DNA from: a bacterium | Lineage (GTDB): Bacteria; UBA8248; JACPRG01; G963555815 | Assembly: GCA_965218795.1 (NCBI GenBank) | Contig: OZ244653.1 | Location: forward strand, 2,848,001 to 2,912,000 | Length of the DNA stretch: 64,000 bases | Direction of reading: 5' to 3' | Part shown: piece after piece, positions 1-64,000 of the stretch | Layout: every line of letters starts with the position of its first letter | How positions within the stretch are numbered: the first letter of the stretch is position 1 | The notes under the pieces: generated by a model | What the model saw: the letters and a program-made list of their open reading frames with translations, nothing else | The model's database searches: none | What the model was told of the DNA's origin: nothing | Translations under genes and position numbers: made by a program

Positions 1-3000
1 GTGATCGATCGGAGCGCGGACCGCGAAAACGCCACGATCGATCCCGCGGCCCGGGCAAACAGCTCCGCGGAACTCCTCGAAGCCGTCATGGCGGGCGTAC
101 CCGCGCGCCTCGCCATCGACGGCGTCGAGGCGCCAGCCCCGGCCGCCCCGGTCCGCGACCTCTTCGGCAACACAGCCCCGGTCAAGGCGAAAGAGCACAA
201 GACCACAGCCAGGGCCGCCGGCCGGCCAGCCGAAGACAAGGACCGCCGGCACGACTGGGGGTCCGTGTCCGAGCTCGTATACGACACGGCCCCGGTCTCC
301 GGTGATGCCCCCGCCGGTTCCGAGACCACCGCCGGCCCCTATGCGCCCTGGAAGCCGGGGGTCGTGCATGCCCCAGGCGCCACCGCGCATCCCACGCCCC
401 TGGTGCAGTCCGGGGCCATGGCCGCTGTGCCGCACCCCATCCCGTCCTATCGGCCGATGCTGCCCGAGGGCCTCGTCATTGACGGATTGCTGTCGGACGC
501 CCAGCTCGAAAGCGTCGTCCTCGCCGGCGAGGCCCATTCCCGCCATCTCTCCGCGCTCTACCGCATCGGTGCCGGTTGGGAGACCGTCCACCGCCGCACA
601 GACGAGGACGATGGCGCAGCCATGACCGACGACCACGAGCCGCTGTCCGAGCCGGTGCGGTTCCGCCGCGGCTGGATGCTGGGCGACGGCACCGGATGCG
701 GCAAGGGCCGCCAGGTCGCCGCCGTCATCCTCGACAACCGGCTCCGCGGCCGGCGCCGCGCCCTCTGGATCTCGGCCTCGGCCAACCTGCTGGAGGACGC
801 ACGGCGCGACTGGAGCGCGATCGGCGGACGCGAGGACGACGTGATCCCCCTCGGCAACGTCCGACAGGGGGCCGGGATCCCGCATGAGAGCGGCATCCTG
901 TTCTGCACCTATGCTGCGCTGCGCGCGCCGGCCCGCCAGGGCAAGCCGTCGCGGCTCGAGCAGATCGTCTCCTGGCTCGCCGGGGGAACGGAAGAAGAGC
1001 AACGCCACGCATTCGACGGCGTGATCGTCTTCGACGAGTCCCACGCCATGGCCAATGCGGCCGGCTCCAAAGGCGCGCGCGGCGAGGTCAAGCCCTCGGC
1101 CCAGGGCCGGGCCGGTCTGCGTCTGCAGCACGCGCTGCCCGACGCGCGCATCGCCTATGTCTCGGCCACCGGGGCCACCACCGTGCCCGGCCTCGCCTAT
1201 GCCAGCCGGCTGGGCCTCTGGGGATCCGGGGACACGCCCTTCGAAACCCGGGGGGATTTCGTGTCAGCCATGGAATTGGGCGGCGTGGCCGCCATGGAGG
1301 TGGTCGCCCGGGACCTCAAGGCCCTCGGATTGTACCAGGCGCGGGCCCTGGCCTATGACGGCGTCGAGGTCGACATCCTGGAGCACCCGCTGACGCCCGA
1401 GCAGCGGCGCATCTACGACGCCTATGCCGGCGCCTTCAAGGTCATCCACGCCAACCTCCAGGAGGCGCTCAAGGCCACCGGAATCATGGAGGGCGACTCG
1501 ACGTTGAACAAGAACGCCAAGTCGGCGGCGCTCTCTGCCTTCGAGGGGGCGAAACAACGCTTCTTCGGCCATCTGCTGACCGCCATGAAGTGTCCGTCCC
1601 TGCTCCGCGCCGTCGAGGCCGATCTCGACGCCGGCCAATCGGCCGTGATCCAGCTCGTGTCCACGGGAGAGGCCCTGATGGAACGGCGCATCGCCGAGAT
1701 CCCGCCATCCGAATGGGACGACCTCAGCATCGATCTGACGCCCAGGGAGTCGGTTCTGGATTTTCTGGCGCACGCCTTCCCGGTGCAGCTCCAGGAGCCC
1801 TTCACCGACGAGGACGGGAACCTCATGAGCCGGCCCGTGTTCGACACCGACGGCAACCCCGTGCTCTGCCGGGAGGCCCTCGCCAAACGCGACGCGCTGA
1901 TCGAGAAGCTCGCGTCGCTCCCGCCCGTGCAGTCGGCCCTCGACCAGATCCTCCACCACTTCGGCCATGACGCCGTGGCCGAGGTCACCGGCCGGTCCCG
2001 CCGGGTGCTCAGGATCGTGGAGGGTCAGGGCGAGCGCCTGGCGCTGCGCAGCCGGCCCGCCTCCGCCAGCCTCGTTGAGACCAGTGCCTTCATGGACGGG
2101 GAGAAGAAGATACTCGTCTTCTCCATGGCCGGCGGCACCGGGCGCAGCTACCACGCCGATCTCTCCTCGGCCAACACCGCGCGCCGCGTCCACTACCTGC
2201 TGGAGCCGGGCTGGCGGGCCGATCAGGCCATCCAGGGACTCGGCCGGACCCACAGGACCCACCAGGCCTCCGCACCCCTGTTCCGGCCCGTGACCACGGA
2301 CGTGAAGGGGGAGAGGCGGTTCATCGCCACCATCGCGCGCCGGCTGGACTCCCTCGGCGCCATCACCCGGGGCCAGCGGGACTCACAGACCGCCATGGCC
2401 GGAGGCGACGCAACGCTCTTCCGCGCCAGCGATAACCTGGAGAGCCTCTACGCCAAGGCGGCGCTCCGCCAGTTCTACGGGGCCCTCTGGCGGGGCAGTA
2501 TCCCCGGCTGGCCCCTCGACCGCTTCGAGGAGGCCACCGGCCTCGCCCTCACCTGGGAGGGAACCCTCAAGGACGACCTGCCACCCATGCCCAAGTTCCT
2601 GAACCGCCTGCTGGCATTGCCCATCGACGAGCAGAACGCGCTCTTCGCCGAGCTGGAGTCCCGCATCGAGTCCAATATCGAGCAGGCCATGGAGGCGGGG
2701 ACCTACGACATCGGCGTGGAGACCCTGCGCGCCGACTCGCTCGTTGAGGCCGGCCGCGAGACCCTCTACACCCACCCCGGGACCGGAGCCGCGACCGATC
2801 TCGTCGAGATCCTCCGCCGTGATCGGCTGGAGCCCACCACGGCGGACGCTGTGCTGGAGATCGCCGTACAGTCTGCCGGCTCACAGGGCAGGCCGGTGCT
2901 GATGGTCAATGCCCGCTCCAACCGCGCCGCCGCCGTCCTGCACGCGCCGTCCAGGATGTTCGATGACGGCGGGGTGCAGGAACGCGTGCGCCTCCTGCGG

Positions 3001-3555
3001 CCTACGGCCCGGGAGGCCATGGCCAAGGCCGAACTGGAGGCCTCCAACTGGCGAAAAGCCTCCGAGGGGGAGTGGCGTTCCTTCTGGGAGGACGAAATCG
3101 CAGGCCTGCCGACCCACACGGAATCCCGTTTCTGGCTCGTCACCGGGCTGCTCCTGCAGATCTGGGACCGGCTCGGAGTCGAGACCATGCGGGTGCGCCG
3201 GCTCTTCACCGATGCTGGCGAGCAGATGATCGGACGCGTGCTCGATACCGAGCAGGCCCGGACCGTGCGCATTGCCTTCGGACTCGCGGGCGGTCCTGAC
3301 ATGACCGCGGACCAGGCCTGGGAGGCTGTCATGACACGCGGCGCGGCCTTTGCGCTCGCGAACGGCTGGCGTCTCGCCCGGCGCCGCATCATGGGGGCCG
3401 ACCGCGTCGAGATCGAGGGACCCGTCGATGGCGACATCGCCACCCTCAAGCGCCTGGGATGCACGGTGGAGATCGTCTCCTGGCGCTCCCGCGTGTTCGC
3501 GCCCGACCCCGCTGTCCTCGCCCGGGTGTTCGAACACCGGCCCCTCGCGGACTGA
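1..3555 (+). CDS. Strawberry notch-like SF2 helicase/NTPase of a plasmid/ICE backbone; probably 5'-truncated by the window edge
   Basis: Walker A GDGTGCGKGR, DESH, SAT and QGLGRTHR motifs; 1184-aa ORF starting at base 1. Confidence 0.85.
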   Translation: MIDRSADRENATIDPAARANSSAELLEAVMAGVPARLAIDGVEAPAPAAPVRDLFGNTAPVKAKEHKTTARAAGRPAEDKDRRHDWGSVSELVYDTAPVSGDAPAGSETTAGPYAPWKPGVVHAPGATAHPTPLVQSGAMAAVPHPIPSYRPMLPEGLVIDGLLSDAQLESVVLAGEAHSRHLSALYRIGAGWETVHRRTDEDDGAAMTDDHEPLSEPVRFRRGWMLGDGTGCGKGRQVAAVILDNRLRGRRRALWISASANLLEDARRDWSAIGGREDDVIPLGNVRQGAGIPHESGILFCTYAALRAPARQGKPSRLEQIVSWLAGGTEEEQRHAFDGVIVFDESHAMANAAGSKGARGEVKPSAQGRAGLRLQHALPDARIAYVSATGATTVPGLAYASRLGLWGSGDTPFETRGDFVSAMELGGVAAMEVVARDLKALGLYQARALAYDGVEVDILEHPLTPEQRRIYDAYAGAFKVIHANLQEALKATGIMEGDSTLNKNAKSAALSAFEGAKQRFFGHLLTAMKCPSLLRAVEADLDAGQSAVIQLVSTGEALMERRIAEIPPSEWDDLSIDLTPRESVLDFLAHAFPVQLQEPFTDEDGNLMSRPVFDTDGNPVLCREALAKRDALIEKLASLPPVQSALDQILHHFGHDAVAEVTGRSRRVLRIVEGQGERLALRSRPASASLVETSAFMDGEKKILVFSMAGGTGRSYHADLSSANTARRVHYLLEPGWRADQAIQGLGRTHRTHQASAPLFRPVTTDVKGERRFIATIARRLDSLGAITRGQRDSQTAMAGGDATLFRASDNLESLYAKAALRQFYGALWRGSIPGWPLDRFEEATGLALTWEGTLKDDLPPMPKFLNRLLALPIDEQNALFAELESRIESNIEQAMEAGTYDIGVETLRADSLVEAGRETLYTHPGTGAATDLVEILRRDRLEPTTADAVLEIAVQSAGSQGRPVLMVNARSNRAAAVLHAPSRMFDDGGVQERVRLLRPTAREAMAKAELEASNWRKASEGEWRSFWEDEIAGLPTHTESRFWLVTGLLLQIWDRLGVETMRVRRLFTDAGEQMIGRVLDTEQARTVRIAFGLAGGPDMTADQAWEAVMTRGAAFALANGWRLARRRIMGADRVEIEGPVDGDIATLKRLGCTVEIVSWRSRVFAPDPAVLARVFEHRPLAD

Positions 3556-3688
3556 GTCGCCCATGGGTACGTACCGCCGGCCGGCATACGTATGGCCGTC
3601 CCGGCGTCGTCCAGAACCCAACTGGCCGGGGGGGACCCGCACGTCTCCATCGCCGGCGCACCGCCGACTCCTCACGGGAGACCCACAC

Positions 3689-3943
3689 ATGACCGCGCAC
3701 ATCCTGCCGGAGAACCCGAACTACGCCTTCTGCCCGGCCTACGACCCCGAGAACGCGCCCCAGGAGATCCGGCTCGTCATCGACGGCATGACCGGAACCA
3801 TCCCCACCGCTCTGGTCGCCCTCACTCTCGAGGACGCCGAGCGCCTCTGCGACATGCTCAATGCCCGACTCGGCCTCGACCGCGAGGCCTGGGCCGTCCT
3901 GGTCGGACGGGCCATGCGCCCGGAGGGCCGCAGACGACACTGA
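3689..3943 (+). CDS. Small hypothetical backbone protein (84 aa, MTAHILPENPNYAF...)
   Basis: GGGAG RBS before ATG 3689; homologue with homologous leader at 40294-40476 (-). Confidence 0.65.
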   Translation: MTAHILPENPNYAFCPAYDPENAPQEIRLVIDGMTGTIPTALVALTLEDAERLCDMLNARLGLDREAWAVLVGRAMRPEGRRRH

Positions 3944-3974
3944 TGCCGGTTGTCCGGAACGGGAGAATACGGTC

Positions 3975-4736
3975 GTGAAGACACCCCGCGTACCGAGCCT
4001 CCGGACGATGACGGCGCTGATCATGGGCGCCGCCATCATCATGGCAGCCGCCGTGGCGTTCGACCGGACGCCCGAGACCTGGCGTGGCCTCGTCGTCGCG
4101 CCCGAGCACCGGTGCGCGCCCTACAGACGTTCCGACTATCCTTACCCGCCCTCGGTCGAGGCCCGGATCGTCGCCGCCCAGAGCGGGCGTGTGTACGGGC
4201 CCTATACGGGACGCACCTTCTCCGATACCCGACGGACCGACATCGAACACATCGTTGCCGCGTCCGAGGCCCATGACAGCGGTCTCTGCGCGCAAAGCGC
4301 GGCGGCGCGCCGTCGTTTTGCAACAGACCTGCTCAACCTGACGCTGGCGGCGCCCGAGGTGAACCGCTGCGGCGCCGGGGGCAAGTGCGGCCTTGACGCC
4401 GGGGAATGGCTGCCCCGGGTCAACCGCTGCTGGTTCGCCGGCCGCGTGGTCGCGGTCCGGACGAAGTACCGCCTCACCATCGACCGTCGCGAGACGGATG
4501 CGCTGGATCGGGTGCTCTCGGGCTGCGCCTCCACCGAGATGGTCTTCTTTGCCGGTCCGTCGCCGAAGGCGCCTTTGCCCGGCGGTCCCGAACCGTTGCG
4601 CTTGTGGGACGATAACGGCGACGGTCGCATCACCTGCCGGGAGGCGCGGCAGCACCGCATCGCCCCGGTCCCACGCAGCCACCCCGCCTATCCGTTCATG
4701 AGAGACCGCGACCGCGACGGCGTCGTCTGCGAATAA
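3975..4736 (+). CDS. Secreted HNH (DUF1524-like) nuclease with C-terminal excalibur Ca-binding domain
   Basis: Hydrophobic N-terminus; DIEHIV...HDSG...NLTLA..VNR motif; C-terminal ITCREAR...AYPFMRDRDRDGVVCE. Confidence 0.75.
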   Translation: MKTPRVPSLRTMTALIMGAAIIMAAAVAFDRTPETWRGLVVAPEHRCAPYRRSDYPYPPSVEARIVAAQSGRVYGPYTGRTFSDTRRTDIEHIVAASEAHDSGLCAQSAAARRRFATDLLNLTLAAPEVNRCGAGGKCGLDAGEWLPRVNRCWFAGRVVAVRTKYRLTIDRRETDALDRVLSGCASTEMVFFAGPSPKAPLPGGPEPLRLWDDNGDGRITCREARQHRIAPVPRSHPAYPFMRDRDRDGVVCE

Positions 4737-4957
4737 ACGTACTGCATTGACCGCTGACGACTGAGGACACGGTCCTGGTTCCGGACCGTAGGGCGCACTC
4801 GCATCCCGCGACCCACCCATCATCCACACCATCATCGGTTGACCCCCCTTGGAGAGGACGAGTCGGGCAAGAGCCGGGCGAAGACCCGGCAGGGGAGAGG
4901 GAGACGGTCTCCCGGTCCCGATGCCGGGAACGGCAACCCGGAACAGGAGACCAGCCC

Positions 4958-5098
4958 ATGCTCGACCGTGACTTCGAACCCGACATCCCGACCGGTGACG
5001 AACTGCTCGCCGAGATCGGCCTCGACTCGCACACCATCCGCAGGATCCTCACCGAAGCGGTCCATGCCGACACCGGCGAAGGAGAGGAGCTTTCATAG
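4958..5098 (+). CDS. 46-aa acidic peptide upstream of ssb (MLDRDFEPDIPT...)
   Basis: AGGAG RBS; near-identical copy at 39627-39767 (-). Confidence 0.55.
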   Translation: MLDRDFEPDIPTGDELLAEIGLDSHTIRRILTEAVHADTGEGEELS

Positions 5099-5185
5099 GG
5101 TGAACCAAGGGGCCGGAGAGAGAGGCTCTCCCACCCCTACCATCACCCGTTGCCTTCCACACCCTCACACAGAAGGAGAATGATC

Positions 5186-5397
5186 ATGGCCTTCGGACTC
5201 AATCGCGCTGAAGTGATCGGCCGCCTCGGCGCCGACGTCACCGTCAACCACCTCGCCAGCGGCGGACGCGTGGCCAACCTGTCGATCGCCACCGACGAGG
5301 GCTACATCGACAAGCAGACAGGAGACCGGGTCGACAAGACCGAGTGGCACCGGGTGGTGACCTTCCAGCCCGGGCTGGTGGACATGTTCGAGAAACA
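5186..5397 (+). pseudogene. ssb: ssb 5' half, interrupted by the integrated element
   Basis: MAFGLNRAEVIGRLGAD...TEWHRVV...DMFEKH, then unrelated AT-rich sequence; 3' half resumes in frame at 44675. Confidence 0.92.
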
Positions 5398-5398
5398 T
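5382..5398 (+). repeat. attL core: dyad ATGT-TCGAGAA-ACAT (putative 7-bp overlap)
   Basis: Matches 44662-44677; 4-bp inverted arms around a 7-nt spacer. Confidence 0.85.
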
Positions 5399-5536
5399 AT
5401 TATACCAAAACAGACAAACGTGCGATTGTCTTCGAATGAAACGCCTATACTATATGTCTTTCAATTAATTATAATGGATTCCTGTCTCTGATCTACCGCA
5501 ATTCGTACGTTTGCGTACGCCCCGGTTTCTTTTCTT

Positions 5537-5580
5537 GTGTTGACAACAGTGTTGCTAATTTCAATAAGCGGTGTTATAGT
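5537..5580 (+). promoter_or_regulatory. Integrase promoter TTGCTA-N17-TATAGT (extended TGn), overlapping GTGTTG(A/C) repeats (putative arm-type sites)
   Basis: -35 at 5552-5557, -10 at 5575-5580; repeats GTGTTGACAA 5537-5546 and GTGTTGCTAA 5549-5558. Confidence 0.65.
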
Positions 5581-5586
5581 CCGGGC

Positions 5587-6852
5587 ATGAACGAGAACAC
5601 CGGAAAACGCATCGCCAGGGTCAGGACGACACTCACCAGGCGCACCGTCGAGGCGCTCAAGCCCACAGAGAAGTCCTGGATCGCCTGGGACGACAAGCTG
5701 ACGGGCTTCGGCGTTCGCGTCCAGCCCTCGGGCACCAAGTCGTTCATCGTCAACTACCGCGCGGGCTCCGGCGGCCGCAAGGCGCCCAACAAGCGGGTGG
5801 TGATCGGACGCTACGGCCGCATCGCTCCAGACCGGGCGCGGCGCTTGGCCCAAGACCTGCTCGGACGCGTCGCCCGTGGCGAGGATCCTGCCGGAGAACG
5901 AGCCGATGCCCGCGGCGTCCCCACCCTGGCCCGGGCCTTCGAGGTCTACATGGCGGCGAATCCCAGCCGCGCGGTCAATACCGTCAGGCTCTACGAACAG
6001 AACCTGCGGGTCAACCTCTCCGACTGGCTGAAGCGTCCGCTCGACGCCATTACCCGACAGGACGTCGAGGACCGCTTCAATCTCATCACCGCCAGAAACG
6101 GCTGGTCGGCGGCCAACCAGACGCTCTCGATGCTGCGCTCGATCTACCGCCGGCCCTGCGTCGATTTCGAGGGTTTGCGCAATCCGGTCGACCTGTGGCT
6201 GGCGGCCGGGGGGCGCTTCCACCGGAAGCGGAGGCGGCGGATATCGAGCCCGGCCGAGGTGTTGCCTCGCTGGCGCGCGGGCATCGAGGCCGCCGACCTC
6301 GAACCGGAGGTTCGCGACATCTTCCTGATCGGCATCTACACCGGCATGCGCCGGGGCGAGATCGTTTCGCTGCGCCGGGAGCAGGTGGACATGGAGCGGC
6401 GCATCCTCAGGGTCGATGAGACCAAGACCGGGGAGCCGCTGGAGCTTCCGCTCACCCGGCAACTCGCCGCCATCCTCGAGTGGCGCCTAGCGGACGCCGA
6501 CCCGGCGGCGCGCCAGAACGGCTGGGTGTTTCCGTCTTCCAAGAGCGGGAGCGGACACGTCGCGGACATCGCGAGGTTCTACGGCGATATCACCGAGGAG
6601 GGAGGAACACGGTTCTGGTTCCACGGTTTGCGCAACGCCTTCATCACGGTGGCCGAGCGGGAACTCATGCTGCCGCGCTCGCTGACCAAGCGCCTGGTCA
6701 ATCACGCCCGGCCCCAGGACGTGACCGAGGGTTACGCCGCTGACTGGACGGTGGAGCAGCTCCGAGAGCCCGCACAGCGGATCGCCGACCGCATTGACAA
6801 GCTGATGGGGGAAGACATGCCGGCTGCGGAGGCGCACCCACCTGAAAATTGA
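5587..6852 (+). CDS. int: Tyrosine integrase with N-terminal arm-DNA-binding (DUF4102-like) domain
   Basis: WDDKLTGFGVRV arm domain; catalytic TGMRRGE, HGLR, LVNH, TEGY. Confidence 0.95.
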   Translation: MNENTGKRIARVRTTLTRRTVEALKPTEKSWIAWDDKLTGFGVRVQPSGTKSFIVNYRAGSGGRKAPNKRVVIGRYGRIAPDRARRLAQDLLGRVARGEDPAGERADARGVPTLARAFEVYMAANPSRAVNTVRLYEQNLRVNLSDWLKRPLDAITRQDVEDRFNLITARNGWSAANQTLSMLRSIYRRPCVDFEGLRNPVDLWLAAGGRFHRKRRRRISSPAEVLPRWRAGIEAADLEPEVRDIFLIGIYTGMRRGEIVSLRREQVDMERRILRVDETKTGEPLELPLTRQLAAILEWRLADADPAARQNGWVFPSSKSGSGHVADIARFYGDITEEGGTRFWFHGLRNAFITVAERELMLPRSLTKRLVNHARPQDVTEGYAADWTVEQLREPAQRIADRIDKLMGEDMPAAEAHPPEN

Positions 6853-6978
6853 GATATGTCAGCGTATTGAGAAGCGCGTTCTCCAACGAGTAGCGGCGAT
6901 AGTATCCTTCCGCTTCGCCCGCTGCAGTTCCGGCGCTGGATGCGTCAAGCGAGGAATCTAACCCGTCGTCGATCTCAT

Positions 6979-7036
6979 CTGACCTCTTAACCTTCTCGTC
7001 CGTACTATGAAGTATGCAAGATGGTTAAGAGGTCAG
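6979..7036. repeat. 14-bp perfect inverted repeat CTGACCTCTTAACC...GGTTAAGAGGTCAG (MITE/IS-end-like)
   Basis: Arms 6979-6992 and 7023-7036. Confidence 0.6.
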
Positions 7037-7108
7037 GTCTGGTGCTTTTCAAGTTGCGGTAGTCATCCGCAGTCAAATGCGTACCGGGCTTGAGATCCCG
7101 TCTCAGAC

Positions 7109-8040
7109 TGCGCTACGTCTTCCACACCGATCTGCCGGGCAGCATCGAGGCCTATTACCAGGAGCTCGGCCGGGCCGGACGCGACGGCGCGCCCGCGGAG
7201 GCCCACATGCTCTATGGGCTGGCCGATATTCGCATGCGGCGGCAGTTCATCGAGGATGAGGATGCCGGCGCTGAGCGCAAGCGGCGCGAGCACAAGCGGC
7301 TCGACGCCTTGCTCGGCTATTGCGAGGCGCCGTCCTGCCGCCGGGTGGTTCTGCTCGATTACTTCGGCGAGCGGATCGAGCCTTGCGGCAATTGCGATGC
7401 CTGCCTCGACCCGGCCGAGCGCGTCGACGGGACCGAGGATGCGCAGAAGATCCTGTCGGCGGTCTACCACTCGGGCGAACGGTTCGGCGCGGCGCATGTG
7501 ATCGATATCTTGCGCGGGGCCGAGGCCGAGAAGATCGTGCGCGCCGGTCATCACCGGCTGCCGCCCTTCGGGGTCGGCGCGGCGCGCGGCAAGAACGAAT
7601 GGCGCTCGCTGATCCGCCAGATGGTGGCGACCGGGTTTCTGCGGCTCGACATCGCGGGCTATGGCGGGCTCGCGCTCACCGGCAAGGGCCGTGCCCTGCT
7701 GGGGGGCGAGGGCGAGTTCCTCTACCGCGAGGACACGGTGGTTGCACGGCCGTCCGCGGCGCCGCGCGAGACGCGCGGGAAAGAACCCGAACATCCGCTC
7801 AGCGAGGATCAGGCGACGCTGCTGGCCGTGCTCAAGGCGTTGCGGCTGCAACTCGCCAAGGAGCGCGGCGTGCCGGCCTATATCGTGTTTCCCGACCGCT
7901 CGCTGATCGACATGGCGCGCCGGCGCCCGCGCACCGAAGAGGAGTTCGCCGAGGTCAACGGCGTCGGCGCGGCCAAGCTCGAGGCGTTCGCGGCGCCGTT
8001 TCTGGCCGCCATCGACGGCGCGCTGTCCGATGCGGGCTGA
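7109..8040 (+). pseudogene. recQ: 5'-truncated RecQ helicase (end of helicase core, Zn-binding, RQC, HRDC)
   Basis: HTDLPGSIEAYYQELGRAGRDG, CRRVVLLDYFGE...CGNCDAC, VPAYIVFPDRSL; DEAH core missing. Confidence 0.85.
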
Positions 8041-8091
8041 GCGCGGGCTCCATGGAACGGGGCCGGTATTGACGGTGAAGACCGGCTTGCC

Positions 8092-8890
8092 ATGACCGAT
8101 CAGATCGTCATCACCGAAAAATCCAGCCAGGCGAAGGATGTCCCCGTCGCCGTCGGGTTCTGTTACGGCGCCGTTCTCCCGGCCGAGGGCCATCTGCTCG
8201 ACTTGGTCGAGCCGGAGGACGTGAACCCGGCCTGGAAGCGCTGGTCGGCGGTGCTGCTGAGGCCCGAGGGGCTCTACGGCACCAAGCCGGCTTCGGGCGG
8301 CTACAAGGCGGCGAAGCTGAAGGCCATTCGCGCGGCGCCAAGCGGGTTTGGCTCGCCACCGATTGCGACCGTGAGGGGCAGCTCATCGGCCAGGAAATCC
8401 TGGAGCATTGCGGCTATCGCGGCGAGGTCCTGAGGGTGCTGTTCACCACGCAGGACGCGCAGACCATCCGCGAGGCGTTCGGTCGCGCCCGCCCCGGCTC
8501 CACGACCTGCCCTCGCCGCAGAAGCTTTGCAGCGCCCTGTTCGGCTGGTCGGCTTCCAAGACCCTGGAGGTCACCCAGGAGCTCTATGACGGCGCGGGTA
8601 AGAAGATCCTGACCTATCCGCGCGCCGAGGTGCGCTGCCTGCCGGAGAGCGCGATCGCAGACGCACCGAAGATCGTCGCCGGGCTGCAAGCCGGGAAATC
8701 CTATGGCGCCATCTCCGGGCCGTCGCCGCCGGCGACCCGCAAGGGACAGAACGGCAGCTTCCACGACAAGGGGCTCGAAGGCGCGAGCCATCACGCGGTC
8801 ATTCCCAACGTCAACACGATCGTGGATCTAGGCGATATCTGGCCGCGCCTGTCGGGCGACGCGAAGAAGCTGTTCGACGCCGTCGCGCGT
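8092..8890 (+). pseudogene. Degraded type IA topoisomerase (Topo III-like)
   Basis: IVITEKSSQAKDV toprim start, GHL, LTYPRAE, HHAVIP; frameshifts and internal deletions. Confidence 0.75.
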
Positions 8891-9061
8891 CCGGTTGTTT
8901 CAGGAAGACGCGCGGGTCATCGACTGCGGCAAGGGCCGCGCATTTGCCCAAATTAAAATGGTCCATGGCCCAAAAGAATTGCGTTTCACAACTCGTGAGA
9001 AGTACGCGTATCCTTACAGGCGATCAAATGGACAACGATTCCTGTTCGAAGCTCCGAGACC

Positions 9062-9449
9062 ATGCCGCCCCTTCCACCGCTTGAATGCCTGCGCTTTTTC
9101 GAAGTCGCGGCCCGCCGCGAGAGCTTCGCCAAGGCGGCTGAGGAGCTCAACGTCTCATCGTCGGCCGTTGCGCACCGCATCAAGGTACTCGAAGAGCATC
9201 TCGGTGGCGCGCTGTTCGAGCGCGGTTATCGCGGCGTCCGCCTGAACGGGCGCGGCAAGGCGTATCTGAAGGATGTCCAGCGCATTCTGGCCGAGGTCCG
9301 GGTCGCCACGGAACGCCGCCGCGGCGATACCGGGACACAGCGGCTGAAACTGGTTTCGGTCGAGGCCGTGGCCGAGAAGTGGCTCATGCCGAGGCTCGCG
9401 AATTTCAAGCTGTCCCACCCCGGCGTCGTCATCGAGTTGGAGACCAACC
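9062..9449 (+). pseudogene. LysR-family regulator (GcvA-like) N-terminal part, truncated by IS3
   Basis: PPLECLRFFEVAARRESFAKAAEELNVSSSAVAHRIKVLEEHLG HTH; stops at the IS end. Confidence 0.85.
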
Positions 9450-10463
9450 TGGATTTGACCCGTTTTTGTGGACACCTTCAGACTGTGCGGAGGAGGTGTT
9501 CCGATGGCGAAAACTCATTCACCCTACGCGCCGGAGTACCGGCGCCAGATGGTCGAGTTGGTTCGCTCGGGCCGTACGCCCGGGGAGCTGGCCCGGGAGT
9601 TCGAGTGTTCTGCTTCGGTGATTCGCAACTGGGTGCGCCAGGCCGACCGCGACGAGGGCCGTCGTGAGGACGGTCTGACAAGCTCAGAGCTCGAGGAGCT
9701 GCGCCGGCTTCGCCGGGAGAACCGTCAGCTTCGCGAGGAACGGGAGATCCTAAAAAAAGCCGCGGTCTGGTTCGCACGGGAGACCGGCTCGGCGCCGGGG
9801 AGGTCTTCGGGCTCGTGAGGGCGAACCAGGCCTGTCATCGGGTGGCCACGATGTGCCGGGTGCTGGGTGTCTCCTCCAGCGGGTACTACACGTGGCGAAG
9901 CCGTGGGCGTTTCAATCGTGCGAAGCACGACGAGGCGTTGGGGGGCACGATCCGGGCCATCCACGAGGCATCTGGCGGCACCTACGGGGCGCCTCGGATG
10001 CATGCCGAGTTGACGGCCAACGGGCGTCGGGTGAGCCGCAAACGGGTAGCTCGTCTGATGCGCGAGGCGGGCTTGGCCGGGGTGAGCCGAGCCGAGGCAC
10101 GCGCACTACGCGCGTGGACCAGAGCCATTGTGTGGTCCCGGACCGGGTCGAACGCCAGTTCCAGGCCGATGGGCCGGATCGGCTTTGGGTGGCCGACGTG
10201 ACCTACGTGCCGACCTGGACGGGGGTCGTGTACCTGGCCATCGTGCTCGACGTGTTCAGCCGCCGGATCGTAGGGTGGTGCATGGCCCATCATCTTCGCA
10301 CCGAGCTGGTGCTCGGGGCGCTGAACATGGCGCTGGGACAGCGCCGGCCCTATGGGGTCGTGCATCATTCGGACAGGGAGAAGACTGTACGTCCACCGGC
10401 TGTCGCCCATCTCAGGGCTGGGGACGACAGCCATAAACTGTCCACTGAAACGGGGTAAATCCA
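9450..10463 (+). mobile_element. Degenerate IS3-family element (orfA 9504-9818; frameshifted, truncated orfB)
   Basis: IRs TGGATTTGACCCGTTTTTGTGGACA / TGGATTTACCCCGTTTCAGTGGACA; A7 run at the orfA/B junction; WVADVTY and VHHSD rve motifs; no target duplication. Confidence 0.9.
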
Positions 10464-10629
10464 GTGCGAAGTGGTTGGACGCTGTCCGTCCGATGAACAT
10501 TAAGAGCGCCGAGCGCCGCCCGCCATTGCCGCCTAACCGCCTGCCTTCCCCTCGGGGCGGCCATCCTTCTCCATCGACTGCAGCGCCGCGGCCGGCCCGC
10601 GGCGCTGCTCGCGCTCTCCGACGGGAATC

Positions 10630-13600
10630 GTGAATACAGCCTCGGCTGACGGACGCGTCGCGCGGGCGCCCCTTCTGAGCATGCCGCGTTGGGTCGCATT
10701 GGTCGGCCTGGTCTTCGCGTGTTCGCTCACGACGCTCGCCTCCGCCGCTTCAGCCCAGACGATCCTCGTCAGTAATACAGGGCAATCACCGAACAATACC
10801 GACGGGATCTCCCAAGTCGGCTTCGTGCTTGACGATTCACAACACGTATACGCCCAGCAATTCAGAACGGGGAGAAACCCTGCCGGGTATACGCTCTCTT
10901 CAGTCAGTTTTAATGTCTCCGATCGGAGCAGCGATAATTCCGTAGCGGTAGCGATCTACAGTGATTCGAACGGCATTCCGGACTCTGAAGTATATGCTTT
11001 GAACCCGACAACCGTCAGCACCGGCCTCAACACTTTCACAGCGCCAGCGAATTCGGTACTGGCCGCACAAACCAATTACTTCGTCTACATACGTGCACCT
11101 GTGGGGCGATTCGCTTCAACAGGAACACTCTCGCCCGCAGAGGATTCCGAAAGCGCGCCGGACTGGAGTATCGGCAACGTCGCTCGATCTACCTCGGACA
11201 ATGGAGCAAATTGGGGCGACCCTTCTGCGGTGATAGTTCGAATGAGAATCAGCGGAACGGTCAGGGCCGCCAACACCGCTCCCACGGCCTTGAACAGCAC
11301 GGTCACGACGAACGAGGACACGGCCTACACCTTCGGTGTCGGCGACTTCAACTTCTCCGACACCGACGCGGGCGATGGGCTCGCGAGCGTGGAGATTACG
11401 TCCCTGCCGTCGTCCGGCAAGGGCAGCCTGATGCTCGATGGCTCGGCGGTGACGGCGGACCAGGTGGTTTCCAGGGCCGACATCGATGCGGACGAGCTCG
11501 TCTACACCCCGCCGGCGAACGCCAACGGCGACGACTACGCCAGTTTCGGCTTCAAGGTGAGCGACGGCACGGATGAGAGCGCCTCGGCCTACACCATGAC
11601 GATCGACGTCACGGCGGTGAACGACGCCGCGACGGGTGAGCCGGCGATATCGGGCACGGCCCGGGTGGGGAGTGAGTTGACCGCGGCCAAGGGCACCATT
11701 GCCGACGTCGACGGGTTGACGAGCGTCAGCTACAGCTACCAGTGGATACGTGTCGACGGCACGGACGAGACGAACATCACCGGGGCGACGTCAAGCACCT
11801 ACACCCTGGTGGCCGCCGACCAGGGCAAGAAGGTCAAGGTGAGGCTCGGCTTCGCCGATGACGGCGGCACCGGCGAGGCGCGGACTAGCGCGGTTTATCC
11901 GGACGGTGCGACGGTGCTGCCGCCCCCGGCGGTGCTCATCAGCGGCGCCGACGACCTCAAAACCGGTGAAGATGGCACGACCACCACTTTCCAGGTGCGG
12001 CTCGCCGCCGCGCCGGCGAACGAAGTCACCGTGACGCCTTCGAGCAGCGACACGGGCGAGGGCACGGTGTCGGGGGCGCTGACCTTCACCACGACCAACT
12101 GGAACACCACCAGGACGGTGACCGTGACCGGCGTGGACGATGCGGACGTGGACGGTGAGCAGTCTTTCAGTATCACTTTCAGGGTCGAAAGCACGGACCC
12201 GGGTTACGCCGGCATCAGCGTCCCGGCGGTGTCGGTGACCAACGCCGACGACGAACCGCTGGCGCTGACCCTCGACGCGATCGCCGGTGACGACACGGTG
12301 AACATCGCCGAGAAGGCGGCGGGGTTCGCGATCTCGGGCGCCACCGGCTCGCAGGGGGGTGTGAGTGTCACCGTGACGGTGGGCACGACGGAGCTGACGG
12401 CGACCTCGACCGCCGCCGGCGCCTGGTCGGTGGACGTGCCGGCGAACGCGGCCTACCTCACCGGCACGAGCGTGGCGGTGACGGTGAGCGCGAGCAAGAC
12501 CGGGTACACGGCGCCGAGCGACGTGACGCGCACTCTCGCGGTGGACCTGGCGGCGCCTTCGGCGACCTACACGGCGCCCTCGTCGCTGCAGGTGGGGGTG
12601 GCCGTCGGCGCCATGACGCCGAGCACCGCGGACGCCGACATCGCCTCCTACGGCGCCACGGGCCTGCCGCCGGGGCTGGACATCGACACCGGCACCGGGG
12701 TCATCGACGGGACGCCGGACACGGCCGACGCGAACACCGCCGCCGCCACGGTGACGGTGACCGACACCGCCGGCAACACCGCCACGGTCGACATCACCTT
12801 CCCGGCGGTGGCCAAGGGGGACCAGACGCTGACGGGGTTCGCCTACAGCCCCGCCACGGTGACCTATGGCGACACCGTCCCGGCGGTGACGGCGCCGGGC
12901 GGGGTGCAGACCACCCTGGCGTACTCGGCCACGCCGGCCACGGTGTGCACGGTGGACCCGTCCACGGGCGCCCTGACCCTGGTGGAGGTGGGCGCCTGCA
13001 ACATCACCGCCACCGCGGCAGGCGCCGCCAACTACAACGAGGCCACCGCGGCGTTCACCGTCACGGTGCAGGCGGCCGGGGCGCTGGCGCTGATCCTCGA
13101 CACCATCGCCGGTGACGACACGGTGAACATCGCCGAGAAGGCGGCGGGGTTCGCGATCTCGGGCGCCACCGGCTCGCAGGGGGGTGTGAGTGTCACCGTG
13201 ACGGTGGGCACGACGGAGCTGACGGCGACCTCGACCGCCGCCGGCGCCTGGTCGGTGGACGCGGCGGCGAACGCGGCCTACCTCACCGGCACGAGCGTGG
13301 CGGTGACGGTGAGCGCGAGCAAGACCGGGTACACGGCGCCGAGCGACGTGACGCGCACTCTCGCGGTGGACCTGGCGGCGCCTTCGGCGACCTACACGGC
13401 GCCCTCGTCGCTGCAGGTGGGGGTGGCCGTCGGCGCCATGACGCCGAGCACCGCGGACGCCGACATCGCCTCCTACGGCGCCACGGGCCTGCCGCCGGGG
13501 CTGGACATCGACACCGGCACCGGGGTCATCGACGGGACGCCGGACACGGCCGACGCGAACACCGCCGCCGCCACGGTGACGGTGACCGACACCGCCGGCA

Positions 13601-16600
13601 ACACCGCCACGGTCGACATCACCTTCCCGGCGGTGGCCAAGGGGGACCAGACGCTGACGGGGTTCGCCTACAGCCCCGCCACGGTGACCTATGGCGACAC
13701 CGTCCCGGCGGTGACGGCGCCGGGCGGGGTGCAGACCACCCTGGCGTACTCGGCCACGCCGGCCACGGTGTGCACGGTGGACCCGTCCACGGGCGCCCTG
13801 ACCCTGGTGGAGGTGGGCGCCTGCAACATCACCGCCACCGCGGCAGGCGCCGCCAACTACAACGAGGCCACCGCGGCGTTCACCGTCACGGTGCAGGCGG
13901 CCGGGGCGCTGGCGCTGACCCTCGACGCGATCGCCGGTGACGACACGGTGAACATCGCCGAGAAGGCGGCGGGGTTCGCGATCTCGGGCGCCACCGGCTC
14001 GCAGGGGGGTGTGAGTGTCACCGTGACGGTGGGCACGACGGAGCTGACGGCGACCTCGACCGCCGCCGGCGCCTGGTCGGTGGACGCGGCGGCGAACGCG
14101 GCCTACCTCACCGGCACGAGCGTGGCGGTGACGGTGAGCGCGAGCAAGACCGGGTACACGGCGCCGAGCGACGTGACGCGCACTCTCGCGGTGGACCTGG
14201 CGGCGCCTTCGGCGACCTACACGGCGCCCTCGTCGCTGCAGGTGGGGGTGGCCGTCGGCGCCATGACGCCGAGCACCGCGGACGCCGACATCGCCTCCTA
14301 CGGCGCCACGGGCCTGCCGCCGGGGCTGGACATCGACACCGGCACCGGGGTCATCGACGGGACGCCGGACACGGCCGACGCGAACACCGCCGCCGCCACG
14401 GTGACGGTGACCGACACCGCCGGCAACACCGCCACGGTCGACATCACCTTCCCGGCGGTGGCCAAGGGGGACCAGACGCTGACGGGGTTCGCCTACAGCC
14501 CCGCCACGGTGACCTATGGCGACACCGTCCCGGCGGTGACGGCGCCGGGCGGGGTGCAGACCACCCTGGCGTACTCGGCCACGCCGGCCACGGTGTGCAC
14601 GGTGGACCCGTCCACGGGCGCCCTGACCCTGGTGGAGGTGGGCGCCTGCAACATCACCGCCACCGCGGCAGGCGCCGCCAACTACAACGAGGCCACCGCG
14701 GCGTTCACCGTCACGGTGCAGGCGGCCGGGGCGCTGGCGCTGACCCTCGACGCGATCGCCGGTGACGACACGGTGAACATCGCCGAGAAGGCGGCGGGGT
14801 TCGCGATCTCGGGCGCCACCGGCTCGCAGGGGGGTGTGAGTGTCACCGTGACGGTGGGCACGACGGAGCTGACGGCGACCTCGACCGCCGCCGGCGCCTG
14901 GTCGGTGGACGCGGCGGCGAACGCGGCCTACCTCACCGGCACGAGCGTGGCGGTGACGGTGAGCGCGAGCAAGACCGGGTACACGGCGCCGAGCGACGTG
15001 ACGCGCACTCTCGCGGTGGACCTGGCGGCGCCTTCGGCGACCTACACGGCGCCCTCGTCGCTGCAGGTGGGGGTGGCCGTCGGCGCCATGACGCCGAGCA
15101 CCGCGGACGCCGACATCGCCTCCTACGGCGCCACGGACCTGCCGCCGGGGCTGGGCATCGACACCGGCACCGGGGTCATCGACGGGACGCCGGACACGGC
15201 CGACGCGAACACCGCCGCCGCCACGGTGACGGTGACCGACACCGCCGGCAACACCGCCACGGTCGACATCACCTTCCCGGCGGTGGCCAAGGGGGACCAG
15301 ACGCTGACGGGGTTCGCCTACAGCCCCGCCTCGGTGACCCATGGCGACACCGCTCCGACCGTCACCCCCCCTACCGGGGTGCAGACCACCTTGAGCTACT
15401 CGGCGGCGCCCGAGGGTGTGTGCACGGTGGACCCGTCCACGGGCGCCCTGACGCTCGCGGGAGTGGGCGAGTGCGTGATTACCGCCACCGCGGCGTCGAG
15501 CGCCGACTACAACCAGGGGACGGCCACCTACACGGTCACGGTGGCGGCAGCGGGCACGCTGGTGCTGATCCTCGACACCATCGCCGGTGACGACACGGTG
15601 AACATCGCCGAGAAGGCGGCGGGGTTCGCGATCTCGGGCGCCACCGGCTCGCAGGGGGGTGTGAGTGTCACCGTGACGGTGGGCACGACGGAGCTGACGG
15701 CGACCTCGACCGCCGCCGGCGCCTGGTCGGTGGACGTGCCGGCGAACGCGGCCTACCTCACCGGCACGAGCGTGGCGGTGACGGTGAGCGCGAGCAAGAC
15801 CGGGTACACGGCGCCGAGCGACGTGACGCGCACTCTCGCGGTGGACCTGGCGGCGCCTTCGGCGACCTACACGGCGCCCTCGTCGCTGCAGGTGGGGGTG
15901 GCCGTCGGCGCCATGACGCCGAGCACCGCGGACGCCGACATCGCCTCCTACGGCGCCACGGGCCTGCCGCCGGGGCTGGACATCGACACCGGCACCGGGG
16001 TCATCGACGGGACGCCGGACACGGCCGACGCGAACACCGCCGCCGCCACGGTGACGGTGACCGACACCGCCGGCAACACCGCCACGGTCGACATCACCTT
16101 CCCGGCGGTGGCCAAGGGGGACCAGACGCTGACGGGGTTCGCCTACAGCCCCGCCACGGTGACCTATGGCGACACCGTCCCGGCGGTGACGGCGCCGGGC
16201 GGGGTGCAGACCACCCTGGCGTACTCGGCCACGCCGGCCACGGTGTGCACGGTGGACCCGTCCACGGGCGCCCTGACCCTGGTGGAGGTGGGCGCCTGCA
16301 ACATCACCGCCACCGCGGCAGGCGCCGCCAACTACAACGAGGCCACCGCGGCGTTCACCGTCACGGTGCAGGCGGCCGGGGCGCTGGCGCTGATCCTCGA
16401 CACCATCGCCGGTGACGACACGGTGAACATCGCCGAGAAGGCGGCGGGGTTCGCGATCTCGGGCGCCACCGGCTCGCAGGGGGGTGTGAGTGTCACCGTG
16501 ACGGTGGGCACGACGGAGCTGACGGCGACCTCGACCGCCGCCGGCGCCTGGTCGGTGGACGCGGCGGCGAACGCGGCCTACCTCACCGGCACGAGCGTGG

Positions 16601-19600
16601 CGGTGACGGTGAGCGCGAGCAAGACCGGGTACACGGCGCCGAGCGACGTGACGCGCACTCTCGCGGTGGACCTGGCGGCGCCTTCGGCGACCTACACGGC
16701 GCCCTCGTCGCTGCAGGTGGGGGTGGCCGTCGGCGCCATGACGCCGAGCACCGCGGACGCCGACATCGCCTCCTACGGCGCCACGGGCCTGCCGCCGGGG
16801 CTGGACATCGACACCGGCACCGGGGTCATCGACGGGACGCCGGACACGGCCGACGCGAACACCGCCGCCGCCACGGTGACGGTGACCGACACCGCCGGCA
16901 ACACCGCCACGGTCGACATCACCTTCCCGGCGGTGGCCAAGGGGGACCAGACGCTGACGGGGTTCGCCTACAGCCCCGCCACGGTGACCTATGGCGACAC
17001 CGTCCCGGCGGTGACGGCGCCGGGCGGGGTGCAGACCACCCTGGCGTACTCGGCCACGCCGGCCACGGTGTGCACGGTGGACCCGTCCACGGGCGCCCTG
17101 ACCCTGGTGGAGGTGGGCGCCTGCAACATCACCGCCACCGCGGCAGGCGCCGCCAACTACAACGAGGCCACCGCGGCGTTCACCGTCACGGTGCAGGCGG
17201 CCGGGGCGCTGGCGCTGACCCTCGACGCGATCGCCGGTGACGACACGGTGAACATCGCCGAGAAGGCGGCGGGGTTCGCGATCTCGGGCGCCACCGGCTC
17301 GCAGGGGGGTGTGAGTGTCACCGTGACGGTGGGCACGACGGAGCTGACGGCGACCTCGACCGCCGCCGGCGCCTGGTCGGTGGACGCGGCGGCGAACGCG
17401 GCCTACCTCACCGGCACGAGCGTGGCGGTGACGGTGAGCGCGAGCAAGACCGGGTACACGGCGCCGAGCGACGTGACGCGCACTCTCGCGGTGGACCTGG
17501 CGGCGCCTTCGGCGACCTACACGGCGCCCTCGTCGCTGCAGGTGGGGGTGGCCGTCGGCGCCATGACGCCGAGCACCGCGGACGCCGACATCGCCTCCTA
17601 CGGCGCCACGGGCCTGCCGCCGGGGCTGGACATCGACACCGGCACCGGGGTCATCGACGGGACGCCGGACACGGCCGACGCGAACACCGCCGCCGCCACG
17701 GTGACGGTGACCGACACCGCCGGCAACACCGCCACGGTCGACATCACCTTCCCGGCGGTGGCCAAGGGGGACCAGACGCTGACGGGGTTCGCCTACAGCC
17801 CCGCCACGGTGACCTATGGCGACACCGTCCCGGCGGTGACGGCGCCGGGCGGGGTGCAGACCACCCTGGCGTACTCGGCCACGCCGGCCACGGTGTGCAC
17901 GGTGGACCCGTCCACGGGCGCCCTGACCCTGGTGGAGGTGGGCGCCTGCAACATCACCGCCACCGCGGCAGGCGCCGCCAACTACAACGAGGCCACCGCG
18001 GCGTTCACCGTCACGGTGCAGGCGGCCGGGGCGCTGGCGCTGACCCTCGACGCGATCGCCGGTGACGACACGGTGAACATCGCCGAGAAGGCGGCGGGGT
18101 TCGCGATCTCGGGCGCCACCGGCTCGCAGGGGGGTGTGAGTGTCACCGTGACGGTGGGCACGACGGAGCTGACGGCGACCTCGACCGCCGCCGGCGCCTG
18201 GTCGGTGGACGCGGCGGCGAACGCGGCCTACCTCACCGGCACGAGCGTGGCGGTGACGGTGAGCGCGAGCAAGACCGGGTACACGGCGCCGAGCGACGTG
18301 ACGCGCACTCTCGCGGTGGACCTGGCGGCGCCTTCGGCGACCTACACGGCGCCCTCGTCGCTGCAGGTGGGGGTGGCCGTCGGCGCCATGACGCCGAGCA
18401 CCGCGGACGCCGACATCGCCTCCTACGGCGCCACGGACCTGCCGCCGGGGCTGGGCATCGACACCGGCACCGGGGTCATCGACGGGACGCCGGACACGGC
18501 CGACGCGAACACCGCCGCCGCCACGGTGACGGTGACCGACACCGCCGGCAACACCGCCACGGTCGACATCACCTTCCCGGCGGTGGCCAAGGGGGACCAG
18601 ACGCTGACGGGGTTCGCCTACAGCCCCGCCTCGGTGACCCATGGCGACACCGCTCCGACCGTCACCCCCCCTACCGGGGTGCAGACCACCTTGAGCTACT
18701 CGGCGGCGCCCGAGGGTGTGTGCACGGTGGACCCGTCCACGGGCGCCCTGACGCTCGCGGGAGTGGGCGAGTGCGTGATTACCGCCACCGCGGCGTCGAG
18801 CGCCGACTACAACCAGGGGACGGCCACCTACACGGTCACGGTGGCGGCAGCGGGCACGCTGGTGCTGATCCTCGACACCATCGCCGGTGACGACACGGTG
18901 AACATCGCCGAGAAGGCGGCGGGGTTCGCGATCTCGGGCGCCACCGGCTCGCAGGGGGGTGTGAGTGTCACCGTGACGGTGGGCACGACGGAGCTGACGG
19001 CGACCTCGACCGCCGCCGGCGCCTGGTCGGTGGACGCGGCGGCGAACGCGGCCTACCTCACCGGCACGAGCGTGGCGGTGACGGTGAGCGCGAGCAAGAC
19101 CGGGTACACGGCGCCGAGCGACGTGACGCGCACTCTCGCGGTGGACCTGGCGGCGCCTTCGGCGACCTACACGGCGCCCTCGTCGCTGCAGGTGGGGGTG
19201 GCCGTCGGCGCCATGACGCCGAGCACCGCGGACGCCGACATCGCCTCCTACGGCGCCACGGGCCTGCCGCCGGGGCTGGACATCGACACCGGCACCGGGG
19301 TCATCGACGGGACGCCGGACACGGCCGACGCGAACACCGCCGCCGCCACGGTGACGGTGACCGACACCGCCGGCAACACCGCCACGGTCGACATCACCTT
19401 CCCGGCGGTGGCCAAGGGGGACCAGACGCTGACGGGGTTCGCCTACAGCCCCGCCACGGTGACCTATGGCGACACCGTCCCGGCGGTGACGGCGCCGGGC
19501 GGGGTGCAGACCACCCTGGCGTACTCGGCCACGCCGGCCACGGTGTGCACGGTGGACCCGTCCACGGGCGCCCTGACCCTGGTGGAGGTGGGCGCCTGCA

Positions 19601-22600
19601 ACATCACCGCCACCGCGGCAGGCGCCGCCAACTACAACGAGGCCACCGCGGCGTTCACCGTCACGGTGCAGGCGGCCGGGGCGCTGGCGCTGACCCTCGA
19701 CGCGATCGCCGGTGACGACACGGTGAACATCGCCGAGAAGGCGGCGGGGTTCGCGATCTCGGGCGCCACCGGCTCGCAGGGGGGTGTGAGTGTCACCGTG
19801 ACGGTGGGCACGACGGAGCTGACGGCGACCTCGACCGCCGCCGGCGCCTGGTCGGTGGACGCGCCGGCGAACGCGGCCTACCTCACCGGCACGAGCGTGG
19901 CGGTGACGGTGAGCGCGAGCAAGACCGGGTACACGGCGCCGAGCGACGTGACGCGCACTCTCGCGGTGGACCTGGCGGCGCCTTCGGCGACCTACACGGC
20001 GCCCTCGTCGCTGCAGGTGGGGGTGGCCGTCGGCGCCATGACGCCGAGCACCGCGGACGCCGACATCGCCTCCTACGGCGCCACGGGCCTGCCGCCGGGG
20101 CTGGACATCGACACCGGCACCGGGGTCATCGACGGGACGCCGGACACGGCCGACGCGAACACCGCCGCCGCCACGGTGACGGTGACCGACACCGCCGGCA
20201 ACACCGCCACGGTCGACATCACCTTCCCGGCGGTGGCCAAGGGGGACCAGACGCTGACGGGGTTCGCCTACAGCCCCGCCTCGGTGACCCATGGCGACAC
20301 CGCTCCGACCGTCACCCCCCCTACCGGGGTGCAGACCACCTTGAGCTACTCGGCGGCGCCCGAGGGTGTGTGCACGGTGGACCCGTCCACGGGCGCCCTG
20401 ACGCTCGCGGGAGTGGGCGAGTGCGTGATTACCGCCACCGCGGCGTCGAGCGCCGACTACAACCAGGGGACGGCCACCTACACGGTCACGGTGCCGAAGC
20501 TGACTTTGGTGAGCGTGTGGGACGCGCAGGCCGGGGAGGGCGAGGACATGACCTTCACGGTGCAGCTCTCGAAGACGACCGGGACGGACGTGACGGCGGA
20601 CTGGACGGCCTCGATCGAACGCGGCGACACGGCGGCGGCGGCGGATCTCGGGTCGACCACGAGAGGGACGGTGACGGTCGCGGCGGGGTCGAGGACAGGA
20701 ACGTTCAACGTCGCGACGGCCGACGACGCCACCGACGAGGAGAACGAGACCTTCACGGTGCGGCTGTCGAACCTGTCGTCGAACTCACAGATTGGAGACC
20801 CGGGGGCGACGGGCACGATCATCGACGACGACGTCTCGCCGTTCGAGCCGGCGACCATCCGCAGCGTGACGGTGGTGAGCGGCCCGGTCGCGGACGGGGT
20901 ATGGAGCACCGGGGAGCGTGTCGTGGTCGAGGTGCGCTATGACAAGCCGGTGGTGGTGGAGAAGTCGGAATGCTGGACCTACAACGCCGACGGGACCTGC
21001 CGGCCGTCGGGCCCGTACATGTTGGTGGCGTTCAGATCCGACGCGCGCCCGGGGTACGGCCAATCCCTGTCGACGCCGCTGGCGCCGTATGTGGGCGGCT
21101 CGGAGACGGACACGCTGAGGTTCGCCTACACGGTGGGCGCGGCCGAGGACGGCGCGCGGGGCGCGTGGGCGGCGGACGACGGCTTGCTGCTGTGGGGCGC
21201 GACGATCCGCACGCTGGAGGGCGGGGACGGCGCCTCGAGGTACACGAACACGCGGGTGATGCAGGTCACCGTGGACAGAAGCGGGCGCGCGTGGACGGCG
21301 GGCGAGAAGGTGCGGGTGAAGGTCCGGTTCTCGGGTCCGGTGCCGTATACGCCCCCCGACGAGCCGGAGAACCGGGACAAGGTGGTGGTGGACGATACCG
21401 GGGGCACCCCGACAATCGATCTGCTGCTGGGCGACCGGGAGGACCGCGAGCAACCGCGCAGGGCGTCGTACGTGAGCGGTTCGGGAAAGAACACGCTGGT
21501 GTTCGAGTACGAGGTCACGGCCGGCGACGGCCGGGTGGGCGCGGTGGAGGTGGTGGCCGACACGCTGGCCTCGAACGGCGCCACGGTCCGCAACGAGCGG
21601 GGCTACGATGCGGAGCTGGGTCACCTGGGCGCGGTGCAGTACGCGCAGCGCGCGGCGCTGTCGGTGGCCGGTGCCGAGGCGATGGAGGGCGAGGACGCGA
21701 CCCTGAACTTCGTGGTGAAACTGGACGGGGTTCCGGGTGAGGAAGGCGTGACGTTTGCCTACCGGACGAAGGATGTCACGGCGGAGGCGGGATCCGACTA
21801 CACGGAGACGCGCGGCACGCTGACGTTTGCCCGGGGCGAGTACGAGAAGACGGTGGAGGTGCCGATCCGGGACGACGCGGATGAAGACGGCGGGGAGACG
21901 TTCAAGCTGCTGCTGAGCAATGTCACCGGCGCGAGCGTCAAGAACTACGAGGCGGTGGGCACGATTCGGAACGACGAGGCGCGGGAGTCGAACACGGACC
22001 CGGAGGAGGCGCCGCTGACGGCGTCGTTCGAGGACGTGCCGGCGGAGCATGACGGGGAGAGCGCGTTCACGTTCAGGATCGCGTTCAGCGAGCGGATCGG
22101 CTGGATGAACGGCCGGCGGTTGCGCGAGGACGTGGTGGCGGTGGCCGGGGGCCGGGCGACGTCGGCCAGCCGGGTGGACCGGCGCCGGGACCTGTGGCAG
22201 GTGACGGTCGAGCCGGACTCGCTGGCGGACGTGACGGTGACGCTCGCGGCCGGGGCGGCCTGCCGGACCCCGGCGGCGGTCTGCACGTCGGACGGCCGCG
22301 CGCTGTCGAACACCATCTCGACGACGGTGCGGGGTCCTGTGGCGGTGTCGGTGGCGGACGCGCGGGCCAGGGAAGGCGCGGACGAGACCATCGACTTCGC
22401 GGTGACGCTGAGCCGGGCGGCATCGGTGACGGTGGCGGTGGCCTATGCAACCGCCGACGGGACGGCGACCGCGGGCGAGGACTATACGCGCAGCGGCGGC
22501 GCGCTCAGCTTCGATCCGGGCGAGACGGCGAAGACGGTCTCGGTGCCGGTGCTGGACGACGCGGTGGACGAGGGCGAGGAGACCTTCACGCTCCGGCTCA

Positions 22601-24096
22601 CGAGCGCCTCGGGGGCGGTGATCGCCGACGGGGTCGCGACGGGCGCCATCGAGAACTCCGATCCGTTGCAGAAGATGTGGCTGTCGCGCTTCGGGCGCAC
22701 GGTGGCGGGCCAGGTGGTGGACGCGGTGTCCGGACGCCTGTCAGGTCCGCCCCAGGGCTCGCGGGTGACGCTGGGCGGTCGGAGCATCGACCTGTCGGCC
22801 GGGACCGTCGACGCCCGGCGGGCGCTTGCCGGGGCCCCGGGCGCGGAAGACGTTGAGGCGCGGTCCGGCTCCCGGGCGGACCTGGACACGGCCGGCACCA
22901 CGTCGCGGACCCTGACCGGGCGCGAGCTGCTGCTCGGCAGCTCGTTCCACCTGACGGCCGGCGGCGGCGAGGACGGGGGACCGGGCTTCGCGGCCTGGGG
23001 CCGGGTGACGGTGGGCGGCTTTGACGCCAAGGCGCCGGCCGACAAGGGCAAGGTGCGCCTGGACGGCGAGGTGACGACCGGGATCCTGGGTGCCGACGCC
23101 CAATGGGAGCGCTGGCTCGCGGGCGTGGCGGTCTCGGTGAGCAGGGGCAAGGGTGCCTTCGACCAGCCGGACGTGGATTCGGGCAAGATCGAGAGCACGC
23201 TCACGAGCGTGAACCCCTACGTGCGGGTGACGCTGAGCGACCGGCTCTCGGCCTGGGGCCTGCTGGGCTACGGCACGGGCGACATGACGGTCCGGGGCAA
23301 CTCGTCCGTGCGCACCGACCTCTCGATGCGACTCGGCGCCGCGGGTGCGCGGGGCGCGGTGCTGGAGGCGGGCGAGACCGGCGGGATCGACCTGGGGCTT
23401 CGCGGCGACGCGTTCTGGGTGCGGATGGAGTCGGAGAAGGCGGCGAACACGGTGGCCACGAAGGCCGATGCGAGCCGGCTGCGGCTGGTGCTGGAGGCCG
23501 GGCGGGCGTTCGCGCTGGGCGAGGGCGCGGCGCTGACGCCGGGCCTGGAGGTGGGCCTGCGCCACGACGGCGGTGACGCGGAGACGGGGACCGGAATCGA
23601 GGTCGGCGGGCGGATCCGCTTCGCCGACGCGGGCTCGGGCCTGACGGTGGAGGCGAGCGTTCGCGCGCTCATCGCGCACGAGGACGGGTCTTACGAGGAG
23701 TGGGGCGCGGGCGGCTCGGTGCGGTTCGACCCCGGCGCCTCGGGGCGGGGCCTCTCGCTGACGCTGGCGCCGGTGTGGGGGACGCCGTCGAGCGGCGTGG
23801 AGCGTCTGTGGTCGGCGCGCGACGCGGCGGGGCTGGTGCGTGAGGAAGCGTTCGAGGCGGAGCGCCGTCTGGAGGCCGAGCTCGGCTACGGTCTGGGCGT
23901 GCCGCGCGGCCTCGGGCTGGTGACGCCCTATGCAGGGCTCTCGCTGGCCGACGGCGGCGGGCGGTCATGGCGCACGGGCGCGCGCTGGCTGGTGGCGCCG
24001 GACGTGACGTTCAGCCTCGAAGGCACGCGCAGCGAGCCGGCCAACGACGACGCGCCCGAGCACGGCTTGATGCTGCGCGGCACGATCCGCTGGTGA
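10630..24096 (+). CDS. Giant autotransporter-like adhesin (4488 aa): signal peptide, cadherin-like domain, 10 Ig-rich repeats, Calx-beta domains, C-terminal beta-barrel
   Basis: ASA-QT signal; TTNEDTAYTF/FKVSDG cadherin-like; GLPPGLDIDTGTGVIDGTP putative-Ig motif; DDxxDExxETF Calx-beta x3; amphipathic C-terminus ending in W. Start may be ATG 10681. Confidence 0.85.
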   Translation: MNTASADGRVARAPLLSMPRWVALVGLVFACSLTTLASAASAQTILVSNTGQSPNNTDGISQVGFVLDDSQHVYAQQFRTGRNPAGYTLSSVSFNVSDRSSDNSVAVAIYSDSNGIPDSEVYALNPTTVSTGLNTFTAPANSVLAAQTNYFVYIRAPVGRFASTGTLSPAEDSESAPDWSIGNVARSTSDNGANWGDPSAVIVRMRISGTVRAANTAPTALNSTVTTNEDTAYTFGVGDFNFSDTDAGDGLASVEITSLPSSGKGSLMLDGSAVTADQVVSRADIDADELVYTPPANANGDDYASFGFKVSDGTDESASAYTMTIDVTAVNDAATGEPAISGTARVGSELTAAKGTIADVDGLTSVSYSYQWIRVDGTDETNITGATSSTYTLVAADQGKKVKVRLGFADDGGTGEARTSAVYPDGATVLPPPAVLISGADDLKTGEDGTTTTFQVRLAAAPANEVTVTPSSSDTGEGTVSGALTFTTTNWNTTRTVTVTGVDDADVDGEQSFSITFRVESTDPGYAGISVPAVSVTNADDEPLALTLDAIAGDDTVNIAEKAAGFAISGATGSQGGVSVTVTVGTTELTATSTAAGAWSVDVPANAAYLTGTSVAVTVSASKTGYTAPSDVTRTLAVDLAAPSATYTAPSSLQVGVAVGAMTPSTADADIASYGATGLPPGLDIDTGTGVIDGTPDTADANTAAATVTVTDTAGNTATVDITFPAVAKGDQTLTGFAYSPATVTYGDTVPAVTAPGGVQTTLAYSATPATVCTVDPSTGALTLVEVGACNITATAAGAANYNEATAAFTVTVQAAGALALILDTIAGDDTVNIAEKAAGFAISGATGSQGGVSVTVTVGTTELTATSTAAGAWSVDAAANAAYLTGTSVAVTVSASKTGYTAPSDVTRTLAVDLAAPSATYTAPSSLQVGVAVGAMTPSTADADIASYGATGLPPGLDIDTGTGVIDGTPDTADANTAAATVTVTDTAGNTATVDITFPAVAKGDQTLTGFAYSPATVTYGDTVPAVTAPGGVQTTLAYSATPATVCTVDPSTGALTLVEVGACNITATAAGAANYNEATAAFTVTVQAAGALALTLDAIAGDDTVNIAEKAAGFAISGATGSQGGVSVTVTVGTTELTATSTAAGAWSVDAAANAAYLTGTSVAVTVSASKTGYTAPSDVTRTLAVDLAAPSATYTAPSSLQVGVAVGAMTPSTADADIASYGATGLPPGLDIDTGTGVIDGTPDTADANTAAATVTVTDTAGNTATVDITFPAVAKGDQTLTGFAYSPATVTYGDTVPAVTAPGGVQTTLAYSATPATVCTVDPSTGALTLVEVGACNITATAAGAANYNEATAAFTVTVQAAGALALTLDAIAGDDTVNIAEKAAGFAISGATGSQGGVSVTVTVGTTELTATSTAAGAWSVDAAANAAYLTGTSVAVTVSASKTGYTAPSDVTRTLAVDLAAPSATYTAPSSLQVGVAVGAMTPSTADADIASYGATDLPPGLGIDTGTGVIDGTPDTADANTAAATVTVTDTAGNTATVDITFPAVAKGDQTLTGFAYSPASVTHGDTAPTVTPPTGVQTTLSYSAAPEGVCTVDPSTGALTLAGVGECVITATAASSADYNQGTATYTVTVAAAGTLVLILDTIAGDDTVNIAEKAAGFAISGATGSQGGVSVTVTVGTTELTATSTAAGAWSVDVPANAAYLTGTSVAVTVSASKTGYTAPSDVTRTLAVDLAAPSATYTAPSSLQVGVAVGAMTPSTADADIASYGATGLPPGLDIDTGTGVIDGTPDTADANTAAATVTVTDTAGNTATVDITFPAVAKGDQTLTGFAYSPATVTYGDTVPAVTAPGGVQTTLAYSATPATVCTVDPSTGALTLVEVGACNITATAAGAANYNEATAAFTVTVQAAGALALILDTIAGDDTVNIAEKAAGFAISGATGSQGGVSVTVTVGTTELTATSTAAGAWSVDAAANAAYLTGTSVAVTVSASKTGYTAPSDVTRTLAVDLAAPSATYTAPSSLQVGVAVGAMTPSTADADIASYGATGLPPGLDIDTGTGVIDGTPDTADANTAAATVTVTDTAGNTATVDITFPAVAKGDQTLTGFAYSPATVTYGDTVPAVTAPGGVQTTLAYSATPATVCTVDPSTGALTLVEVGACNITATAAGAANYNEATAAFTVTVQAAGALALTLDAIAGDDTVNIAEKAAGFAISGATGSQGGVSVTVTVGTTELTATSTAAGAWSVDAAANAAYLTGTSVAVTVSASKTGYTAPSDVTRTLAVDLAAPSATYTAPSSLQVGVAVGAMTPSTADADIASYGATGLPPGLDIDTGTGVIDGTPDTADANTAAATVTVTDTAGNTATVDITFPAVAKGDQTLTGFAYSPATVTYGDTVPAVTAPGGVQTTLAYSATPATVCTVDPSTGALTLVEVGACNITATAAGAANYNEATAAFTVTVQAAGALALTLDAIAGDDTVNIAEKAAGFAISGATGSQGGVSVTVTVGTTELTATSTAAGAWSVDAAANAAYLTGTSVAVTVSASKTGYTAPSDVTRTLAVDLAAPSATYTAPSSLQVGVAVGAMTPSTADADIASYGATDLPPGLGIDTGTGVIDGTPDTADANTAAATVTVTDTAGNTATVDITFPAVAKGDQTLTGFAYSPASVTHGDTAPTVTPPTGVQTTLSYSAAPEGVCTVDPSTGALTLAGVGECVITATAASSADYNQGTATYTVTVAAAGTLVLILDTIAGDDTVNIAEKAAGFAISGATGSQGGVSVTVTVGTTELTATSTAAGAWSVDAAANAAYLTGTSVAVTVSASKTGYTAPSDVTRTLAVDLAAPSATYTAPSSLQVGVAVGAMTPSTADADIASYGATGLPPGLDIDTGTGVIDGTPDTADANTAAATVTVTDTAGNTATVDITFPAVAKGDQTLTGFAYSPATVTYGDTVPAVTAPGGVQTTLAYSATPATVCTVDPSTGALTLVEVGACNITATAAGAANYNEATAAFTVTVQAAGALALTLDAIAGDDTVNIAEKAAGFAISGATGSQGGVSVTVTVGTTELTATSTAAGAWSVDAPANAAYLTGTSVAVTVSASKTGYTAPSDVTRTLAVDLAAPSATYTAPSSLQVGVAVGAMTPSTADADIASYGATGLPPGLDIDTGTGVIDGTPDTADANTAAATVTVTDTAGNTATVDITFPAVAKGDQTLTGFAYSPASVTHGDTAPTVTPPTGVQTTLSYSAAPEGVCTVDPSTGALTLAGVGECVITATAASSADYNQGTATYTVTVPKLTLVSVWDAQAGEGEDMTFTVQLSKTTGTDVTADWTASIERGDTAAAADLGSTTRGTVTVAAGSRTGTFNVATADDATDEENETFTVRLSNLSSNSQIGDPGATGTIIDDDVSPFEPATIRSVTVVSGPVADGVWSTGERVVVEVRYDKPVVVEKSECWTYNADGTCRPSGPYMLVAFRSDARPGYGQSLSTPLAPYVGGSETDTLRFAYTVGAAEDGARGAWAADDGLLLWGATIRTLEGGDGASRYTNTRVMQVTVDRSGRAWTAGEKVRVKVRFSGPVPYTPPDEPENRDKVVVDDTGGTPTIDLLLGDREDREQPRRASYVSGSGKNTLVFEYEVTAGDGRVGAVEVVADTLASNGATVRNERGYDAELGHLGAVQYAQRAALSVAGAEAMEGEDATLNFVVKLDGVPGEEGVTFAYRTKDVTAEAGSDYTETRGTLTFARGEYEKTVEVPIRDDADEDGGETFKLLLSNVTGASVKNYEAVGTIRNDEARESNTDPEEAPLTASFEDVPAEHDGESAFTFRIAFSERIGWMNGRRLREDVVAVAGGRATSASRVDRRRDLWQVTVEPDSLADVTVTLAAGAACRTPAAVCTSDGRALSNTISTTVRGPVAVSVADARAREGADETIDFAVTLSRAASVTVAVAYATADGTATAGEDYTRSGGALSFDPGETAKTVSVPVLDDAVDEGEETFTLRLTSASGAVIADGVATGAIENSDPLQKMWLSRFGRTVAGQVVDAVSGRLSGPPQGSRVTLGGRSIDLSAGTVDARRALAGAPGAEDVEARSGSRADLDTAGTTSRTLTGRELLLGSSFHLTAGGGEDGGPGFAAWGRVTVGGFDAKAPADKGKVRLDGEVTTGILGADAQWERWLAGVAVSVSRGKGAFDQPDVDSGKIESTLTSVNPYVRVTLSDRLSAWGLLGYGTGDMTVRGNSSVRTDLSMRLGAAGARGAVLEAGETGGIDLGLRGDAFWVRMESEKAANTVATKADASRLRLVLEAGRAFALGEGAALTPGLEVGLRHDGGDAETGTGIEVGGRIRFADAGSGLTVEASVRALIAHEDGSYEEWGAGGSVRFDPGASGRGLSLTLAPVWGTPSSGVERLWSARDAAGLVREEAFEAERRLEAELGYGLGVPRGLGLVTPYAGLSLADGGGRSWRTGARWLVAPDVTFSLEGTRSEPANDDAPEHGLMLRGTIRW
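12259..20493 (+). repeat. Ten tandem 825-bp (275-aa) near-identical repeats inside the adhesin
   Basis: Unit starts 12259, 13084, 13909, 14734, 15559, 16384, 17209, 18034, 18859, 19684. Confidence 0.95.
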
Positions 24097-24340
24097 CGGC
24101 GGGGCGTTCCCTCCGCGCCCCGCGGGACCGGAGCGCCCGGCGTGCCGGCGTTCGCGGTGCTGGTGCGCGACGCGGGCGGCAGCCTCGCCGGACTCCGGCT
24201 CCTCTCTTCGCCCAAGCGATACAGCGCCCTGACCGATGCCGTGCACGGCCCGCGACAGGAACCGCGCGGGCTGACCACCGGATACAAAACGGTTTGCATC
24301 GCCCGGTCGCTTGACTTGAGTGGCCAGGGAGGGGGACGGG

Positions 24341-24377
24341 AACGCCCTGCGGCGTTTTTTCTCTCACCTGACGCAAA
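24341..24377 (-). other. Degenerate oriT-like sequence
   Basis: Minus strand TGCGTCAGGT-GAGAG-AAAAAA-CGCCG-CAG-GGCGT aligns with oriT TGCGTTAGGTGT-GAGAG-TAAAAG-CGCCG-ACC-GGCGT (35689-35724). Confidence 0.45.
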
Positions 24378-24729
24378 GTTCAGAGCACCTTGCCGACGAC
24401 GTCGACGTCCTGGGCGAAGCATGAGTACGGGGCGTCGTCCGGGTTGGCGGAGATCAGCCTGAGCCGGACCGGGTCCCGCCTGATCGCCTCCCTCTCGTCC
24501 CTGTTCCTCTCTGAACCCATCTTTTCCCTTCCACCTGCCGTAATCCCCGGTTTTTTGCCGCACCCCCGCGCATTCCATTGCGGACGTGCGCAGGAATGTC
24601 AACCGACTGTAGGCCATGCACTATCGATACCTGTGGGCAAGCACGCACCTTCCTCTTATGTTCCTTCCCATGACAACGCCCGGCGCCCACTCCGACCTGC
24701 CCCTGGACGAGCACCCGCGACGGCCCCTT

Positions 24730-25095
24730 CTACGAAGACCAGGTGCTCGGGCCATGACCGCGAAGGGGATCCTCGTCGTGGAGATCCCCGTCCTCGGCGT
24801 CGCGGAGCCAGGCGTAGCGGCCGGTCTTTGTCGCCCAGTCGAACCGGTCGCCGTTGTCTTCCGTGAGGTCGTACCCCCTGAAGGCGGACCAGTCCCCATG
24901 GCGGAACCCTTGCCGCAGGGCGCTCGCCAGGGCCGCCAGGACGGTCCAGATCGCCGCCCAGAACCAGACGCCTCCGAGGAGGCGGATGCCGGTCCCCGTG
25001 GCCACGGCAAAGACCGTGACGGCAAGGGCGAAGGCAAGCCCGCCCAGGACAAAGGGCCGGGCGCGCCAGCTACAAGAAGGATTGGGGTCGGCCAT
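24730..25095 (-). CDS. Small membrane protein (121 aa, two hydrophobic segments, acidic tail)
   Basis: GGAG RBS; divergent from traD. Confidence 0.5.
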   Translation of the reverse strand: MADPNPSCSWRARPFVLGGLAFALAVTVFAVATGTGIRLLGGVWFWAAIWTVLAALASALRQGFRHGDWSAFRGYDLTEDNGDRFDWATKTGRYAWLRDAEDGDLHDEDPLRGHGPSTWSS

Positions 25096-25262
25096 GGTTC
25101 GTTCCTCCGGGGTCGAGGTTCAAGGCGTCTCGGACGTGACCGGGCCTCTCCGGCCCAAGCGTCCCCTACCCGGACTGCGGCCCGCCCCGGCCTCTTGCCG
25201 GCTCATGGCAACGGAACGGTGCAGGAACCGCCGTTAGCCTTTGGAACAAGGAGGGATCCGCC

Positions 25263-27323
25263 ATGTTCGGCAACGCAACGCTCCGGGTCGGCCAGACCCT
25301 GGCCCACGACGTCCACATGTGGGGCCAGCTGGTCAGGTGGGGCATCCTGGGCATCGCGCTGATGGTCGTCCTGGTCCCTTCCGTTGCCCTGTTCCATACA
25401 ACCACCGCCCATGAATGGCGCCTCGTGGGAACGGGCACCCTCGCCCAGGCCAAGCTCGCCCTGGGGTATCAACGCCATTCCCTCCAGGCATACGAGTGGA
25501 GGGAAGGCAAAACGACACTCCTGAGGATCGTGGATATCGCCAACGACCCCAGGATCGATCGGATCCGCAGGCGTATGCTCCACACGATCTACTCAAAGGC
25601 CTGGCTCGGCCTGTGGATCGGAACGGGGGGCATGGCCCTGTGCGCGGCCCTGTTCCATGTCCGGGGAAGGCGCCTGGACCGGGCCAGACGGGTCCGGGGA
25701 GCGGAAATGGCCACGGCCCGGGACCTCAGAAGGCGCGTCCAGCCTTTTTCCATGCGTCTTATGGAGGCCCTGTCTCCCAAGGCGCGTAGATCCTCCCCCC
25801 GCATCGCCGGGATCCCCTGGCCAAAGAGAGCGGAGACCCAGCACACCATCGTTTCGGGCACCACAGGCTCGGGCAAGACCGTCCTGATCTCCGACCTCGT
25901 CGCCCGGATCCGCGCCCGGGGCGAGCGCTGCATCCTCTACGACAAGATGGGGAGCTATACCCGCTCCTTCTTCGATCCGGCCCGGGACGTGCTGATGAAC
26001 CCCCTCGATACCCGGGCCCCCTGCTGGTCTCCCTTCTACGAGGCCGGGACGCCCCGGGACTTCGACATGATGGCGGCCGCCCTCATCCCCCAGCAGAAGG
26101 ACACGGTGGACCCCTTCTGGGTCACGGCGGCCAGGCAGCTGTTCGCCAACGGCGCGGGCGGGCTCTGGAAGCAGGGGGAGACCCGGAACCGGGTCCTGGT
26201 CGACCATTTGCTCAAGACCGACCTGACATCCCTGGCAGAAGCCATGGAGGGCACGGTGGCCCAGTCCATCGTGGACCCCGAAAACCCCAAGACCGCCCTG
26301 TCGGTCCGGGCCATGCTCACCGCTCACCTGGGGGCCCTGGAGTTCCTGCCCGATACGGGCGAGCCCTTCTCGATCCGGGACTGGGTAGGAAGGGAGGACG
26401 GGACCGGGTTCCTGTTCCTGACTTCCAGGGGGGACCAGCACGCGAGCCTGCGGGGGCTCATCTCCACCTGGCTGGAGATCGCGGTGAACGCCCTTCTCTC
26501 CCTCCATCAGGACGACGCCAGAAGGGTCTGGGTGGTCCTGGACGAGCTGCCCACCCTCCACCAGGTGCCGAGCCTCCAGCCGGGCCTGGCCGAGTCCCGC
26601 CAGTTCGGAGGCTGCTTCGTCCTGGGGATCCAGGTGATCTCCGCCCTGCGGGACCTGTACGGGAAGAACGGGGCCGAGACCATCTCGGGGCTTTGCGGCA
26701 CCCGTGCGGTCCTGGCCGCTCCGGACCAGGAGACGGCCCGGTGGTCGGCGGAGAGCCTGGGGCGGGGCGAGGTGGAGGAATACTCCCACGGCCTGAGCTA
26801 CGGGGCCAGCGTCCTGCGGGACGGGGTCTCGCTGACCCAGCGGCGGGAGATGCGTTCTTTGGCCCTGCCGTCCGAGATCATGCGGCTCGAGAACCTGCAG
26901 GGGTACCTGAAGTTCCCGGGACCCTGGCCCGTGGCCCGGATCGGGCTGGACTACGTCCACAGGACCAAGGCGGCGGAGCGCTTCGTCCCCAGGGAGGATG
27001 GGGCGGACGTCGTGGAAATCCCGGGAAACGCATCGGAGGAGACGTCCGCGCCGCCCGAAGGGCTTGACGCAGCGGCAAGGGCCCAGGGCGTGCTCGATCT
27101 GGAACCCGAGGGTTTTGACCCGGCGGCGCGGGAGCGGGTCGAGACAACGGAATCCGGGCAGGCCTCGGCGACACCCCATGAAGGATCCGCGAGGCGGCCT
27201 AGCAAGGAATCCGAAAAGGGCGATACGGGTTCGGTCGATCCGGCCCCTTCACATCCGGAGAAGGGCGGGAACAGTACGAAGCCGCAACGGAAACCCCATC
27301 AGGGCCGCTTGAGGCGGATCTGA
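25263..27323 (+). CDS. traD: Type IV coupling protein (TraD/TrwB family)
   Basis: Two N-terminal TM segments; Walker A GTTGSGKT; LDELPTL; RQFGGCFVLGIQ. Confidence 0.93.
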   Translation: MFGNATLRVGQTLAHDVHMWGQLVRWGILGIALMVVLVPSVALFHTTTAHEWRLVGTGTLAQAKLALGYQRHSLQAYEWREGKTTLLRIVDIANDPRIDRIRRRMLHTIYSKAWLGLWIGTGGMALCAALFHVRGRRLDRARRVRGAEMATARDLRRRVQPFSMRLMEALSPKARRSSPRIAGIPWPKRAETQHTIVSGTTGSGKTVLISDLVARIRARGERCILYDKMGSYTRSFFDPARDVLMNPLDTRAPCWSPFYEAGTPRDFDMMAAALIPQQKDTVDPFWVTAARQLFANGAGGLWKQGETRNRVLVDHLLKTDLTSLAEAMEGTVAQSIVDPENPKTALSVRAMLTAHLGALEFLPDTGEPFSIRDWVGREDGTGFLFLTSRGDQHASLRGLISTWLEIAVNALLSLHQDDARRVWVVLDELPTLHQVPSLQPGLAESRQFGGCFVLGIQVISALRDLYGKNGAETISGLCGTRAVLAAPDQETARWSAESLGRGEVEEYSHGLSYGASVLRDGVSLTQRREMRSLALPSEIMRLENLQGYLKFPGPWPVARIGLDYVHRTKAAERFVPREDGADVVEIPGNASEETSAPPEGLDAAARAQGVLDLEPEGFDPAARERVETTESGQASATPHEGSARRPSKESEKGDTGSVDPAPSHPEKGGNSTKPQRKPHQGRLRRI

Positions 27324-27324
27324 C

Positions 27325-30183
27325 GTGGTCGTTTCCATCGGCGCGGTGGCCTCGGCCTCCCAGGGCGTCTTCTATTACGAAAAAGACGGCTACTACGCCA
27401 GGGACGACCCGGCCCACAGGGAGGCGAGTTCCTGGTCCGGCAAGGGCGAGGAGAAACTCGGCCTCGAAGGCCCGGTCGATCCGGACCTCTTCCGGAGCGT
27501 TCTCGAAGGCGAGGCGCCCGACGGCAGCGGCCGCAGGCTTGGACGCAGGGGGCCCGATGGGGTCCTGCACCACCGGCCCGGGCGGGACCTCACCTTCTCG
27601 GCCCCCAAGTCCGTCTCACTCGCGGCCCTGGTCGGCGGCGATGGACGGGTCATTGACGCCCACGACCTGGCCGTGGCGCGCACCCTCGCCTGGGTCGATG
27701 GAAATGTGGCCGAGACTCGCATGAAGGACCCCGAGACCGGAAAGATGGTGAAGAAGGGAGAGCAGAAGACGGTCGTGGCCACCTTCCGCCACGACACCTC
27801 CCGCAATCTGGATCCCCTGCTTCACACCCATTCGGTGATCGCCAACATGGTCCGGGGAGACGACGGCAAGTGGCGGACCATGTCCAACGAGAAGCTCTAC
27901 GCCTCCAAGATGCTGTTGGGCGCCCTGTACCGGAGCAAGTTGGCGCGGGATCTGGAAAAACTCGGCTACGGGATCGAGAAGACCCACGCGGACGGGCGGT
28001 TCGAGATCGCGGGCGTTCCCCGCGAGGTCATCGAGGCGTTCTCGACCCGGCGGGCGGAGATCGAGGCGGCCATGGCCGAGCGGGGCATTCCGGCGGAGAA
28101 TCAGCGCCTGGCCCAGCAAGCGGCGCTCATGACGCGGGCCCGCAAGCGCGACGTGGACAAGGCGGAGTTGCAAGGGATCTGGGAGAAGCAGGCCATTGCT
28201 CTCGGGTTCGACGCGAGGACCCTTGCGGCCGAAGCCATGGCCAGGGGCAAGGATGCAAGCCGGGAAGGCGCCCGTACAGCGGATGTTAGGCAAGCCCGGG
28301 AAGGTCTGGACTGGGCAATCGCCCATCTGTCCGAGCGCGAGGCGGTGTTCTCTCGCACGGACCTGCTCGCCGCAACCCTCGCCCGGGACCCCGGCGCGGT
28401 CTCCGTGGAGGCCGCCGAACGGGCCGTCGAGGACCTGACCCGGGAAGGCCGGCTCCATGCCGCTCCTGCCCTCGAAGGAGGAGACGGCATGACCACGGAC
28501 AAGGCCCTCGCGGACGAGCGCGAGACGATCGGGCTGATGCGGGACGGCCGGGACCGGGGCCGGGCTCCCATGCGGAGCTGGATGGTGAGCGCGCGGCTCC
28601 ACAAGGGGCCGCTCACGCAAGGCCAGAGGGAAGCTGTGAAACTGATCCTGTCCTCCAAGGACCGCGTGGTCGGCGTGCAGGGCTATGCAGGCACAGGCAA
28701 GACCACCATGCTGAACCGCGCCCGGGCCCTCCTTGAAAAGCGCGGATACGAGGTGAAAGGCCTCGCGCCCTCGGCCTCGGCGGTCAAGACCCTGGCGACC
28801 GAGGCGGGTATCGAGAGCGAGACCCTGCAACGCTTCCTCGCGCGCAACGCCGGAGTGGCCGAGGGACGGCTGACCAAGAAGGGCGAGAGGGAGATGCGAG
28901 CAGCTTACCGGAAGACGGTATTGGTGGTGGACGAGGGCTCCCTCGCCTCCACGGTCCAGGCCCGGGACCTCCTTCGAATCGCCAACTCCCTGCGGCTTCC
29001 GCGCGTGGTGCTTGTGGGAGATGCAAAACAGCTCGACGCGGTGGATGCGGGAAAGCCCTTCGCCCAGCTGCAGCAGGCCGGCATGAAGACCGCGACCATG
29101 GACGAGATCCTGCGCCAGCGCGATCCGGATCTCAAAGCCGCGGTCCAGGCGAGCCTAGCGGGCGACATGAGAAAAGCCTTCGAGAAGCTCGGCTCCAACG
29201 TGGCGGAGGTGAATCCCGACAACATCGCCGGCGCGGTGGCCGCGCGCTGGCTCAGGCTCTCACCGGAGGCGCGTGAGAACACCGGGGTGATGGCCCCGAG
29301 CCACGATCTCCGGCAGCGGATCAATGCCCATATCAGGGAGCGTCTCGCCCGGGAGGGTCGGATCCACGGGCCCGCGATGCAGAGCCAAAGGCTGGTGTCG
29401 CTGGGCTACACCCATGCCGAGAAGGCCCTCGCGGCCAACTACGGCCCGGGCGACGTGGTGGCTTTCCACCGTCCCTACAAGCGGCTCGGGGTCGAGAAGG
29501 GAAAGGAGCTGCGCGTCGCCGAAGTGGATCACGAGGCCCGAACAGTCAGGCTCGAAGGCAGGGACGGGCAACCGGTCCTCTGGGAGCCCGGTCGGCTCGC
29601 GGCTCGGAGCGGCGGGGTCGAGGTCTACAAGGTCGAAAGCATGGAGTTGCGGGCGGGCGACCGCATCCGCTGGACCCGGAACCACGCCGGTCTCGGACTG
29701 GTCAACAGACAGACCGCCGAGGTGACAAGCGTGAAGAACGGCCGTGTGACCTTCCGTCTGGAGGACGGGCGGGTGCTCGACATGAAGACGGGCGATCCCC
29801 AGCTGCGCCATCTCGACCACGCCTGGGCCTCGACCGTGCATGCGTTCCAGGGGCGGACGGTGGACAACGTCATCGCGGCCATGGAGGCGGGCCACCCGCA
29901 ACTGACCACCCAGAAGAGCTTCTACGTGGAAATCAGCCGGGCCAGGGACCGAGCGGAGCTCGTGACGGACGACGCCAGGGCCCTACGGGAGCAACTGGAA
30001 ACGGCGACCGGGGAGCGGATCGCGGCCCTGGAAGCTATCGAGTCGGACAAGGCGAAGACACCGGAAGCCGGATCGGAGTTGACCCACAGTCTTGACAGGG
30101 AGGATGCTGGGCGGGAGTCCAGAGGGCGGACGCTGGTGTCGGAGAAGGTCCGAGCGCCGCGCGGGATCGAGATGGGGTTGTAG
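27325..30183 (+). CDS. MOBF relaxase-helicase (TrwC/TraI family)
   Basis: YYEKDGYY, DLTFSAPKSVS, HDTSRNLDPLLHTH; helicase GYAGTGKTT, DEGS, HAFQGRT, ISRAR. Confidence 0.95.
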   Translation: MVVSIGAVASASQGVFYYEKDGYYARDDPAHREASSWSGKGEEKLGLEGPVDPDLFRSVLEGEAPDGSGRRLGRRGPDGVLHHRPGRDLTFSAPKSVSLAALVGGDGRVIDAHDLAVARTLAWVDGNVAETRMKDPETGKMVKKGEQKTVVATFRHDTSRNLDPLLHTHSVIANMVRGDDGKWRTMSNEKLYASKMLLGALYRSKLARDLEKLGYGIEKTHADGRFEIAGVPREVIEAFSTRRAEIEAAMAERGIPAENQRLAQQAALMTRARKRDVDKAELQGIWEKQAIALGFDARTLAAEAMARGKDASREGARTADVRQAREGLDWAIAHLSEREAVFSRTDLLAATLARDPGAVSVEAAERAVEDLTREGRLHAAPALEGGDGMTTDKALADERETIGLMRDGRDRGRAPMRSWMVSARLHKGPLTQGQREAVKLILSSKDRVVGVQGYAGTGKTTMLNRARALLEKRGYEVKGLAPSASAVKTLATEAGIESETLQRFLARNAGVAEGRLTKKGEREMRAAYRKTVLVVDEGSLASTVQARDLLRIANSLRLPRVVLVGDAKQLDAVDAGKPFAQLQQAGMKTATMDEILRQRDPDLKAAVQASLAGDMRKAFEKLGSNVAEVNPDNIAGAVAARWLRLSPEARENTGVMAPSHDLRQRINAHIRERLAREGRIHGPAMQSQRLVSLGYTHAEKALAANYGPGDVVAFHRPYKRLGVEKGKELRVAEVDHEARTVRLEGRDGQPVLWEPGRLAARSGGVEVYKVESMELRAGDRIRWTRNHAGLGLVNRQTAEVTSVKNGRVTFRLEDGRVLDMKTGDPQLRHLDHAWASTVHAFQGRTVDNVIAAMEAGHPQLTTQKSFYVEISRARDRAELVTDDARALREQLETATGERIAALEAIESDKAKTPEAGSELTHSLDREDAGRESRGRTLVSEKVRAPRGIEMGL

Positions 30184-30377
30184 AAAACCGCTTCCGAATC
30201 TTGTCGGACCGAAACATTTTTGCCTAACCGGATGTACAGAATGGGGAATGATCAAGCCATAAGGCGGTCGGATACAGCCGTAAGCATGTTTTTTTTCAGC
30301 CGTTAAACTCTCCGATCCTATTGATATTATTAGAAAATAGGACCTTTCCCCATCTTTAGGGTCATGTTGTTTGAGCG

Positions 30378-30455
30378 TGGAGTTGATCCTCTTTTGTGGA
30401 CACCCCGATACTGGACAGAGGAGGTGTTCCAATGGAAATAGCTCATGCACCTTCC
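30378..30455 (+). mobile_element. Orphan IS3 left end
   Basis: TGGAGTTGATCCTCTTTTGTGGACACC...GAGGAGGTGTTCCAATG resembles the left end at 9450. Confidence 0.6.
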
Positions 30456-30612
30456 ATGCCAAGCGCACGAGGCCAGGAAAGTCGCATAGAAGCCAGACCA
30501 ACATTGGGGGCAAGTCGGAGGGTCCTCAGTCTAACGTAGGGGTTGGTCTCGTTGGTGAGGGCTGGTCAAAAGCAGACCGGTCTCTAGCAAAAATGATCGT
30601 TGAAGGAGACGT

Positions 30613-33027
30613 TTGGTGCAAATACCACCCTGGACGATTGTTGCCGGCTTAGGGTCGCTCGACCGGAGTGAGTTGTGCGATTTGTTGGCGGTATTCGAAG
30701 ATTCAAAACTTTTTAACATTGTTGCCGACCGGGTTCGGGACATCACCCAACGCCGGGCGGTCACCGAAGGGATGGAAAACGACCCGGCGTTTCGGCAGCG
30801 CCTCAAGGCGACATCCGACAGGACGAATCAATCGCAACATCCCGACGCTTTGCTGCGACTCAGGCTTTGGCAAGCGATGCGCGCCGCCTTCGAACTGGAC
30901 GCCGCAATTCCGCTATCGACGAGAACGGCCAATCTACGTGCCGCCGATGTGGCCCAACGCGCCGCCGACGCACTCCGCGATACGATCACCGCGAACACAG
31001 AAGAGAAATCCTGGACCGACATCCCTAACCGCCTCCGGTCTCGCGTGGAAGCGTTGTTCTCCCGTGAGCGGGTCGAGTTCAGCGCGGTTGTAGGCGCCCA
31101 GGCCTCGCGCATGGTGGCGAAAGCCGCCGAAGCAGGCACCCTGGACGACGCTGCGAAGGCCGAGTTAGTCAAAAGAATTCGAGAACAACTCGATCAGATA
31201 CCGCCGGAACTGCGGGACAAGTCGGCCGAGCAGGCCCTTAAAGCCGGCGATAAGGCAGCCTTGGCTTTGCTGACATCGGGATCATCTCTGGTGGGCCTTG
31301 GCGTCGCCGTCGAGCTTGCCGGTTTCGGCGCGTACATTCTGGCCGCCAAGGCATCGGCCATTATTCCTCTTCTCGGTGGCCAAAGCGCGGTGTCGTGGCT
31401 GTTCGTTCTTGCCAACCCGCTCTTCATTATTCCGATAATCCTCGGTGGAGGAGTTATCGTCGGTAGCCGTCTCAAACGATCGGTGCGAACGAAGCTGGCA
31501 TCAAGCCTCGCGGTCGAGATGGCCCTGAAGGGCCTCTCTGAGGGCAAAATCAGTCTTCAGATGTGCCTCAACGATTTCAAGTCATTGACTGCTTCCGATG
31601 TCGGCGGGGGCTCGGTAGGTACCAATCAATGGTACCACAGGCGGCTCAATCTCATTCATGATCTGGTCGGCAAACCCCTACCCGCGACGCCCGGCAGGCC
31701 CGAGAAATCCTTGGACAGGGCTCCGACCGGAAAGTCCATGGACGATCTGGAGAAAATCCTGTTCCCGGGTCAGAAGCGTATTGCCGGAGAGGAGATTGCT
31801 GTCGGCGGAATGACCCTCGCCGATGTCGTTTATGACGCGACCGCCATAGACCCTTCGGTGATTGCCGCCCTCGATCGGTCTCGATCGGACGATCTTGCCG
31901 GAATATTCAAGTTCGGCCGCGAGGCCGACCGTATCACGGATTTGTCCGGTGCCGCGCAAGTCGGCGCCGAGAACAATCTTCGAGGCTACGTCGCCGAGGA
32001 GGTCGTAGCTGCGCGTCTCGTCGAAGAGGGCCATCAGGTCAGCAGACCCGATTCGGCCAACCACCCGGGCTTTGACCTGATCGTCGACGGCCGGCCATTT
32101 CAAGTGAAGTGCCTGAGCAACCTCGACAGCCTCGCCGACCACTTCGAAAAATATCCCGACATTCCGGTTCTCGCTAACGCCGAACTAGCGACCGGGATCG
32201 AGGAAGCCGGTTACGCCTGGAGCGACAAGGTGTTCTTTGTCGAAGGCTACGACTACGAACATATCAATCAGATCATGGAGGCGTCGCTTGATGCAGGCGC
32301 AGAACTCGACGATCTCGACATTCCTGCCTTCGCAGTCGCCGTGTCGGCGGCAAAGAACATCCACGCTTGGTGGAAAGGGTCCTTGCCGCTTGCAGATATC
32401 CCCTTCGAGGTTGCTGTCGATGGCGCCGTCAAGGGTAGCTTGTCGGCGGCGGGCGGATTTGTCGGCAACACGCTTGGACTTCTGGTCTTTGGGCCGGCCG
32501 GCGCCATCGTCTTTAGCGGCGTCGGCGGAGCCGCCGCTCTTTTCGGCTCGGGTCGGGTGCGACAAAAGGTCGATCGTGCCCTGGTCGGCGAATGGCTCGG
32601 GCTTGTGGATGCAGACTCCGAGCGGTTTCGGGCATCGCTGAAAAACGCCATGCGGCAAAAGATCGATATCCTCCGTCAAAAGGCCAATCAACTCGACGCA
32701 TTCGATAACGAGCATGTTCCATGGCTAAAACTGCGCCTCTTCGATAACGCGCTTACGATCGCAGAATGCATGGCGGACCTGGAAATCGATTCGGTCAAGC
32801 GCGATCAGCCGGAGCGTGCAACGGCGTATGTACGCCTTATGAGAGAAGCGAGCGTCCACCCCTGGTCGGTCAATTCCGAGCTTACAGCGCTCATGGACAA
32901 TCTCGCCGGAAAGCCGGGCTTGACGGATATTGGGCGCGATCATCTCGATAATGCGATTCGGAAAACCAAGGACTTGGCAACACGAACCCGCACCCGATGG
33001 TTCGAATCGAACAGGTCTTCGGATTGA
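30613..33027 (+). CDS. 804-aa hypothetical protein: hydrophobic Gly/Ala-rich segments plus a PD-(D/E)xK-like motif
   Basis: RGYVAE...HPGFDLIVDGRPFQVKC; two hydrophobic hairpin regions; start codon uncertain. Confidence 0.7.
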   Translation: MVQIPPWTIVAGLGSLDRSELCDLLAVFEDSKLFNIVADRVRDITQRRAVTEGMENDPAFRQRLKATSDRTNQSQHPDALLRLRLWQAMRAAFELDAAIPLSTRTANLRAADVAQRAADALRDTITANTEEKSWTDIPNRLRSRVEALFSRERVEFSAVVGAQASRMVAKAAEAGTLDDAAKAELVKRIREQLDQIPPELRDKSAEQALKAGDKAALALLTSGSSLVGLGVAVELAGFGAYILAAKASAIIPLLGGQSAVSWLFVLANPLFIIPIILGGGVIVGSRLKRSVRTKLASSLAVEMALKGLSEGKISLQMCLNDFKSLTASDVGGGSVGTNQWYHRRLNLIHDLVGKPLPATPGRPEKSLDRAPTGKSMDDLEKILFPGQKRIAGEEIAVGGMTLADVVYDATAIDPSVIAALDRSRSDDLAGIFKFGREADRITDLSGAAQVGAENNLRGYVAEEVVAARLVEEGHQVSRPDSANHPGFDLIVDGRPFQVKCLSNLDSLADHFEKYPDIPVLANAELATGIEEAGYAWSDKVFFVEGYDYEHINQIMEASLDAGAELDDLDIPAFAVAVSAAKNIHAWWKGSLPLADIPFEVAVDGAVKGSLSAAGGFVGNTLGLLVFGPAGAIVFSGVGGAAALFGSGRVRQKVDRALVGEWLGLVDADSERFRASLKNAMRQKIDILRQKANQLDAFDNEHVPWLKLRLFDNALTIAECMADLEIDSVKRDQPERATAYVRLMREASVHPWSVNSELTALMDNLAGKPGLTDIGRDHLDNAIRKTKDLATRTRTRWFESNRSSD

Positions 33028-33054
33028 ACGAAGGCTTTATACGGGCGTTGACCG

Positions 33055-33455
33055 ACCACAGACCTCGCGCAATCTCGATCTCCTGCTTTACACCCGTTCG
33101 GTGATCGCCAATATGGTCCGGGGAGGGGACGGCAAGGGGTGCACCATGTCCCACGAGAAGCTCTATACCTCGAAGACGTTGATCGGCGCCCTGTATCGAA
33201 GCGAGCTGGTGTGCGATCTGGACAGGCTCGTCTAGCGGGATCGAGAAGACCCATGTGGACGGGCGGTTCGAGATCGCGGGCATGTCGAGATCGACGCGGC
33301 GATGGCCGAGCGGGGTCTCAGCGATGCGGGGGAGACTCCGCGCCTCGCCTAGCGCGCAGTGCTCATGACCCGCGCCCACAAGTGCGACATGGACAAGGCG
33401 GCGCAGGAGAAGGTTCCAGAGCCGAAATCCATCAGGCACGATCTCAGGCTGTCGC
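33055..33455 (+). pseudogene. Decayed MOBF relaxase remnant
   Basis: TSRNLDLLLYTRSVIANMVRGGDGK...EKLY matches 27795-27950, followed by fragments resembling later parts and the C-terminus of the relaxase. Confidence 0.8.
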
Positions 33456-33679
33456 CCACGCTATCATGCGGGCGCCGATCGGTTACGAGAACTGGCGGAC
33501 ACAGCGCTGGTCGACCTGCGTGTAGAGTCGGCACCACGCCATCGGTGAATATCTTTCGGTATTCGAGAGTGTCGCAGACCCGGAAGACAGGATGTCGGAG
33601 GAAAGAGGAGATGGCTCAAAGCGTTCGGCTCAGGTCAAGGCGGGAGTTCACCGGGAAGGGTGCAAATACTCGACCGCCG

Positions 33680-34645
33680 TCAATCGTCGATGGCGGCCTC
33701 CTCGATCAGTTCGGACACTCGCTTTACACAGTTCACGAGCGATCCGACATCTGAGCGCCGGGTGATGTACCACCGGGGGCCGTGAGCAACTTTGTTTCTG
33801 TATCGTTCCAGAAACCGGATTTCCTTGCTCTTAATCGTTATGAAACCCTCGCGTTTCGCAGCTCGTAGCAGCGATCCGAATTTGAACCGCTCTATTTCTC
33901 TTTCTGGACCAGAGCCCATTTTGCCCAGCGAACCCATGTCCAATCCCTCGTCGGTTCGGACAATGTCCAGCAACTGCGGTTGCCTGATGCACAATTGCCG
34001 CGCAAGCAAAGTTTCCAGATGAGAAAATTTTGTAAAGAGCAGAACGCGCACGGGGAGCCTTTGCAGATCTTCGACGTCGATAGTCCCGAGTTTCTCCCCG
34101 GCTAGTTGGACCAACCGAAAGGGCCGTACGTCCGCCGTGAGGAGGTAATCGATCAAAGGGCTGTCCCCATGCAGCCAGTTGTCCGGGCCCAACGGTTCGA
34201 ATACATCTTTCACGAGCAGGTTCTGTTTTGGGTCGTTGTGCTGGACCTCCCCACGAGCTCTATCCAGATCAAGGACGCCAGTTGCGTTTGTTCCGTCTAT
34301 TACCGCCATGTATCTGAGCCGCCGGACTTCCGGATGCGCAATCAGATCTCTAACTTCACGGGACTCTTGGCAGGCAAAGATCGTTTCCTTTTGGCAAACG
34401 GAACTCACCGGGAAGCCCTGCCTGATGATGGTCTCGACCACTTCTGTTGGCGTTCCTCCGCTAGCCGATGGATCCGGCAGCCACGGGTCGACGGCCAAGG
34501 ATGCGGCCGATCCTGTGGTGCCGTCATCTTTGACCCATATCTGCAATGCGCCCGCCGGTATGTAAACCCTGTCTCCCGCGCGTATTTCAACGCCGGTGCT
34601 CCTGTTTTCCGAGTCAGCTTCGCTGCTCTTTTTTTGATCGTTCAT
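33680..34645 (-). CDS. CBS-like domain protein with C-terminal HEPN-type motif
   Basis: MAVID...GVLD and LVQL...GTIDVEDL CBS-like pair; RNKVAH (R-x4-H). Confidence 0.6.
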   Translation of the reverse strand: MNDQKKSSEADSENRSTGVEIRAGDRVYIPAGALQIWVKDDGTTGSAASLAVDPWLPDPSASGGTPTEVVETIIRQGFPVSSVCQKETIFACQESREVRDLIAHPEVRRLRYMAVIDGTNATGVLDLDRARGEVQHNDPKQNLLVKDVFEPLGPDNWLHGDSPLIDYLLTADVRPFRLVQLAGEKLGTIDVEDLQRLPVRVLLFTKFSHLETLLARQLCIRQPQLLDIVRTDEGLDMGSLGKMGSGPEREIERFKFGSLLRAAKREGFITIKSKEIRFLERYRNKVAHGPRWYITRRSDVGSLVNCVKRVSELIEEAAIDD

Positions 34646-34961
34646 TTCCGCTCCGTTGCAGCCGCTTTCCGGTAAATCGTTGCCGCACGCTGTCGCGGTG
34701 AAAAGCTCGATTTTCTCCTATGCGTACCGATGGTTCTCCGTTGTCCTCATGATGAAGGATCTGTCAAGCTTCGGTTCGTCCCAGCAGGTGACGGCCCAGA
34801 AGATACCGGTTTTCCTGCTTGATGTCGTCGCCCGAGAGGGCGATCTCGTACTTTTCCGCAAGCCATTCTTGATAGTGCGGATACTATCTGTCTCGTCGAA
34901 TCCTTCCGTTTCATTCTCACGGTCACCCATGAGTGTTGTCTTATTATGAAATTCCAGACTC

Positions 34962-35294
34962 TTATCGCCTGTTCCGCAAATTGGCGGACGTCTTATCCGG
35001 TGCCTCGTCCGGCAATTCCGGCGCGATCTCGGAGATGTTCCGACTGATTTCCTCGACCTCCTCCTCTCGTCCGGCCCTCTCCATGTCCCTGGCCATGGCC
35101 TGGGCCGCGAACATCGCCGACCGAAGGAGCTGGATCTCGTGCTCCGTGCACGGCCACTCCCTGTGGTCGAGGGCCTCCATCGCAAGCTCGACCACGAGCC
35201 GGTTCGCCGAGATCCCTCGCTCCTCCGCCTCCTTTTCGATCCGATTCCATTGCCCGGGCGTGACCCGAATGTTCTTTTGCAGTGTCCGAACCAT
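34962..35294 (-). CDS. Ribbon-helix-helix protein, putative relaxosome accessory factor (inner element)
   Basis: KNIRVTPGQWNRIEKEAEERGISANRLV; lies on the lagging side of oriT. Confidence 0.6.
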   Translation of the reverse strand: MVRTLQKNIRVTPGQWNRIEKEAEERGISANRLVVELAMEALDHREWPCTEHEIQLLRSAMFAAQAMARDMERAGREEEVEEISRNISEIAPELPDEAPDKTSANLRNRR

Positions 35295-35424
35295 CAGCTT
35301 TGCCGATCCTTTTGTGAAGACTTCAGTCCATTCCGGTCCCGAAATAACAACAAAAAGTCTGCTCCTTGGCGCCTGACGCACCCGTTCCGGACTGAAAAAG
35401 CTTCCCAACGACCCGGAGGCTGGA

Positions 35425-35596
35425 CTACCAGATTGGTAGCCATTATAGCCCGGCGCATCCCCGCGCGCGACCATTTTGATAGTCGGCGTATGCTCATCAG
35501 ATATCCTGCTCGAACTCCAGGCGCGATGCGCCCTTCGATAAGTATAACAATATCAGATAGATAGCGCCGTATATCCATGGGCTACCATATTGGTAG
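35425..35596. promoter_or_regulatory. Two palindromic sites CTACCA-N3-TGGTAG
   Basis: 35425-35439 and 35582-35596, between the RHH gene and oriT. Confidence 0.6.
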
Positions 35597-35678
35597 GACT
35601 TTTTCCGGCATCAGGGAGGCACCTTAAGTCGTCGATTGCGCACAGGACTGCAGGACAAGCGCGCGCAGGGAGCACAGG

Positions 35679-35705
35679 GCACCCCAGGTGCGTTAGGTGT
35701 GAGAG
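35679..35705 (+). other. MOBF-type oriT of the inner element; predicted nic 35700/35701
   Basis: GCACC-CCA-GGTGC hairpin then GTTAGGTGT^GAGAG; same layout as R388/F-type nic regions. Confidence 0.75.
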
Positions 35706-35961
35706 TAAAAGCGCCGACCGGCGTCCGACAGACCAAAATGCGAGGAACGAGCGAAGAGGGGATCTCCGCGGGCGCGGGACGCGCGTGGGAGCCGCCGCGG
35801 CGATTGAGCGGGCGGCCGTGCGGAGCACGGTGCATGGAGCAGTGCGGGACGGAGTCAGCAGTGGGGTTCGCACCGGTGCGGTGCGAAGTGCAGCGGGACG
35901 TGAAGGAAGGAAGAACGGGCCGCACCGCCGGGTGGCGATGCGACCCGCGAGGTCGCTCGGA

Positions 35962-36885
35962 TCAGGCGGCAACGCACTGGACCGGGATACCGAGCTTGCG
36001 CGCCTTGTCGACCAGATTGTCCGTGATGCCCGAACCCGGGAACGCGATGACGCCCTTGGGGAGGAGATCGAGCAGCTCGTCATTGCGCCGGAAGGGAGCG
36101 GCGCGTCCGTGTGCGTCCCAGTCGGGCTTGCAGACGATCTGATGCACGCCGTTGCGGTCCGCCCACTTGGCCGCGATGCGCTCGACGCCGGGGCCGCCGC
36201 CGTGGACCAGGACCACATCGTCGTACTTGGCCTTGAGCCTCTCCAGATGCCGGATGACCGTACCGGCGTCGGTGGCCTGCTTGCCGCCTGCCACCGCCAC
36301 GAGCGTTCCCTGTGGCAGGAGCGCCTTGTTCTCCCGGTCCCTGCGGGCACGCTGGAAGTCGCGGGCGTCGATCATGGCCGAAGTGAGCTTGCCGGTCTGG
36401 CTGGTGTGGGACCCGCGCCGGGGCCGCCAGACATCGCCGGTCTCGATGCGGTAGGCCTCGGCCGCTGCATCTCTGAGCTGCTCGAAGGCGTCCCGCCGGT
36501 CCGTGAGGTTCTTGGTCCGGTCGGTGACGAGTTCGAGCTCTCGGGACCGGATCTCGGAGCCGTCCTGCTCTCGCTGGAGGTCGCGCATGTCGGGGACGAG
36601 CCTGTCGGCCGCGCGGTCGAGGCGCTGGGTCTGCGCGTCGAGCATGTTGACGAAGCCCCAGAGCAGGCTCTCGCGCTCGTCGGCGAGCTGCGTTCCGTCG
36701 GGCGCGACGCCGTGTGCCATGATGCGGAAGGCTTCCGTGACGGCGGAGAGGGCGTTTTCCGGGTCCCAGAGCTCCCGGTTGTCGAATTCGTCTTGCTCCG
36801 GGGTTGCTCCGAAGAGAGCCGCCTGGTCGCAGACGGTGGCGGTGACGGACTGCGCTTGCGCTTGGATGTTGTCGATATCGTTCAT
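35962..36885 (-). CDS. DUF2493 / YspA-SLOG domain protein (307 aa)
   Basis: VAVAGG, LVHGGGPGVE, PDWDAHGRAAPFRRND, FPGSGIT; AAGGAG RBS. Confidence 0.8.
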   Translation of the reverse strand: MNDIDNIQAQAQSVTATVCDQAALFGATPEQDEFDNRELWDPENALSAVTEAFRIMAHGVAPDGTQLADERESLLWGFVNMLDAQTQRLDRAADRLVPDMRDLQREQDGSEIRSRELELVTDRTKNLTDRRDAFEQLRDAAAEAYRIETGDVWRPRRGSHTSQTGKLTSAMIDARDFQRARRDRENKALLPQGTLVAVAGGKQATDAGTVIRHLERLKAKYDDVVLVHGGGPGVERIAAKWADRNGVHQIVCKPDWDAHGRAAPFRRNDELLDLLPKGVIAFPGSGITDNLVDKARKLGIPVQCVAA

Positions 36886-37533
36886 GATGCTCTCCTTATG
36901 GATTGAGTGTAGAGAACCGTTACGGTTCGTTGTGCGGAGAGAGTCTCCGAACGTGATGGTTGAGTGGCCCACGCGCACGCAGCAAAGCCACCGTGGCCGC
37001 AAGGCCTGGCGCGGCGAGTGGCGCGAGTGGTGCGGGCGCACAAGCGACCGCAGGGAGCGCGGAGCCTCGGTCGCGTTTCTCGCCGCGCCTAGGCGCTTCA
37101 GCGCCGTAGCCTTGCGAGCCAAGGCCGGAACGGAGCGTAGCGGAGAGTAGGACCCCTTAGGGGTTGGCGCAGCGAGCACGTGTGGGACAATGGGCCATCA
37201 CGTCGAGAGGGATATTGTTAGCGATTGGCACGGACCCCCTGGGCGGTTCCGGGATTGAGACCCGGGTCTCGGGCGCCGGCCCGGCAAGCGGAGATTGCAG
37301 CGGATAGCCCGGTCCGAAGGGATCGCCGGCATACTGCATGGCCCGTCACTGCAACGGACGCGTATCGACGAGTCGCTCCGCAACCTCGCCGACGCGATTG
37401 CCATCGTGGTAGACCCTCGACTCGTACGGGCGATGCTCCTCAAGGTAACGGTTTGCATTTCGGTTCTCCTTCCGTGTTGCCGATGCCCGGGGCCCTCTCT
37501 CTCCCTCCTCGCGGCGTTCGCCCCTCTCCCGCT

Positions 37534-37849
37534 TCACTCTCCCCTCCGTTCCGCCAGAACGGAGGCCGCCCATGCCGCGGCGCGGGCGAGGACCTGCCCA
37601 TGGCAGGCCAGCGGCTTGCCGTGAAGGGCGGCGAGTTCGTCGAGCCCGACCTCGGCGGCGCGAATGCGGCGCCAGAGATCGGCGCGATAGCGCGCGATCA
37701 CTTCATCGCGCGGTCCGTTCGGACCGATGCGGAACCGGTTTCCCCCATTGAGAGCGGTGGTCGATCCGCACGGTCCCGCCGTGCTCCGCCTTGCCGTCGA
37801 GCGCCGCCCGCAGGGCGGGCGCATGCCTGAGATTGACGATGTGCGCCAC
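37534..37849 (-). pseudogene. DUF4326-like gene, frameshifted, with the WCAPLPC segment deleted
   Basis: RIDHRSQWG / NRFRIG...RDEVIARY...GKPLACHG; extra base in the G5-A3 run. Confidence 0.65.
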
Positions 37850-37873
37850 GCTCCCTTTCTCCTTTGGATCCGT

Positions 37874-38905
37874 TCACCCCTCCCCCGCTCTTCCCTCCCT
37901 CTCTCCGACCCGCTGCGGCGCGGGGAACAGGGCGGCGAGCCGAAGGGCCAGGGCCCGGGGTCCGAGAGTGACCAGATCGTCGTTGAAGTCGCCGTATTCG
38001 GAGACGATGACGTGGGCGGCGACGCCCGCCCGCGCGCAGCGCCGGGCGAGGCGTTGGGCGGCCCGTTCGCCCTCGGAATCGTTGTCGCGGGCGATGACGA
38101 GGCGCGCGACGCCGCCAGGCGGAGCGAACGCGCCGAGGCTTCCGGCCGAGAGCGCGGCGGCCGAAATGACCCCGGGCGCCGCGGTGACGATCGACAGAAC
38201 GGTCTCGATGCCTTCGCCGACGAGCAGCGAAGCGCCGTCGGCGGGCCTGCCGAAGCGCACGGCGCGTCCGTGGATGCGGCCGAGCGCCTTGCGCGGGGCC
38301 GCGACGTCCGCCTTGGCGGGCAAGCGCGGATCGAGCCAGGTGCGCTGCACGCCGTGGATGGCGCCGTCGTCGCCGGTCACGGCGGCGACCAGCGCCGGAA
38401 AACGGCGCAGGGAAGAGCCTTCGCGATAGCGAAGCTCGGGATGAAAGCGCAATGCCGGGAACCGGCAGCGCGCGAGCCCGCGGGCGCGGAGATAGGCCTC
38501 GGCATGGGTGCCGCCGATGGCGAGGCAACGCCGCCAGAGGCGGCGGGCCGCTTCTGTGGCGTCGTAGCTCTCGCCTGACGCCGGCGGAGCCTGCAGGGCG
38601 AGGAAGGCGCGGGCCTCGGCGAGCGCCGCGCGCAGCGTCGGCGCGCCAGAGCGATGCCGGACGAGATCGAGCAGGTCGCCGTGCTCTCCGGTGGCCGCGT
38701 CGGTCCACTTCCCGGGGACGCCGGGACCGTGCAGGCGGACGAAGAGCGAACGCCCGCGAGCGCCTTCGAGATCGCCGGCGACCCAGTACCGGCCCTGCTT
38801 GCGGCCCTGGGGCAGGTAACGCCGGCACACGGCCTCGGCGCTCGCGCCGAGCGCGGCGGCGATGTCGGCGGCGGGAGATGCGGAACGGGACGATGGGGGC
38901 GGCAT
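37874..38905 (-). CDS. Toprim-domain primase-like protein (343 aa)
   Basis: VGEGIETVLS, IARDND, DFND; GGAGG RBS. Confidence 0.8.
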   Translation of the reverse strand: MPPPSSRSASPAADIAAALGASAEAVCRRYLPQGRKQGRYWVAGDLEGARGRSLFVRLHGPGVPGKWTDAATGEHGDLLDLVRHRSGAPTLRAALAEARAFLALQAPPASGESYDATEAARRLWRRCLAIGGTHAEAYLRARGLARCRFPALRFHPELRYREGSSLRRFPALVAAVTGDDGAIHGVQRTWLDPRLPAKADVAAPRKALGRIHGRAVRFGRPADGASLLVGEGIETVLSIVTAAPGVISAAALSAGSLGAFAPPGGVARLVIARDNDSEGERAAQRLARRCARAGVAAHVIVSEYGDFNDDLVTLGPRALALRLAALFPAPQRVGEREGRAGEG

Positions 38906-39038
38906 GACGGGCCTCCTCTGGATGGACGGGGAACGCCCGATACCGGCCGGCCTCCGCCTCCGGCCGGCGCCGGAGGACGAAGCGCCGCGCGTAGCGCTGG
39001 CGCGAGGCCCGAACGGGCGCTGTCTCGGAACAGGCGGC

Positions 39039-39072
39039 AAAAAGAAAGGGCCGACGCGCGAAGCGCCGGCCC
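39039..39072 (-). terminator. Intrinsic terminator after inner ssb
   Basis: GGGCCGGCGC-TTCG hairpin followed by a T-rich tail. Confidence 0.6.
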
Positions 39073-39100
39073 GGGTAGAGGGAGGAAACGGAATGGCCGA

Positions 39101-39532
39101 TCAGAACGGGATCTCGTCCACCGCCGCATCGGCGGACGGCATCGCCGGGTCCGCCCCCGACACCGGCGCGCCGTTGCCGTTGGGCTTGTCGAGGAACTGC
39201 ACGCGCCCGCCCGGAACCAGCAGGATCTCGGTCGAGAACCGGTCGGAGTCCTCGTCGTCCTTCTTCCAGCGCCGGGTCTGCAGCTTGCCCGCCACATAGA
39301 CCAGCCGGCCCTTCGTCGCGTGCTTTTCGAACATGTCCACCAGCCCGGGCTGGAAGGTCACGACCCGGTGCCACTCGGTCTTGTCGACCCGGTCTCCGGT
39401 CTGCTTGTCGATGTAGCCCTCGTCGGTGGCGATCGACAGGTTGGCCACGCGTCCTCCGGTGGCGAGGTGGTTGACGGTGACGTCGGCGCCGAGGCGTCCG
39501 ATCAGTTCTGCGCGATTGAGTCCGAAGGCCAT
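39101..39532 (-). CDS. ssb: Single-stranded DNA-binding protein (intact, inner element)
   Basis: LNRAELIGRLG, TEWHRV, KGRLVYVAGKLQTRRW, C-terminal DEIPF. Confidence 0.95.
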   Translation of the reverse strand: MAFGLNRAELIGRLGADVTVNHLATGGRVANLSIATDEGYIDKQTGDRVDKTEWHRVVTFQPGLVDMFEKHATKGRLVYVAGKLQTRRWKKDDEDSDRFSTEILLVPGGRVQFLDKPNGNGAPVSGADPAMPSADAAVDEIPF

Positions 39533-39626
39533 GATCATTCTCCTTCTATGTGAGGGTGTGGATGACAACGGGTGATGGGAGCGACCGGGACCGGGGTCCT
39601 CTCTCCCCGGCCCCCTTCGGTTCACC

Positions 39627-39767
39627 CTATGAAAGCTCCTCTCCTTCGCCGGTGTCGGCATGGACCGCTTCGGTGAGGATCCTGCGGATGGTGTGCGAGT
39701 CGAGGCCGATCTCGGCGAGCAGTTCGTCATGGGTCGGGATGTCGGGTTCGAAGTCACGGTCGAGCAT
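39627..39767 (-). CDS. 46-aa acidic peptide upstream of ssb
   Basis: Copy of 4958-5098. Confidence 0.55.
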   Translation of the reverse strand: MLDRDFEPDIPTHDELLAEIGLDSHTIRRILTEAVHADTGEGEELS

Positions 39768-40293
39768 GGGCTGGCCTCCTGTTCCGGGTTGCCGTTCCCG
39801 GCATCGGGACCGGGAGACCGTCTCCCTCTTCCCCGCCGGGCGTTCGCCCGGCTCTTGCTTCCCTCTGGCTCTACGGCGAAAAGGCGCTCTGAGACCGTGC
39901 GCGGCCTTCGTTCTCGCCCGGTTGTCGTCGAACACGGACCCGGTCGGGCTTGCGTGCGGTGCGAGTTTCGAGTCGGATAAGGCGCATGGACGACGAGGGA
40001 TTCATCAAACGGCGCAGGTTTTGGCTTCTGGTCTTCTGTGGCTGCCCGCCGGAGTGGTCGCGACCGCCGCTCTCCGCTTCGCGCCGGAGGCGGGACCGGA
40101 GGTGGAGCCCGGGATGTGGCTGTCGATGCTGCTGATGTCGACGGCGTCGCTGATGGCGGGACTGCTTGGCCCAATCGTCATCGCCGACTACGCGATGGTC
40201 TTGAGCCTTCCGGTGTGGATCGCGTGGTGGTGGCGAGCGCGGCGGGGTTGAGGCCGGATGACGTCGGGCCGGCTGCGCAGCAATGCAGTCGGC

Positions 40294-40476
40294 TCACTGC
40301 ACGGTCTTGCTATCCGGTGCGCCGTTCTCGGCGCGCATGGACCGTGCGGCCAGGGTGGTGGGAATGTAGCCGCTCATGTCGTGGATAACGATTCTGATCT
40401 GCTGTAGATCGTTGTCGAGGTCGTAGGCCGGGGAGAAGGCGTAGTAGGGGTTCTTCGGCAGGGTGTGCGCGGTCAT
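40294..40476 (-). pseudogene. Truncated homologue of 3689-3943
   Basis: MTAHTLPKNPYYAFSPAYD...IRIVI; diverges after about 45 aa. Confidence 0.55.
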
Positions 40477-40589
40477 GTGCGGGCCTCCCTTGAGGGGTCG
40501 ACGGTGCGCCGGGGGGCGCGGGTGATAGTCCCCCCGCTGGCGGGCGGCAGGTCGGCAGTACGTACCCCCGGCGAGCCGGCGCATAGAGG

Positions 40590-41414
40590 TCACTGCCCCG
40601 TAAAAGACGCCATCGGTGACGTATCCGAAATAATCTCCACCTGTTGGTGGGACAGCCGCGCGAAGGCCAGACACATGGCCACCTCCTCCCAGCTGTCCCA
40701 GGTCCCGTGGTCCTCGCCCGTGGCGACCTCGATCACGGTGTAGCGAGGCGGAAGGATCGGAAGGCCGCGATGTTCGGCCGAGCGCACCCAGGACCGGTGC
40801 GCGCACGGCACGCACCGCGCCGCTCCCTGCGAGGGCTCGCCGCAGTCAGTGCAACGCCACCCCACGCGCCTGTGGGCGTAGCGCCTTCGGCTGGCCGCGT
40901 TCTTCCGTGGATGGCGCCCGACCTCGAGAGCCGCGCAGGGACCGCAGCGCGAGGCGTGGTCAAGGATATGTCTTCCGCATCGACCGCACATACCCTCGGC
41001 CCGCCGGGCGGCATACAGCTCCCGTTCGGACGCTTGCCGGGCGTCACGGCAAGACTGGCAGGTCGTACCGCCCTGGACGGGTGCATGACGGCCACAGCGC
41101 GTGCACAGGCCGGCGTCCCGGTATGTCCTGAGACGCTTCCTGCTTCTCTCCCGCCCGATCCTTCGGCGGTCCTGCGGATCCCGGCCGCCGTAGAGCCTGC
41201 CCTCGGCCTTGCCCCTGGCGTACCGGGCGCGTTCGGCCTTGCGCTTCTTCTCGCCGCAGGCATGGCACAGGCTGCGGCCGGGAGGAAGGGACTCTCTTCC
41301 GCATTTGGGGCACAGGCCCTGGGCGATACGCTCCTTGGTGAGCCGGCGGTAGCGTTCCCGGTCTTGCTCCCGGGCCTTGCCGGGATCCTTGAAGGGCACC
41401 AGCATGTCCTCCAT
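40590..41414 (-). CDS. Basic Cys-rich protein with four CxxC...CxxC repeats
   Basis: CPKC..CHAC, CTRC..CQSC, CGRC..CGPC, CTDC..CVPC separated by Arg-rich helices. Confidence 0.65.
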   Translation of the reverse strand: MEDMLVPFKDPGKAREQDRERYRRLTKERIAQGLCPKCGRESLPPGRSLCHACGEKKRKAERARYARGKAEGRLYGGRDPQDRRRIGRERSRKRLRTYRDAGLCTRCGRHAPVQGGTTCQSCRDARQASERELYAARRAEGMCGRCGRHILDHASRCGPCAALEVGRHPRKNAASRRRYAHRRVGWRCTDCGEPSQGAARCVPCAHRSWVRSAEHRGLPILPPRYTVIEVATGEDHGTWDSWEEVAMCLAFARLSHQQVEIISDTSPMASFTGQ

Positions 41415-42279
41415 ACGGTTGGAATCGGGACGACGGACGACCGGCCGTCGGTGGGCCGGCGGGACGTCCCTTGAGAACGCCACTCAGCGCTGCAACATGT
41501 TCCGCCACACAACAGATTCGCCCCAGTACTGGACCCCGGAGTTCCGGAGGTTGGTTCCGGTTGCAATGATGATCTCGTCCCGCGCGGGCCGCATCTTCCG
41601 AACCGCTTGCCGGGACAATATCCTCCCCGTAGCCTCGCGCCGGTTCTTGGCCCTCGTACTCCCGTTGCGCAGGGGCCGGATGTCGCCGTCGGCCATGGAC
41701 CGGAAGCGCTCGACTACGTAGCGGTCGTCATCGAGACCTTGGCCGAACAGGTGGGTGAGGAAGGTGCTTGCGTTGCCGGGATGGGTCTGGACCGTGTGCA
41801 TGGCGCCGTCTCCTTCGGGTGGGTGATCGGGAATGGCGGCGACGTCCTCCCCCGGGACATCCGACCGCCGCCCGCTCACGGCCCGGCTCGGCCTCTTCGG
41901 GATGCACCACGCGTCCGGGGGAACGACCCCTGTGGCAGTCGTTCAGCCGGCAATCCGTTTGCTGAACGGACGAACTGCGGTCCGGCCCGGTGCTATTGAC
42001 CGGCTTTGCTGAAGGGGTTTGGTGAGCGATAGCTGGTGGACGTAATGTTTTCCCCAAAACCGGAAGATAGGGTCTCTCCAGAGGAAATTCCTTTCCTTCC
42101 GGCTCGCTGCTCCGGGAAGCACTTGGGACGACGTCTTGAGCCGGTTGCAGCCATAGGCCGGATGATCCAGCGTCGGCTCTTTGCTCCTCGCAGAGTTGGA
42201 CCCTAGTAGTTGGGCAGTGGACGGGGCCTGAACAGTGGTATCTTCTGCCGTACAGTTCTCCGAGGAGAAGGAGCGGAAG

Positions 42280-42570
42280 ATGACCCGAAGAAAGCGACGT
42301 CACCATTCATCGGCCTTTAAGGCGAAGGTCGCGCTGGCGGCTGTGAAGGCAGAGAAGACCTTGGCAGTGCTTGCCGAACAGTTCGATGTGCATCCGAATC
42401 AGATCCAGGACTGGAACAGACGCCTGGTGGAGGGAGCCGAGGACGTGTTCGGGGGGAACGCAGTGCAAGCCCAGCACACGGACCGCGAGTTCGAGAAGCT
42501 GCACGCCAAGATCGGGCAGTTGACGATGGAGAATGATTTTTTATCCAACGGGCTCGGTCGCGACCGATGA
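42280..42570 (+). mobile_element. IS3-family orfA remnant (orfB absent)
   Basis: AFKAKVALAA...FDVHPNQI...LHAKIGQLTMENDFL. Confidence 0.85.
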
Positions 42571-42661
42571 GTGAGCGCCGGGCACAGATTCACACGCCAC
42601 ATCGGTTAACGAAGAGGCTGTCAAGATCGATTAAAATCTAGGACGAGAGGGAGGACCCAAA

Positions 42662-43291
42662 ATGGAAGTGGTTGAGGTTTATGATGACAGGGGGTACTTT
42701 CGCATCAAGGGGATATGCCCACATTGCAAAACAACAACCACATTCCCTACACTCGAAAGACCATGCAAGGAGTCAGATGAGTATGGGAACGCCCAGTTGA
42801 TCGGGGCTTGCAGATGCGATGCCTGCTCTGATTTCATTCTCGCAATTTTGGTATGGGATCACGAGCATCGTGAGTACCGATATAAAGAACACCACCCCGT
42901 CGGTGACCCCAACGATTCCGTTTCCGAGGAAGTGCCCCCCGAAATTTCAGAAGATTTTAAGGAGGCGCTCAGGTGCATGTGGGCAAAATCGTTCAAGGCA
43001 ACCGTTCTGATGTGCAGAAGGGCGCTACAGGTGAGTTGCGACAGGGAGAGTGCGGAAGGGAGGGATCTTTTCACTCAGATTGATGATTTGGCATCCAAGC
43101 AGCATATTACAAAACCACTAAAAGACTTGGCACACGGAATACGACTCCTGGGAAAAAGGGGAGCGCACGGTGATTTCTCCGACGTGGACGACACGATAAC
43201 CAAAAAAGATGCGGAAGATGCAATCAAATTCATGGCCCACTATTTGGATCACGTTTATGTTTTGCCAAAGCGGCTAGAAGATAGTCTATAA
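42662..43291 (+). CDS. DUF4145 (HEPN-like) protein with N-terminal Zn ribbon
   Basis: CPHC...CDAC; DFKEALRC...MCRRALQ...IRLLGKRGAHG; lower GC than flanks. Confidence 0.75.
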   Translation: MEVVEVYDDRGYFRIKGICPHCKTTTTFPTLERPCKESDEYGNAQLIGACRCDACSDFILAILVWDHEHREYRYKEHHPVGDPNDSVSEEVPPEISEDFKEALRCMWAKSFKATVLMCRRALQVSCDRESAEGRDLFTQIDDLASKQHITKPLKDLAHGIRLLGKRGAHGDFSDVDDTITKKDAEDAIKFMAHYLDHVYVLPKRLEDSL

Positions 43292-43344
43292 TCCCCTTGC
43301 GAGCGGGTTTTCAGGAATAGTCGCAAAAAACATTAGGTATCCCC

Positions 43345-43461
43345 ATGCCCTCCCCCGAAATCCTCAACGTAGAGCCCCGCGAGGCCGTGGAGTTCTTCCG
43401 CTCCAAGGGATACCACGTCGCCTTCTCCTGGAAGGACACCGAGGCCCTGGCAACAAGGTAA
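43345..43461 (+). pseudogene. Fragment resembling the N-terminus of phage Mu gpF-like head morphogenesis proteins
   Basis: PREAVEFFRSKGYHVAFSWKDT, then an early stop. Confidence 0.4.
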
Positions 43462-43647
43462 AGCCGGAAGACGTCGCAAAAAGTTTGAAGGAGGACCCAG
43501 GAACAATCGAACACCAAATTGCCCTTGCCATTGCTGAAGACCTTATCGCTGCGAATGCGAACTTTGAAGACTCAATGGACGGCCCCGTCATTGGCCAGGT
43601 GAAAATAATCTACGGTTTAACCCGTAAAGGAATGGAGGTAATTGGCA

Positions 43648-43875
43648 ATGATGACCGCCTATAAAACAGTTTGGGCTCCCGGAACGGATGCTCTGTGGTG
43701 GTCGCCGATCAAGGATCGCTTGGAACCGCTATGGCCGCCAGACACCCCCAGGGAGGAGATGCTGTCTGCATGTGAGGCCGCCTTCAAGAAAAAAGGAATG
43801 AAAATGGATGAGCATGTGTTGGTTCGGCCCGATGTCCACGGGAATCTTATTCCAACTCATCCAGGCCGATCTTGA
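43648..43875 (+). CDS. Small hypothetical protein
   Basis: GGAGG RBS upstream; no recognisable motif. Confidence 0.35.
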   Translation: MMTAYKTVWAPGTDALWWSPIKDRLEPLWPPDTPREEMLSACEAAFKKKGMKMDEHVLVRPDVHGNLIPTHPGRS

Positions 43876-44066
43876 CCAAGCCCATCTTATGTCAACGGGA
43901 TAATCGCCTCCCCAAAACCCTTGATTCCCCGCCGATTCGTCGCACCCCGTCGCATTTCCAATTATTTCCGTCACCCTGACCAGAGGCGTCGGTGCGAGCT
44001 GCTCGATGTGGCCCGTTCAACGGCGTACTACCGTGATGAGCTTTCTCTGCGGTAAGTGACTTAGGA

Positions 44067-44150
44067 TTAATGCCGAGTGAATGTGCCGAAAAACCCCATA
44101 AGCAAGCCGTCTTCAGCCCATCACTCGGCATTAACAACTACTCGGCATTA
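44067..44150. repeat. 14-bp inverted repeat TTAATGCCGAGTGA...TCACTCGGCATTAA plus a third partial arm
   Basis: Arms 44067-44080 and 44121-44134; ACTCGGCATTA at 44140-44150. Confidence 0.65.
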
Positions 44151-44566
44151 CCTCCTTGGGTGGGGTGGATGATGGCGGCGAGGAACGTCCTCTCCCGGAC
44201 GCCCCGCCCCGGCGAGGCATGGCTCGGCGCCGGCTGTCATGGGATATGGATGGTTCGTGAGGACGCATGGCGGATGAGCCGGGACGGGATGCTCCCGGGT
44301 AGGTTCGAGAGGGTTTCCGGAGCGTTCCCATCCCGCCCGGCTCTGGCTGGCGGCCTTCGTGGCCGATGGAAATCATCGAGAGATGGACACCGGCCTTGAC
44401 GACCATGCCGGCTAGCGCAGGGTGGTCAACTCATCAAGGGAAAATATGGGAAACCGTATCTATGACCAGGTGGGTTGCGGAGGTTGAACCCTTCACCGAA
44501 ACGGAACATCATTGTCGTTCTCACCCGGGCGCAGGCAAACGATGTCGTGTTTATGATCGATGCGTC

Positions 44567-44587
44567 GTGTTGCAATAGTGTTGACAA
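44567..44587 (+). promoter_or_regulatory. Putative integrase arm-type sites at the right end
   Basis: GTGTTGCAAT and GTGTTGACAA, same motif and orientation as 5537-5558. Confidence 0.6.
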
Positions 44588-44661
44588 TAATTATCTAGTA
44601 AATCAATTTATCAATAAATTATTTATATTCAATAGTTTATATCACATAAAAACTATTGAAT

Positions 44662-44897
44662 ACATGTTCGAGAAGCACGCGACGAAGGGCCGGCTGGTCT
44701 ATGTGGCGGGCAAGCTGCAGACCCGTCGCTGGAAGAAGGACGACGAGGACTCCGACCGGTTCTCGACGGAGATCCTGCTGGTTCCGGGCGGGCGCGTGCA
44801 GTTCCTCGACAAGCCCAACGGCAACGGCGCGCCGGTCGCGGGGGCGGACCCGGCGATGCCGTCCGCCGAGGCGGCGGTGGAAGACATTCCGTTCTGA
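44662..44897 (+). pseudogene. ssb: attR core plus ssb 3' half
   Basis: MFEKHATKGRLVYVAGKLQTRRW...EDIPF continues the 5186-5394 fragment in frame. Confidence 0.92.
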
Positions 44898-44925
44898 GGC
44901 CGCATTCCGTTTCCTCTCTCCACCT

Positions 44926-44958
44926 GGGCCGGCGCTTCGCGCGTCGGCCCTTTTTCTT
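44926..44958 (+). terminator. Intrinsic terminator after outer ssb
   Basis: GGGCCGGCGCTTCGCGCGTCGGCCC-TTTTT. Confidence 0.65.
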
Positions 44959-45091
44959 GCTGCCCGTTCCGAGACAGCGCCCGTTCGGGCCTCGCGCCAG
45001 CGCTGCGCGCGGCGCTTCGCCCTCCGGCGCCGGCCGGAGGCAAAGGCCGGCCGGTATCGGGCGTTCCCCGTCCATCCAGAGGAGGCCCGTC

Positions 45092-46123
45092 ATGCCGCCC
45101 CCATCGTCCCGTTCCGCATCTCCCGCCGCCGACATCGCCGCCGCGCTCGGCGCGAGCGCCGAGGCCGTCTGCCGGCGTTATCTGCCGCAGGGCCGCAAGC
45201 AGGGCCGGTACTGGGTCGCCGGCGATCTCGAAGGCGCTCGCGGCCGCTCGCTCTTCGTCCGCCTGCACGGTCCCGGGGTCCCCGGGAAGTGGGCCGACGC
45301 GGCCACCGGAGAGCACGGGGACCTGATCGATCTCGTCCGGCATCGCTCGGGCGCGCCGACGCTTCGCGCGGCGCTCGCCGAGGCCCGCGCCTTCCTCGCC
45401 CTGCCGGCTCCGCCGCCGTCGGGCGAGAGCTACGACGCAACGGAAGCGGCCCGCCGCCTCTGGCGGCGTTGCCGCGCCATCGGCGGCACCCATGCGGAGG
45501 CCTATCTCCGCGCCCGCGGGCTCGCGCGCTGCCGGTTCCCGGCATTGCGCTTCCATCCCGAGCTTCGCTATCGCGAAGGCTCTTCCCTGCGCCGTTTCCC
45601 GGCGCTGGTCGCCGCCGTGACCGGCGACGACGGCGCCATCCACGGCGTGCAGCGCACCTGGCTCGATCCGCGCTTGCCCGCCAAGGCGGACGTCGCGGCC
45701 CCGCGCAAAGCGCTCGGCCGCATCCACGGACGCGCCGTGCGCTTCGGCAGGCCCGCCGCCGACGCTTCGCTGCTCGTCGGCGAAGGCATCGAGACGGTGC
45801 TGTCGATCGTCACCGCGGCGCCCGGGGTCATTTCGGCCGCCGCGCTCTCGGCCGGAAGCCTCGGCGCCTTCGCTCCGCCTGGCGGCGTCGCGCGCCTCGT
45901 CATCGCCCGCGACAACGATTCCGAGGGCGAACGGGCCGCCCAACGCCTCGCCCGGCGCTGCGCGCGGGCGGGCGTCGCCGCCCACGTCATCGTCTCCGAA
46001 TACGGCGACTTCAACGACGATCTGGTCACTCTCGGACCCCGGGCCCTGGCCCTTCGGCTCGCCGCCCTGTTCCCCGCGCCGCAGCGGGTCGGAGAGAGGG
46101 AGGGAAGAGCGGGGGAGGGGTGA
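45092..46123 (+). CDS. Toprim-domain primase-like protein (outer copy)
   Basis: Near-identical to 37874-38905. Confidence 0.8.
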   Translation: MPPPSSRSASPAADIAAALGASAEAVCRRYLPQGRKQGRYWVAGDLEGARGRSLFVRLHGPGVPGKWADAATGEHGDLIDLVRHRSGAPTLRAALAEARAFLALPAPPPSGESYDATEAARRLWRRCRAIGGTHAEAYLRARGLARCRFPALRFHPELRYREGSSLRRFPALVAAVTGDDGAIHGVQRTWLDPRLPAKADVAAPRKALGRIHGRAVRFGRPAADASLLVGEGIETVLSIVTAAPGVISAAALSAGSLGAFAPPGGVARLVIARDNDSEGERAAQRLARRCARAGVAAHVIVSEYGDFNDDLVTLGPRALALRLAALFPAPQRVGEREGRAGEG

Positions 46124-46147
46124 ACGGATCCAAAGGAGAAAGGGAGC

Positions 46148-46457
46148 GTGGCGCACATCGTCAATCTCAGGCATGCGCCCGCCCTGCGGGCGGCGCTCGA
46201 CGGCAAGGCGGAGCACGGCGGGACCGTGCGGATCGACCACCGCTCTCAATGGGGGAAACCGGTTCCGCATCGGTCCGAACGGACCGCGCGATGAAGTGAT
46301 CGCGCGCTATCGCGCCGAGGTCGGGCTCGACGAACTCGCCGCCCTTCACGGCAAGCCGCTGGCCTGCTGGTGCGCGCCGCTCCCCTGCCATGGGCAGGTC
46401 CTCGCCCGCGCCGCGGCATGGGCGGCCTCCGTTCTGGCGGAACGGAGGGGAGAGTGA
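46148..46457 (+). pseudogene. DUF4326-like gene, frameshifted, with the DLWRRIRAA segment deleted
   Basis: Retains LACWCAPLPCHG; same extra base in the G5-A3 run as the inner copy. Confidence 0.65.
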
Positions 46458-47104
46458 AGCGGGAGAGGGGCGAACGCCGCGAGGAGGGAGAGAGAGGGCC
46501 CCGGGCATCGGCAACACGGAAGGAGAACCGAAATGCAATCCGTTACCTTCAGGAGCATCGCCCGTACGAGTCGAGGGTCTACCACCATGGCAATCTCGCC
46601 GGCGAGGTTGCGGAGCGACTCGTCGATACGCGTCCCTTGCGGTGACGAGCCATGCCGTCTTCGGGCGATCCCTTCGGGCCGGGCTATCCGCTGCAATCTC
46701 CGCTTGCCGGCGCCCGAGACCCGGGTCTCAATCCCGGAACCGCCCAGGGGGTCCACGCCAGTGGCTAACAAACACTACTCCTCCCGACGTGATGGACCAT
46801 TGTCCCACACGTGCTCGCTGCGCCAACCCCTAAGGGGTCCTACTCTCCGCTCCGCTCCGTTCCGGCCCTGGCTCGCAAGGCTACGGCGCTGAAGCGCCTA
46901 GGCGTGGCGAGAACCGCGACCGAGGCTCCGCGCTCCCTGCGGTCGCTTGTGCGCCCGCACCACTCGCGCCCCTCGCCGCGCCAGGCCTTGCGGCCACGGT
47001 GGCTTTGCTGCGCGCGCGTGGGCCAAATCAACCATCACGTCCGGAGACAGACTCCGCACAACGAACCGTAACGGTTCTCTACACTCTATCCAAAGGAGAG
47101 CATC

Positions 47105-48028
47105 ATGCACGATATCGACAACATCTCAGAGCAGAACCAGTCCGTCACCGCCACCGTCTGCGACCAGGCGGCTCTCTTCGGCGCAACTCCAGAGCGCGAT
47201 GAATTCGACAACCGGGAGGTCTGGGACCCGGAGAACGCCCTCTCCGCCGTCACGGAAGCCTTCCGCATCCTCGCACTGGGCGTCGGGCCAGACGGAATGC
47301 AACTCGCCGACGAACGCGAGAGCCTGCTCTGGGGCTTCGTCAACATGCTCGACGCGCAGACCCAACGCCTCGACCGCGCGGCCGACAGGCTCGTCCCCGA
47401 CATGCGCGACCTCCAGCGAGAGCAGGACGGCTCCGAGATTCGGTCCCGAGAGCTCGAACTCATCACCGACCGAACCAAGAACCTCACGGACCGGCGGGAC
47501 GCCTTCGAGCAACTCAGAGATGCAGCGGCCGAAGCCTACCGGGTCGAGACCGGCGATGTCTGGCGGCCCCGGCGCGGTTCCCACACCTCCCAGACCGGCA
47601 AGCTCACTTCAGCCATGATCGACGCCCGCGACTTCCAGCGTGCCCGCAAGGACCGCGAGAACAAGGCGCTCCTGCCCCAGGGAACGCTGGTCGCGGTGGC
47701 AGGCGGCAAGCAGGCCGGCGACGCCAACGCCGTCATCCGCACCCTCGAGAAGCTCAGGGCCAAGTACGACGACGTGGTCCTGGTCCACGGAGGCGGCCCC
47801 GGCGTCGAGCGCATCGCGGCCAAGTGGGCGGATCGCAACGGCGTCCACCAGATCGTCTGCAAGCCCGACTGGGACGCACACGGCAGGGCGGCTCCCTTCC
47901 GGCGCAATGACGAGCTGCTCGATCTCCTGCCCAAGGGCGTCATCGCGTTCCCGGGTTCGGGCATCACGGACAATCTGGTCGACAAGGCGCGCAAGCTCGG
48001 TATCCCGGTCCAGTGCGTTGCCGCCTGA
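47105..48028 (+). CDS. DUF2493 / YspA-SLOG domain protein (outer copy)
   Basis: Near-identical to 35962-36885. Confidence 0.8.
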   Translation: MHDIDNISEQNQSVTATVCDQAALFGATPERDEFDNREVWDPENALSAVTEAFRILALGVGPDGMQLADERESLLWGFVNMLDAQTQRLDRAADRLVPDMRDLQREQDGSEIRSRELELITDRTKNLTDRRDAFEQLRDAAAEAYRVETGDVWRPRRGSHTSQTGKLTSAMIDARDFQRARKDRENKALLPQGTLVAVAGGKQAGDANAVIRTLEKLRAKYDDVVLVHGGGPGVERIAAKWADRNGVHQIVCKPDWDAHGRAAPFRRNDELLDLLPKGVIAFPGSGITDNLVDKARKLGIPVQCVAA

Positions 48029-48296
48029 TCCGAACGACCCGCGGGTCGCGTCGCCAACCGGCGGCGCGGTCCGTTCTTCTTCCGCGTTGCCCGCTGCAGC
48101 ACCGCCCGCCGCACTTCGCACCGCACCGGTGCGGACCCCACTGCTCACTCCGTCCCGCACTGCTCCATGCACCATGCTCCGCACGGCCGCCCGCTCAATC
48201 GCCGCGGCGGCTCCCACGCGCGTCCCGCGCCCGCGGAGATCCCCTCTTCGCTCGTTCCTCGCATTTTGGTCTGTCGGACGCCGGTCGGCGCTTTTA

Positions 48297-48323
48297 CTCT
48301 CACACCCCACGCACCTGGGGTGC
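48297..48323 (-). other. MOBF-type oriT of the outer element; predicted nic 48302/48301
   Basis: Minus strand GCACC-CCA-GGTGC-GTGGGGTGT^GAGAG; TGCGTGGGGTGT^G matches the F nic core. Confidence 0.75.
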
Positions 48324-48414
48324 CCTATGCTCCATGCGCGCGCCTGTCATGCAGTGCCTTGCGCAAACAACGTCAGGGTCAGCCCGGTTGTTGTTGGACC
48401 GAGCGCATGTCGCA

Positions 48415-48547
48415 CCGATATACGTCATCAACCCATTGATATATAATGAACTTCGTCCGGACCAATACACGTCCGATATACGGCCGTCACCAATTTGGGT
48501 GTGCGCGGGAATGCGCCGGGTCAATAGCGACATACGACCGATACACG
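48415..48547 (+). promoter_or_regulatory. Five CCGATATACG-like direct repeats next to the outer oriT
   Basis: Starts at 48415, 48462, 48473, 48527, 48538; two pairs spaced 11 bp. Confidence 0.55.
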
Positions 48548-48773
48548 AGAGGATTCCCAATGTCCGCGGCAATGTCACCATGTTCCCGCCGGGCCATCAT
48601 GCCTCCCGGGGTCGCAGGTGACGTCCGGTATCGTTGCCAGGCCGGTGTTTCATGCCTTGCGGGGCCGTCATGACATGAGCAGTTCGGTACTGAACGGTTA
48701 CAGGATCGCGCCATTCTTTCACCCAAAGCGGCCCCGTATCATCACCCATCGGGCACCAGGAAGGAGCAAGACC

Positions 48774-49169
48774 GTGGCCGAAAACAGTTCGATCAAACCC
48801 GAAGCCAGCGACAGCGGAGACCCGGGACATGACGGCGCGCGCAGGACCAGGGGCATCCGGTTCTCCGATTCCGAGTGGGAAGTGGTCAGGAAGGCGGCCG
48901 AAGAACGTGACGTTGCGGCCGGGAAGCTTGTCCGGGACGCGGTTTTGGATCTGGCCCGTGGCAGGACCGGCGCCGCATCCGCGTCGCTTCCGCCCGGTCA
49001 CGCCGCCCTTCTTGAGGGCGTCTACCGCGGCGTATACATCCTTTCGACCCTGAAACGTGAAGAGATGCTCCGAGAGGGCCGGGACAAAGAGCTGGACGAG
49101 GTCGTTCAGGCCGCGCGCAACGCGCAGGCGGAGGCGCTGAAGCAATCACGGCCGGGGCGGCGTGAATGA
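48774..49169 (+). CDS. Ribbon-helix-helix protein, putative relaxosome accessory factor (outer element)
   Basis: RGIRFSDSEWEVVRKAAEERDV; AAGGAG RBS; positional counterpart of 34962-35294. Confidence 0.6.
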   Translation: MAENSSIKPEASDSGDPGHDGARRTRGIRFSDSEWEVVRKAAEERDVAAGKLVRDAVLDLARGRTGAASASLPPGHAALLEGVYRGVYILSTLKREEMLREGRDKELDEVVQAARNAQAEALKQSRPGRRE

Positions 49170-52100
49170 CGGGCGGCCCCGGCGGTGATTCCACCCGGCG
49201 CGCGTGGGGAAGAGCGCCGGAACCCGTTTCCGGCCGCGAGGTTCTGGCCGGTCTTGTCGAGCGGGTGACCTTCCACAACCCGGAGAACGGGTTCTGCGTG
49301 CTGCGGATCAAGGCGCGGGGCCAGCGCGATCTCGTTACCGCGGTCGGCCATGCCGCCACGATTTCCGCCGGCGAATGGGTGACCGCCTCTGGAGAATGGG
49401 CCAACGACCGCGCCCACGGCCTGCAGTTCCGCGCCCGGCTGCTCAAGACCTCCGCTCCCTCCTCGCTGGACGGCATCGAGAAGTACCTGGGTTCGGGCAT
49501 GATCCGGGGCATCGGGCCGGTCTACGCGAAGCGCATGGTGCGGCTGTTCGGCAAGGACGTGTTCGACATCATCGAGGCCAGCCCGGAGCGCCTGCGCGAG
49601 GTCGAAGGCATCGGTCCGAAGCGGGCGGAGAGAATTACCTCGGCCTGGGCCGACCAGAAGGCGATCCGCGAGATCATGGTGTTCCTGCACCAGCACGGCG
49701 TGGGCACGGCCCGGGCCGTGCGCATCTTCAAGACCTATGGCGCGGACGCGGTCGAGGTCATGAGCGAAAATCCCTACCGTCTGGCCCGGGACATCCGGGG
49801 GATCGGCTTCCTCACCGCCGACCAGATTGCCGAAAAGCTCGGCATCGGAAAGACCGCGATGATCCGGGTGCGCGCCGGGATCTCGTTCGCCCTGTCCGAA
49901 GCCATGAGCGACGGCCATTGCGGCTTGCCCACTACGGAGCTGAAGAAGCTCTCGGAGAAGCTGCTCGAGGTTCCCGAAGAACTGGTGACAACCGCGCTGG
50001 ACATGGAGCTGTCCGAGGGGACCGTGATTGCGGACAGCGTGGGAGAGACCCCGTGCATCTTCCTGAGCGGACTGCACCATGCCGAACGGTCCGTCGGGGA
50101 GCACGTGCAAAGGATAGCCGCCGGGCCGCTTCCCTGGGCCGGGATCGACACGGACAAGGCCCTGCCCTGGGTCGAGGCCCGCACCGGGCTCACCCTCGCC
50201 GGGAGCCAGGCCGATGCGGTGCGCCTCGCTCTGCGCTCGAAGGCGACGGTCATCACGGGCGGACCCGGTGTCGGCAAGACCACCATCGTCAACGCCATCC
50301 TGCGGATCCTCCTGGCCAAGGATGTGAAACTCCTGCTGTGCGCACCCACCGGCCGTGCCGCCAAGCGCATGTCCGAAGCCACCGACATGGAGGCGAAGAC
50401 CATCCACCGGCTGCTGGAGTTCGACCCCAGGGCCTTCGGGTTCCGGCGCAACGAGGACAGTCCGCTCGACTGCGACCTCCTGGTGGTGGACGAAAGCTCG
50501 ATGGTGGATGTGATGCTCATGCAGTCGCTGGTGAAGGCAGTGCCCGGCCCTGCCGCGCTATTGCTCGTAGGCGACATCGACCAGTTGCCTTCCGTGGGTC
50601 CGGGTCAGGTGCTCTCCGACATCATCGCCTCGGGGGCCGTTCCCGTGGTGCGCCTGACCGAGGTGTTCCGTCAGGCCTCCCGGAGCCGGATCGTGACCAA
50701 TGCCCACCGGATCAACGCCGGCAGGATGCCGGAGTTGGACGAGGCCGATGGCGCGAGCGACTTCTACTTCGTGCCGGCGGATGATCCTGAGCAGGCGGTC
50801 GAGCGCGTTCTGACCCTGGTCCAGGAGCGCATTCCCCGCCGATTCGGCCTGGATCCGGTGCGCGACATCCAGGTGCTGTGCCCGATGAACCGTGGGGGTG
50901 CCGGGGCGAGGTCGCTCAATATCGAGCTGCAGGCGGTGTTGAACCCGGCCGGGGAGGAGAAGGTCGAGCGCTTCGGCTGGACCTTCGCACCGGGCGACAA
51001 GGTCATGCAGATCGAGAACGACTATGACAAGGATGTCTACAACGGCGACATCGGAAGGGTGGAAGCCGTGGATGAGGTGGAGGGCGAGGTGATTGCGGTG
51101 TTCGACGGCCGCGGGGTGTCCTATGGGTTCGGGGAGCTGGACATGCTAGTGGCCTGTACCAACTGATTTTGACCCAAGGCGTCGCCTTGGGTCATGGTAT
51201 TTCCACTTCACGGTTTTGGGAGCTTTGTTATAGAGCTTGATATAGCGCATCAGCTTTCGGTTGAGGTCTTTTACGGAGGTGAAGATGCCGCGCGAGATGA
51301 CGTGGCGTTGGATTTTGCCGAACCACAACTCGACTTGGTTGAGCCAGGACGAGTAGGTGGGCGTGAAGTGCATGTGCACGGTGGGGTGTTGGTCAAGGAA
51401 GCGCCGGACCTGCGGGGTCTTGTGGGCGGTGAGATTGTCGGCGATGACATGGATATCCTTGTCGCGGGGCTGAGTTGCCACCAAGTCCGCCAGAAAGGCA
51501 ACAAACTGCGCCGAGGTGTGGCGTTCGGCGGTCTTGCCCAGCACTTCGCCCGTCTGGGTATTGAAGGCGGCGTACAGCGACAGCGTGCCATGGCGGCGGT
51601 ACTCGAAACCATGGCGCTCGGCGCGGCCCGGGGAGAGCGGCAAAACCGGCACGGTCCGATCCAGGGCCTGGATCGCCGTCTTTTCGTCCACACAAAACAC
51701 CGCGGCATGCTGCGGTGGGTTCAAATAGAGGCCGATAATGTCCGCCGCCTTCGCCTCGAAGTCCGGGTCGCTCGACGCCATGTAGCGATCCAGCCGATGC
51801 GGCTTCAGCCCGTGCTTGGCCCACACGCGCGCAACCATCATGTGCGAGACGCCCAGCCTAGCCCCCAGGCGGCGTGTGCTCCAATGCGTCGTTCCATCGG
51901 TGGGCGGCTTGCGCGTCGCGTTCAGAATCCGCGCCTCGAGCTTTGGGGTCAGCCGCCGTGCGGCCTGACCCTGATGGCGGCTGTACAGGCCCGCAAGTCG
52001 CTGCTCCGCGAAGCGCCTGCTCCAACTGGCCACGAAACCCCGACTGCATTCGAGTCGGTCGCAGACTTGGTCCCAGGTGTATCCGTCTGCCAGCATCACA

Positions 52101-52506
52101 ATCACCCGTGCCCGGCGCGCATCTTCTGCTCGGCCGGTTCGACTTCTTGCTCGCCGCAACAGTTCGGCTCGTTCATAGGCGGTCAGTTCCATCGCGCTCC
52201 TCCTTACTGTGAGCGCAATTATTATAGTCTATAAATGGTTGTTACACTACACTAGTCCCTGCCTATGCGGCGACGGTGCACAAGAGTCAGGGTTCCGAAT
52301 ATCCCGCCGTGGTCCTGCCCGTGCTGACGCAGCATTACGCCATGCTCCAGCGCAACCTGCTCTACACCGGGATCACGCGCGGCAAGCGTCTGGTTGTGCT
52401 CGTGGGTCAGAAGAAGGCCGTGGCCATCGCGGTCAAGAACGTCTCGGGCAGGCGCCGCTGGTCGAAGCTCGATGAGTGGTTGCGGTCCGGGAACATGTCA
52501 TGTTGA
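49166..52506 (+). pseudogene. recD2: RecD2-like SF1B helicase interrupted by IS630
   Basis: GGPGVGKTT, APTGRAAKR, DESSM, GDIDQL; IS removal gives [18 protein letters not shown] in frame. Confidence 0.9.
51149..52252 (-). mobile_element. IS630-family element, transposase 51146-52192 (348 aa)
   Basis: CVDEK, ADNL..H, SWLNQVE motifs; TA duplication within CTAG at 51147-48 and 52253-54; imperfect IRs. Confidence 0.93.
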
Positions 52507-52738
52507 AGGCGACGCGGCCCGTCATTGGCGATTTGACCTCTCGGTCTGAAAGACTCAAGCGGCTCTGGGGCCGCTTCCTTGCCATGCCTCCTTCCTAACC
52601 CGAAAATCCTAACACTCAATCTGGACTGGCTTTTAGAGGGCAAGGTCTTTTCAAGTCCTGAAGACTCCGGCTATGAACCACGATCTGTCAGGTCGGATCG
52701 CGGCAATCACCTCAAGAGAATTGATCCATTTCGGATCT

Positions 52739-54870
52739 CTATGGCAAAAACTCAAATGACATTTGGATTTCGTCTTGCTCTGGCACATCGCAATGCAGTT
52801 GCGTAAGCACTAGCCAGCTTGGTTTGGGACTTGCGTGCCATCCCTCCAATTCGTCGTTTTTGTTGCACTGGCTTCGCAGCAGAATCTGAATCAGGAGCAA
52901 CACCAGTCGGATATTGGCGTGGAATTGACGAATAACTGGATCATCATCGGCAGAGTCTTCAGAAGACTCTCCCCAATCCTCCGGCTCCGGCGGCCGAATC
53001 TTACCGTGGATCACGGAATTACGAAAGCGTCGAAGATGCTCAGCTCCAATAGCAGCGATAGACCCTGCTGCGATGAGCCGGCGCATCTCTTTTGTTCTAA
53101 AGTATTCCATCTCAGTGGCACACAATTCGAATGCTCCATACACGACCTGCCGGAGATGAGGAAAGCATCGGTTTTTCATGAGGCGGAAAATCACCTCACG
53201 ACCAAGCGCACCCTTGCCGTAGTAATTTCTTCTCTCTGAGGATTGGCTTGCCATTTTGCTGGCCGCTTCGTAGGCAATCCATACCAGATGGAAGACAATA
53301 ACACCGGCAATGTGAGGTGGTCCCAGCAAATCGGACAGGTTGCTAAGGTGTATTCCACCGACTGAGGGAGGGATACGCAATGACGACACGACGGCGATTC
53401 ACGGGGGAGTTCAAGGCGAAGGTAGCGCTGGAAGCACTGCGCGGGGACAAGACGGTTCAAGAAATCGCGGTGCGGCACAAGGTGCATCCGAACCAGGTGA
53501 GCGCCTGGAAGCAGCGAGCGGTGGAGGGGCTGAAGGAGGTATTCTCCAAGGGGGCGGAGCGGGCACGTGGGGACCATGAGGTGGAGATCCGGGACCTGCA
53601 TGCGAAGATCGGGGAGTTGACGGTGGAGCGGGATTTTTTGTCCAAAGGGCTCAAGTGGTGAGCCGGGAGGGACGCAGGGCCATGATCCGTCGCGACCATC
53701 CCAAACTCAGCTTGAGCGGTCAATGCCGCCTGCTTTCCATCAGCCGATCCTCGCTGTACCACACGCCCAAGGGCGAGAGTGCGCAGAACCTGGCGTTGAT
53801 GCGGCGGATCGATGAGTTGTTCTTGAAATACCCGTTCTACGGCAGCCGCCAGATGGTCCGTCATTTGTGGCGCGAGGGAGTCCGTGTCGGTCGTCACCGG
53901 GTTCGGCGTCTGATGCGGCTGATGGGCCTACAGGCCATCTACCAAGCGCCGAGAACCACCAGACCACATCCCGAACACCGGGTTTATCCCTATCTTCTCA
54001 AGGGACTCGCCATCGAGCGGCCCAATCAGGTCTGGACCGCGGACATAACCTATATCCCCGTCCAGCGCGGCTTCCTGTACCTGGTAGCCGTCATGGACTG
54101 GGCCACCCGCCGTGTGCTCGCCTGGCGGCTGTCCAACACCCTGGATGCCCGCTTCTGCGTCGAGGCCCTGACCGAAGCCCTGGACCGCTACGGCCGGCCT
54201 CGGATCTTCAATACCGACCAAGGCAGCCAGTTCACCAGCCTCGCGTTTACCGCTGTCCTCCAAGACGCCGGCGTCGCCATCTCCATGGACGGCCGGGGCC
54301 GATGCATGGACAACATCTTCATCGAGCGCCTCTGGCGTTCGCTCAAATACGAAGCGGTGTATCTGCACGAGCTCACCGACGGCTTCGCAGCCCAAAGGGC
54401 CATTGCCAAGTGGCTCGACTTCTATAACACCGAAAGACCTCATTCCGCCCTGGCTGGCTCTACCCCGGCCGAGGCCTACGAAAAAGGACTGCCGCCGCAG
54501 ATGCAGGCCAAGCCCCACCGCTTGCCTGCCCCTCTGCCGGCTCAACCAGAACAGAAAGACGGGTCAAACAGGACGCTGGCGGCATGATCAATGAACCGAA
54601 TACACCTTCACTCAGCCGCCTAACTGTCCAAGATAGTGGGACCACCTCAATGTGCTTAGATACTACCTCACTGTTCGCCGCTTCTAATTCCAAGGCGGGA
54701 CTGCACCAGTTGGCGGTGCCATCTATGTCAGTATCAACCGAAAGATCATTTAGAGATGCAGCCACGCGGAGGTTTACTCTGACAGAGTCCAAATGATCCG
54801 ACGCCAACGATTCCGACAATTCATTGGTGATGGACAACAGCCGCTTGATATGTTCTCGCAGTGGTATCAT
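52739..54870 (-). pseudogene. HEPN-motif protein (~263 aa if restored) interrupted by IS3
   Basis: MIPLREH...SKHI joins AGVIVF...RNSVIHG in frame after IS removal; GGAGG RBS. Confidence 0.7.
53313..54649 (+). mobile_element. Apparently intact IS3-family element (orfA 53380-53661, orfB to 54587)
   Basis: IRs TGAGGTGGTCCCA...GGACAG; 3-bp target duplication ATG; WTADITY, NTDQGSQF, IERLW. Confidence 0.95.
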
Positions 54871-55503
54871 GCCCTCCGATGCAACAGAATTTGATCTCCA
54901 AATTGGATCCAAAGCGCGGTATGGATTGTTTACGAAACCTTGAGGCTGGTCGAGTGGCTCAGTATTCGGTTTCGCCTTCACAGATTTGCAAGTGCGGCTT
55001 TCTTGCATTCGGTTCCTCTTGTAGATAAACCGAAACGTCAAAGTCACGACGTTTCATTCACCCGTTGTAGGTGCGATGGCAAGGATGCCTAGCCTTACGT
55101 CCGGGCCTTCGACGACGCCTGAAGCACCGCGCGGTGCCCCAGACTCACATTGGAAACCTCTCGCCTCCCGGCCCGGTAACAGCGTCGTCGTGCATGACAC
55201 CGACGGCGATGATGCTCAGCACATCCGCTGGAGACAAAAGCGTGCGGTGTGTTTTTTCATCTCGCGCTTGCCGCTCCACTCCTTCGTTTCCTTCGGGGGC
55301 TTCAACTGAGGTGGTCCTGATTTTCATCGCTTCAGAATTGGTATGGTGTAATTATGGTGAAAAATGGTGGTTACGTCAGGGAGTCGCCAAGACGCTCCGC
55401 CCTAAGTCCAAGAAACATAGCGTATGCCTTTGGGTGACGCTTGACGAAACCGAGTCGCGGAGTTGACGTGGCTCGGCGAAGAGCTTGATATTTCGGCGGC
55501 TTG

Positions 55504-55527
55504 GATGAGCCGATGAGCCGATGAGCC
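55504..55527 (+). repeat. (GATGAGCC)x3 microsatellite upstream of the helicase operon
   Basis: Three exact tandem copies. Confidence 0.85.
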
Positions 55528-55662
55528 GTGTCGGGATTTGTGGCGCGGCATCGTGACAGCATCGCAGGCGATCTTCCTCTTCGAGCACCCGAATTGGAAG
55601 TGGTGGGAGACAAGAAAGTGGGGGGATCGCGTGGCAAATGTCCCGCAGTACAGGATGACGCC

Positions 55663-57808
55663 GTGACCGTGACGGAAAACCGTTTGCTACGGTTTCTGGA
55701 GGGTGTCCGGCCACTGTATATACTGCCGGTCGATCCGATCGCCCAAGAAGTGCTGATTCCAGGATTTAAGGCGGCGGGCAAAGTGGACTGCATGGTCGGA
55801 TTCTTCTCAAGCGAGGTGTTGGCTTCGCTTGCGCCCGGTCTGGCAACCTACATCGAAGGTTCGGAGAGCAGTTTCCGGCTGATCATAAGCCCCATTCTCC
55901 GTGCCGAGGACCAGGCCGCGATCGAGGACGGGCTGAGGTCTGCGGAAGAAGTTGCCGATAGGATTCTGGAAGATCTGACGGTTACAGAAGACCTGCTTCA
56001 ACGCCACACGTTGAAGTGCCTCTCCTGGCTCCTTCGAGAAGGTCGCATTGAGATCAAAGTCGCCTTGATGAAGGATGCGCTTTTTCACCCGAAAGTCTGG
56101 TTATTTGAAAACGATGGCGATGTCGTTGCAGCGCACGGGTCGAGCAATATGACCTATGCTGGTATCCGCAAAAACATTGAACAGATCGCGATATCGAGGT
56201 CATGGCAGGATCCGAACCAGCGCTACATCACCGACAAGCTCGGCTATGAGTTCGGTCGCTTGTGGGAGAACAAGGACGATAGCTGCATCGTCATTGCGAT
56301 GCCGGAGGCCGTCAGGCAGCGCCTGTTGTGCACCTACAGTTCTGAAACGCCGCCGACGGAAGATGACCTGAGGGCTCTGTACGGCCGCGCAACCGGGTTT
56401 GCCGAAGAGCCGGAATCTTACGAACCCGCACCTGTGCCGACGACGGGCTTTGCGATCCCAGACTGGTTGCGATACGAAGACGGTCCATTCGAACATCAGG
56501 GCAAAGCAGTAATCGCCTGGTGCGAAGCCGGGTATCGCGGCGTGCTGGAAATGGCGACCGGCTCGGGGAAAACCATCACCTCGATGATTGGCGCACACCG
56601 CCTCTACGACGGACACAAGCCGCTCCTGATCGTGGTCGCCGCCCCCTATGTGCCGCTGATCGAACAATGGTGCGATGAAATCGTCCCGTTCGGGCTGAAA
56701 CCGGTCAACCTCACCACGGCGCGTGGCGCTGCCAAACGCGCGATCGAACTGCAAAAACTGAAACGACGATTTCGCACCGGCCTGTCCGATGTCGAAGCGG
56801 TCGTGGTCAGTCACGACACCCTATGCACGCCGGAATTCCTCGACGTTATCGAGGGGTTCGATTGCGCAAGGCTGCTGATCGCGGATGAAGCGCATAATCT
56901 GGGCCGCGCGTCATTCATAGAAGACCCACCGGAGTTTTTCGAGCACCGGATCGGCCTGTCAGCCACGCCGATCCGCCAGTATGACGAGGAAGGAACGGAA
57001 GCCCTTTTCGGCTTTTTCGGTCCCGTGGTCTGCCGGTTCACGCTCGAACAAGCGATCGGGCGCTGCCTCGTCGATTACGCCTACTACCTCCACCCTCCAC
57101 CCTGTCTATCTCACCGAAAGCGAGATGGACGAATGGTTCGACCTGACGGGGAAGATCAAGCAAAACCTCTGGCGCGACAAGGGCTGCAAGCCGGACGATT
57201 ATCTCGCGAAGTTGTTGCGCAACCGGAGGGCGTTGCTGGAAACCGCATCAGACAAGGTGTCCATGTTGAGGACTCTTCTCGACGAAGAGGATACCGGCAG
57301 CCTGCGCCACACACTAGTCTACACCTCGGACAAGGGACCGGACCAGCTCGACAACGTCAACCGGCTGCTGCGTGACAGGAACATCCTGTTTCATCAGCTC
57401 ACGGCGGAAGAGACAGCCAGCCGCGACCAGACGAAGCGCATCATCAGGTCGTTCCAGGACGGCGAAATCCAGGTCCTCACGGCCAAGCGCGTGCTCGACG
57501 AAGGCGTGAACATTCCGCAAATTTGCAAGGCGTTCATCCTCGCGAGCACCACGGTCGAACGGCAATGGGTGCAGCGGCGCGGACGCCTGCTGCGAACTTG
57601 CAGAGCGATCGGCAAGACGCACAGTGTCATTCATGACCTGCTGGCCTTGCCGCCGGGAATGGAAGAAGGGCTTGATCCCGATGCGCGCGGCCTCGTGCGT
57701 TCGGAGCTGCGCCGTGCGCAGGAATTCGCGCGGCTCGCAAGAAATGCGGGCCGACCGGACGGGCCGCTGGCGATGATCGATAAAATGGTTGATGCAGCGT
57801 ACCTGTAG
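55663..57808 (+). pseudogene. PLD(HKD)-nuclease / SF2 DEAH helicase fusion, frameshifted by a 7-bp duplication
   Basis: FHPKVW...GSSN; MATGSGKT, DEAH, SAT; LDEGVNIP and QRRGR in a second frame; CCTCCAC duplicated at 57087-57100. Confidence 0.85.
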
Positions 57809-57824
57809 CGCTGGGGGAAGTGAA

Positions 57825-58070
57825 ATGCCGCTAAACGACAAAAAGATAATCTCGATCATCCTTGAGCAATGCGTCGGAATAGACGAACGGTGTGACGGCT
57901 ATAGGGAGGAGATTATCGAAGTGATTTCGGAGATTCTCGAATACGAGCGGGGCCATCGTGTTTCGGCGACGAATATCCAGAAAAAGATAAATGACAAATG
58001 CAATGCTGCCGGGCGGTTCCTTGAGGAACAACGCGGTCAGGATACGGGCACGGAGGAACTGGACTCATGA
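57825..58070 (+). CDS. Small helical protein (81 aa) coupled to the SMC-like ATPase
   Basis: ATGA overlap with 58067. Confidence 0.75.
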   Translation: MPLNDKKIISIILEQCVGIDERCDGYREEIIEVISEILEYERGHRVSATNIQKKINDKCNAAGRFLEEQRGQDTGTEELDS

Positions 58071-60208
58071 AACTGCTCCGCGCTGAATTTGAGAATTTCC
58101 GGTTGCTCCGCGATCTGGAGCTTGAGTTTGCCAACGGAGCTGACCAGAACCTGACGATCATTCGAGCGGCAAACGAGTCGGGAAAAACGACGATCCTTCA
58201 TGCGTTGCAATGGGCGCTCTACGGTGACGCCGCGTTGCCCGGCAAGGGCGAGGGTTTCCGCCTGCATCCCATCGACTGGGATGCAAGCGACGGCAAGCGG
58301 GTTCCGATTACGGCGACGGTCGAATTCGAGCTGACGACCCACCGGCAGGTCGCAGGTGAAATGCGCAAATCACGGCGGCGTTTCCGTCTGGTGCGTTCCG
58401 CATTCGAGGATGTGGACAGCCAGTCACGCCGCTCGGCCTCCACGGCAAAGCTCTTCGCGCTGAACGAGACCGGGGCTGCTCCCATCGACGCCCCGGAAGC
58501 GCTGATCAACGATGAATTGCCACCTGAACTCCGCGAAGTGTTCTTTACTGACGGCGACCGCGCCCTGAGTTTCATCGAAGCGGATGTCGCACTGTCAACC
58601 AAGCGCGAGCGCGTACAGCGGGCTATCCGTTCGCTACTTGGCCTCGGTGTGATCGACGACGCGATCAAGCATGTCCGCAAGACGGCTGCTGAGGTGAACA
58701 AGAAGGCGAAACAGATCGGCACCGACAGCGAGCTGAACAGAATCGCGTCGCGTCTGGAAGCGATCGACGAAACCTGGAACAAGTTGGAGGACGACCTCGA
58801 AGATGCGAAACAACAATTCGCGGCGTTCGAAGAGAAGGTAAACGAAACCGACCGCAAAATCGCGGCGGCGCTCCAGAAGGGCGACAAGGAGGAGCTGCGC
58901 AAAGACCTCGAAAACGCGAAGCGAGAGATCAAGCAGCTCGACGATCAGCTCACCGCCGCGAACAAAGAGCATTCAGCGTTGTTCCGCAGCCGCTCGATCG
59001 CAACCGATCTGCTCGCGCCTCTGCTCGGCCGTGCTTTCGAAAAGCTCGAAGATCTGCACGATCAGGGCAAGATTCCGAACACGACGATCCCGGTCCTGCA
59101 AGACCGGCTCTCGGCGGAACTCTGTATCTGCGGCGAGACGCTCGAACCCGGCGATCCGGACGGTGAGAAACGTCGCGAGCATATCCAGAAACTGATCGAC
59201 GACAGCCAGCGCGCCGACGAGATTCAGGAAATCATCACGGACCTCTATTACGGCGCAAAGCCGCTACAGAGCGATGGGGATGCCGGAAGCAGCGTCTGGC
59301 TGGAAGAATACAAGAAGGTCGTCCAACGCCGGGACGGTATTCAGAACCTGCGCGATGAGGCGGGCCGCAAATACCGGGCGCTCGAACTGCAACTGGATGA
59401 GCTACCGGATACGGACATACAGGGCCTGCGAGAGACGCTCCGTCAGTATAAGGATCAGCGCGACCGGTGCCTGTCCAAGCGTTCGGCCATCGAAACCCAG
59501 CTCACCGGGCTTCGACGTGAACGCGAAGAGCTTGAAACCGAACGTGACCGGCTACTGCGCGAGCAGAAAAAAGGTGCGCGGATACTGGCCGAACTGCACG
59601 TCACACAGGATGTAATGGCCGTCCTGCAGAACGCCTATGAGCGGATTACCAACGAGGAACTCGCCAAGGTCAGCGAGCTGATGAACGACATCTTCCTTGA
59701 AATGATCGGGGCTGACCCTGAACAGGGTGCAATCATCCGACGCGCCGAAATCAGCCGTGAATTCGACATTATCGTTTACGGGCCGAATGACAGGACGCTC
59801 AATCCGGACCGCGACCTGAACGGCGCGTCGCGTCGCGCCCTTACGCTTGCATTCATCCTCGCACTGACAAAGGTCAGCGAAGTCAAAGCGCCGAATGTCA
59901 TCGATACGCCGCTCGGCATGACCAGCGGCTTTGTGAAGCGGTCTATCCTGAGAACAGCGGTGCGGGAAAGCGCTCAGCTCGTTTTGTTCCTGACGCACGA
60001 TGAAATCGCCGGATGCGAAGAGATCATCGACGCAGCGGCGGGCGTGGTCTTCACGCTGACCAACCCGGCACATTACCCGAAGATGCTCGTCAACGACCCC
60101 GACGTTGTCGAACGCAAGGTTCTTCGGTGTGCATGCGATCACCGGAGCGAATGTCAACTCTGCCAGCGCCGGGTCGATGCGCTGGTCGAGCTGGAAATAG
60201 CGTCATAG
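58067..60208 (+). CDS. Rad50/DndD-like SMC ABC ATPase with CxC zinc hook
   Basis: AANESGKTT, coiled coils around CICG, LNGAS signature, VIDTPLG, LTHDE; Cys cluster at C-terminus. Confidence 0.88.
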   Translation: MKLLRAEFENFRLLRDLELEFANGADQNLTIIRAANESGKTTILHALQWALYGDAALPGKGEGFRLHPIDWDASDGKRVPITATVEFELTTHRQVAGEMRKSRRRFRLVRSAFEDVDSQSRRSASTAKLFALNETGAAPIDAPEALINDELPPELREVFFTDGDRALSFIEADVALSTKRERVQRAIRSLLGLGVIDDAIKHVRKTAAEVNKKAKQIGTDSELNRIASRLEAIDETWNKLEDDLEDAKQQFAAFEEKVNETDRKIAAALQKGDKEELRKDLENAKREIKQLDDQLTAANKEHSALFRSRSIATDLLAPLLGRAFEKLEDLHDQGKIPNTTIPVLQDRLSAELCICGETLEPGDPDGEKRREHIQKLIDDSQRADEIQEIITDLYYGAKPLQSDGDAGSSVWLEEYKKVVQRRDGIQNLRDEAGRKYRALELQLDELPDTDIQGLRETLRQYKDQRDRCLSKRSAIETQLTGLRREREELETERDRLLREQKKGARILAELHVTQDVMAVLQNAYERITNEELAKVSELMNDIFLEMIGADPEQGAIIRRAEISREFDIIVYGPNDRTLNPDRDLNGASRRALTLAFILALTKVSEVKAPNVIDTPLGMTSGFVKRSILRTAVRESAQLVLFLTHDEIAGCEEIIDAAAGVVFTLTNPAHYPKMLVNDPDVVERKVLRCACDHRSECQLCQRRVDALVELEIAS

Positions 60209-60218
60209 GAGACAACCG

Positions 60219-60680
60219 ATGGCCGACCGTTATTTCAATCCATTTCAAGCGATCGACATCAACGTGCCGGTCGAATTCCACGAGGTTTTCACCCGGTACT
60301 GCCAAAGGAGCGCCGATGCGGTCATCGACCAGAGTCCGTTTCCCCGCATGGTCGATCTCTGGTTCTTGTCCGTCTGCGTTGCGGCGCGGCTCGGGTTGGA
60401 ACCTGCTGATATTGGCAAATACGAAACGCGGAAGATCATAGACGGCTCGATCTTCGGCAGCGATCCGTGGCGTGTTCACACCCTCATGTTGATCTCGATC
60501 GGCAAGACGGGCGACGAGCAAATCGTATCGGAACCGCGAAAGATGATGGCGCTTGCCAATGGCCTCGCTGTTGCGGGACTGCCGAAAGTTATCGAAATGC
60601 TCAAGGACGGAGATGCAGAACCAATCTGGAACCTGTCGGATGCGGTTGACTCTCTCTTGAGGAAAGAGAAAGCGGCATAG
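60219..60680 (+). CDS. 153-aa hypothetical protein in a DndE-like position
   Basis: AGGAG RBS; directly follows the ATPase. Confidence 0.75.
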   Translation: MADRYFNPFQAIDINVPVEFHEVFTRYCQRSADAVIDQSPFPRMVDLWFLSVCVAARLGLEPADIGKYETRKIIDGSIFGSDPWRVHTLMLISIGKTGDEQIVSEPRKMMALANGLAVAGLPKVIEMLKDGDAEPIWNLSDAVDSLLRKEKAA

Positions 60681-60794
60681 GACAGGATGCATGACAATGT
60701 TGGTCGCGGAGTACAGACGAAGGATAGTCGAAGTCGGTAGAGATGTTGTCCCACCAATGTTCGGCAAGTCTGACAACAAACGGAGATAAGTGGC

Positions 60795-63167
60795 TTGTTC
60801 AAGATTTGCGCTCGGACGGTACTGGAACTTGGAGCTGAGCTTATCAGCTCCGATGTCATTGCGTTTTATGAGTTGATCAAAAACACGTTTGACGCAGGAT
60901 CGCCTAAAGGTGCGGAAATCTATTTCGAAGTCGTTCTAAGACGAAACGACTACCTGAAATTCCGCCAGAGGGCGATTGACAGGTCGGCGGAAATTGACCG
61001 GCTGAAGGCGGATGTCGAGAATGCGCTCGACGCGTCTGCACCGGAAGACTCCCTGGATTTCTTCCGGGCGGCGGTAGATGAGGCCGAAGACATAGAAGCG
61101 TTTGTCGAGGCTCTTGATGCGGCATACGCCGCCAAGAACCGGATCGTCGTGTCCGACGAGGGAACGGGGATGTCGAAACAGGATTTGATCGACAACTACC
61201 TCGTAATCGGTACTGCGTCGCGAAGGCGCGCGATAGATGCTGCGCTTGCAGAACATGCCGCTGGAAAACATCGCGCGCCCTATCTCGGCGAAAAGGGGAT
61301 CGGACGGCTTTCGGCCATGCGGCTGGGCGACATGCTGACGGTCGAAACGGCTGAAAAGAAGGACAAGCTCCTAAACCTGCTCAAAATTGACTGGTCGGCA
61401 TTTAGCGACCTCGATGTAATGCTTGATGAGATTGATGTCGTACCCGAGCGTGGCGGGACGAAGCCGGAGCCGGACTGGAGTGGCACACGTCTTATCATCG
61501 GCGCTCTCGGGGCCGACTGGACCTATGACCGCGTTAAATACCTTGGCGAGCATGACTTTGTGCGGTTGACCGATCCGTTCGCCGACGCCAAGCGGAGACC
61601 CCGTATCGCGGTATTCTGGAACGGTACGCGCGTTCCCGTAGCCCATATGGATCACCACCTCTTGGCGCATGCACACGCATCGGTGAAAGGACGTTTTGTT
61701 TACGGTGACTCCGGTCCGGCCCTTGAATGCAGCCTCAGAGCTTTCGACCTCGGTTTCGAGCACCCGCATGAAGTTGAGAAACGGGTGTTTGCTCTGCCCG
61801 ATCTCGAAGGGTCGATCACCGGAACATCAGGCGAAGTTCCGCTTTCAGCACTCGACGATTTGGGCGAGTTCGAATTCGAGGCGTATTGGTTTAACCGGCA
61901 ACGCCTGGGTGCCATTGACAGCATTGGAAACCGAAACCAGGTGCGGGAACTGCAACGGCGCTGGTCCGGAATCCTTCTATTCCGAGATGGATTCCGGGTG
62001 TTGCCGTACGGAGAGGACGACGACGACTGGCTGGCTCTGGACCGGCGCGCACTGGGAAGCACGGGATATCTTCTCAACAAGGCGCAATTCGTAGGTCGCG
62101 TGACGATATCGCGGCTCGGCAATCCGTTACTCATTGACCAGACAAACCGTGAAGGCTTGCATGTTTGCCCCGAACAGCAGGCATTCATTGGTTTACTTCA
62201 GCTTGCAATTCAGTATCACCTTCGGGACTTCCTAAAGGATGTCCAGCGGCGTCACAAAGACCAGCCTCTTGACATGACAGAGGCCAAGACGGACGTGTCT
62301 AACCTCGAAAAAAGGGCGAACACCGCGCTCCGGAAGATAAAACGCATTGCTCCGGAGTCGGCGGATACCGTCGAGGAATTGCAGCACACCTTCTTTGAGA
62401 TTAAGGAATTCTTTGACCGTGCACAGAACCGGATCGCCGAAGTCGAAAGCGAGAATCGCCAGATGATGCAGATGGCGGGCGTCGGGCTGCTTGTCGAGGT
62501 CGTGGCACATGAGCTGGCGCGATCGACAGAGAACGCGCTCGCGGCTCTTGAGGCCCTACGCGGCAGGGACGTCCCGGACCAGATAGGCGGGCTGCTGAAC
62601 TCACTTCGGTCCGAGATGACATCAGTAAGCAAGCGTCTTCGCGTTCTTGATCCGCTTAGCGTGTCGGGTCGTCAACGTAAGGGAACCTTCAATCTGGGCA
62701 CCCTGATCGATGACATCCTGAGCGGGCACGAGCTACAATTTGACCGTCACAATGTGAAGCTGAAGGTCACGATGCCTGAGCACGCTGTTCGTATACGTGC
62801 CGTCAAAGGCATGATTGTGCAGATAATCGAGAACCTGGTATCGAACTCCCTTTACTGGCTCGATCTCCGCAGGCAGCACGAACCCGGCTTCCAGCCGCGC
62901 ATCACGATTGCGATGGAAGACGATCCCCTGACGATTACCTACAAAGATAACGGCCGGGGAATCGCGAAGGAAAACCGCGAGAACGTCTTCCGTGCATTCT
63001 TTTCCCTGAAGGAGAAATCCAAGCGCCGGGGGCTCGGCCTATACATCGCCCGCGAGTGCGCCGAATACCACGGCGGAAGCCTAACGCTGGATGAGCATGT
63101 CAACCGCGCGACGGGACGTCTCCATCGTTTCATTCTGCAATTGCCCGATGAGGTCGTTGTCTCATGA
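60795..63167 (+). CDS. Soluble histidine kinase with N-terminal MORC/MutL-like GHKL ATPase and C-terminal HisKA-HATPase
   Basis: YELIKN.FDAG, DEGTGMS, GEKGIGRLS; H-box VAHELAR; ENLVSN, DNGRGI, GLGL. Confidence 0.88.
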   Translation: MFKICARTVLELGAELISSDVIAFYELIKNTFDAGSPKGAEIYFEVVLRRNDYLKFRQRAIDRSAEIDRLKADVENALDASAPEDSLDFFRAAVDEAEDIEAFVEALDAAYAAKNRIVVSDEGTGMSKQDLIDNYLVIGTASRRRAIDAALAEHAAGKHRAPYLGEKGIGRLSAMRLGDMLTVETAEKKDKLLNLLKIDWSAFSDLDVMLDEIDVVPERGGTKPEPDWSGTRLIIGALGADWTYDRVKYLGEHDFVRLTDPFADAKRRPRIAVFWNGTRVPVAHMDHHLLAHAHASVKGRFVYGDSGPALECSLRAFDLGFEHPHEVEKRVFALPDLEGSITGTSGEVPLSALDDLGEFEFEAYWFNRQRLGAIDSIGNRNQVRELQRRWSGILLFRDGFRVLPYGEDDDDWLALDRRALGSTGYLLNKAQFVGRVTISRLGNPLLIDQTNREGLHVCPEQQAFIGLLQLAIQYHLRDFLKDVQRRHKDQPLDMTEAKTDVSNLEKRANTALRKIKRIAPESADTVEELQHTFFEIKEFFDRAQNRIAEVESENRQMMQMAGVGLLVEVVAHELARSTENALAALEALRGRDVPDQIGGLLNSLRSEMTSVSKRLRVLDPLSVSGRQRKGTFNLGTLIDDILSGHELQFDRHNVKLKVTMPEHAVRIRAVKGMIVQIIENLVSNSLYWLDLRRQHEPGFQPRITIAMEDDPLTITYKDNGRGIAKENRENVFRAFFSLKEKSKRRGLGLYIARECAEYHGGSLTLDEHVNRATGRLHRFILQLPDEVVVS

Positions 63168-64000
63168 CGGAATTGCGGCAGCTTCTTGAAGAAAGCGGAA
63201 TCGGAAAGGCTGTCGTCATCGACGACGTGTTCGACAATGCACCGCGTCCTGACGAACTGAACGAAGGCGATTGGTCGAATTTCTTTGATGACCTTGGCGA
63301 GGCCGGAAACACGCTTCTGTCGGAACTGCACGCGGGATACGAAGACGCTTCAACGGATGACCTGAAAGCCTCACGGGAATTTGTCGAGGTTGTGTGGGAG
63401 AACCGCCACAAACTGCCCCCCGCTACAAGCGATCACCTGTTCAGCGACTACGAACACACGCAGGCCACCGAACTGAAGAGACTCGCCGCGCTCGTCGAGG
63501 CATTGGAGACGCTAGGGCTGATCTGCACGACAATGGGGCGCGACTTCGATGAAGATGCCAAAGAGGCGGATCTGATCTTTGTCGATCTGTTCCTCGGCTT
63601 TCATCAGTCTGAAAGCGACATGGAACGTGCAATCCGCCGTGTCTCGAAACTCATAGCCGACCGCACACAAAGCCCCCCGCTGGTAGTCTTGATGTCTCGG
63701 AGCACCCAGCTCTGGGAAAAGCGTAATGAATTTCGTGATGAAGCGGGTCTTCTCGGCGCGACCTTCCGGGTTGTCAGCAAGGCCGACCTTGCCAAAGACG
63801 GTAAGCTGGAGACCATGTTGACGAGGCTGGCCAAGCACTACGAGGACGCCAGGCGGGTGGCCGCGTTCGTCCACGCGTGGGACGCTGGTCTGGACCAGGC
63901 ACGAAAGGACTTCGTTCAGATTCTTCGTCGTCTTGATTTATCCGACTTAGCGCAGATACGAGCGCTGTTGCTGGATTTCGAAGGGCAAATGCTGGGCGAA
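63164..64000 (+). CDS. Receiver-domain protein with large insertion; runs off the window (absent from the ORF track)
   Basis: ATGA overlap; AVVIDD...DLIFVDLFL...LVVLMS...VVSK; open for 279 codons. Confidence 0.8.
   Translation, partial: MTELRQLLEESGIGKAVVIDDVFDNAPRPDELNEGDWSNFFDDLGEAGNTLLSELHAGYEDASTDDLKASREFVEVVWENRHKLPPATSDHLFSDYEHTQATELKRLAALVEALETLGLICTTMGRDFDEDAKEADLIFVDLFLGFHQSESDMERAIRRVSKLIADRTQSPPLVVLMSRSTQLWEKRNEFRDEAGLLGATFRVVSKADLAKDGKLETMLTRLAKHYEDARRVAAFVHAWDAGLDQARKDFVQILRRLDLSDLAQIRALLLDFEGQMLGE

What the first reader, a model, noticed from the sequence alone, without database searches (positions are those of the whole stretch)
5186..44897. A 39-kb mobilizable element that integrates into the ssb gene of a sibling element and brings a replacement ssb
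Seen: ssb is split at ACATGTTCGAGAA (5382-5394 / 44662-44674), and joining the halves gives a 432-nt ORF, the same length as the intact inner ssb (39101-39532). A tyrosine integrase abuts attL, and GTGTTG arm-like repeats sit at both ends. The insert has a relaxase, a coupling protein and an oriT but no recognisable mating-pore genes. Known: integrases often restore their target gene, and some IMEs target genes of helper ICEs. Inference: this is a satellite that docks in a conserved leading-region gene of related conjugative elements, disrupts it and complements it in trans. I know of no described ssb-targeting case but cannot search.
Basis: partly seen in the sequence, partly recalled or inferred. 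Interest (0 to 1): 0.85.

Follow-up and report, generated by a model that had tools for sequence, protein, structure and literature searches.

The report
Mobilizable element docked in another element's ssb
A 39-kb integrase-bearing genetic hitchhiker has inserted precisely into the single-strand-binding-protein gene of a related mobile element, a habit shared by its relatives in several other bacterial genomes, and each carries its own copy of that gene with an altered target site.

Summary
An ssb gene is split at an exact 13-bp direct repeat (5382-5394 / 44662-44674) by a 39,280-bp insert. The insert carries a tyrosine integrase next to attL, conserved GTGTTG arm repeats at both ends, a TrwB coupling protein, a TrwC relaxase and its own intact ssb, but no mating-pore gene. 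The same genome holds two more such insertions and four empty ssb sites with the identical core. Two of the empty sites lie in sibling elements that carry an F-type type IV secretion system. Four other genomes show the same layout: ssb 5' part, integrase, inner antisense ssb, ssb 3' part. In one of them the host element carries the F-type set. Close integrase relatives sit at ssb (12 of 15 in two supported clades). More distant relatives sit at tRNA-Met or at unrelated sites. I read this as a family of integrative mobilizable elements derived from an F-type ICE family and retargeted to that family's ssb. Mobilization, excision and ssb complementation are inferred, and no oriT was found. One new point: the element's own ssb always carries a changed core (6 of 6, against 12 of 30 free copies), possibly self-immunity. 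The closest precedent is Firmicute elements that insert in ICE genes. New variant of a known kind.

The parts
1..3555 (+). Host (outer) element: Strawberry-notch-type helicase, cut by the window start
   Evidence: Pfam AAA_34 2e-105, Helicase_C_4 2.5e-91; 78% aa homologue in the same position beside the split ssb in G002
3861..4736 (+). Host element: GmrSD_C / Excalibur protein
   Evidence: Pfam
4839..5183 (+). Host element: small ORF upstream of ssb, paralogue of inner 39627-39935
   Evidence: tblastn 90% to inner u102
5186..5394 (+). 5' part of the split ssb (residues 1-69, then runs into element DNA)
   Evidence: 97% to inner SSB residues 1-71
5382..5394 (+). attL core, ACATGTTCGAGAA
   Evidence: same core in empty sites
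5537..5555 (+). attL arm-type repeats GTGTTGACA-N3-GTGTTGC, about 35-50 nt before the integrase start; the second repeat overlaps a possible -35 (by eye)
   Evidence: conserved upstream of nearly all integrase relatives
5587..6852 (+). Tyrosine integrase, 421 aa
   Evidence: Pfam Arm-DNA-bind_3 1.2e-16, Phage_integrase 4.1e-14; copies at 99, 92 and 73% in the genome
7090..10500 (+). Mosaic of gene fragments: RecQ C-terminal part, topoisomerase piece, LysR piece, IS pieces
   Evidence: Pfam partial matches; 91-98% DNA copies elsewhere in the genome
10630..24096 (+). Cargo: 4488-aa Ig-like repeat protein (He_PIG, Calx-beta) with about ten 825-bp tandem units
   Evidence: Pfam; self-matches offset by 825 bp
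24616..25362 (+). ORF before trwB; homology to sibling ICEs starts at 24716, where their traG ends
25263..27323 (+). TrwB-type coupling protein
   Evidence: Pfam TrwB_AAD_bind 9e-137; 83% aa to the ICE copy at 2.68 Mb
27325..30183 (+). TrwC-type relaxase-helicase
   Evidence: Pfam TrwC 2e-82, AAA_30; 76% aa to the ICE copy
30613..34645 (.). Lower-GC cargo: 804-aa and 321-aa proteins of unknown family, plus a TrwC fragment at 33053-33403
   Evidence: no Pfam family; GC 0.54-0.59
34962..35474 (-). NikA-like protein (weak match)
   Evidence: Pfam NikA-like 9e-5, below cut-off
35962..37179 (-). YspA/SLOG protein, paralogue of host 47105-48028
   Evidence: Pfam YAcAr 6e-21
37534..37824 (-). DUF4326-like ORF, paralogue of host 46173-46457
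   Evidence: tblastn 84%
37874..39040 (-). DUF7146-Toprim protein, 97% aa to host 44957-46123
   Evidence: Pfam
39101..39532 (-). Element's own intact ssb (143 aa); core changed to ACATGTTCGAAAA at 39324-39336
   Evidence: Pfam SSB 7e-23
39627..41879 (-). Backbone ORFs: u102, double-zinc-ribbon protein, u131
   Evidence: conserved in all six elements compared
42662..43291 (+). DUF4145 protein (PD-T7-4-like)
44567..44586 (+). attR arm-type repeats GTGTTGC-N4-GTGTTGACA
   Evidence: the same motif about 95 nt before the ssb 3' part in G001-G004, reversed-pattern control 0
44662..44674 (+). attR core, ACATGTTCGAGAA
44662..44897 (+). 3' part of the split ssb (residues about 67-143)
44957..51166 (+). 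Host element backbone: DUF7146-Toprim, DUF4326, YspA, 183-aa ORF, RecD2-like helicase
   Evidence: Pfam

Best explanation
The insert (5395-44661 plus one core copy, 39,280 bp) is an integrative mobilizable element. It descends from a family of integrative conjugative elements that combine an F-type mating pore with a TrwB coupling protein and a TrwC relaxase. It has lost the pore genes but kept TrwB, TrwC and the YspA-Toprim-ssb backbone. It also carries a P4-like tyrosine integrase whose clade has been retargeted from tRNA-Met or other sites to a 13-bp core at codons 66-70 of the family's own ssb gene. Integration between an attP core (with flanking GTGTTG arm sites) and the ssb core splits the target ssb and leaves exact direct repeats. 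Inside a sibling element the insert can be carried along passively. It may also be mobilized through the pore of a co-resident sibling ICE, using its own relaxase and coupling protein. What is shown: the anatomy, empty and occupied sites, separate insertions, recurrence in other genomes, and the absence of pore genes. What is inferred: excision, mobilization, and any functional replacement of the broken ssb by the inner copy.
For: Exact 13-bp repeats at the break of ssb; 0 of 100 shuffles reach 3 matches. Four intact ssb genes in the same genome carry the same core, with flanks equal to attL-left plus attR-right. There are three integrase-linked ssb 5' parts (2853382, 1848275, 229186), and two of them have matching 3' parts 39 and 33 kb away. 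Against copy 3, identity is 98.3% on the element side of the junction and 87.4% on the flank side. The arm motifs occur only at these att sites, 6 of 6 genome-wide. They are conserved before the integrase gene across the 39 related loci and before the ssb 3' part in G001-G004. Of the 39 related loci, 9 have ssb residues 1-71/77 upstream of the integrase and 2 have residues 1-38. In the tree of 38 integrases the ssb-71 sites fill 9 of 10 and 3 of 5 rows of two starred clades. In 4 of 5 other genomes searched, the order ssb 5' part, inner antisense ssb, ssb 3' part is found within 31-43 kb. Six elements were compared: integrase 6 of 6, TrwC 5 of 6, full TrwB 2 of 6, inner ssb 6 of 6, pore genes 0 of 6. 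Sibling ICEs with TraE, K, B, C, U, N, H plus TrwB/TrwC have empty ssb sites. In G002 the split ssb lies in an element that carries that pore gene set. The window's TrwB and TrwC are 83% and 76% identical to those of the complete ICE.
Against: No excised circle or restored site was demonstrated. The contigs laid end 30 nt left of the junction. The loose ends at 5394 that read on into intact ssb sequence cannot be told apart from paralogous intact ssb genes. No oriT and no excisionase were found. The left part of the insert is a patchwork of gene fragments, so this copy could be decaying. All three occupied targets in this genome lie in siblings without pore genes, while the two pore-bearing ICEs are unoccupied. 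Three members of the two ssb clades (L028, L046, L048) sit elsewhere. One element (own copy 2) has neither TrwB nor TrwC.
Confidence: 0.8

Rival explanations
1. The insert is a dead remnant: a former conjugative element that integrated once, lost its pore genes in place and is now immobile. Under this reading the several copies arose by segmental duplication or homologous recombination among the many sibling elements, not by site-specific integration.
For: There are gene fragments and IS pieces at 7090-10500. Sibling repeats are abundant in the genome. Copy 3 lacks a recognisable attR, and a lone attR-like site lies 4.2 Mb away, which points to large rearrangements between copies.
Against: Identity drops from 98.3% to 87.4% exactly at the junction between copies 1 and 3; a segmental duplication would carry the flank along. 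The core repeats are perfect. Integrase, TrwB and TrwC are full length. The same layout recurs in four other genomes with different cargo and sizes.
Confidence: 0.1
2. The ssb site is merely a safe harbour. The integrase recognises a short sequence that happens to lie in a dispensable, multicopy gene of mobile elements. Neither riding on the host element nor supplying a replacement ssb matters. The inner ssb is simply inherited backbone.
For: The inner ssb lies in the same YspA-Toprim-ssb-DZR module as in the siblings, so it need not have been acquired as a replacement. Related integrases use tRNA-Met and assorted sites. Occupied targets in this genome are in non-conjugative siblings.
Against: In G002 the target lies inside a pore-bearing ICE, which gives passive co-transfer. 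The inner ssb core is altered in 6 of 6 elements, which suggests that the relation between the integrase and ssb is under selection. This rival differs from the main reading only in the benefit proposed, not in the mechanism.
Confidence: 0.08
3. The split ssb is an assembly artefact caused by collapsing or mis-joining near-identical repeats in a long-read metagenome assembly.
For: The genome holds about 14 ssb-related stretches and many 85-98% repeats. Contamination is estimated at 6.4%.
Against: Contigs from 4 runs of 3 studies contain the junction-specific stretch 5365-5514, although one of these runs may be the source sample. The same junction sequence type is found in independent genomes.
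Confidence: 0.02

Closest known systems
IMEs integrated in conserved genes (traG, Maff2-related, SNF2 helicase) of Tn5252-superfamily ICEs in Firmicutes (review PMC5704250; passages read with 'find')
   Same: A mobilizable element inserts site-specifically inside a conserved gene of a conjugative element, disrupts it, and can ride with its host element.
   Different: Those elements are listed with serine recombinases, occur in Firmicutes and are unrelated to their host ICE. This one uses a tyrosine integrase with arm sites, lies in a high-GC genome whose related loci are mostly labelled Alphaproteobacteria, and is a derivative of the same element family it targets. It also carries its own copy of the targeted gene. 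The term 'ssb' does not occur in that review (0 occurrences).
IMEs integrated in the oriT of ICESt3/Tn916-type ICEs (PMC7563843; search listing and abstract only)
   Same: An IME docks in a conserved functional site of a helper ICE.
   Different: The target there is a non-coding oriT and the relaxase is of the Rep_trans type. Here the target is a coding sequence and the relaxase is TrwC (MOB_F by recall).
P4-like tyrosine integrases of genomic islands that target tRNA genes
   Same: Same domain architecture (Arm-DNA-bind_3 plus Phage_integrase). The sister clade of this integrase family abuts a tRNA 3' end with a CAT anticodon, read by eye.
   Different: The clades studied here insert in the middle of a protein-coding gene and do not restore it. 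The gene is split, not rebuilt.
dusA-targeting integrases (PMC4482086; search listing and abstract only)
   Same: A tyrosine integrase clade is specialised on one site inside a protein-coding gene across many genomes.
   Different: dusA is a chromosomal housekeeping gene, whereas the ssb here belongs to mobile elements. Whether dusA is restored at the junction I did not read.

Membership tests
Tyrosine (P4-like) integrase | N-terminal arm-binding domain plus C-terminal catalytic domain | tested here: met
   Pfam Arm-DNA-bind_3 61 bits (cut-off 27) and Phage_integrase 53 bits (cut-off 27.1)
Tyrosine (P4-like) integrase | Catalytic R...H-x-x-R...Y residues | tested here: inconclusive
   R263 and R349 are invariant in 37-38 of 38 aligned relatives. 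GMRRGE, FHGLRN and EGY stretches were read by eye. No structural or biochemical check was made.
Tyrosine (P4-like) integrase | Insert bounded by direct repeats of a core, with arm-type repeats in both att arms | tested here: met
Integrative mobilizable element (IME) | Own integration module | tested here: met
   integrase next to attL
Integrative mobilizable element (IME) | Relaxase and/or oriT | tested here: inconclusive
   A full TrwC relaxase (Pfam positions 2-284 of 286) and TrwB are present. No oriT could be located.
Integrative mobilizable element (IME) | No complete mating-pore gene set | tested here: met
   0 hits in the window for TraE, K, B, C, U, N, H, G and neighbouring proteins of the sibling ICE. 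No pore family was found by Pfam.
Integrative mobilizable element (IME) | Excision and transfer with a helper | not testable with these tools
   only contigs were available
F-type / TrwC integrative conjugative element (the sibling family) | F-type pore genes next to trwB-trwC | tested here: not met
   Present at 2.66, 0.53 and (decayed) 4.68 Mb; absent from the insert and from the whole window
IMEs that dock in genes of Tn5252-type ICEs | Serine recombinase and a Tn5252-superfamily host ICE | tested here: not met
   The integrase is a tyrosine recombinase and the host family has F-type pore genes. The element works like these IMEs but is not a member.

The most novel reading that the evidence does not exclude
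Because the element targets a gene that it also carries, it protects its own ssb by changing the crossover core. In 6 of 6 elements the inner ssb has a substitution at core positions 11-13: GAG to GAA, AAG to CGG giving K70R, or both. Every occupied target has the unchanged GAGAA core. The same escape alleles circulate among free ssb copies of the sibling ICEs (12 of 30). This would amount to a target-site arms race between a conjugative element family and its ssb-docking parasites.
Probability: 0.3. Interest if true: 0.75.

Novelty: new variant of a known kind. Interest (0 to 1): 0.62.

Why it matters
It extends the 'mobilizable element docked in a gene of a conjugative element' lifestyle in three ways. 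Known cases are serine-recombinase elements of Firmicutes; here it is a tyrosine-integrase element in high-GC genomes mostly labelled Alphaproteobacteria. It shows such a parasite arising from the very element family it targets. It also gives a compact natural system (one integrase clade, one 13-bp core, several natural core alleles) in which to test how integrase specificity is retargeted and whether elements evolve self-immunity at their own copy of the target. These genomes carry 7-13 ssb-bearing elements each, so this interplay may shape a sizeable part of their mobile DNA.

Tried and rejected
Searches of the own genome for VirB4 (PF03135) and TrbL (PF04610) gave nothing. For a while this suggested a genome without any pore. 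TrbI and AAA_10 and then Pfam on the region showed that the pores are F-type.

The oriT search found only short, weak inverted repeats in 24050-25300 and 34600-36000. No oriT is claimed.

The excisionase search with HTH_17 (PF12728) gave 9 hits in the genome, none inside the insert.

Tandem Repeats Finder missed the 825-bp units of the giant gene because its longest period is 500. The period comes from the blastn self-matches.

Read evidence for excision was not obtainable. Only Logan contigs were on offer. The 20-kb limit prevents laying both ends together. The contigs across attL carry just 30 letters left of position 5394, under the tool's own bridging rule. Loose ends at 5394 in X1 and X6 read on into intact ssb sequence, but could come from paralogous intact ssb genes. 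I draw no conclusion on excision.

Codon 69 GAG/GAA polymorphism (22/15 of 37) is not unique. Codon 94 shows 26/11, so polymorphism alone is no sign of selection. The inner-versus-free contrast is 6 of 6 against 12 of 30, hypergeometric about 0.01, or 7 of 7 and about 0.005 if the ssb at 4377327 is counted as inner. It is not corrected for relatedness. A short masked-core tree scatters the inner copies among the free ones, but with low resolution.

Flanks of the more distant integrase relatives were checked for other ICE genes. They encode Kelch, LuxR-type, enoyl-CoA hydratase, CoA-transferase, GST and HNH proteins, with no common target.

Rearrangement between inverted ssb paralogues was rejected as the origin of the split. 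It would leave intact hybrid genes, not AT-rich arms with an integrase.

Literature: five searches and two 'find' look-ups gave no ssb-targeting integrative element. This covers only the held library, and supplements were closed and not seen.

Full report
**1. The observation**

The 13-bp string ACATGTTCGAGAA lies at 5382-5394 and 44662-44674. A one-mismatch copy lies on the opposite strand at 39324-39336. Dinucleotide shuffles give 0.02 matches on average, and 0 of 100 reached three.

Left of the first copy runs the 5' part of an ssb gene from 5186. Right of the second copy the 3' part runs to 44897. The parts are 209 and 223 nt, 432 nt together, the length of the intact ssb at 39101-39532 (-). 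Compared separately with that inner protein, they match residues 1-71 at 97% and residues 67-143 at 95%.

The DNA just inside both junctions is AT-rich and unrelated to ssb.

**2. What the insert carries**

Pfam results are:
- A 421-aa tyrosine integrase (Arm-DNA-bind_3 plus Phage_integrase) that starts 193 nt after the left core.
- A patchwork of fragments: RecQ C-terminus, a topoisomerase piece, a LysR piece and IS pieces.
- A 4488-aa Ig-like repeat protein built of 825-bp units.
- A TrwB coupling protein and a TrwC relaxase-helicase.
- About 4 kb of lower-GC DNA with two proteins of no family.
- On the opposite strand: a weak NikA-like protein, a YspA/SLOG protein, a DUF4326 ORF, a DUF7146-Toprim protein, the inner ssb, and three further backbone ORFs.

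Outside the insert the host element shows the same module in the other orientation: ssb, DUF7146-Toprim (97% aa), DUF4326, YspA, then a RecD2-like helicase. On the other side lies a Strawberry-notch helicase. Host and insert are therefore siblings.

**3. The same genome holds empty and occupied sites**

The window is 2848001-2912000 of a single 5.17-Mb contig.

- **Integrase copies.** There are copies at 100, 99, 92 and 73% identity.
- **ssb copies.** There are seven intact or nearly intact ssb paralogues, three 5' parts and three 3' parts.
- **Empty sites.** The exact core, with flanks equal to attL-left plus attR-right, occurs in four intact ssb genes: 197269, 504815, 2701572 and 3129208.
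- **Occupied sites.** These are the window copy, a 33-kb copy (1848275 to 1881434), and a third copy with attL at 229186 whose attR I did not find.
- **Arm motifs.** GTGTTGACA-N2-AGTGTTGC and GTGTTGC-N4-GTGTTGACA occur six times in the genome, always at these att sites.
- **Separate insertions.** Between the window copy and the third copy, identity is 98.3% over 2.1 kb inside the junction and 87.4% over 0.58 kb outside it. Nearly identical elements thus sit in clearly different targets. This points to separate, recent insertions rather than duplication of a block.

**4. Pore genes**

The window has none. Pfam gave none, and tblastn with 13 proteins of a sibling's transfer region hit only TrwB, TrwC and a TrwC fragment.

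Elsewhere in the genome, TrbI and AAA_10 hits led to a region at 2.66-2.68 Mb. It encodes TraE, TraK, TraB, TraC, TraU, TraN and TraH, then a 973-aa protein, then TrwB and TrwC. This is an F-type pore joined to a TrwC relaxase.

A second, nearly complete set lies at 0.52-0.54 Mb. A decayed one lies at 4.67-4.69 Mb.

The two better-preserved elements have intact ssb genes with the empty core (2701572 and 504815). Homology between the insert and these ICEs starts at window 24716, which corresponds to the end of their traG. The insert therefore looks like an ICE whose pore operon was replaced.

The host element of the window has TrwB/TrwC at 2.92 Mb but no pore genes nearby. It is a non-conjugative sibling.

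**5. Other genomes**

A scan of one genome per species with the integrase returned 39 loci, mostly from metagenome-assembled genomes labelled Alphaproteobacteria.

- **Flanks.** ssb residues 1-71/77 lie upstream of the integrase in 9 loci (integrase identity 79-96%). In L022 they lie about 1 kb further upstream than in the others. ssb residues 1-38 lie upstream in 2 loci of one genome (68% identity). The other 28 loci show no ssb. The junctions read ...ATGTTCGAGAA|ACAT... in the clear cases.
- **Other targets.** Seven loci abut the 3' end of a tRNA whose anticodon loop reads CAT (by eye). Others abut unrelated genes.
- **Tree.** A maximum-likelihood tree was built from 38 integrases; five short rows were dropped (L033, L057-L060). 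The ssb-71 sites fall in two starred clades, 9 of 10 and 3 of 5 rows, with the tRNA clade on the other side of the midpoint root. The three exceptions include junctions with partial core matches such as GAGAAACAT, as expected of secondary sites.
- **Full layout.** Searching five of the records with the SSB protein showed, in four of them, the 5' part, an intact ssb on the opposite strand and the 3' part in that order within 31-43 kb.
- **Gene content.** Across these four elements and the two complete own copies: integrase 6 of 6, TrwC 5 of 6, full-length TrwB 2 of 6, antisense YspA-ssb-DZR module 6 of 6, pore genes 0 of 6.
- **A pore-bearing host.** In G002 the DNA to the right of the split ssb continues through Toprim, YspA, NikA, TrwC and TrwB into TraG, H, N, U, C, B, K, E (TraE and TraC appear as two hits each). 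A Strawberry-notch helicase lies to the left. Here the element is docked in the ssb of an ICE that carries the F-type pore gene set.

**6. How it most likely works**

- **Shown.** The core repeats, the arm repeats, the integrase, empty and filled sites, and recurrence in other genomes.
- **Inferred.** The integrase, bound to arm sites and core, recombines an attP core with the ssb core. The resulting attL and attR differ from each other only outside the 13 bp, and excision would restore ssb.
- **Inferred from gene content.** The element uses its own TrwC and TrwB with a sibling's F-type pore, or travels passively inside its host element.
- **Not shown.** That the inner ssb 'replaces' the broken one. 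It is part of the inherited backbone, and whether ICE-borne ssb matters is unknown.

No oriT and no HTH_17 excisionase were found.

**7. A further pattern: the inner ssb core is always altered**

In all six complete elements the inner ssb differs from the target core at its 3' end:
- GAG to GAA in both own copies and in G004.
- AAG to CGG (K70R) in G001 and G002.
- TTC to CTC, plus GAA and CGC, in G003.

A seventh case is the ssb at 4377327. It lies 9.5 kb before a lone attR-like site and also has GAA.

Every occupied target examined has ATGTT(C/T)GAGAA, apart from a G-to-A change in the attL core of the third own copy. Of 30 free intact copies in five genomes, 18 have the target-type core and 12 a variant. 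The attR arm motif occurs only once or twice per genome, so most free variants are not hidden inner copies of this element type.

The contrast (about 0.01 by a hypergeometric count) ignores relatedness. The GAG/GAA polymorphism is not unique to this codon. A short tree with the core masked scatters the inner copies among the free ones. I treat self-immunity at the crossover core as a hypothesis with roughly 0.3 probability.

**8. Independent sequence support**

Contigs from four public runs of three studies contain the junction-specific stretch 5365-5514. They fall one letter short of the tool's bridging rule on the left, and one run may be the source sample. They cannot speak to excision.

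**9. Comparison with what is known**

The review of integrative mobilizable elements (PMC5704250, passages read) describes Firmicute elements inserted in traG, Maff2-related and SNF2 genes of Tn5252-type ICEs. Those elements are listed there with serine recombinases, and the review does not mention ssb. A paper on elements in the oriT of ICEs was seen as listing and abstract only. A 2026 preprint on mobilizable elements of Pseudomonadota has no occurrence of ssb, TrwC or MOBF. Three further searches gave nothing on ssb as an integration target.

The lifestyle is therefore known. The target gene, the recombinase type, the descent of the parasite from its own host family and the altered inner core are new as far as these searches reach. 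Supplements were closed.

**10. Verdict**

This is a new variant of a known kind. Interest 0.62.

Noticed in passing
window 10630-24096: A 4488-aa ORF with He_PIG and Calx-beta domains, built of about ten 825-bp tandem units. It sits where sibling ICEs have their pore operon. The copy at genome 214-223 kb has fewer units. The host element has a 96%-identical C-terminal part at 2.93 Mb.
   Followed up: partly
window 55528-60208: Pbe-type defence genes in the host element's cargo. PbeA appears split into two overlapping ORFs (55528-57375 and 56981-57808), followed by PbeC (58067-60208).
   Followed up: no
genome 179500-180918 (outside the window): The 73%-identical integrase is not at ssb. Its left junction at about 179500 lies inside the coding sequence of another tyrosine recombinase on the opposite strand. 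It faces the third ssb-targeting copy (attL 229186), and a lone attR-like site lies at 4386885. This suggests a large rearrangement between elements.
   Followed up: partly
L050 and L056 (one contig): A 68%-identical integrase abuts ssb truncated at residue 38. This is a second insertion point in the same gene, with a different junction sequence.
   Followed up: no
window 7090-8040: The RecQ C-terminal fragment inside the insert is 98% identical in DNA to two other genome sites (2234428 and 2647228). It looks like captured or shuffled host DNA.
   Followed up: no
own genome, many sites: Adjacent pairs of tyrosine recombinase genes occur at eight or more places (for example 476499/477704, 1836127/1837311, 2952437/2953826). 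This is reminiscent of recombinase-in-trio-type elements (resemblance recalled, not tested).
   Followed up: no
G001-G004: Each of these genomes holds 7-13 stretches of this ssb family. G004 and G001 each have a second attR arm motif near another ssb 3' part, so multiple ssb-docked elements per genome seem common.
   Followed up: partly
window 42662-43291: A DUF4145 protein next to attR matches the PD-T7-4 defence model (4.5e-9). It is possibly defence cargo of the insert.
   Followed up: no

Follow-up and report, generated by a model that had tools for sequence, protein, structure and literature searches.

A soluble histidine kinase and a toxin-fold receiver protein beside Pbe and Ssp modules may form a new defense trigger

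Six co-oriented genes occupy the last part of the 64,000-nucleotide window that we analyzed (the whole stretch from 2,848,001 to 2,912,000 of contig OZ244653.1). The original prediction had read all six as a single candidate defense operon. The defense locus and the domain calls stand, but the single unit does not, since the genes form two units, pbeABCD (genes 1 to 4) and a separate kinase-receiver pair (genes 5 and 6). The open reading frames (ORFs), all on the plus strand, are 55528..57375, 56981..57808, 57789..58070, 58067..60208, 60219..60680, 60795..63167, and 63164..>64000, the first two being one gene in two frames. Both reported ATGA overlaps are real, one at 58067-58070 (...CTCATGAAA) and one at 63164-63167 (...CTCATGACG), while the other junctions have gaps of 10 nt and, between pbeD and the kinase gene, 114 nt.

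The genes sit in an island with a GC content of 0.54-0.60, compared to 0.66-0.70 in its flanks, which carry insertion sequence (IS) elements and a TraI-like helicase. The upstream edge of the island (51146..54587) holds, by Pfam, an IS630-like DDE_3 transposase (51146..52192, minus strand) and an IS3-type integrase (53655..54587, plus strand). Promoter-like sites within the island (7 versus 5.9 +/- 2.2 in shuffled sequences) and terminator-like sites (17 versus 18.9 +/- 5.2) gave no signal, and a look through the public runs turned up no RNA run with this sequence. Our best explanation is that the locus is the left half of a mobile, phosphorothioate (PT)-based defense island of ~16.5 kb with three modules, namely, sspA plus sspBCD, pbeABCD, and the kinase-receiver pair; taken as a whole, together with the role proposed for the pair below, we consider this explanation about evenly poised between right and wrong.

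The first gene encodes the HKD/PLD nuclease fused to an SF2 helicase that is expected of PbeA, though it is split here by a duplication. Its 5′ part (55528..57375, plus strand) comprises the PLD/HKD nuclease domain and the helicase N-lobe and matches PbeA in PADLOC (1.4e-118, residues 69-522), ResIII and DEAD in Pfam (8.2e-13 and 3e-11), and TIGR04095 dnd_restrict_1 (7.7e-54). The Pfam score for PLDc_2 was 25.8 bits, slightly below the 27-bit cut-off, and the translation shows an HPKVWLFE...GSSN motif. Position 55663, previously taken as the start of the gene, is an in-frame GTG within this ORF. The native frame ends after ~57094, within a 7-bp tandem duplication (57087..57103) in which CCTCCAC occurs twice (57087-57100) before a further CCT, shifting pbeA into the +1 frame. 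The 3′ part, with the helicase C-lobe, lies in ORF 56981..57808 (plus strand), carries native sequence from ~57092, and matches PbeA in PADLOC (8e-66, residues 38-256 against profile positions 453-665 of 672) and Helicase_C in Pfam (1.6e-09). The frameshift, which had been suspected from the window alone, is a 7-nt insertion relative to 6/6 intact homologs. Contigs from three runs of one study, which may be the source sample, span the duplication with 0 gaps and 0 differences. The other 17 Pbe-bearing loci all have the gene in a single frame free of stops, and in one of these (L027) only 65% of its length is covered. Judging from its reading frames, pbeA is knocked out at this locus by the 7-bp duplication. 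In an archaeal Pbe system, only weak protection remained after pbeA was deleted (Xiong et al. 2019, PMC6459918).

Directly downstream is a gene for a 93-aa protein (57789..58070, plus strand), which has a TTG start and overlaps pbeC by ATGA. No family match was found for this protein in Pfam, PADLOC, or NCBIfam, and we call it pbeB-like from its position and size alone, as it fills the slot between pbeA and pbeC, where tblastn also located it in 12 loci; in the CxC system, PbeB is the small protein (PMC10853773). The next gene, pbeC (58067..60208, plus strand, 713 aa), encodes a CxC-hook ABC ATPase of a sister clade of DndD (PADLOC PbeC 2.1e-52 and DndD 5.6e-32; Pfam AAA_23 4.6e-16). Its AANESGKT motif, CIC hook (residues 353-355), LNGAS motif (584-588), and C-terminal CxCxHx3Cx2C cluster (688-699) are present as originally described and are invariant in 10/10 aligned homologs, so we regard them as family traits rather than decay. 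The dN/dS of pbeC is 0.07-0.14, a rough value since dS is near saturation. The fourth gene (60219..60680, plus strand) encodes a 153-aa protein that agrees in position and size with PbeD, which in H. jeotgali has 152 aa (PMC6459918). It is 59-93% identical in 10 homologs and had no match in Pfam, PADLOC, NCBIfam, or PDB sequences. PbeD is named the DndE cognate in the literature, and a profile search of PDB sequences for PbeD-DndE homology returned one chance match only (E 1.7). A comparison of PbeD with SspB by hhalign gave a probability of 0.2%; overlapping matches in two loci (L005 and L006) had hinted at homology between them, but these come from a remnant, with a 5′ fragment of sspB joined directly to the 3′ half of pbeD.

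Genes 1 to 4 are thus assigned, on sequence evidence, to the PbeABCD or CxC ABC ATPase-DndE system, a published PT-dependent antiviral module. The CxC system is said to have been described first by Krishnan et al. in 2020, reportedly in NAR 48:10045. The module shares with PbeABCD the same four-gene order of HKD-SF2 helicase, small protein, CxC-hook ABC ATPase, and ~152-aa protein. The view that this layout lacks functional characterization does not hold for these four genes, which correspond to a named and experimentally studied system (PADLOC PbeA and PbeC), an outcome that the original prediction had itself listed as refuting it. The locus differs from PbeABCD in the frameshift of pbeA and in its neighbors, as the module here adjoins SspABCD and not DndCDEA. 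The DndCDEA pairing of PbeABCD is absent at this locus; the sole DndC-like gene in the genome is 1.5 Mb away, in two pieces, with no DndD or DndE match beside it. No description of Pbe paired with SspABCD was found in the literature searched, which included passages of PMC6459918 and PMC10853773.

Inside the window, it is correct that no dndA or dndC is visible. Reading past base 64000, as the original prediction advised, revealed an SspABCD modification module just beyond the window end, with sspD-sspC-sspB and sspA present and sspD starting ~1.4 kb beyond the last base. PADLOC identified SspD (3.9e-138), SspC (E=0), SspB (1.3e-107), and SspA (1.6e-124), with Pfam matches to DUF4007 (2.3e-87) and Aminotran_5 (9.8e-77), and each of the four genes is in a single frame without stops. 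SspABCD is therefore complete here as a predicted PT-modification module that would mark the cell's own DNA. It has the same cysteine desulfurase, DUF4007 protein SspB, ATPase SspC, and PAPS-reductase-like SspD as known SspABCD, and, as in systems with SspE or SspFGH, an extra module occupies the partner's position. However, the partners at this locus are Pbe and the kinase-receiver pair. Neither of the known Ssp partners (SspE or SspFGH) was found in this genome. SspE had no match anywhere in it, and the only SspH match, at 0.31 Mb, is an FtsK-like C-terminal part and not SspH, of a kind that also gives matches in 8/14 reference genomes. A known partner is lacking in 83.9% of sspBCD clusters (PMC8092258).

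The fifth gene (60795..63167, plus strand) encodes a soluble histidine kinase of 790 aa. A GHKL ATPase of the Hsp90/MORC type (HATPase_c_3) forms its N terminus and is followed by a middle region, a DHp domain with H572, and a C-terminal catalytic HATPase_c domain (Pfam HATPase_c_3, 5.9e-15; HATPase_c, 2.8e-20). A profile search of the PDB agreed, matching residues 517-784 to kinase cores (LvrB, 5e-18) and residues 65-204 to Hsp90-family N-domains (about 1e-6). Kyte-Doolittle analysis likewise bore out the earlier reading of a kinase without a transmembrane (TM) segment, as no 19-residue window reaches 1.6. The match to HEF_HK (PF19191) is weak, at 20.3 bits versus a gathering cut-off of 24.1, although one close homolog has a precomputed PF19191 match. 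Residues E26, N30, D33, D121, G123, and G125 of the N-terminal head and H572, E573, N680, N684, D718, G720, G722, G746, and G748 are invariant in 18/18 kinases. The kinase and its neighbor together contain the sequence elements of a phosphorelay, i.e., the H-box His, the N, G1, and G2 boxes, and a receiver with an acidic pocket, Ser/Thr, and Lys. Kinase dN is far below dS (0.02-0.10), again a rough figure with dS at or near saturation.

The receiver gene (63164..65065, plus strand; L002 8164..10065) overlaps the kinase gene by ATGA and has its first 279 codons in the window. Its 633-aa product matched no Pfam family, but its AlphaFold model (pLDDT 86) has a predicted receiver fold at residues 12-225 (Z 11-12), and D20, D21, D141, S178, and K206 are invariant in 27/27 sequences. 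A second domain, at residues 349-475, is modeled with a MazF/CcdB fold comprising an SH3-like barrel and a C-terminal helix. The best match was 8zws (Z 9.3, 99 aligned residues, rmsd 3.1), 1vub scored Z 8.9, and 12 toxin chains ranged from Z 9.3 to 6.8, with the next unrelated row at 4.6; Foldseek gave a probability of 1.00 and TM scores of 0.55-0.63. A shared MazF fold does not establish toxin function. MazF catalysis depends on Arg/Thr, and these catalytic residues could not be placed in the MazF-like domain, which also matched no toxin family (PemK/CcdB) by sequence in Pfam. Thus, while the modeled fold is that of MazF, Kid, and CcdB, the protein differs from them in having no sequence-family match, no separate antitoxin gene, fusion of the domain behind a receiver domain, and an invariant set of its own (D355, C379, D380, R383, W428, R456, Q466, R475, and G477). 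The remaining C-terminal domain (~485-626), searched jointly with the MazF-like domain, had no match (best Z 3.5).

We asked which genes the pair accompanies elsewhere. The census covered 75 distinct species genomes, made up of 69 loci anchored on the receiver and 6 of 29 anchored on the kinase, the other 23 being left out since they share contigs with receiver-anchored loci; all were found via conserved peptide patterns and share ancestry, so the 75 are not independent. Kinase and receiver are both present in 73/75 genomes and adjacent in 72/75. At least one of sspB, sspC, and sspD lies within 10 kb in 62/75 genomes, of which two have a 63-aa fragment only, leaving 60/75 with real Ssp genes, and all three genes are present in 46/75. 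By comparison, PbeC is near the pair in only 18/75. The pair therefore tracks Ssp and not the ATPase, contrary to the expectation that the two would be conserved side by side, and the reading of a nuclease complex coupled to a phosphorelay is no longer the best one; instead, the pair looks like a separate, Ssp-dependent module. Ssp modification genes without Pbe, SspE, or SspFGH within reach were seen in 31/75 genomes. Both sspD and the kinase gene are present in 58 loci; of these, 19 have sspD directly upstream of the kinase on the same strand (gap of 13-429 nt), 18 of which also have sspC upstream on that strand, and 22 have sspD convergent after the receiver gene, the arrangement seen here. 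In L030, the pair is placed between sspC and sspD. Other defense genes were often found beside the pair (SspE in 4 of the 75 genomes, SspFGH in 14, HNH-STAND in 7, and an 810-aa GHKL protein in 7), so part of the linkage could be due to clustering in defense islands. In a small sample of Ssp loci not selected for the pair, 0/7 carry it, which suggests that only a minority of Ssp systems use it. The literature searched yielded no paper that connects the pair with Ssp.

By sequence comparison, the nearest published relatives of the pair are the HEF_HK/Response_reg_2 pairs, two-component-like pairs that occur near restriction-modification systems (Bellieny-Rabelo et al. 2021, PMC8011034). True PF19192 (Response_reg_2) loci have, in 6/6 cases, a C5 DNA methylase followed by a GHKL-HEF_HK-HATPase_c kinase and a Response_reg_2 protein. 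Both kinases are soluble, with HATPase_c_3, DHp, and HATPase_c domains, and in both cases an adjacent receiver gene encodes a canonical Asp pocket, with PxCDxxR and R[IV]G motifs common to the C-terminal part, and a DNA-modification gene lies alongside. By hhalign, remote homology is likely for the receiver core (94.6%) and the last helix of the MazF-like domain (95.8%). However, the kinase here has 790 aa versus about 990, the receiver protein has an additional C-terminal domain of ~150 aa, and the partner is Ssp rather than a C5 methylase (0/6 PF19192 loci have Ssp). Membership of the receiver protein in PF19192 was rejected, as 0/27 family members match at E<=1. There was no PF19192 match in its own genome at E<=10, and other pair genomes (0/5) and distant relatives (0/30) had none either. 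In the Protein Atlas, the top clusters are nameless, and a cluster with 18% PF19192 members ranked 30th (score 0.79), which serves as a lead only. Since both families sit next to a modification enzyme, the same kind of pair appears to be joined to DNA modification in each. The terms PT, Dnd, and Ssp occur 0 times in the available text of PMC8011034, and a literature search found no experimental follow-up of HEF_HK/Response_reg_2-type pairs.

In our best explanation, the pair would be a modification-linked sensor kinase controlling a toxin-fold effector and a dedicated Ssp accessory, a role that shares the balanced odds we assigned to the island as a whole. What we observed are the identities of the genes, their intact catalytic residues, the folds, and the way the genes adjoin and co-occur; the signal, the direction of control, the effector target, and any protection are inferred. 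SspA and SspBCD would mark the cell's own DNA with phosphorothioates, and the Hsp90/MORC-type GHKL head, replacing a membrane sensor, might sense an infection cue or the state of either the DNA or the modification machinery. The kinase would autophosphorylate at H572 and pass the phosphate to D141 of the receiver, which would switch the MazF/CcdB-fold domain and the extra C-terminal domain, so that either the invader or the infected cell would be arrested. The pair would take the place that SspE, SspFGH, or another restriction or effector partner has elsewhere. It is possible, if doubtful, that a His-Asp phosphorelay decides between self and nonself in modification-linked immunity. Such pairs would then have been joined to two chemically unrelated DNA marks, 5-methylcytosine in the methylase-kinase-receiver cassettes and backbone phosphorothioate in the sspBCD-kinase-receiver operons, with a MORC/Hsp90-type head reading whether the DNA or the modification machinery carries the mark and phosphotransfer freeing a MazF-fold effector.

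A purely regulatory role would also fit the genomic evidence. DndB-type regulators of Dnd provide a precedent, MazF catalytic residues are not evident, and the tight linkage to sspBCD, with its 19 operon-like layouts, applies here too, so the pair might regulate PT modification through SspBCD activity or expression (e.g., by keeping modification partial), with the MazF fold as a nucleic acid- or protein-binding output. We nevertheless regard this as unlikely, given that no DNA-binding output domain was detected in the receiver protein and that the listed solved structures with a MazF/CcdB fold are toxins. Furthermore, methylase-kinase-receiver cassettes have no separate restriction gene in their conserved core, so an effector role fits better. 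The pair could alternatively be an addiction module that senses loss of the mark and kills cells that have lost the island, stabilizing the mobile element rather than acting against phages. A toxin-fold effector, a mobile island flanked by IS elements and a TraI-like helicase, and the joining of such pairs to modification enzymes in two families are all consistent with this. However, the genomic evidence is the same as for our best explanation, and unrestrained SspFGH is toxic yet still protects against phages (PMC8092258), and we consider an addiction role decidedly unlikely. We hold it to be very unlikely that the six genes are one operon whose phosphorelay either controls the Pbe nuclease-ATPase complex or is driven by it. 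Their shared orientation, the short distance from pbeD to the kinase gene (114 nt), and retention of the pbeA-B-C-D-kinase-receiver order in 17/75 genomes speak for it, but 57/75 pair genomes have no PbeC in reach while 60/75 have real Ssp genes, the Pbe/CxC papers make no mention of a kinase, and "histidine kinase," "receiver," and "MORC" occur 0 times in the main text of PMC10853773. Finally, the presence of several unrelated defense genes in the same loci could mean that the pair is an independent system merely clustering with Ssp in defense islands. This we find highly improbable, considering linkage in 60/75 genomes against a base rate for SspD of ~2% (1/51 genomes of the window's phylum and 7/400 in one class sample), the 19 same-strand sspD-kinase junctions with their gaps of 13-429 nt, and the insertion of the pair between sspC and sspD in L030.

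PT modification and restriction modules are known to mix, and the pairing of Pbe with Ssp adds a further combination; the Ssp context is a first functional context for HEF_HK/Response_reg_2-type pairs. The kinase-receiver pair, in the partner's position, offers a specific candidate, amenable to cloning, for a new PT-dependent effector. If such a phosphorelay does make the self/nonself decision, the pair could also fill the partner role in some of the ~84% of sspBCD clusters without a known partner. It would then represent a new kind of restriction arm, based on signaling and not on a DNA-tracking nuclease, and, if the kinase reads the modification state of DNA, two-component signaling would be linked to epigenetic self-recognition.

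Seven plus-strand ORFs between position 55528 and the end of the window, which spans G000:C1:2848001-2912000, make up six genes (ORF calls and translations), as the original prediction had observed, and both of the ATGA overlaps it reported at gene junctions are real. The first two ORFs match the PADLOC PbeA family (55528..57375, 1.4e-118; 56981..57808, 8e-66), and since they abut at profile position ~453-455, they represent the 5′ and 3′ halves of one gene. Pfam matches in these halves are to ResIII, DEAD, Helicase_C, and PLDc_2 (25.8 bits), and PbeA likewise matches TIGR04095 ("dnd_restrict_1"). The gene at 58067..60208 (+) encodes PbeC (PADLOC, 2.1e-52). No model matched the 93-aa ORF before it or the 153-aa ORF after it in Pfam, PADLOC, and NCBIfam scans; by gene order, they occupy the places of PbeB and PbeD, which the accessible text of Xiong et al. 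gives as 66 and 152 aa (PMC6459918). Section 16 of a second source describes PbeA as an HKD-SF2 helicase, PbeB as a small fast-evolving protein, PbeC as a CxC ABC ATPase, and PbeD as a DndE cognate (PMC10853773). Genes 1 to 4 of a layout once thought uncharacterized thus belong to a named, studied system, for which the accessible text of Xiong et al. reports phosphorothioate (PT)-dependent protection of a haloarchaeon against virus, with only weak protection left after pbeA deletion (PMC6459918). The AANESGKT and LNGAS motifs of PbeC, its CxC hook (CIC, residues 353-355), and its extra C-terminal Cys cluster (CxCxHx3Cx2C) are all present as described; invariance in 10/10 homologues identifies them as family traits rather than decay.

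The frameshift reported in pbeA is a 7-nt tandem duplication (CCTCCAC ×2, 57087-57100) that is missing from 6/6 intact homologues. Contigs of three runs from one study cover the site with 0 gaps and 0 differences; these runs may be the source sample, and they exclude a single-assembly slip and nothing beyond that. The remaining nine island genes each occupy one frame with no stops. The Pbe part of the island is an already known system that is broken in the window genome. At the other 17 Pbe-bearing loci, found in other genomes, pbeA lies in one frame, with the L027 copy covering only 65% of its length. Single breaks were also seen in other island copies, including a stop in pbeC (L007:7288-9426), frameshifts in the receiver gene (L019, 12361-13917, and L047), and a kinase gene with an insertion (L020). 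Decay of single island genes seems common.

The last two window genes encode a soluble histidine kinase (60795..63167, +) and a receiver protein (63164..65065, +), referred to here as the pair. Reading past position 64000 for a methyltransferase or effector, as had been proposed, revealed sspD (10415..11254, −), sspC (11251..14640, −), sspB (14640..15596, −), and a divergent sspA (15753..16955) in L002, the locus continuing 11 kb past the window end (position x is window position x + 55000). With PADLOC E values from 1.3e-107 down to 0 and a DUF4007 match at 2.3e-87, these genes constitute a full PT modification module. To the right of sspA lie genes for a nucleoside 2-deoxyribosyltransferase (L002:17060-17608, window 72060-72608; 3.3e-27) and a TraI/RecD-like helicase (L002:17985-19925, window 72985-74925; AAA_30, 2.4e-49), which suggest an integrated conjugative element. 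IS630-like and IS3-like genes (Pfam) mark the upstream edge, and GC content is 0.54 to 0.60 across the island versus 0.66 to 0.70 in the flanks. Farther upstream, beyond the IS elements, a DUF4145 protein (42662-43291), a YAcAr/SLOG-domain protein (47105-48028), and a RecD2-type helicase (49166-51166) are encoded; these genes may be part of the same mobile or defense region. Among 51 genomes of the phylum, SspD was found only in the window genome itself. SspE had no match in this genome, and the sole SspH match was an FtsK-like tail. The genome has another PT-type locus at a distance of 1.5 Mb (G000:C1:4440724-4444315; L132:9644-13315). The DndC-like gene there is split in two, has an internal TAA, and is followed by a DndB-like gene as its sole PT-type neighbor; neither DndD nor DndE had a match at this locus. 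The literature searched contained no description of Pbe next to Ssp.

We examined where the pair occurs using two scans of one-genome-per-species contigs, one anchored on the kinase (29 loci out of 98 pattern hits) and one on the receiver alignment (69 loci out of 122). Dropping 23 kinase-scan loci on contigs already in the receiver scan left 75 genomes; because the loci are related by descent and were retrieved via conserved motifs, the counts describe a pattern, not independent trials. Both genes were present in 73/75 genomes, and 72 had them side by side. Within 10 kb, 62 genomes had one or more of sspB, sspC, and sspD, or 60 after setting aside two with a 63-aa fragment only, and all three were found in 46. 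The kinase pair had been expected to be conserved beside the ATPase, a claim that does not hold, as PbeC occurred in only 18/75. Ssp modification genes stood without Pbe, SspE, or SspFGH in reach in 31/75. Seven further genomes had only sspA, sspE, or sspFGH in reach and six had no Ssp gene, four of these with partial genes or a lone kinase and two ending at contig ends. Where sspD and the kinase gene occur together (58 loci), 19 have sspD directly upstream on the same strand (gap, 13 to 429 nt), with sspC also upstream in 18, and 22 have sspD convergent after the receiver gene, as in the window locus; the L030 pair is flanked by sspC and sspD. SspD itself occurred in 7/400 genomes of a class sample (~2%, chosen center included), and none of the seven Ssp loci in that sample that had not been selected for the pair carried it. 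Together, these results indicate that the pair rarely occurs apart from Ssp, whereas most Ssp systems do without the pair.

Two genomes of the Rhodothermales (L005:7477-7929, L006:1173-1574) have, immediately before the kinase gene, a 5′ fragment of sspB (63 aa) joined to the 3′ half of pbeD. This junction is what is left of an island that was deleted while all or part of the pair was retained. Other neighbors recur as well. A ~810-aa protein with HATPase_c_3 at its N terminus and no matching PADLOC family (L021:14436-16877, L017:2180-4606, and L110 from 16244, all +) is encoded repeatedly beside Ssp genes, at 7/75 pair loci and also next to sspA in an Ssp locus without the pair. At 7/75 loci, a ~975-aa protein with HNH, STAND NTPase, and TPR repeats, not found in the window, is encoded directly downstream of the receiver gene (L013:14417-17356, L026:14501-17428, L025:14416-16723).

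The 790-aa kinase has no membrane segment and contains two ATPase modules, as predicted (Pfam HATPase_c_3, 5.9e-15; HATPase_c, 2.8e-20; weak HEF_HK match). Searched against solved structures, a profile of 18 homologues matched kinase cores at 517-784 and Hsp90-family N-domains at 65-204, and the H-box and the Bergerat motifs of both modules are invariant. The 633-aa receiver protein matched no family in our scans. Modeled by AlphaFold with 27 homologues (pLDDT, 86), it has four parts: a receiver fold with a helical insert (residues 12-225; Z, 11 to 12), in which D20, D21, D141, S178, and K206 are invariant among homologues; a helical linker; a MazF/Kid/CcdB fold (349-475); and a last domain (~485-626). 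Residues 340-633 folded alone (pLDDT, 82) and compared to 48,161 chains retrieved 12 toxin chains (Z, 9.3 to 6.8), followed by an unrelated chain at Z 4.6, and Foldseek agreed. The last domain, searched together with the MazF-like domain, had no match above Z 3.5. Among 1.84 billion representatives, the C-terminal half matched 855 clusters (50% identity) at E ≤ 1e-3; nearly all complete proteins among the 150 matches listed are 620 to 690 aa, with the matched part at ~340-640. One 1,049-aa protein, P0379, resembles the window genome's SspC over residues 1-760 (41% identity) and, over residues 709-1019, the linker and MazF-like domain of the receiver protein (30% identity); this chimera could have arisen by deletion or be a genuine fusion. 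Across five loci (L003, L004, L009, L010, L015), kinase dN was 0.07 to 0.13, indicating strong constraint, and receiver protein dN was 0.20 to 0.40, ~3 times faster, with dN/dS ratios rough because dS is near saturation. In the receiver alignment, most change fell in the last domain.

A similar soluble, two-component-like pair, HEF_HK (PF19191) and Response_reg_2 (PF19192), was defined by Bellieny-Rabelo et al. in 2021, with 91.6% linkage and enrichment near restriction-modification (R-M) genes, C5 methylases especially; the accessible text gives no functional experiments, and PT, Dnd, and Ssp are absent from its main-text portion (PMC8011034). Beyond that study, the literature searched contained only two incidental mentions of either family, and no such pair comes up in the accessible parts of two recent surveys on PT and BREX. 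The Ssp-linked proteins failed both Pfam thresholds for membership. True PF19192 genes occurred in 6/301 genomes of one order, all six in the order C5 methylase, ~990-aa kinase (HATPase_c_3, HEF_HK, HATPase_c), and Response_reg_2 protein, with no Ssp genes (0/6) and no other conserved partner. Profile comparison linked the two receiver families at 94.6% (E 7e-8) over the receiver core and at 95.8% (E 7.6e-9) over the final helix of the MazF-like domain, and both keep PxCDxxR and R[IV]G. PF19192 proteins stop after that helix and lack the extra domain of the Ssp-linked protein.

What the analysis shows is the parts list, motifs, folds, and linkage. Given that two pair families are each joined to a DNA modification enzyme, and that the methylase cassettes have no other conserved partner, the pair is most simply read as the arm of an R-M-like unit that does not modify DNA. 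The GHKL head of the kinase would sense DNA, its modification state, or an infection cue, and His-Asp transfer would then switch the toxin-fold effector of the receiver protein; signal, target, and any protection by the pair are what we infer. It is also possible that the pair regulates PT level, that it acts as an addiction module, or that its linkage reflects plain defense-island clustering. The original interpretation stands in part: the locus is a defense locus and the domain calls are correct, but its Pbe-centered model is the least supported of these, with Ssp modification genes near the pair far more often than PbeC. The kinase pair linked to Ssp, with its toxin-fold receiver protein, merits testing at the bench.
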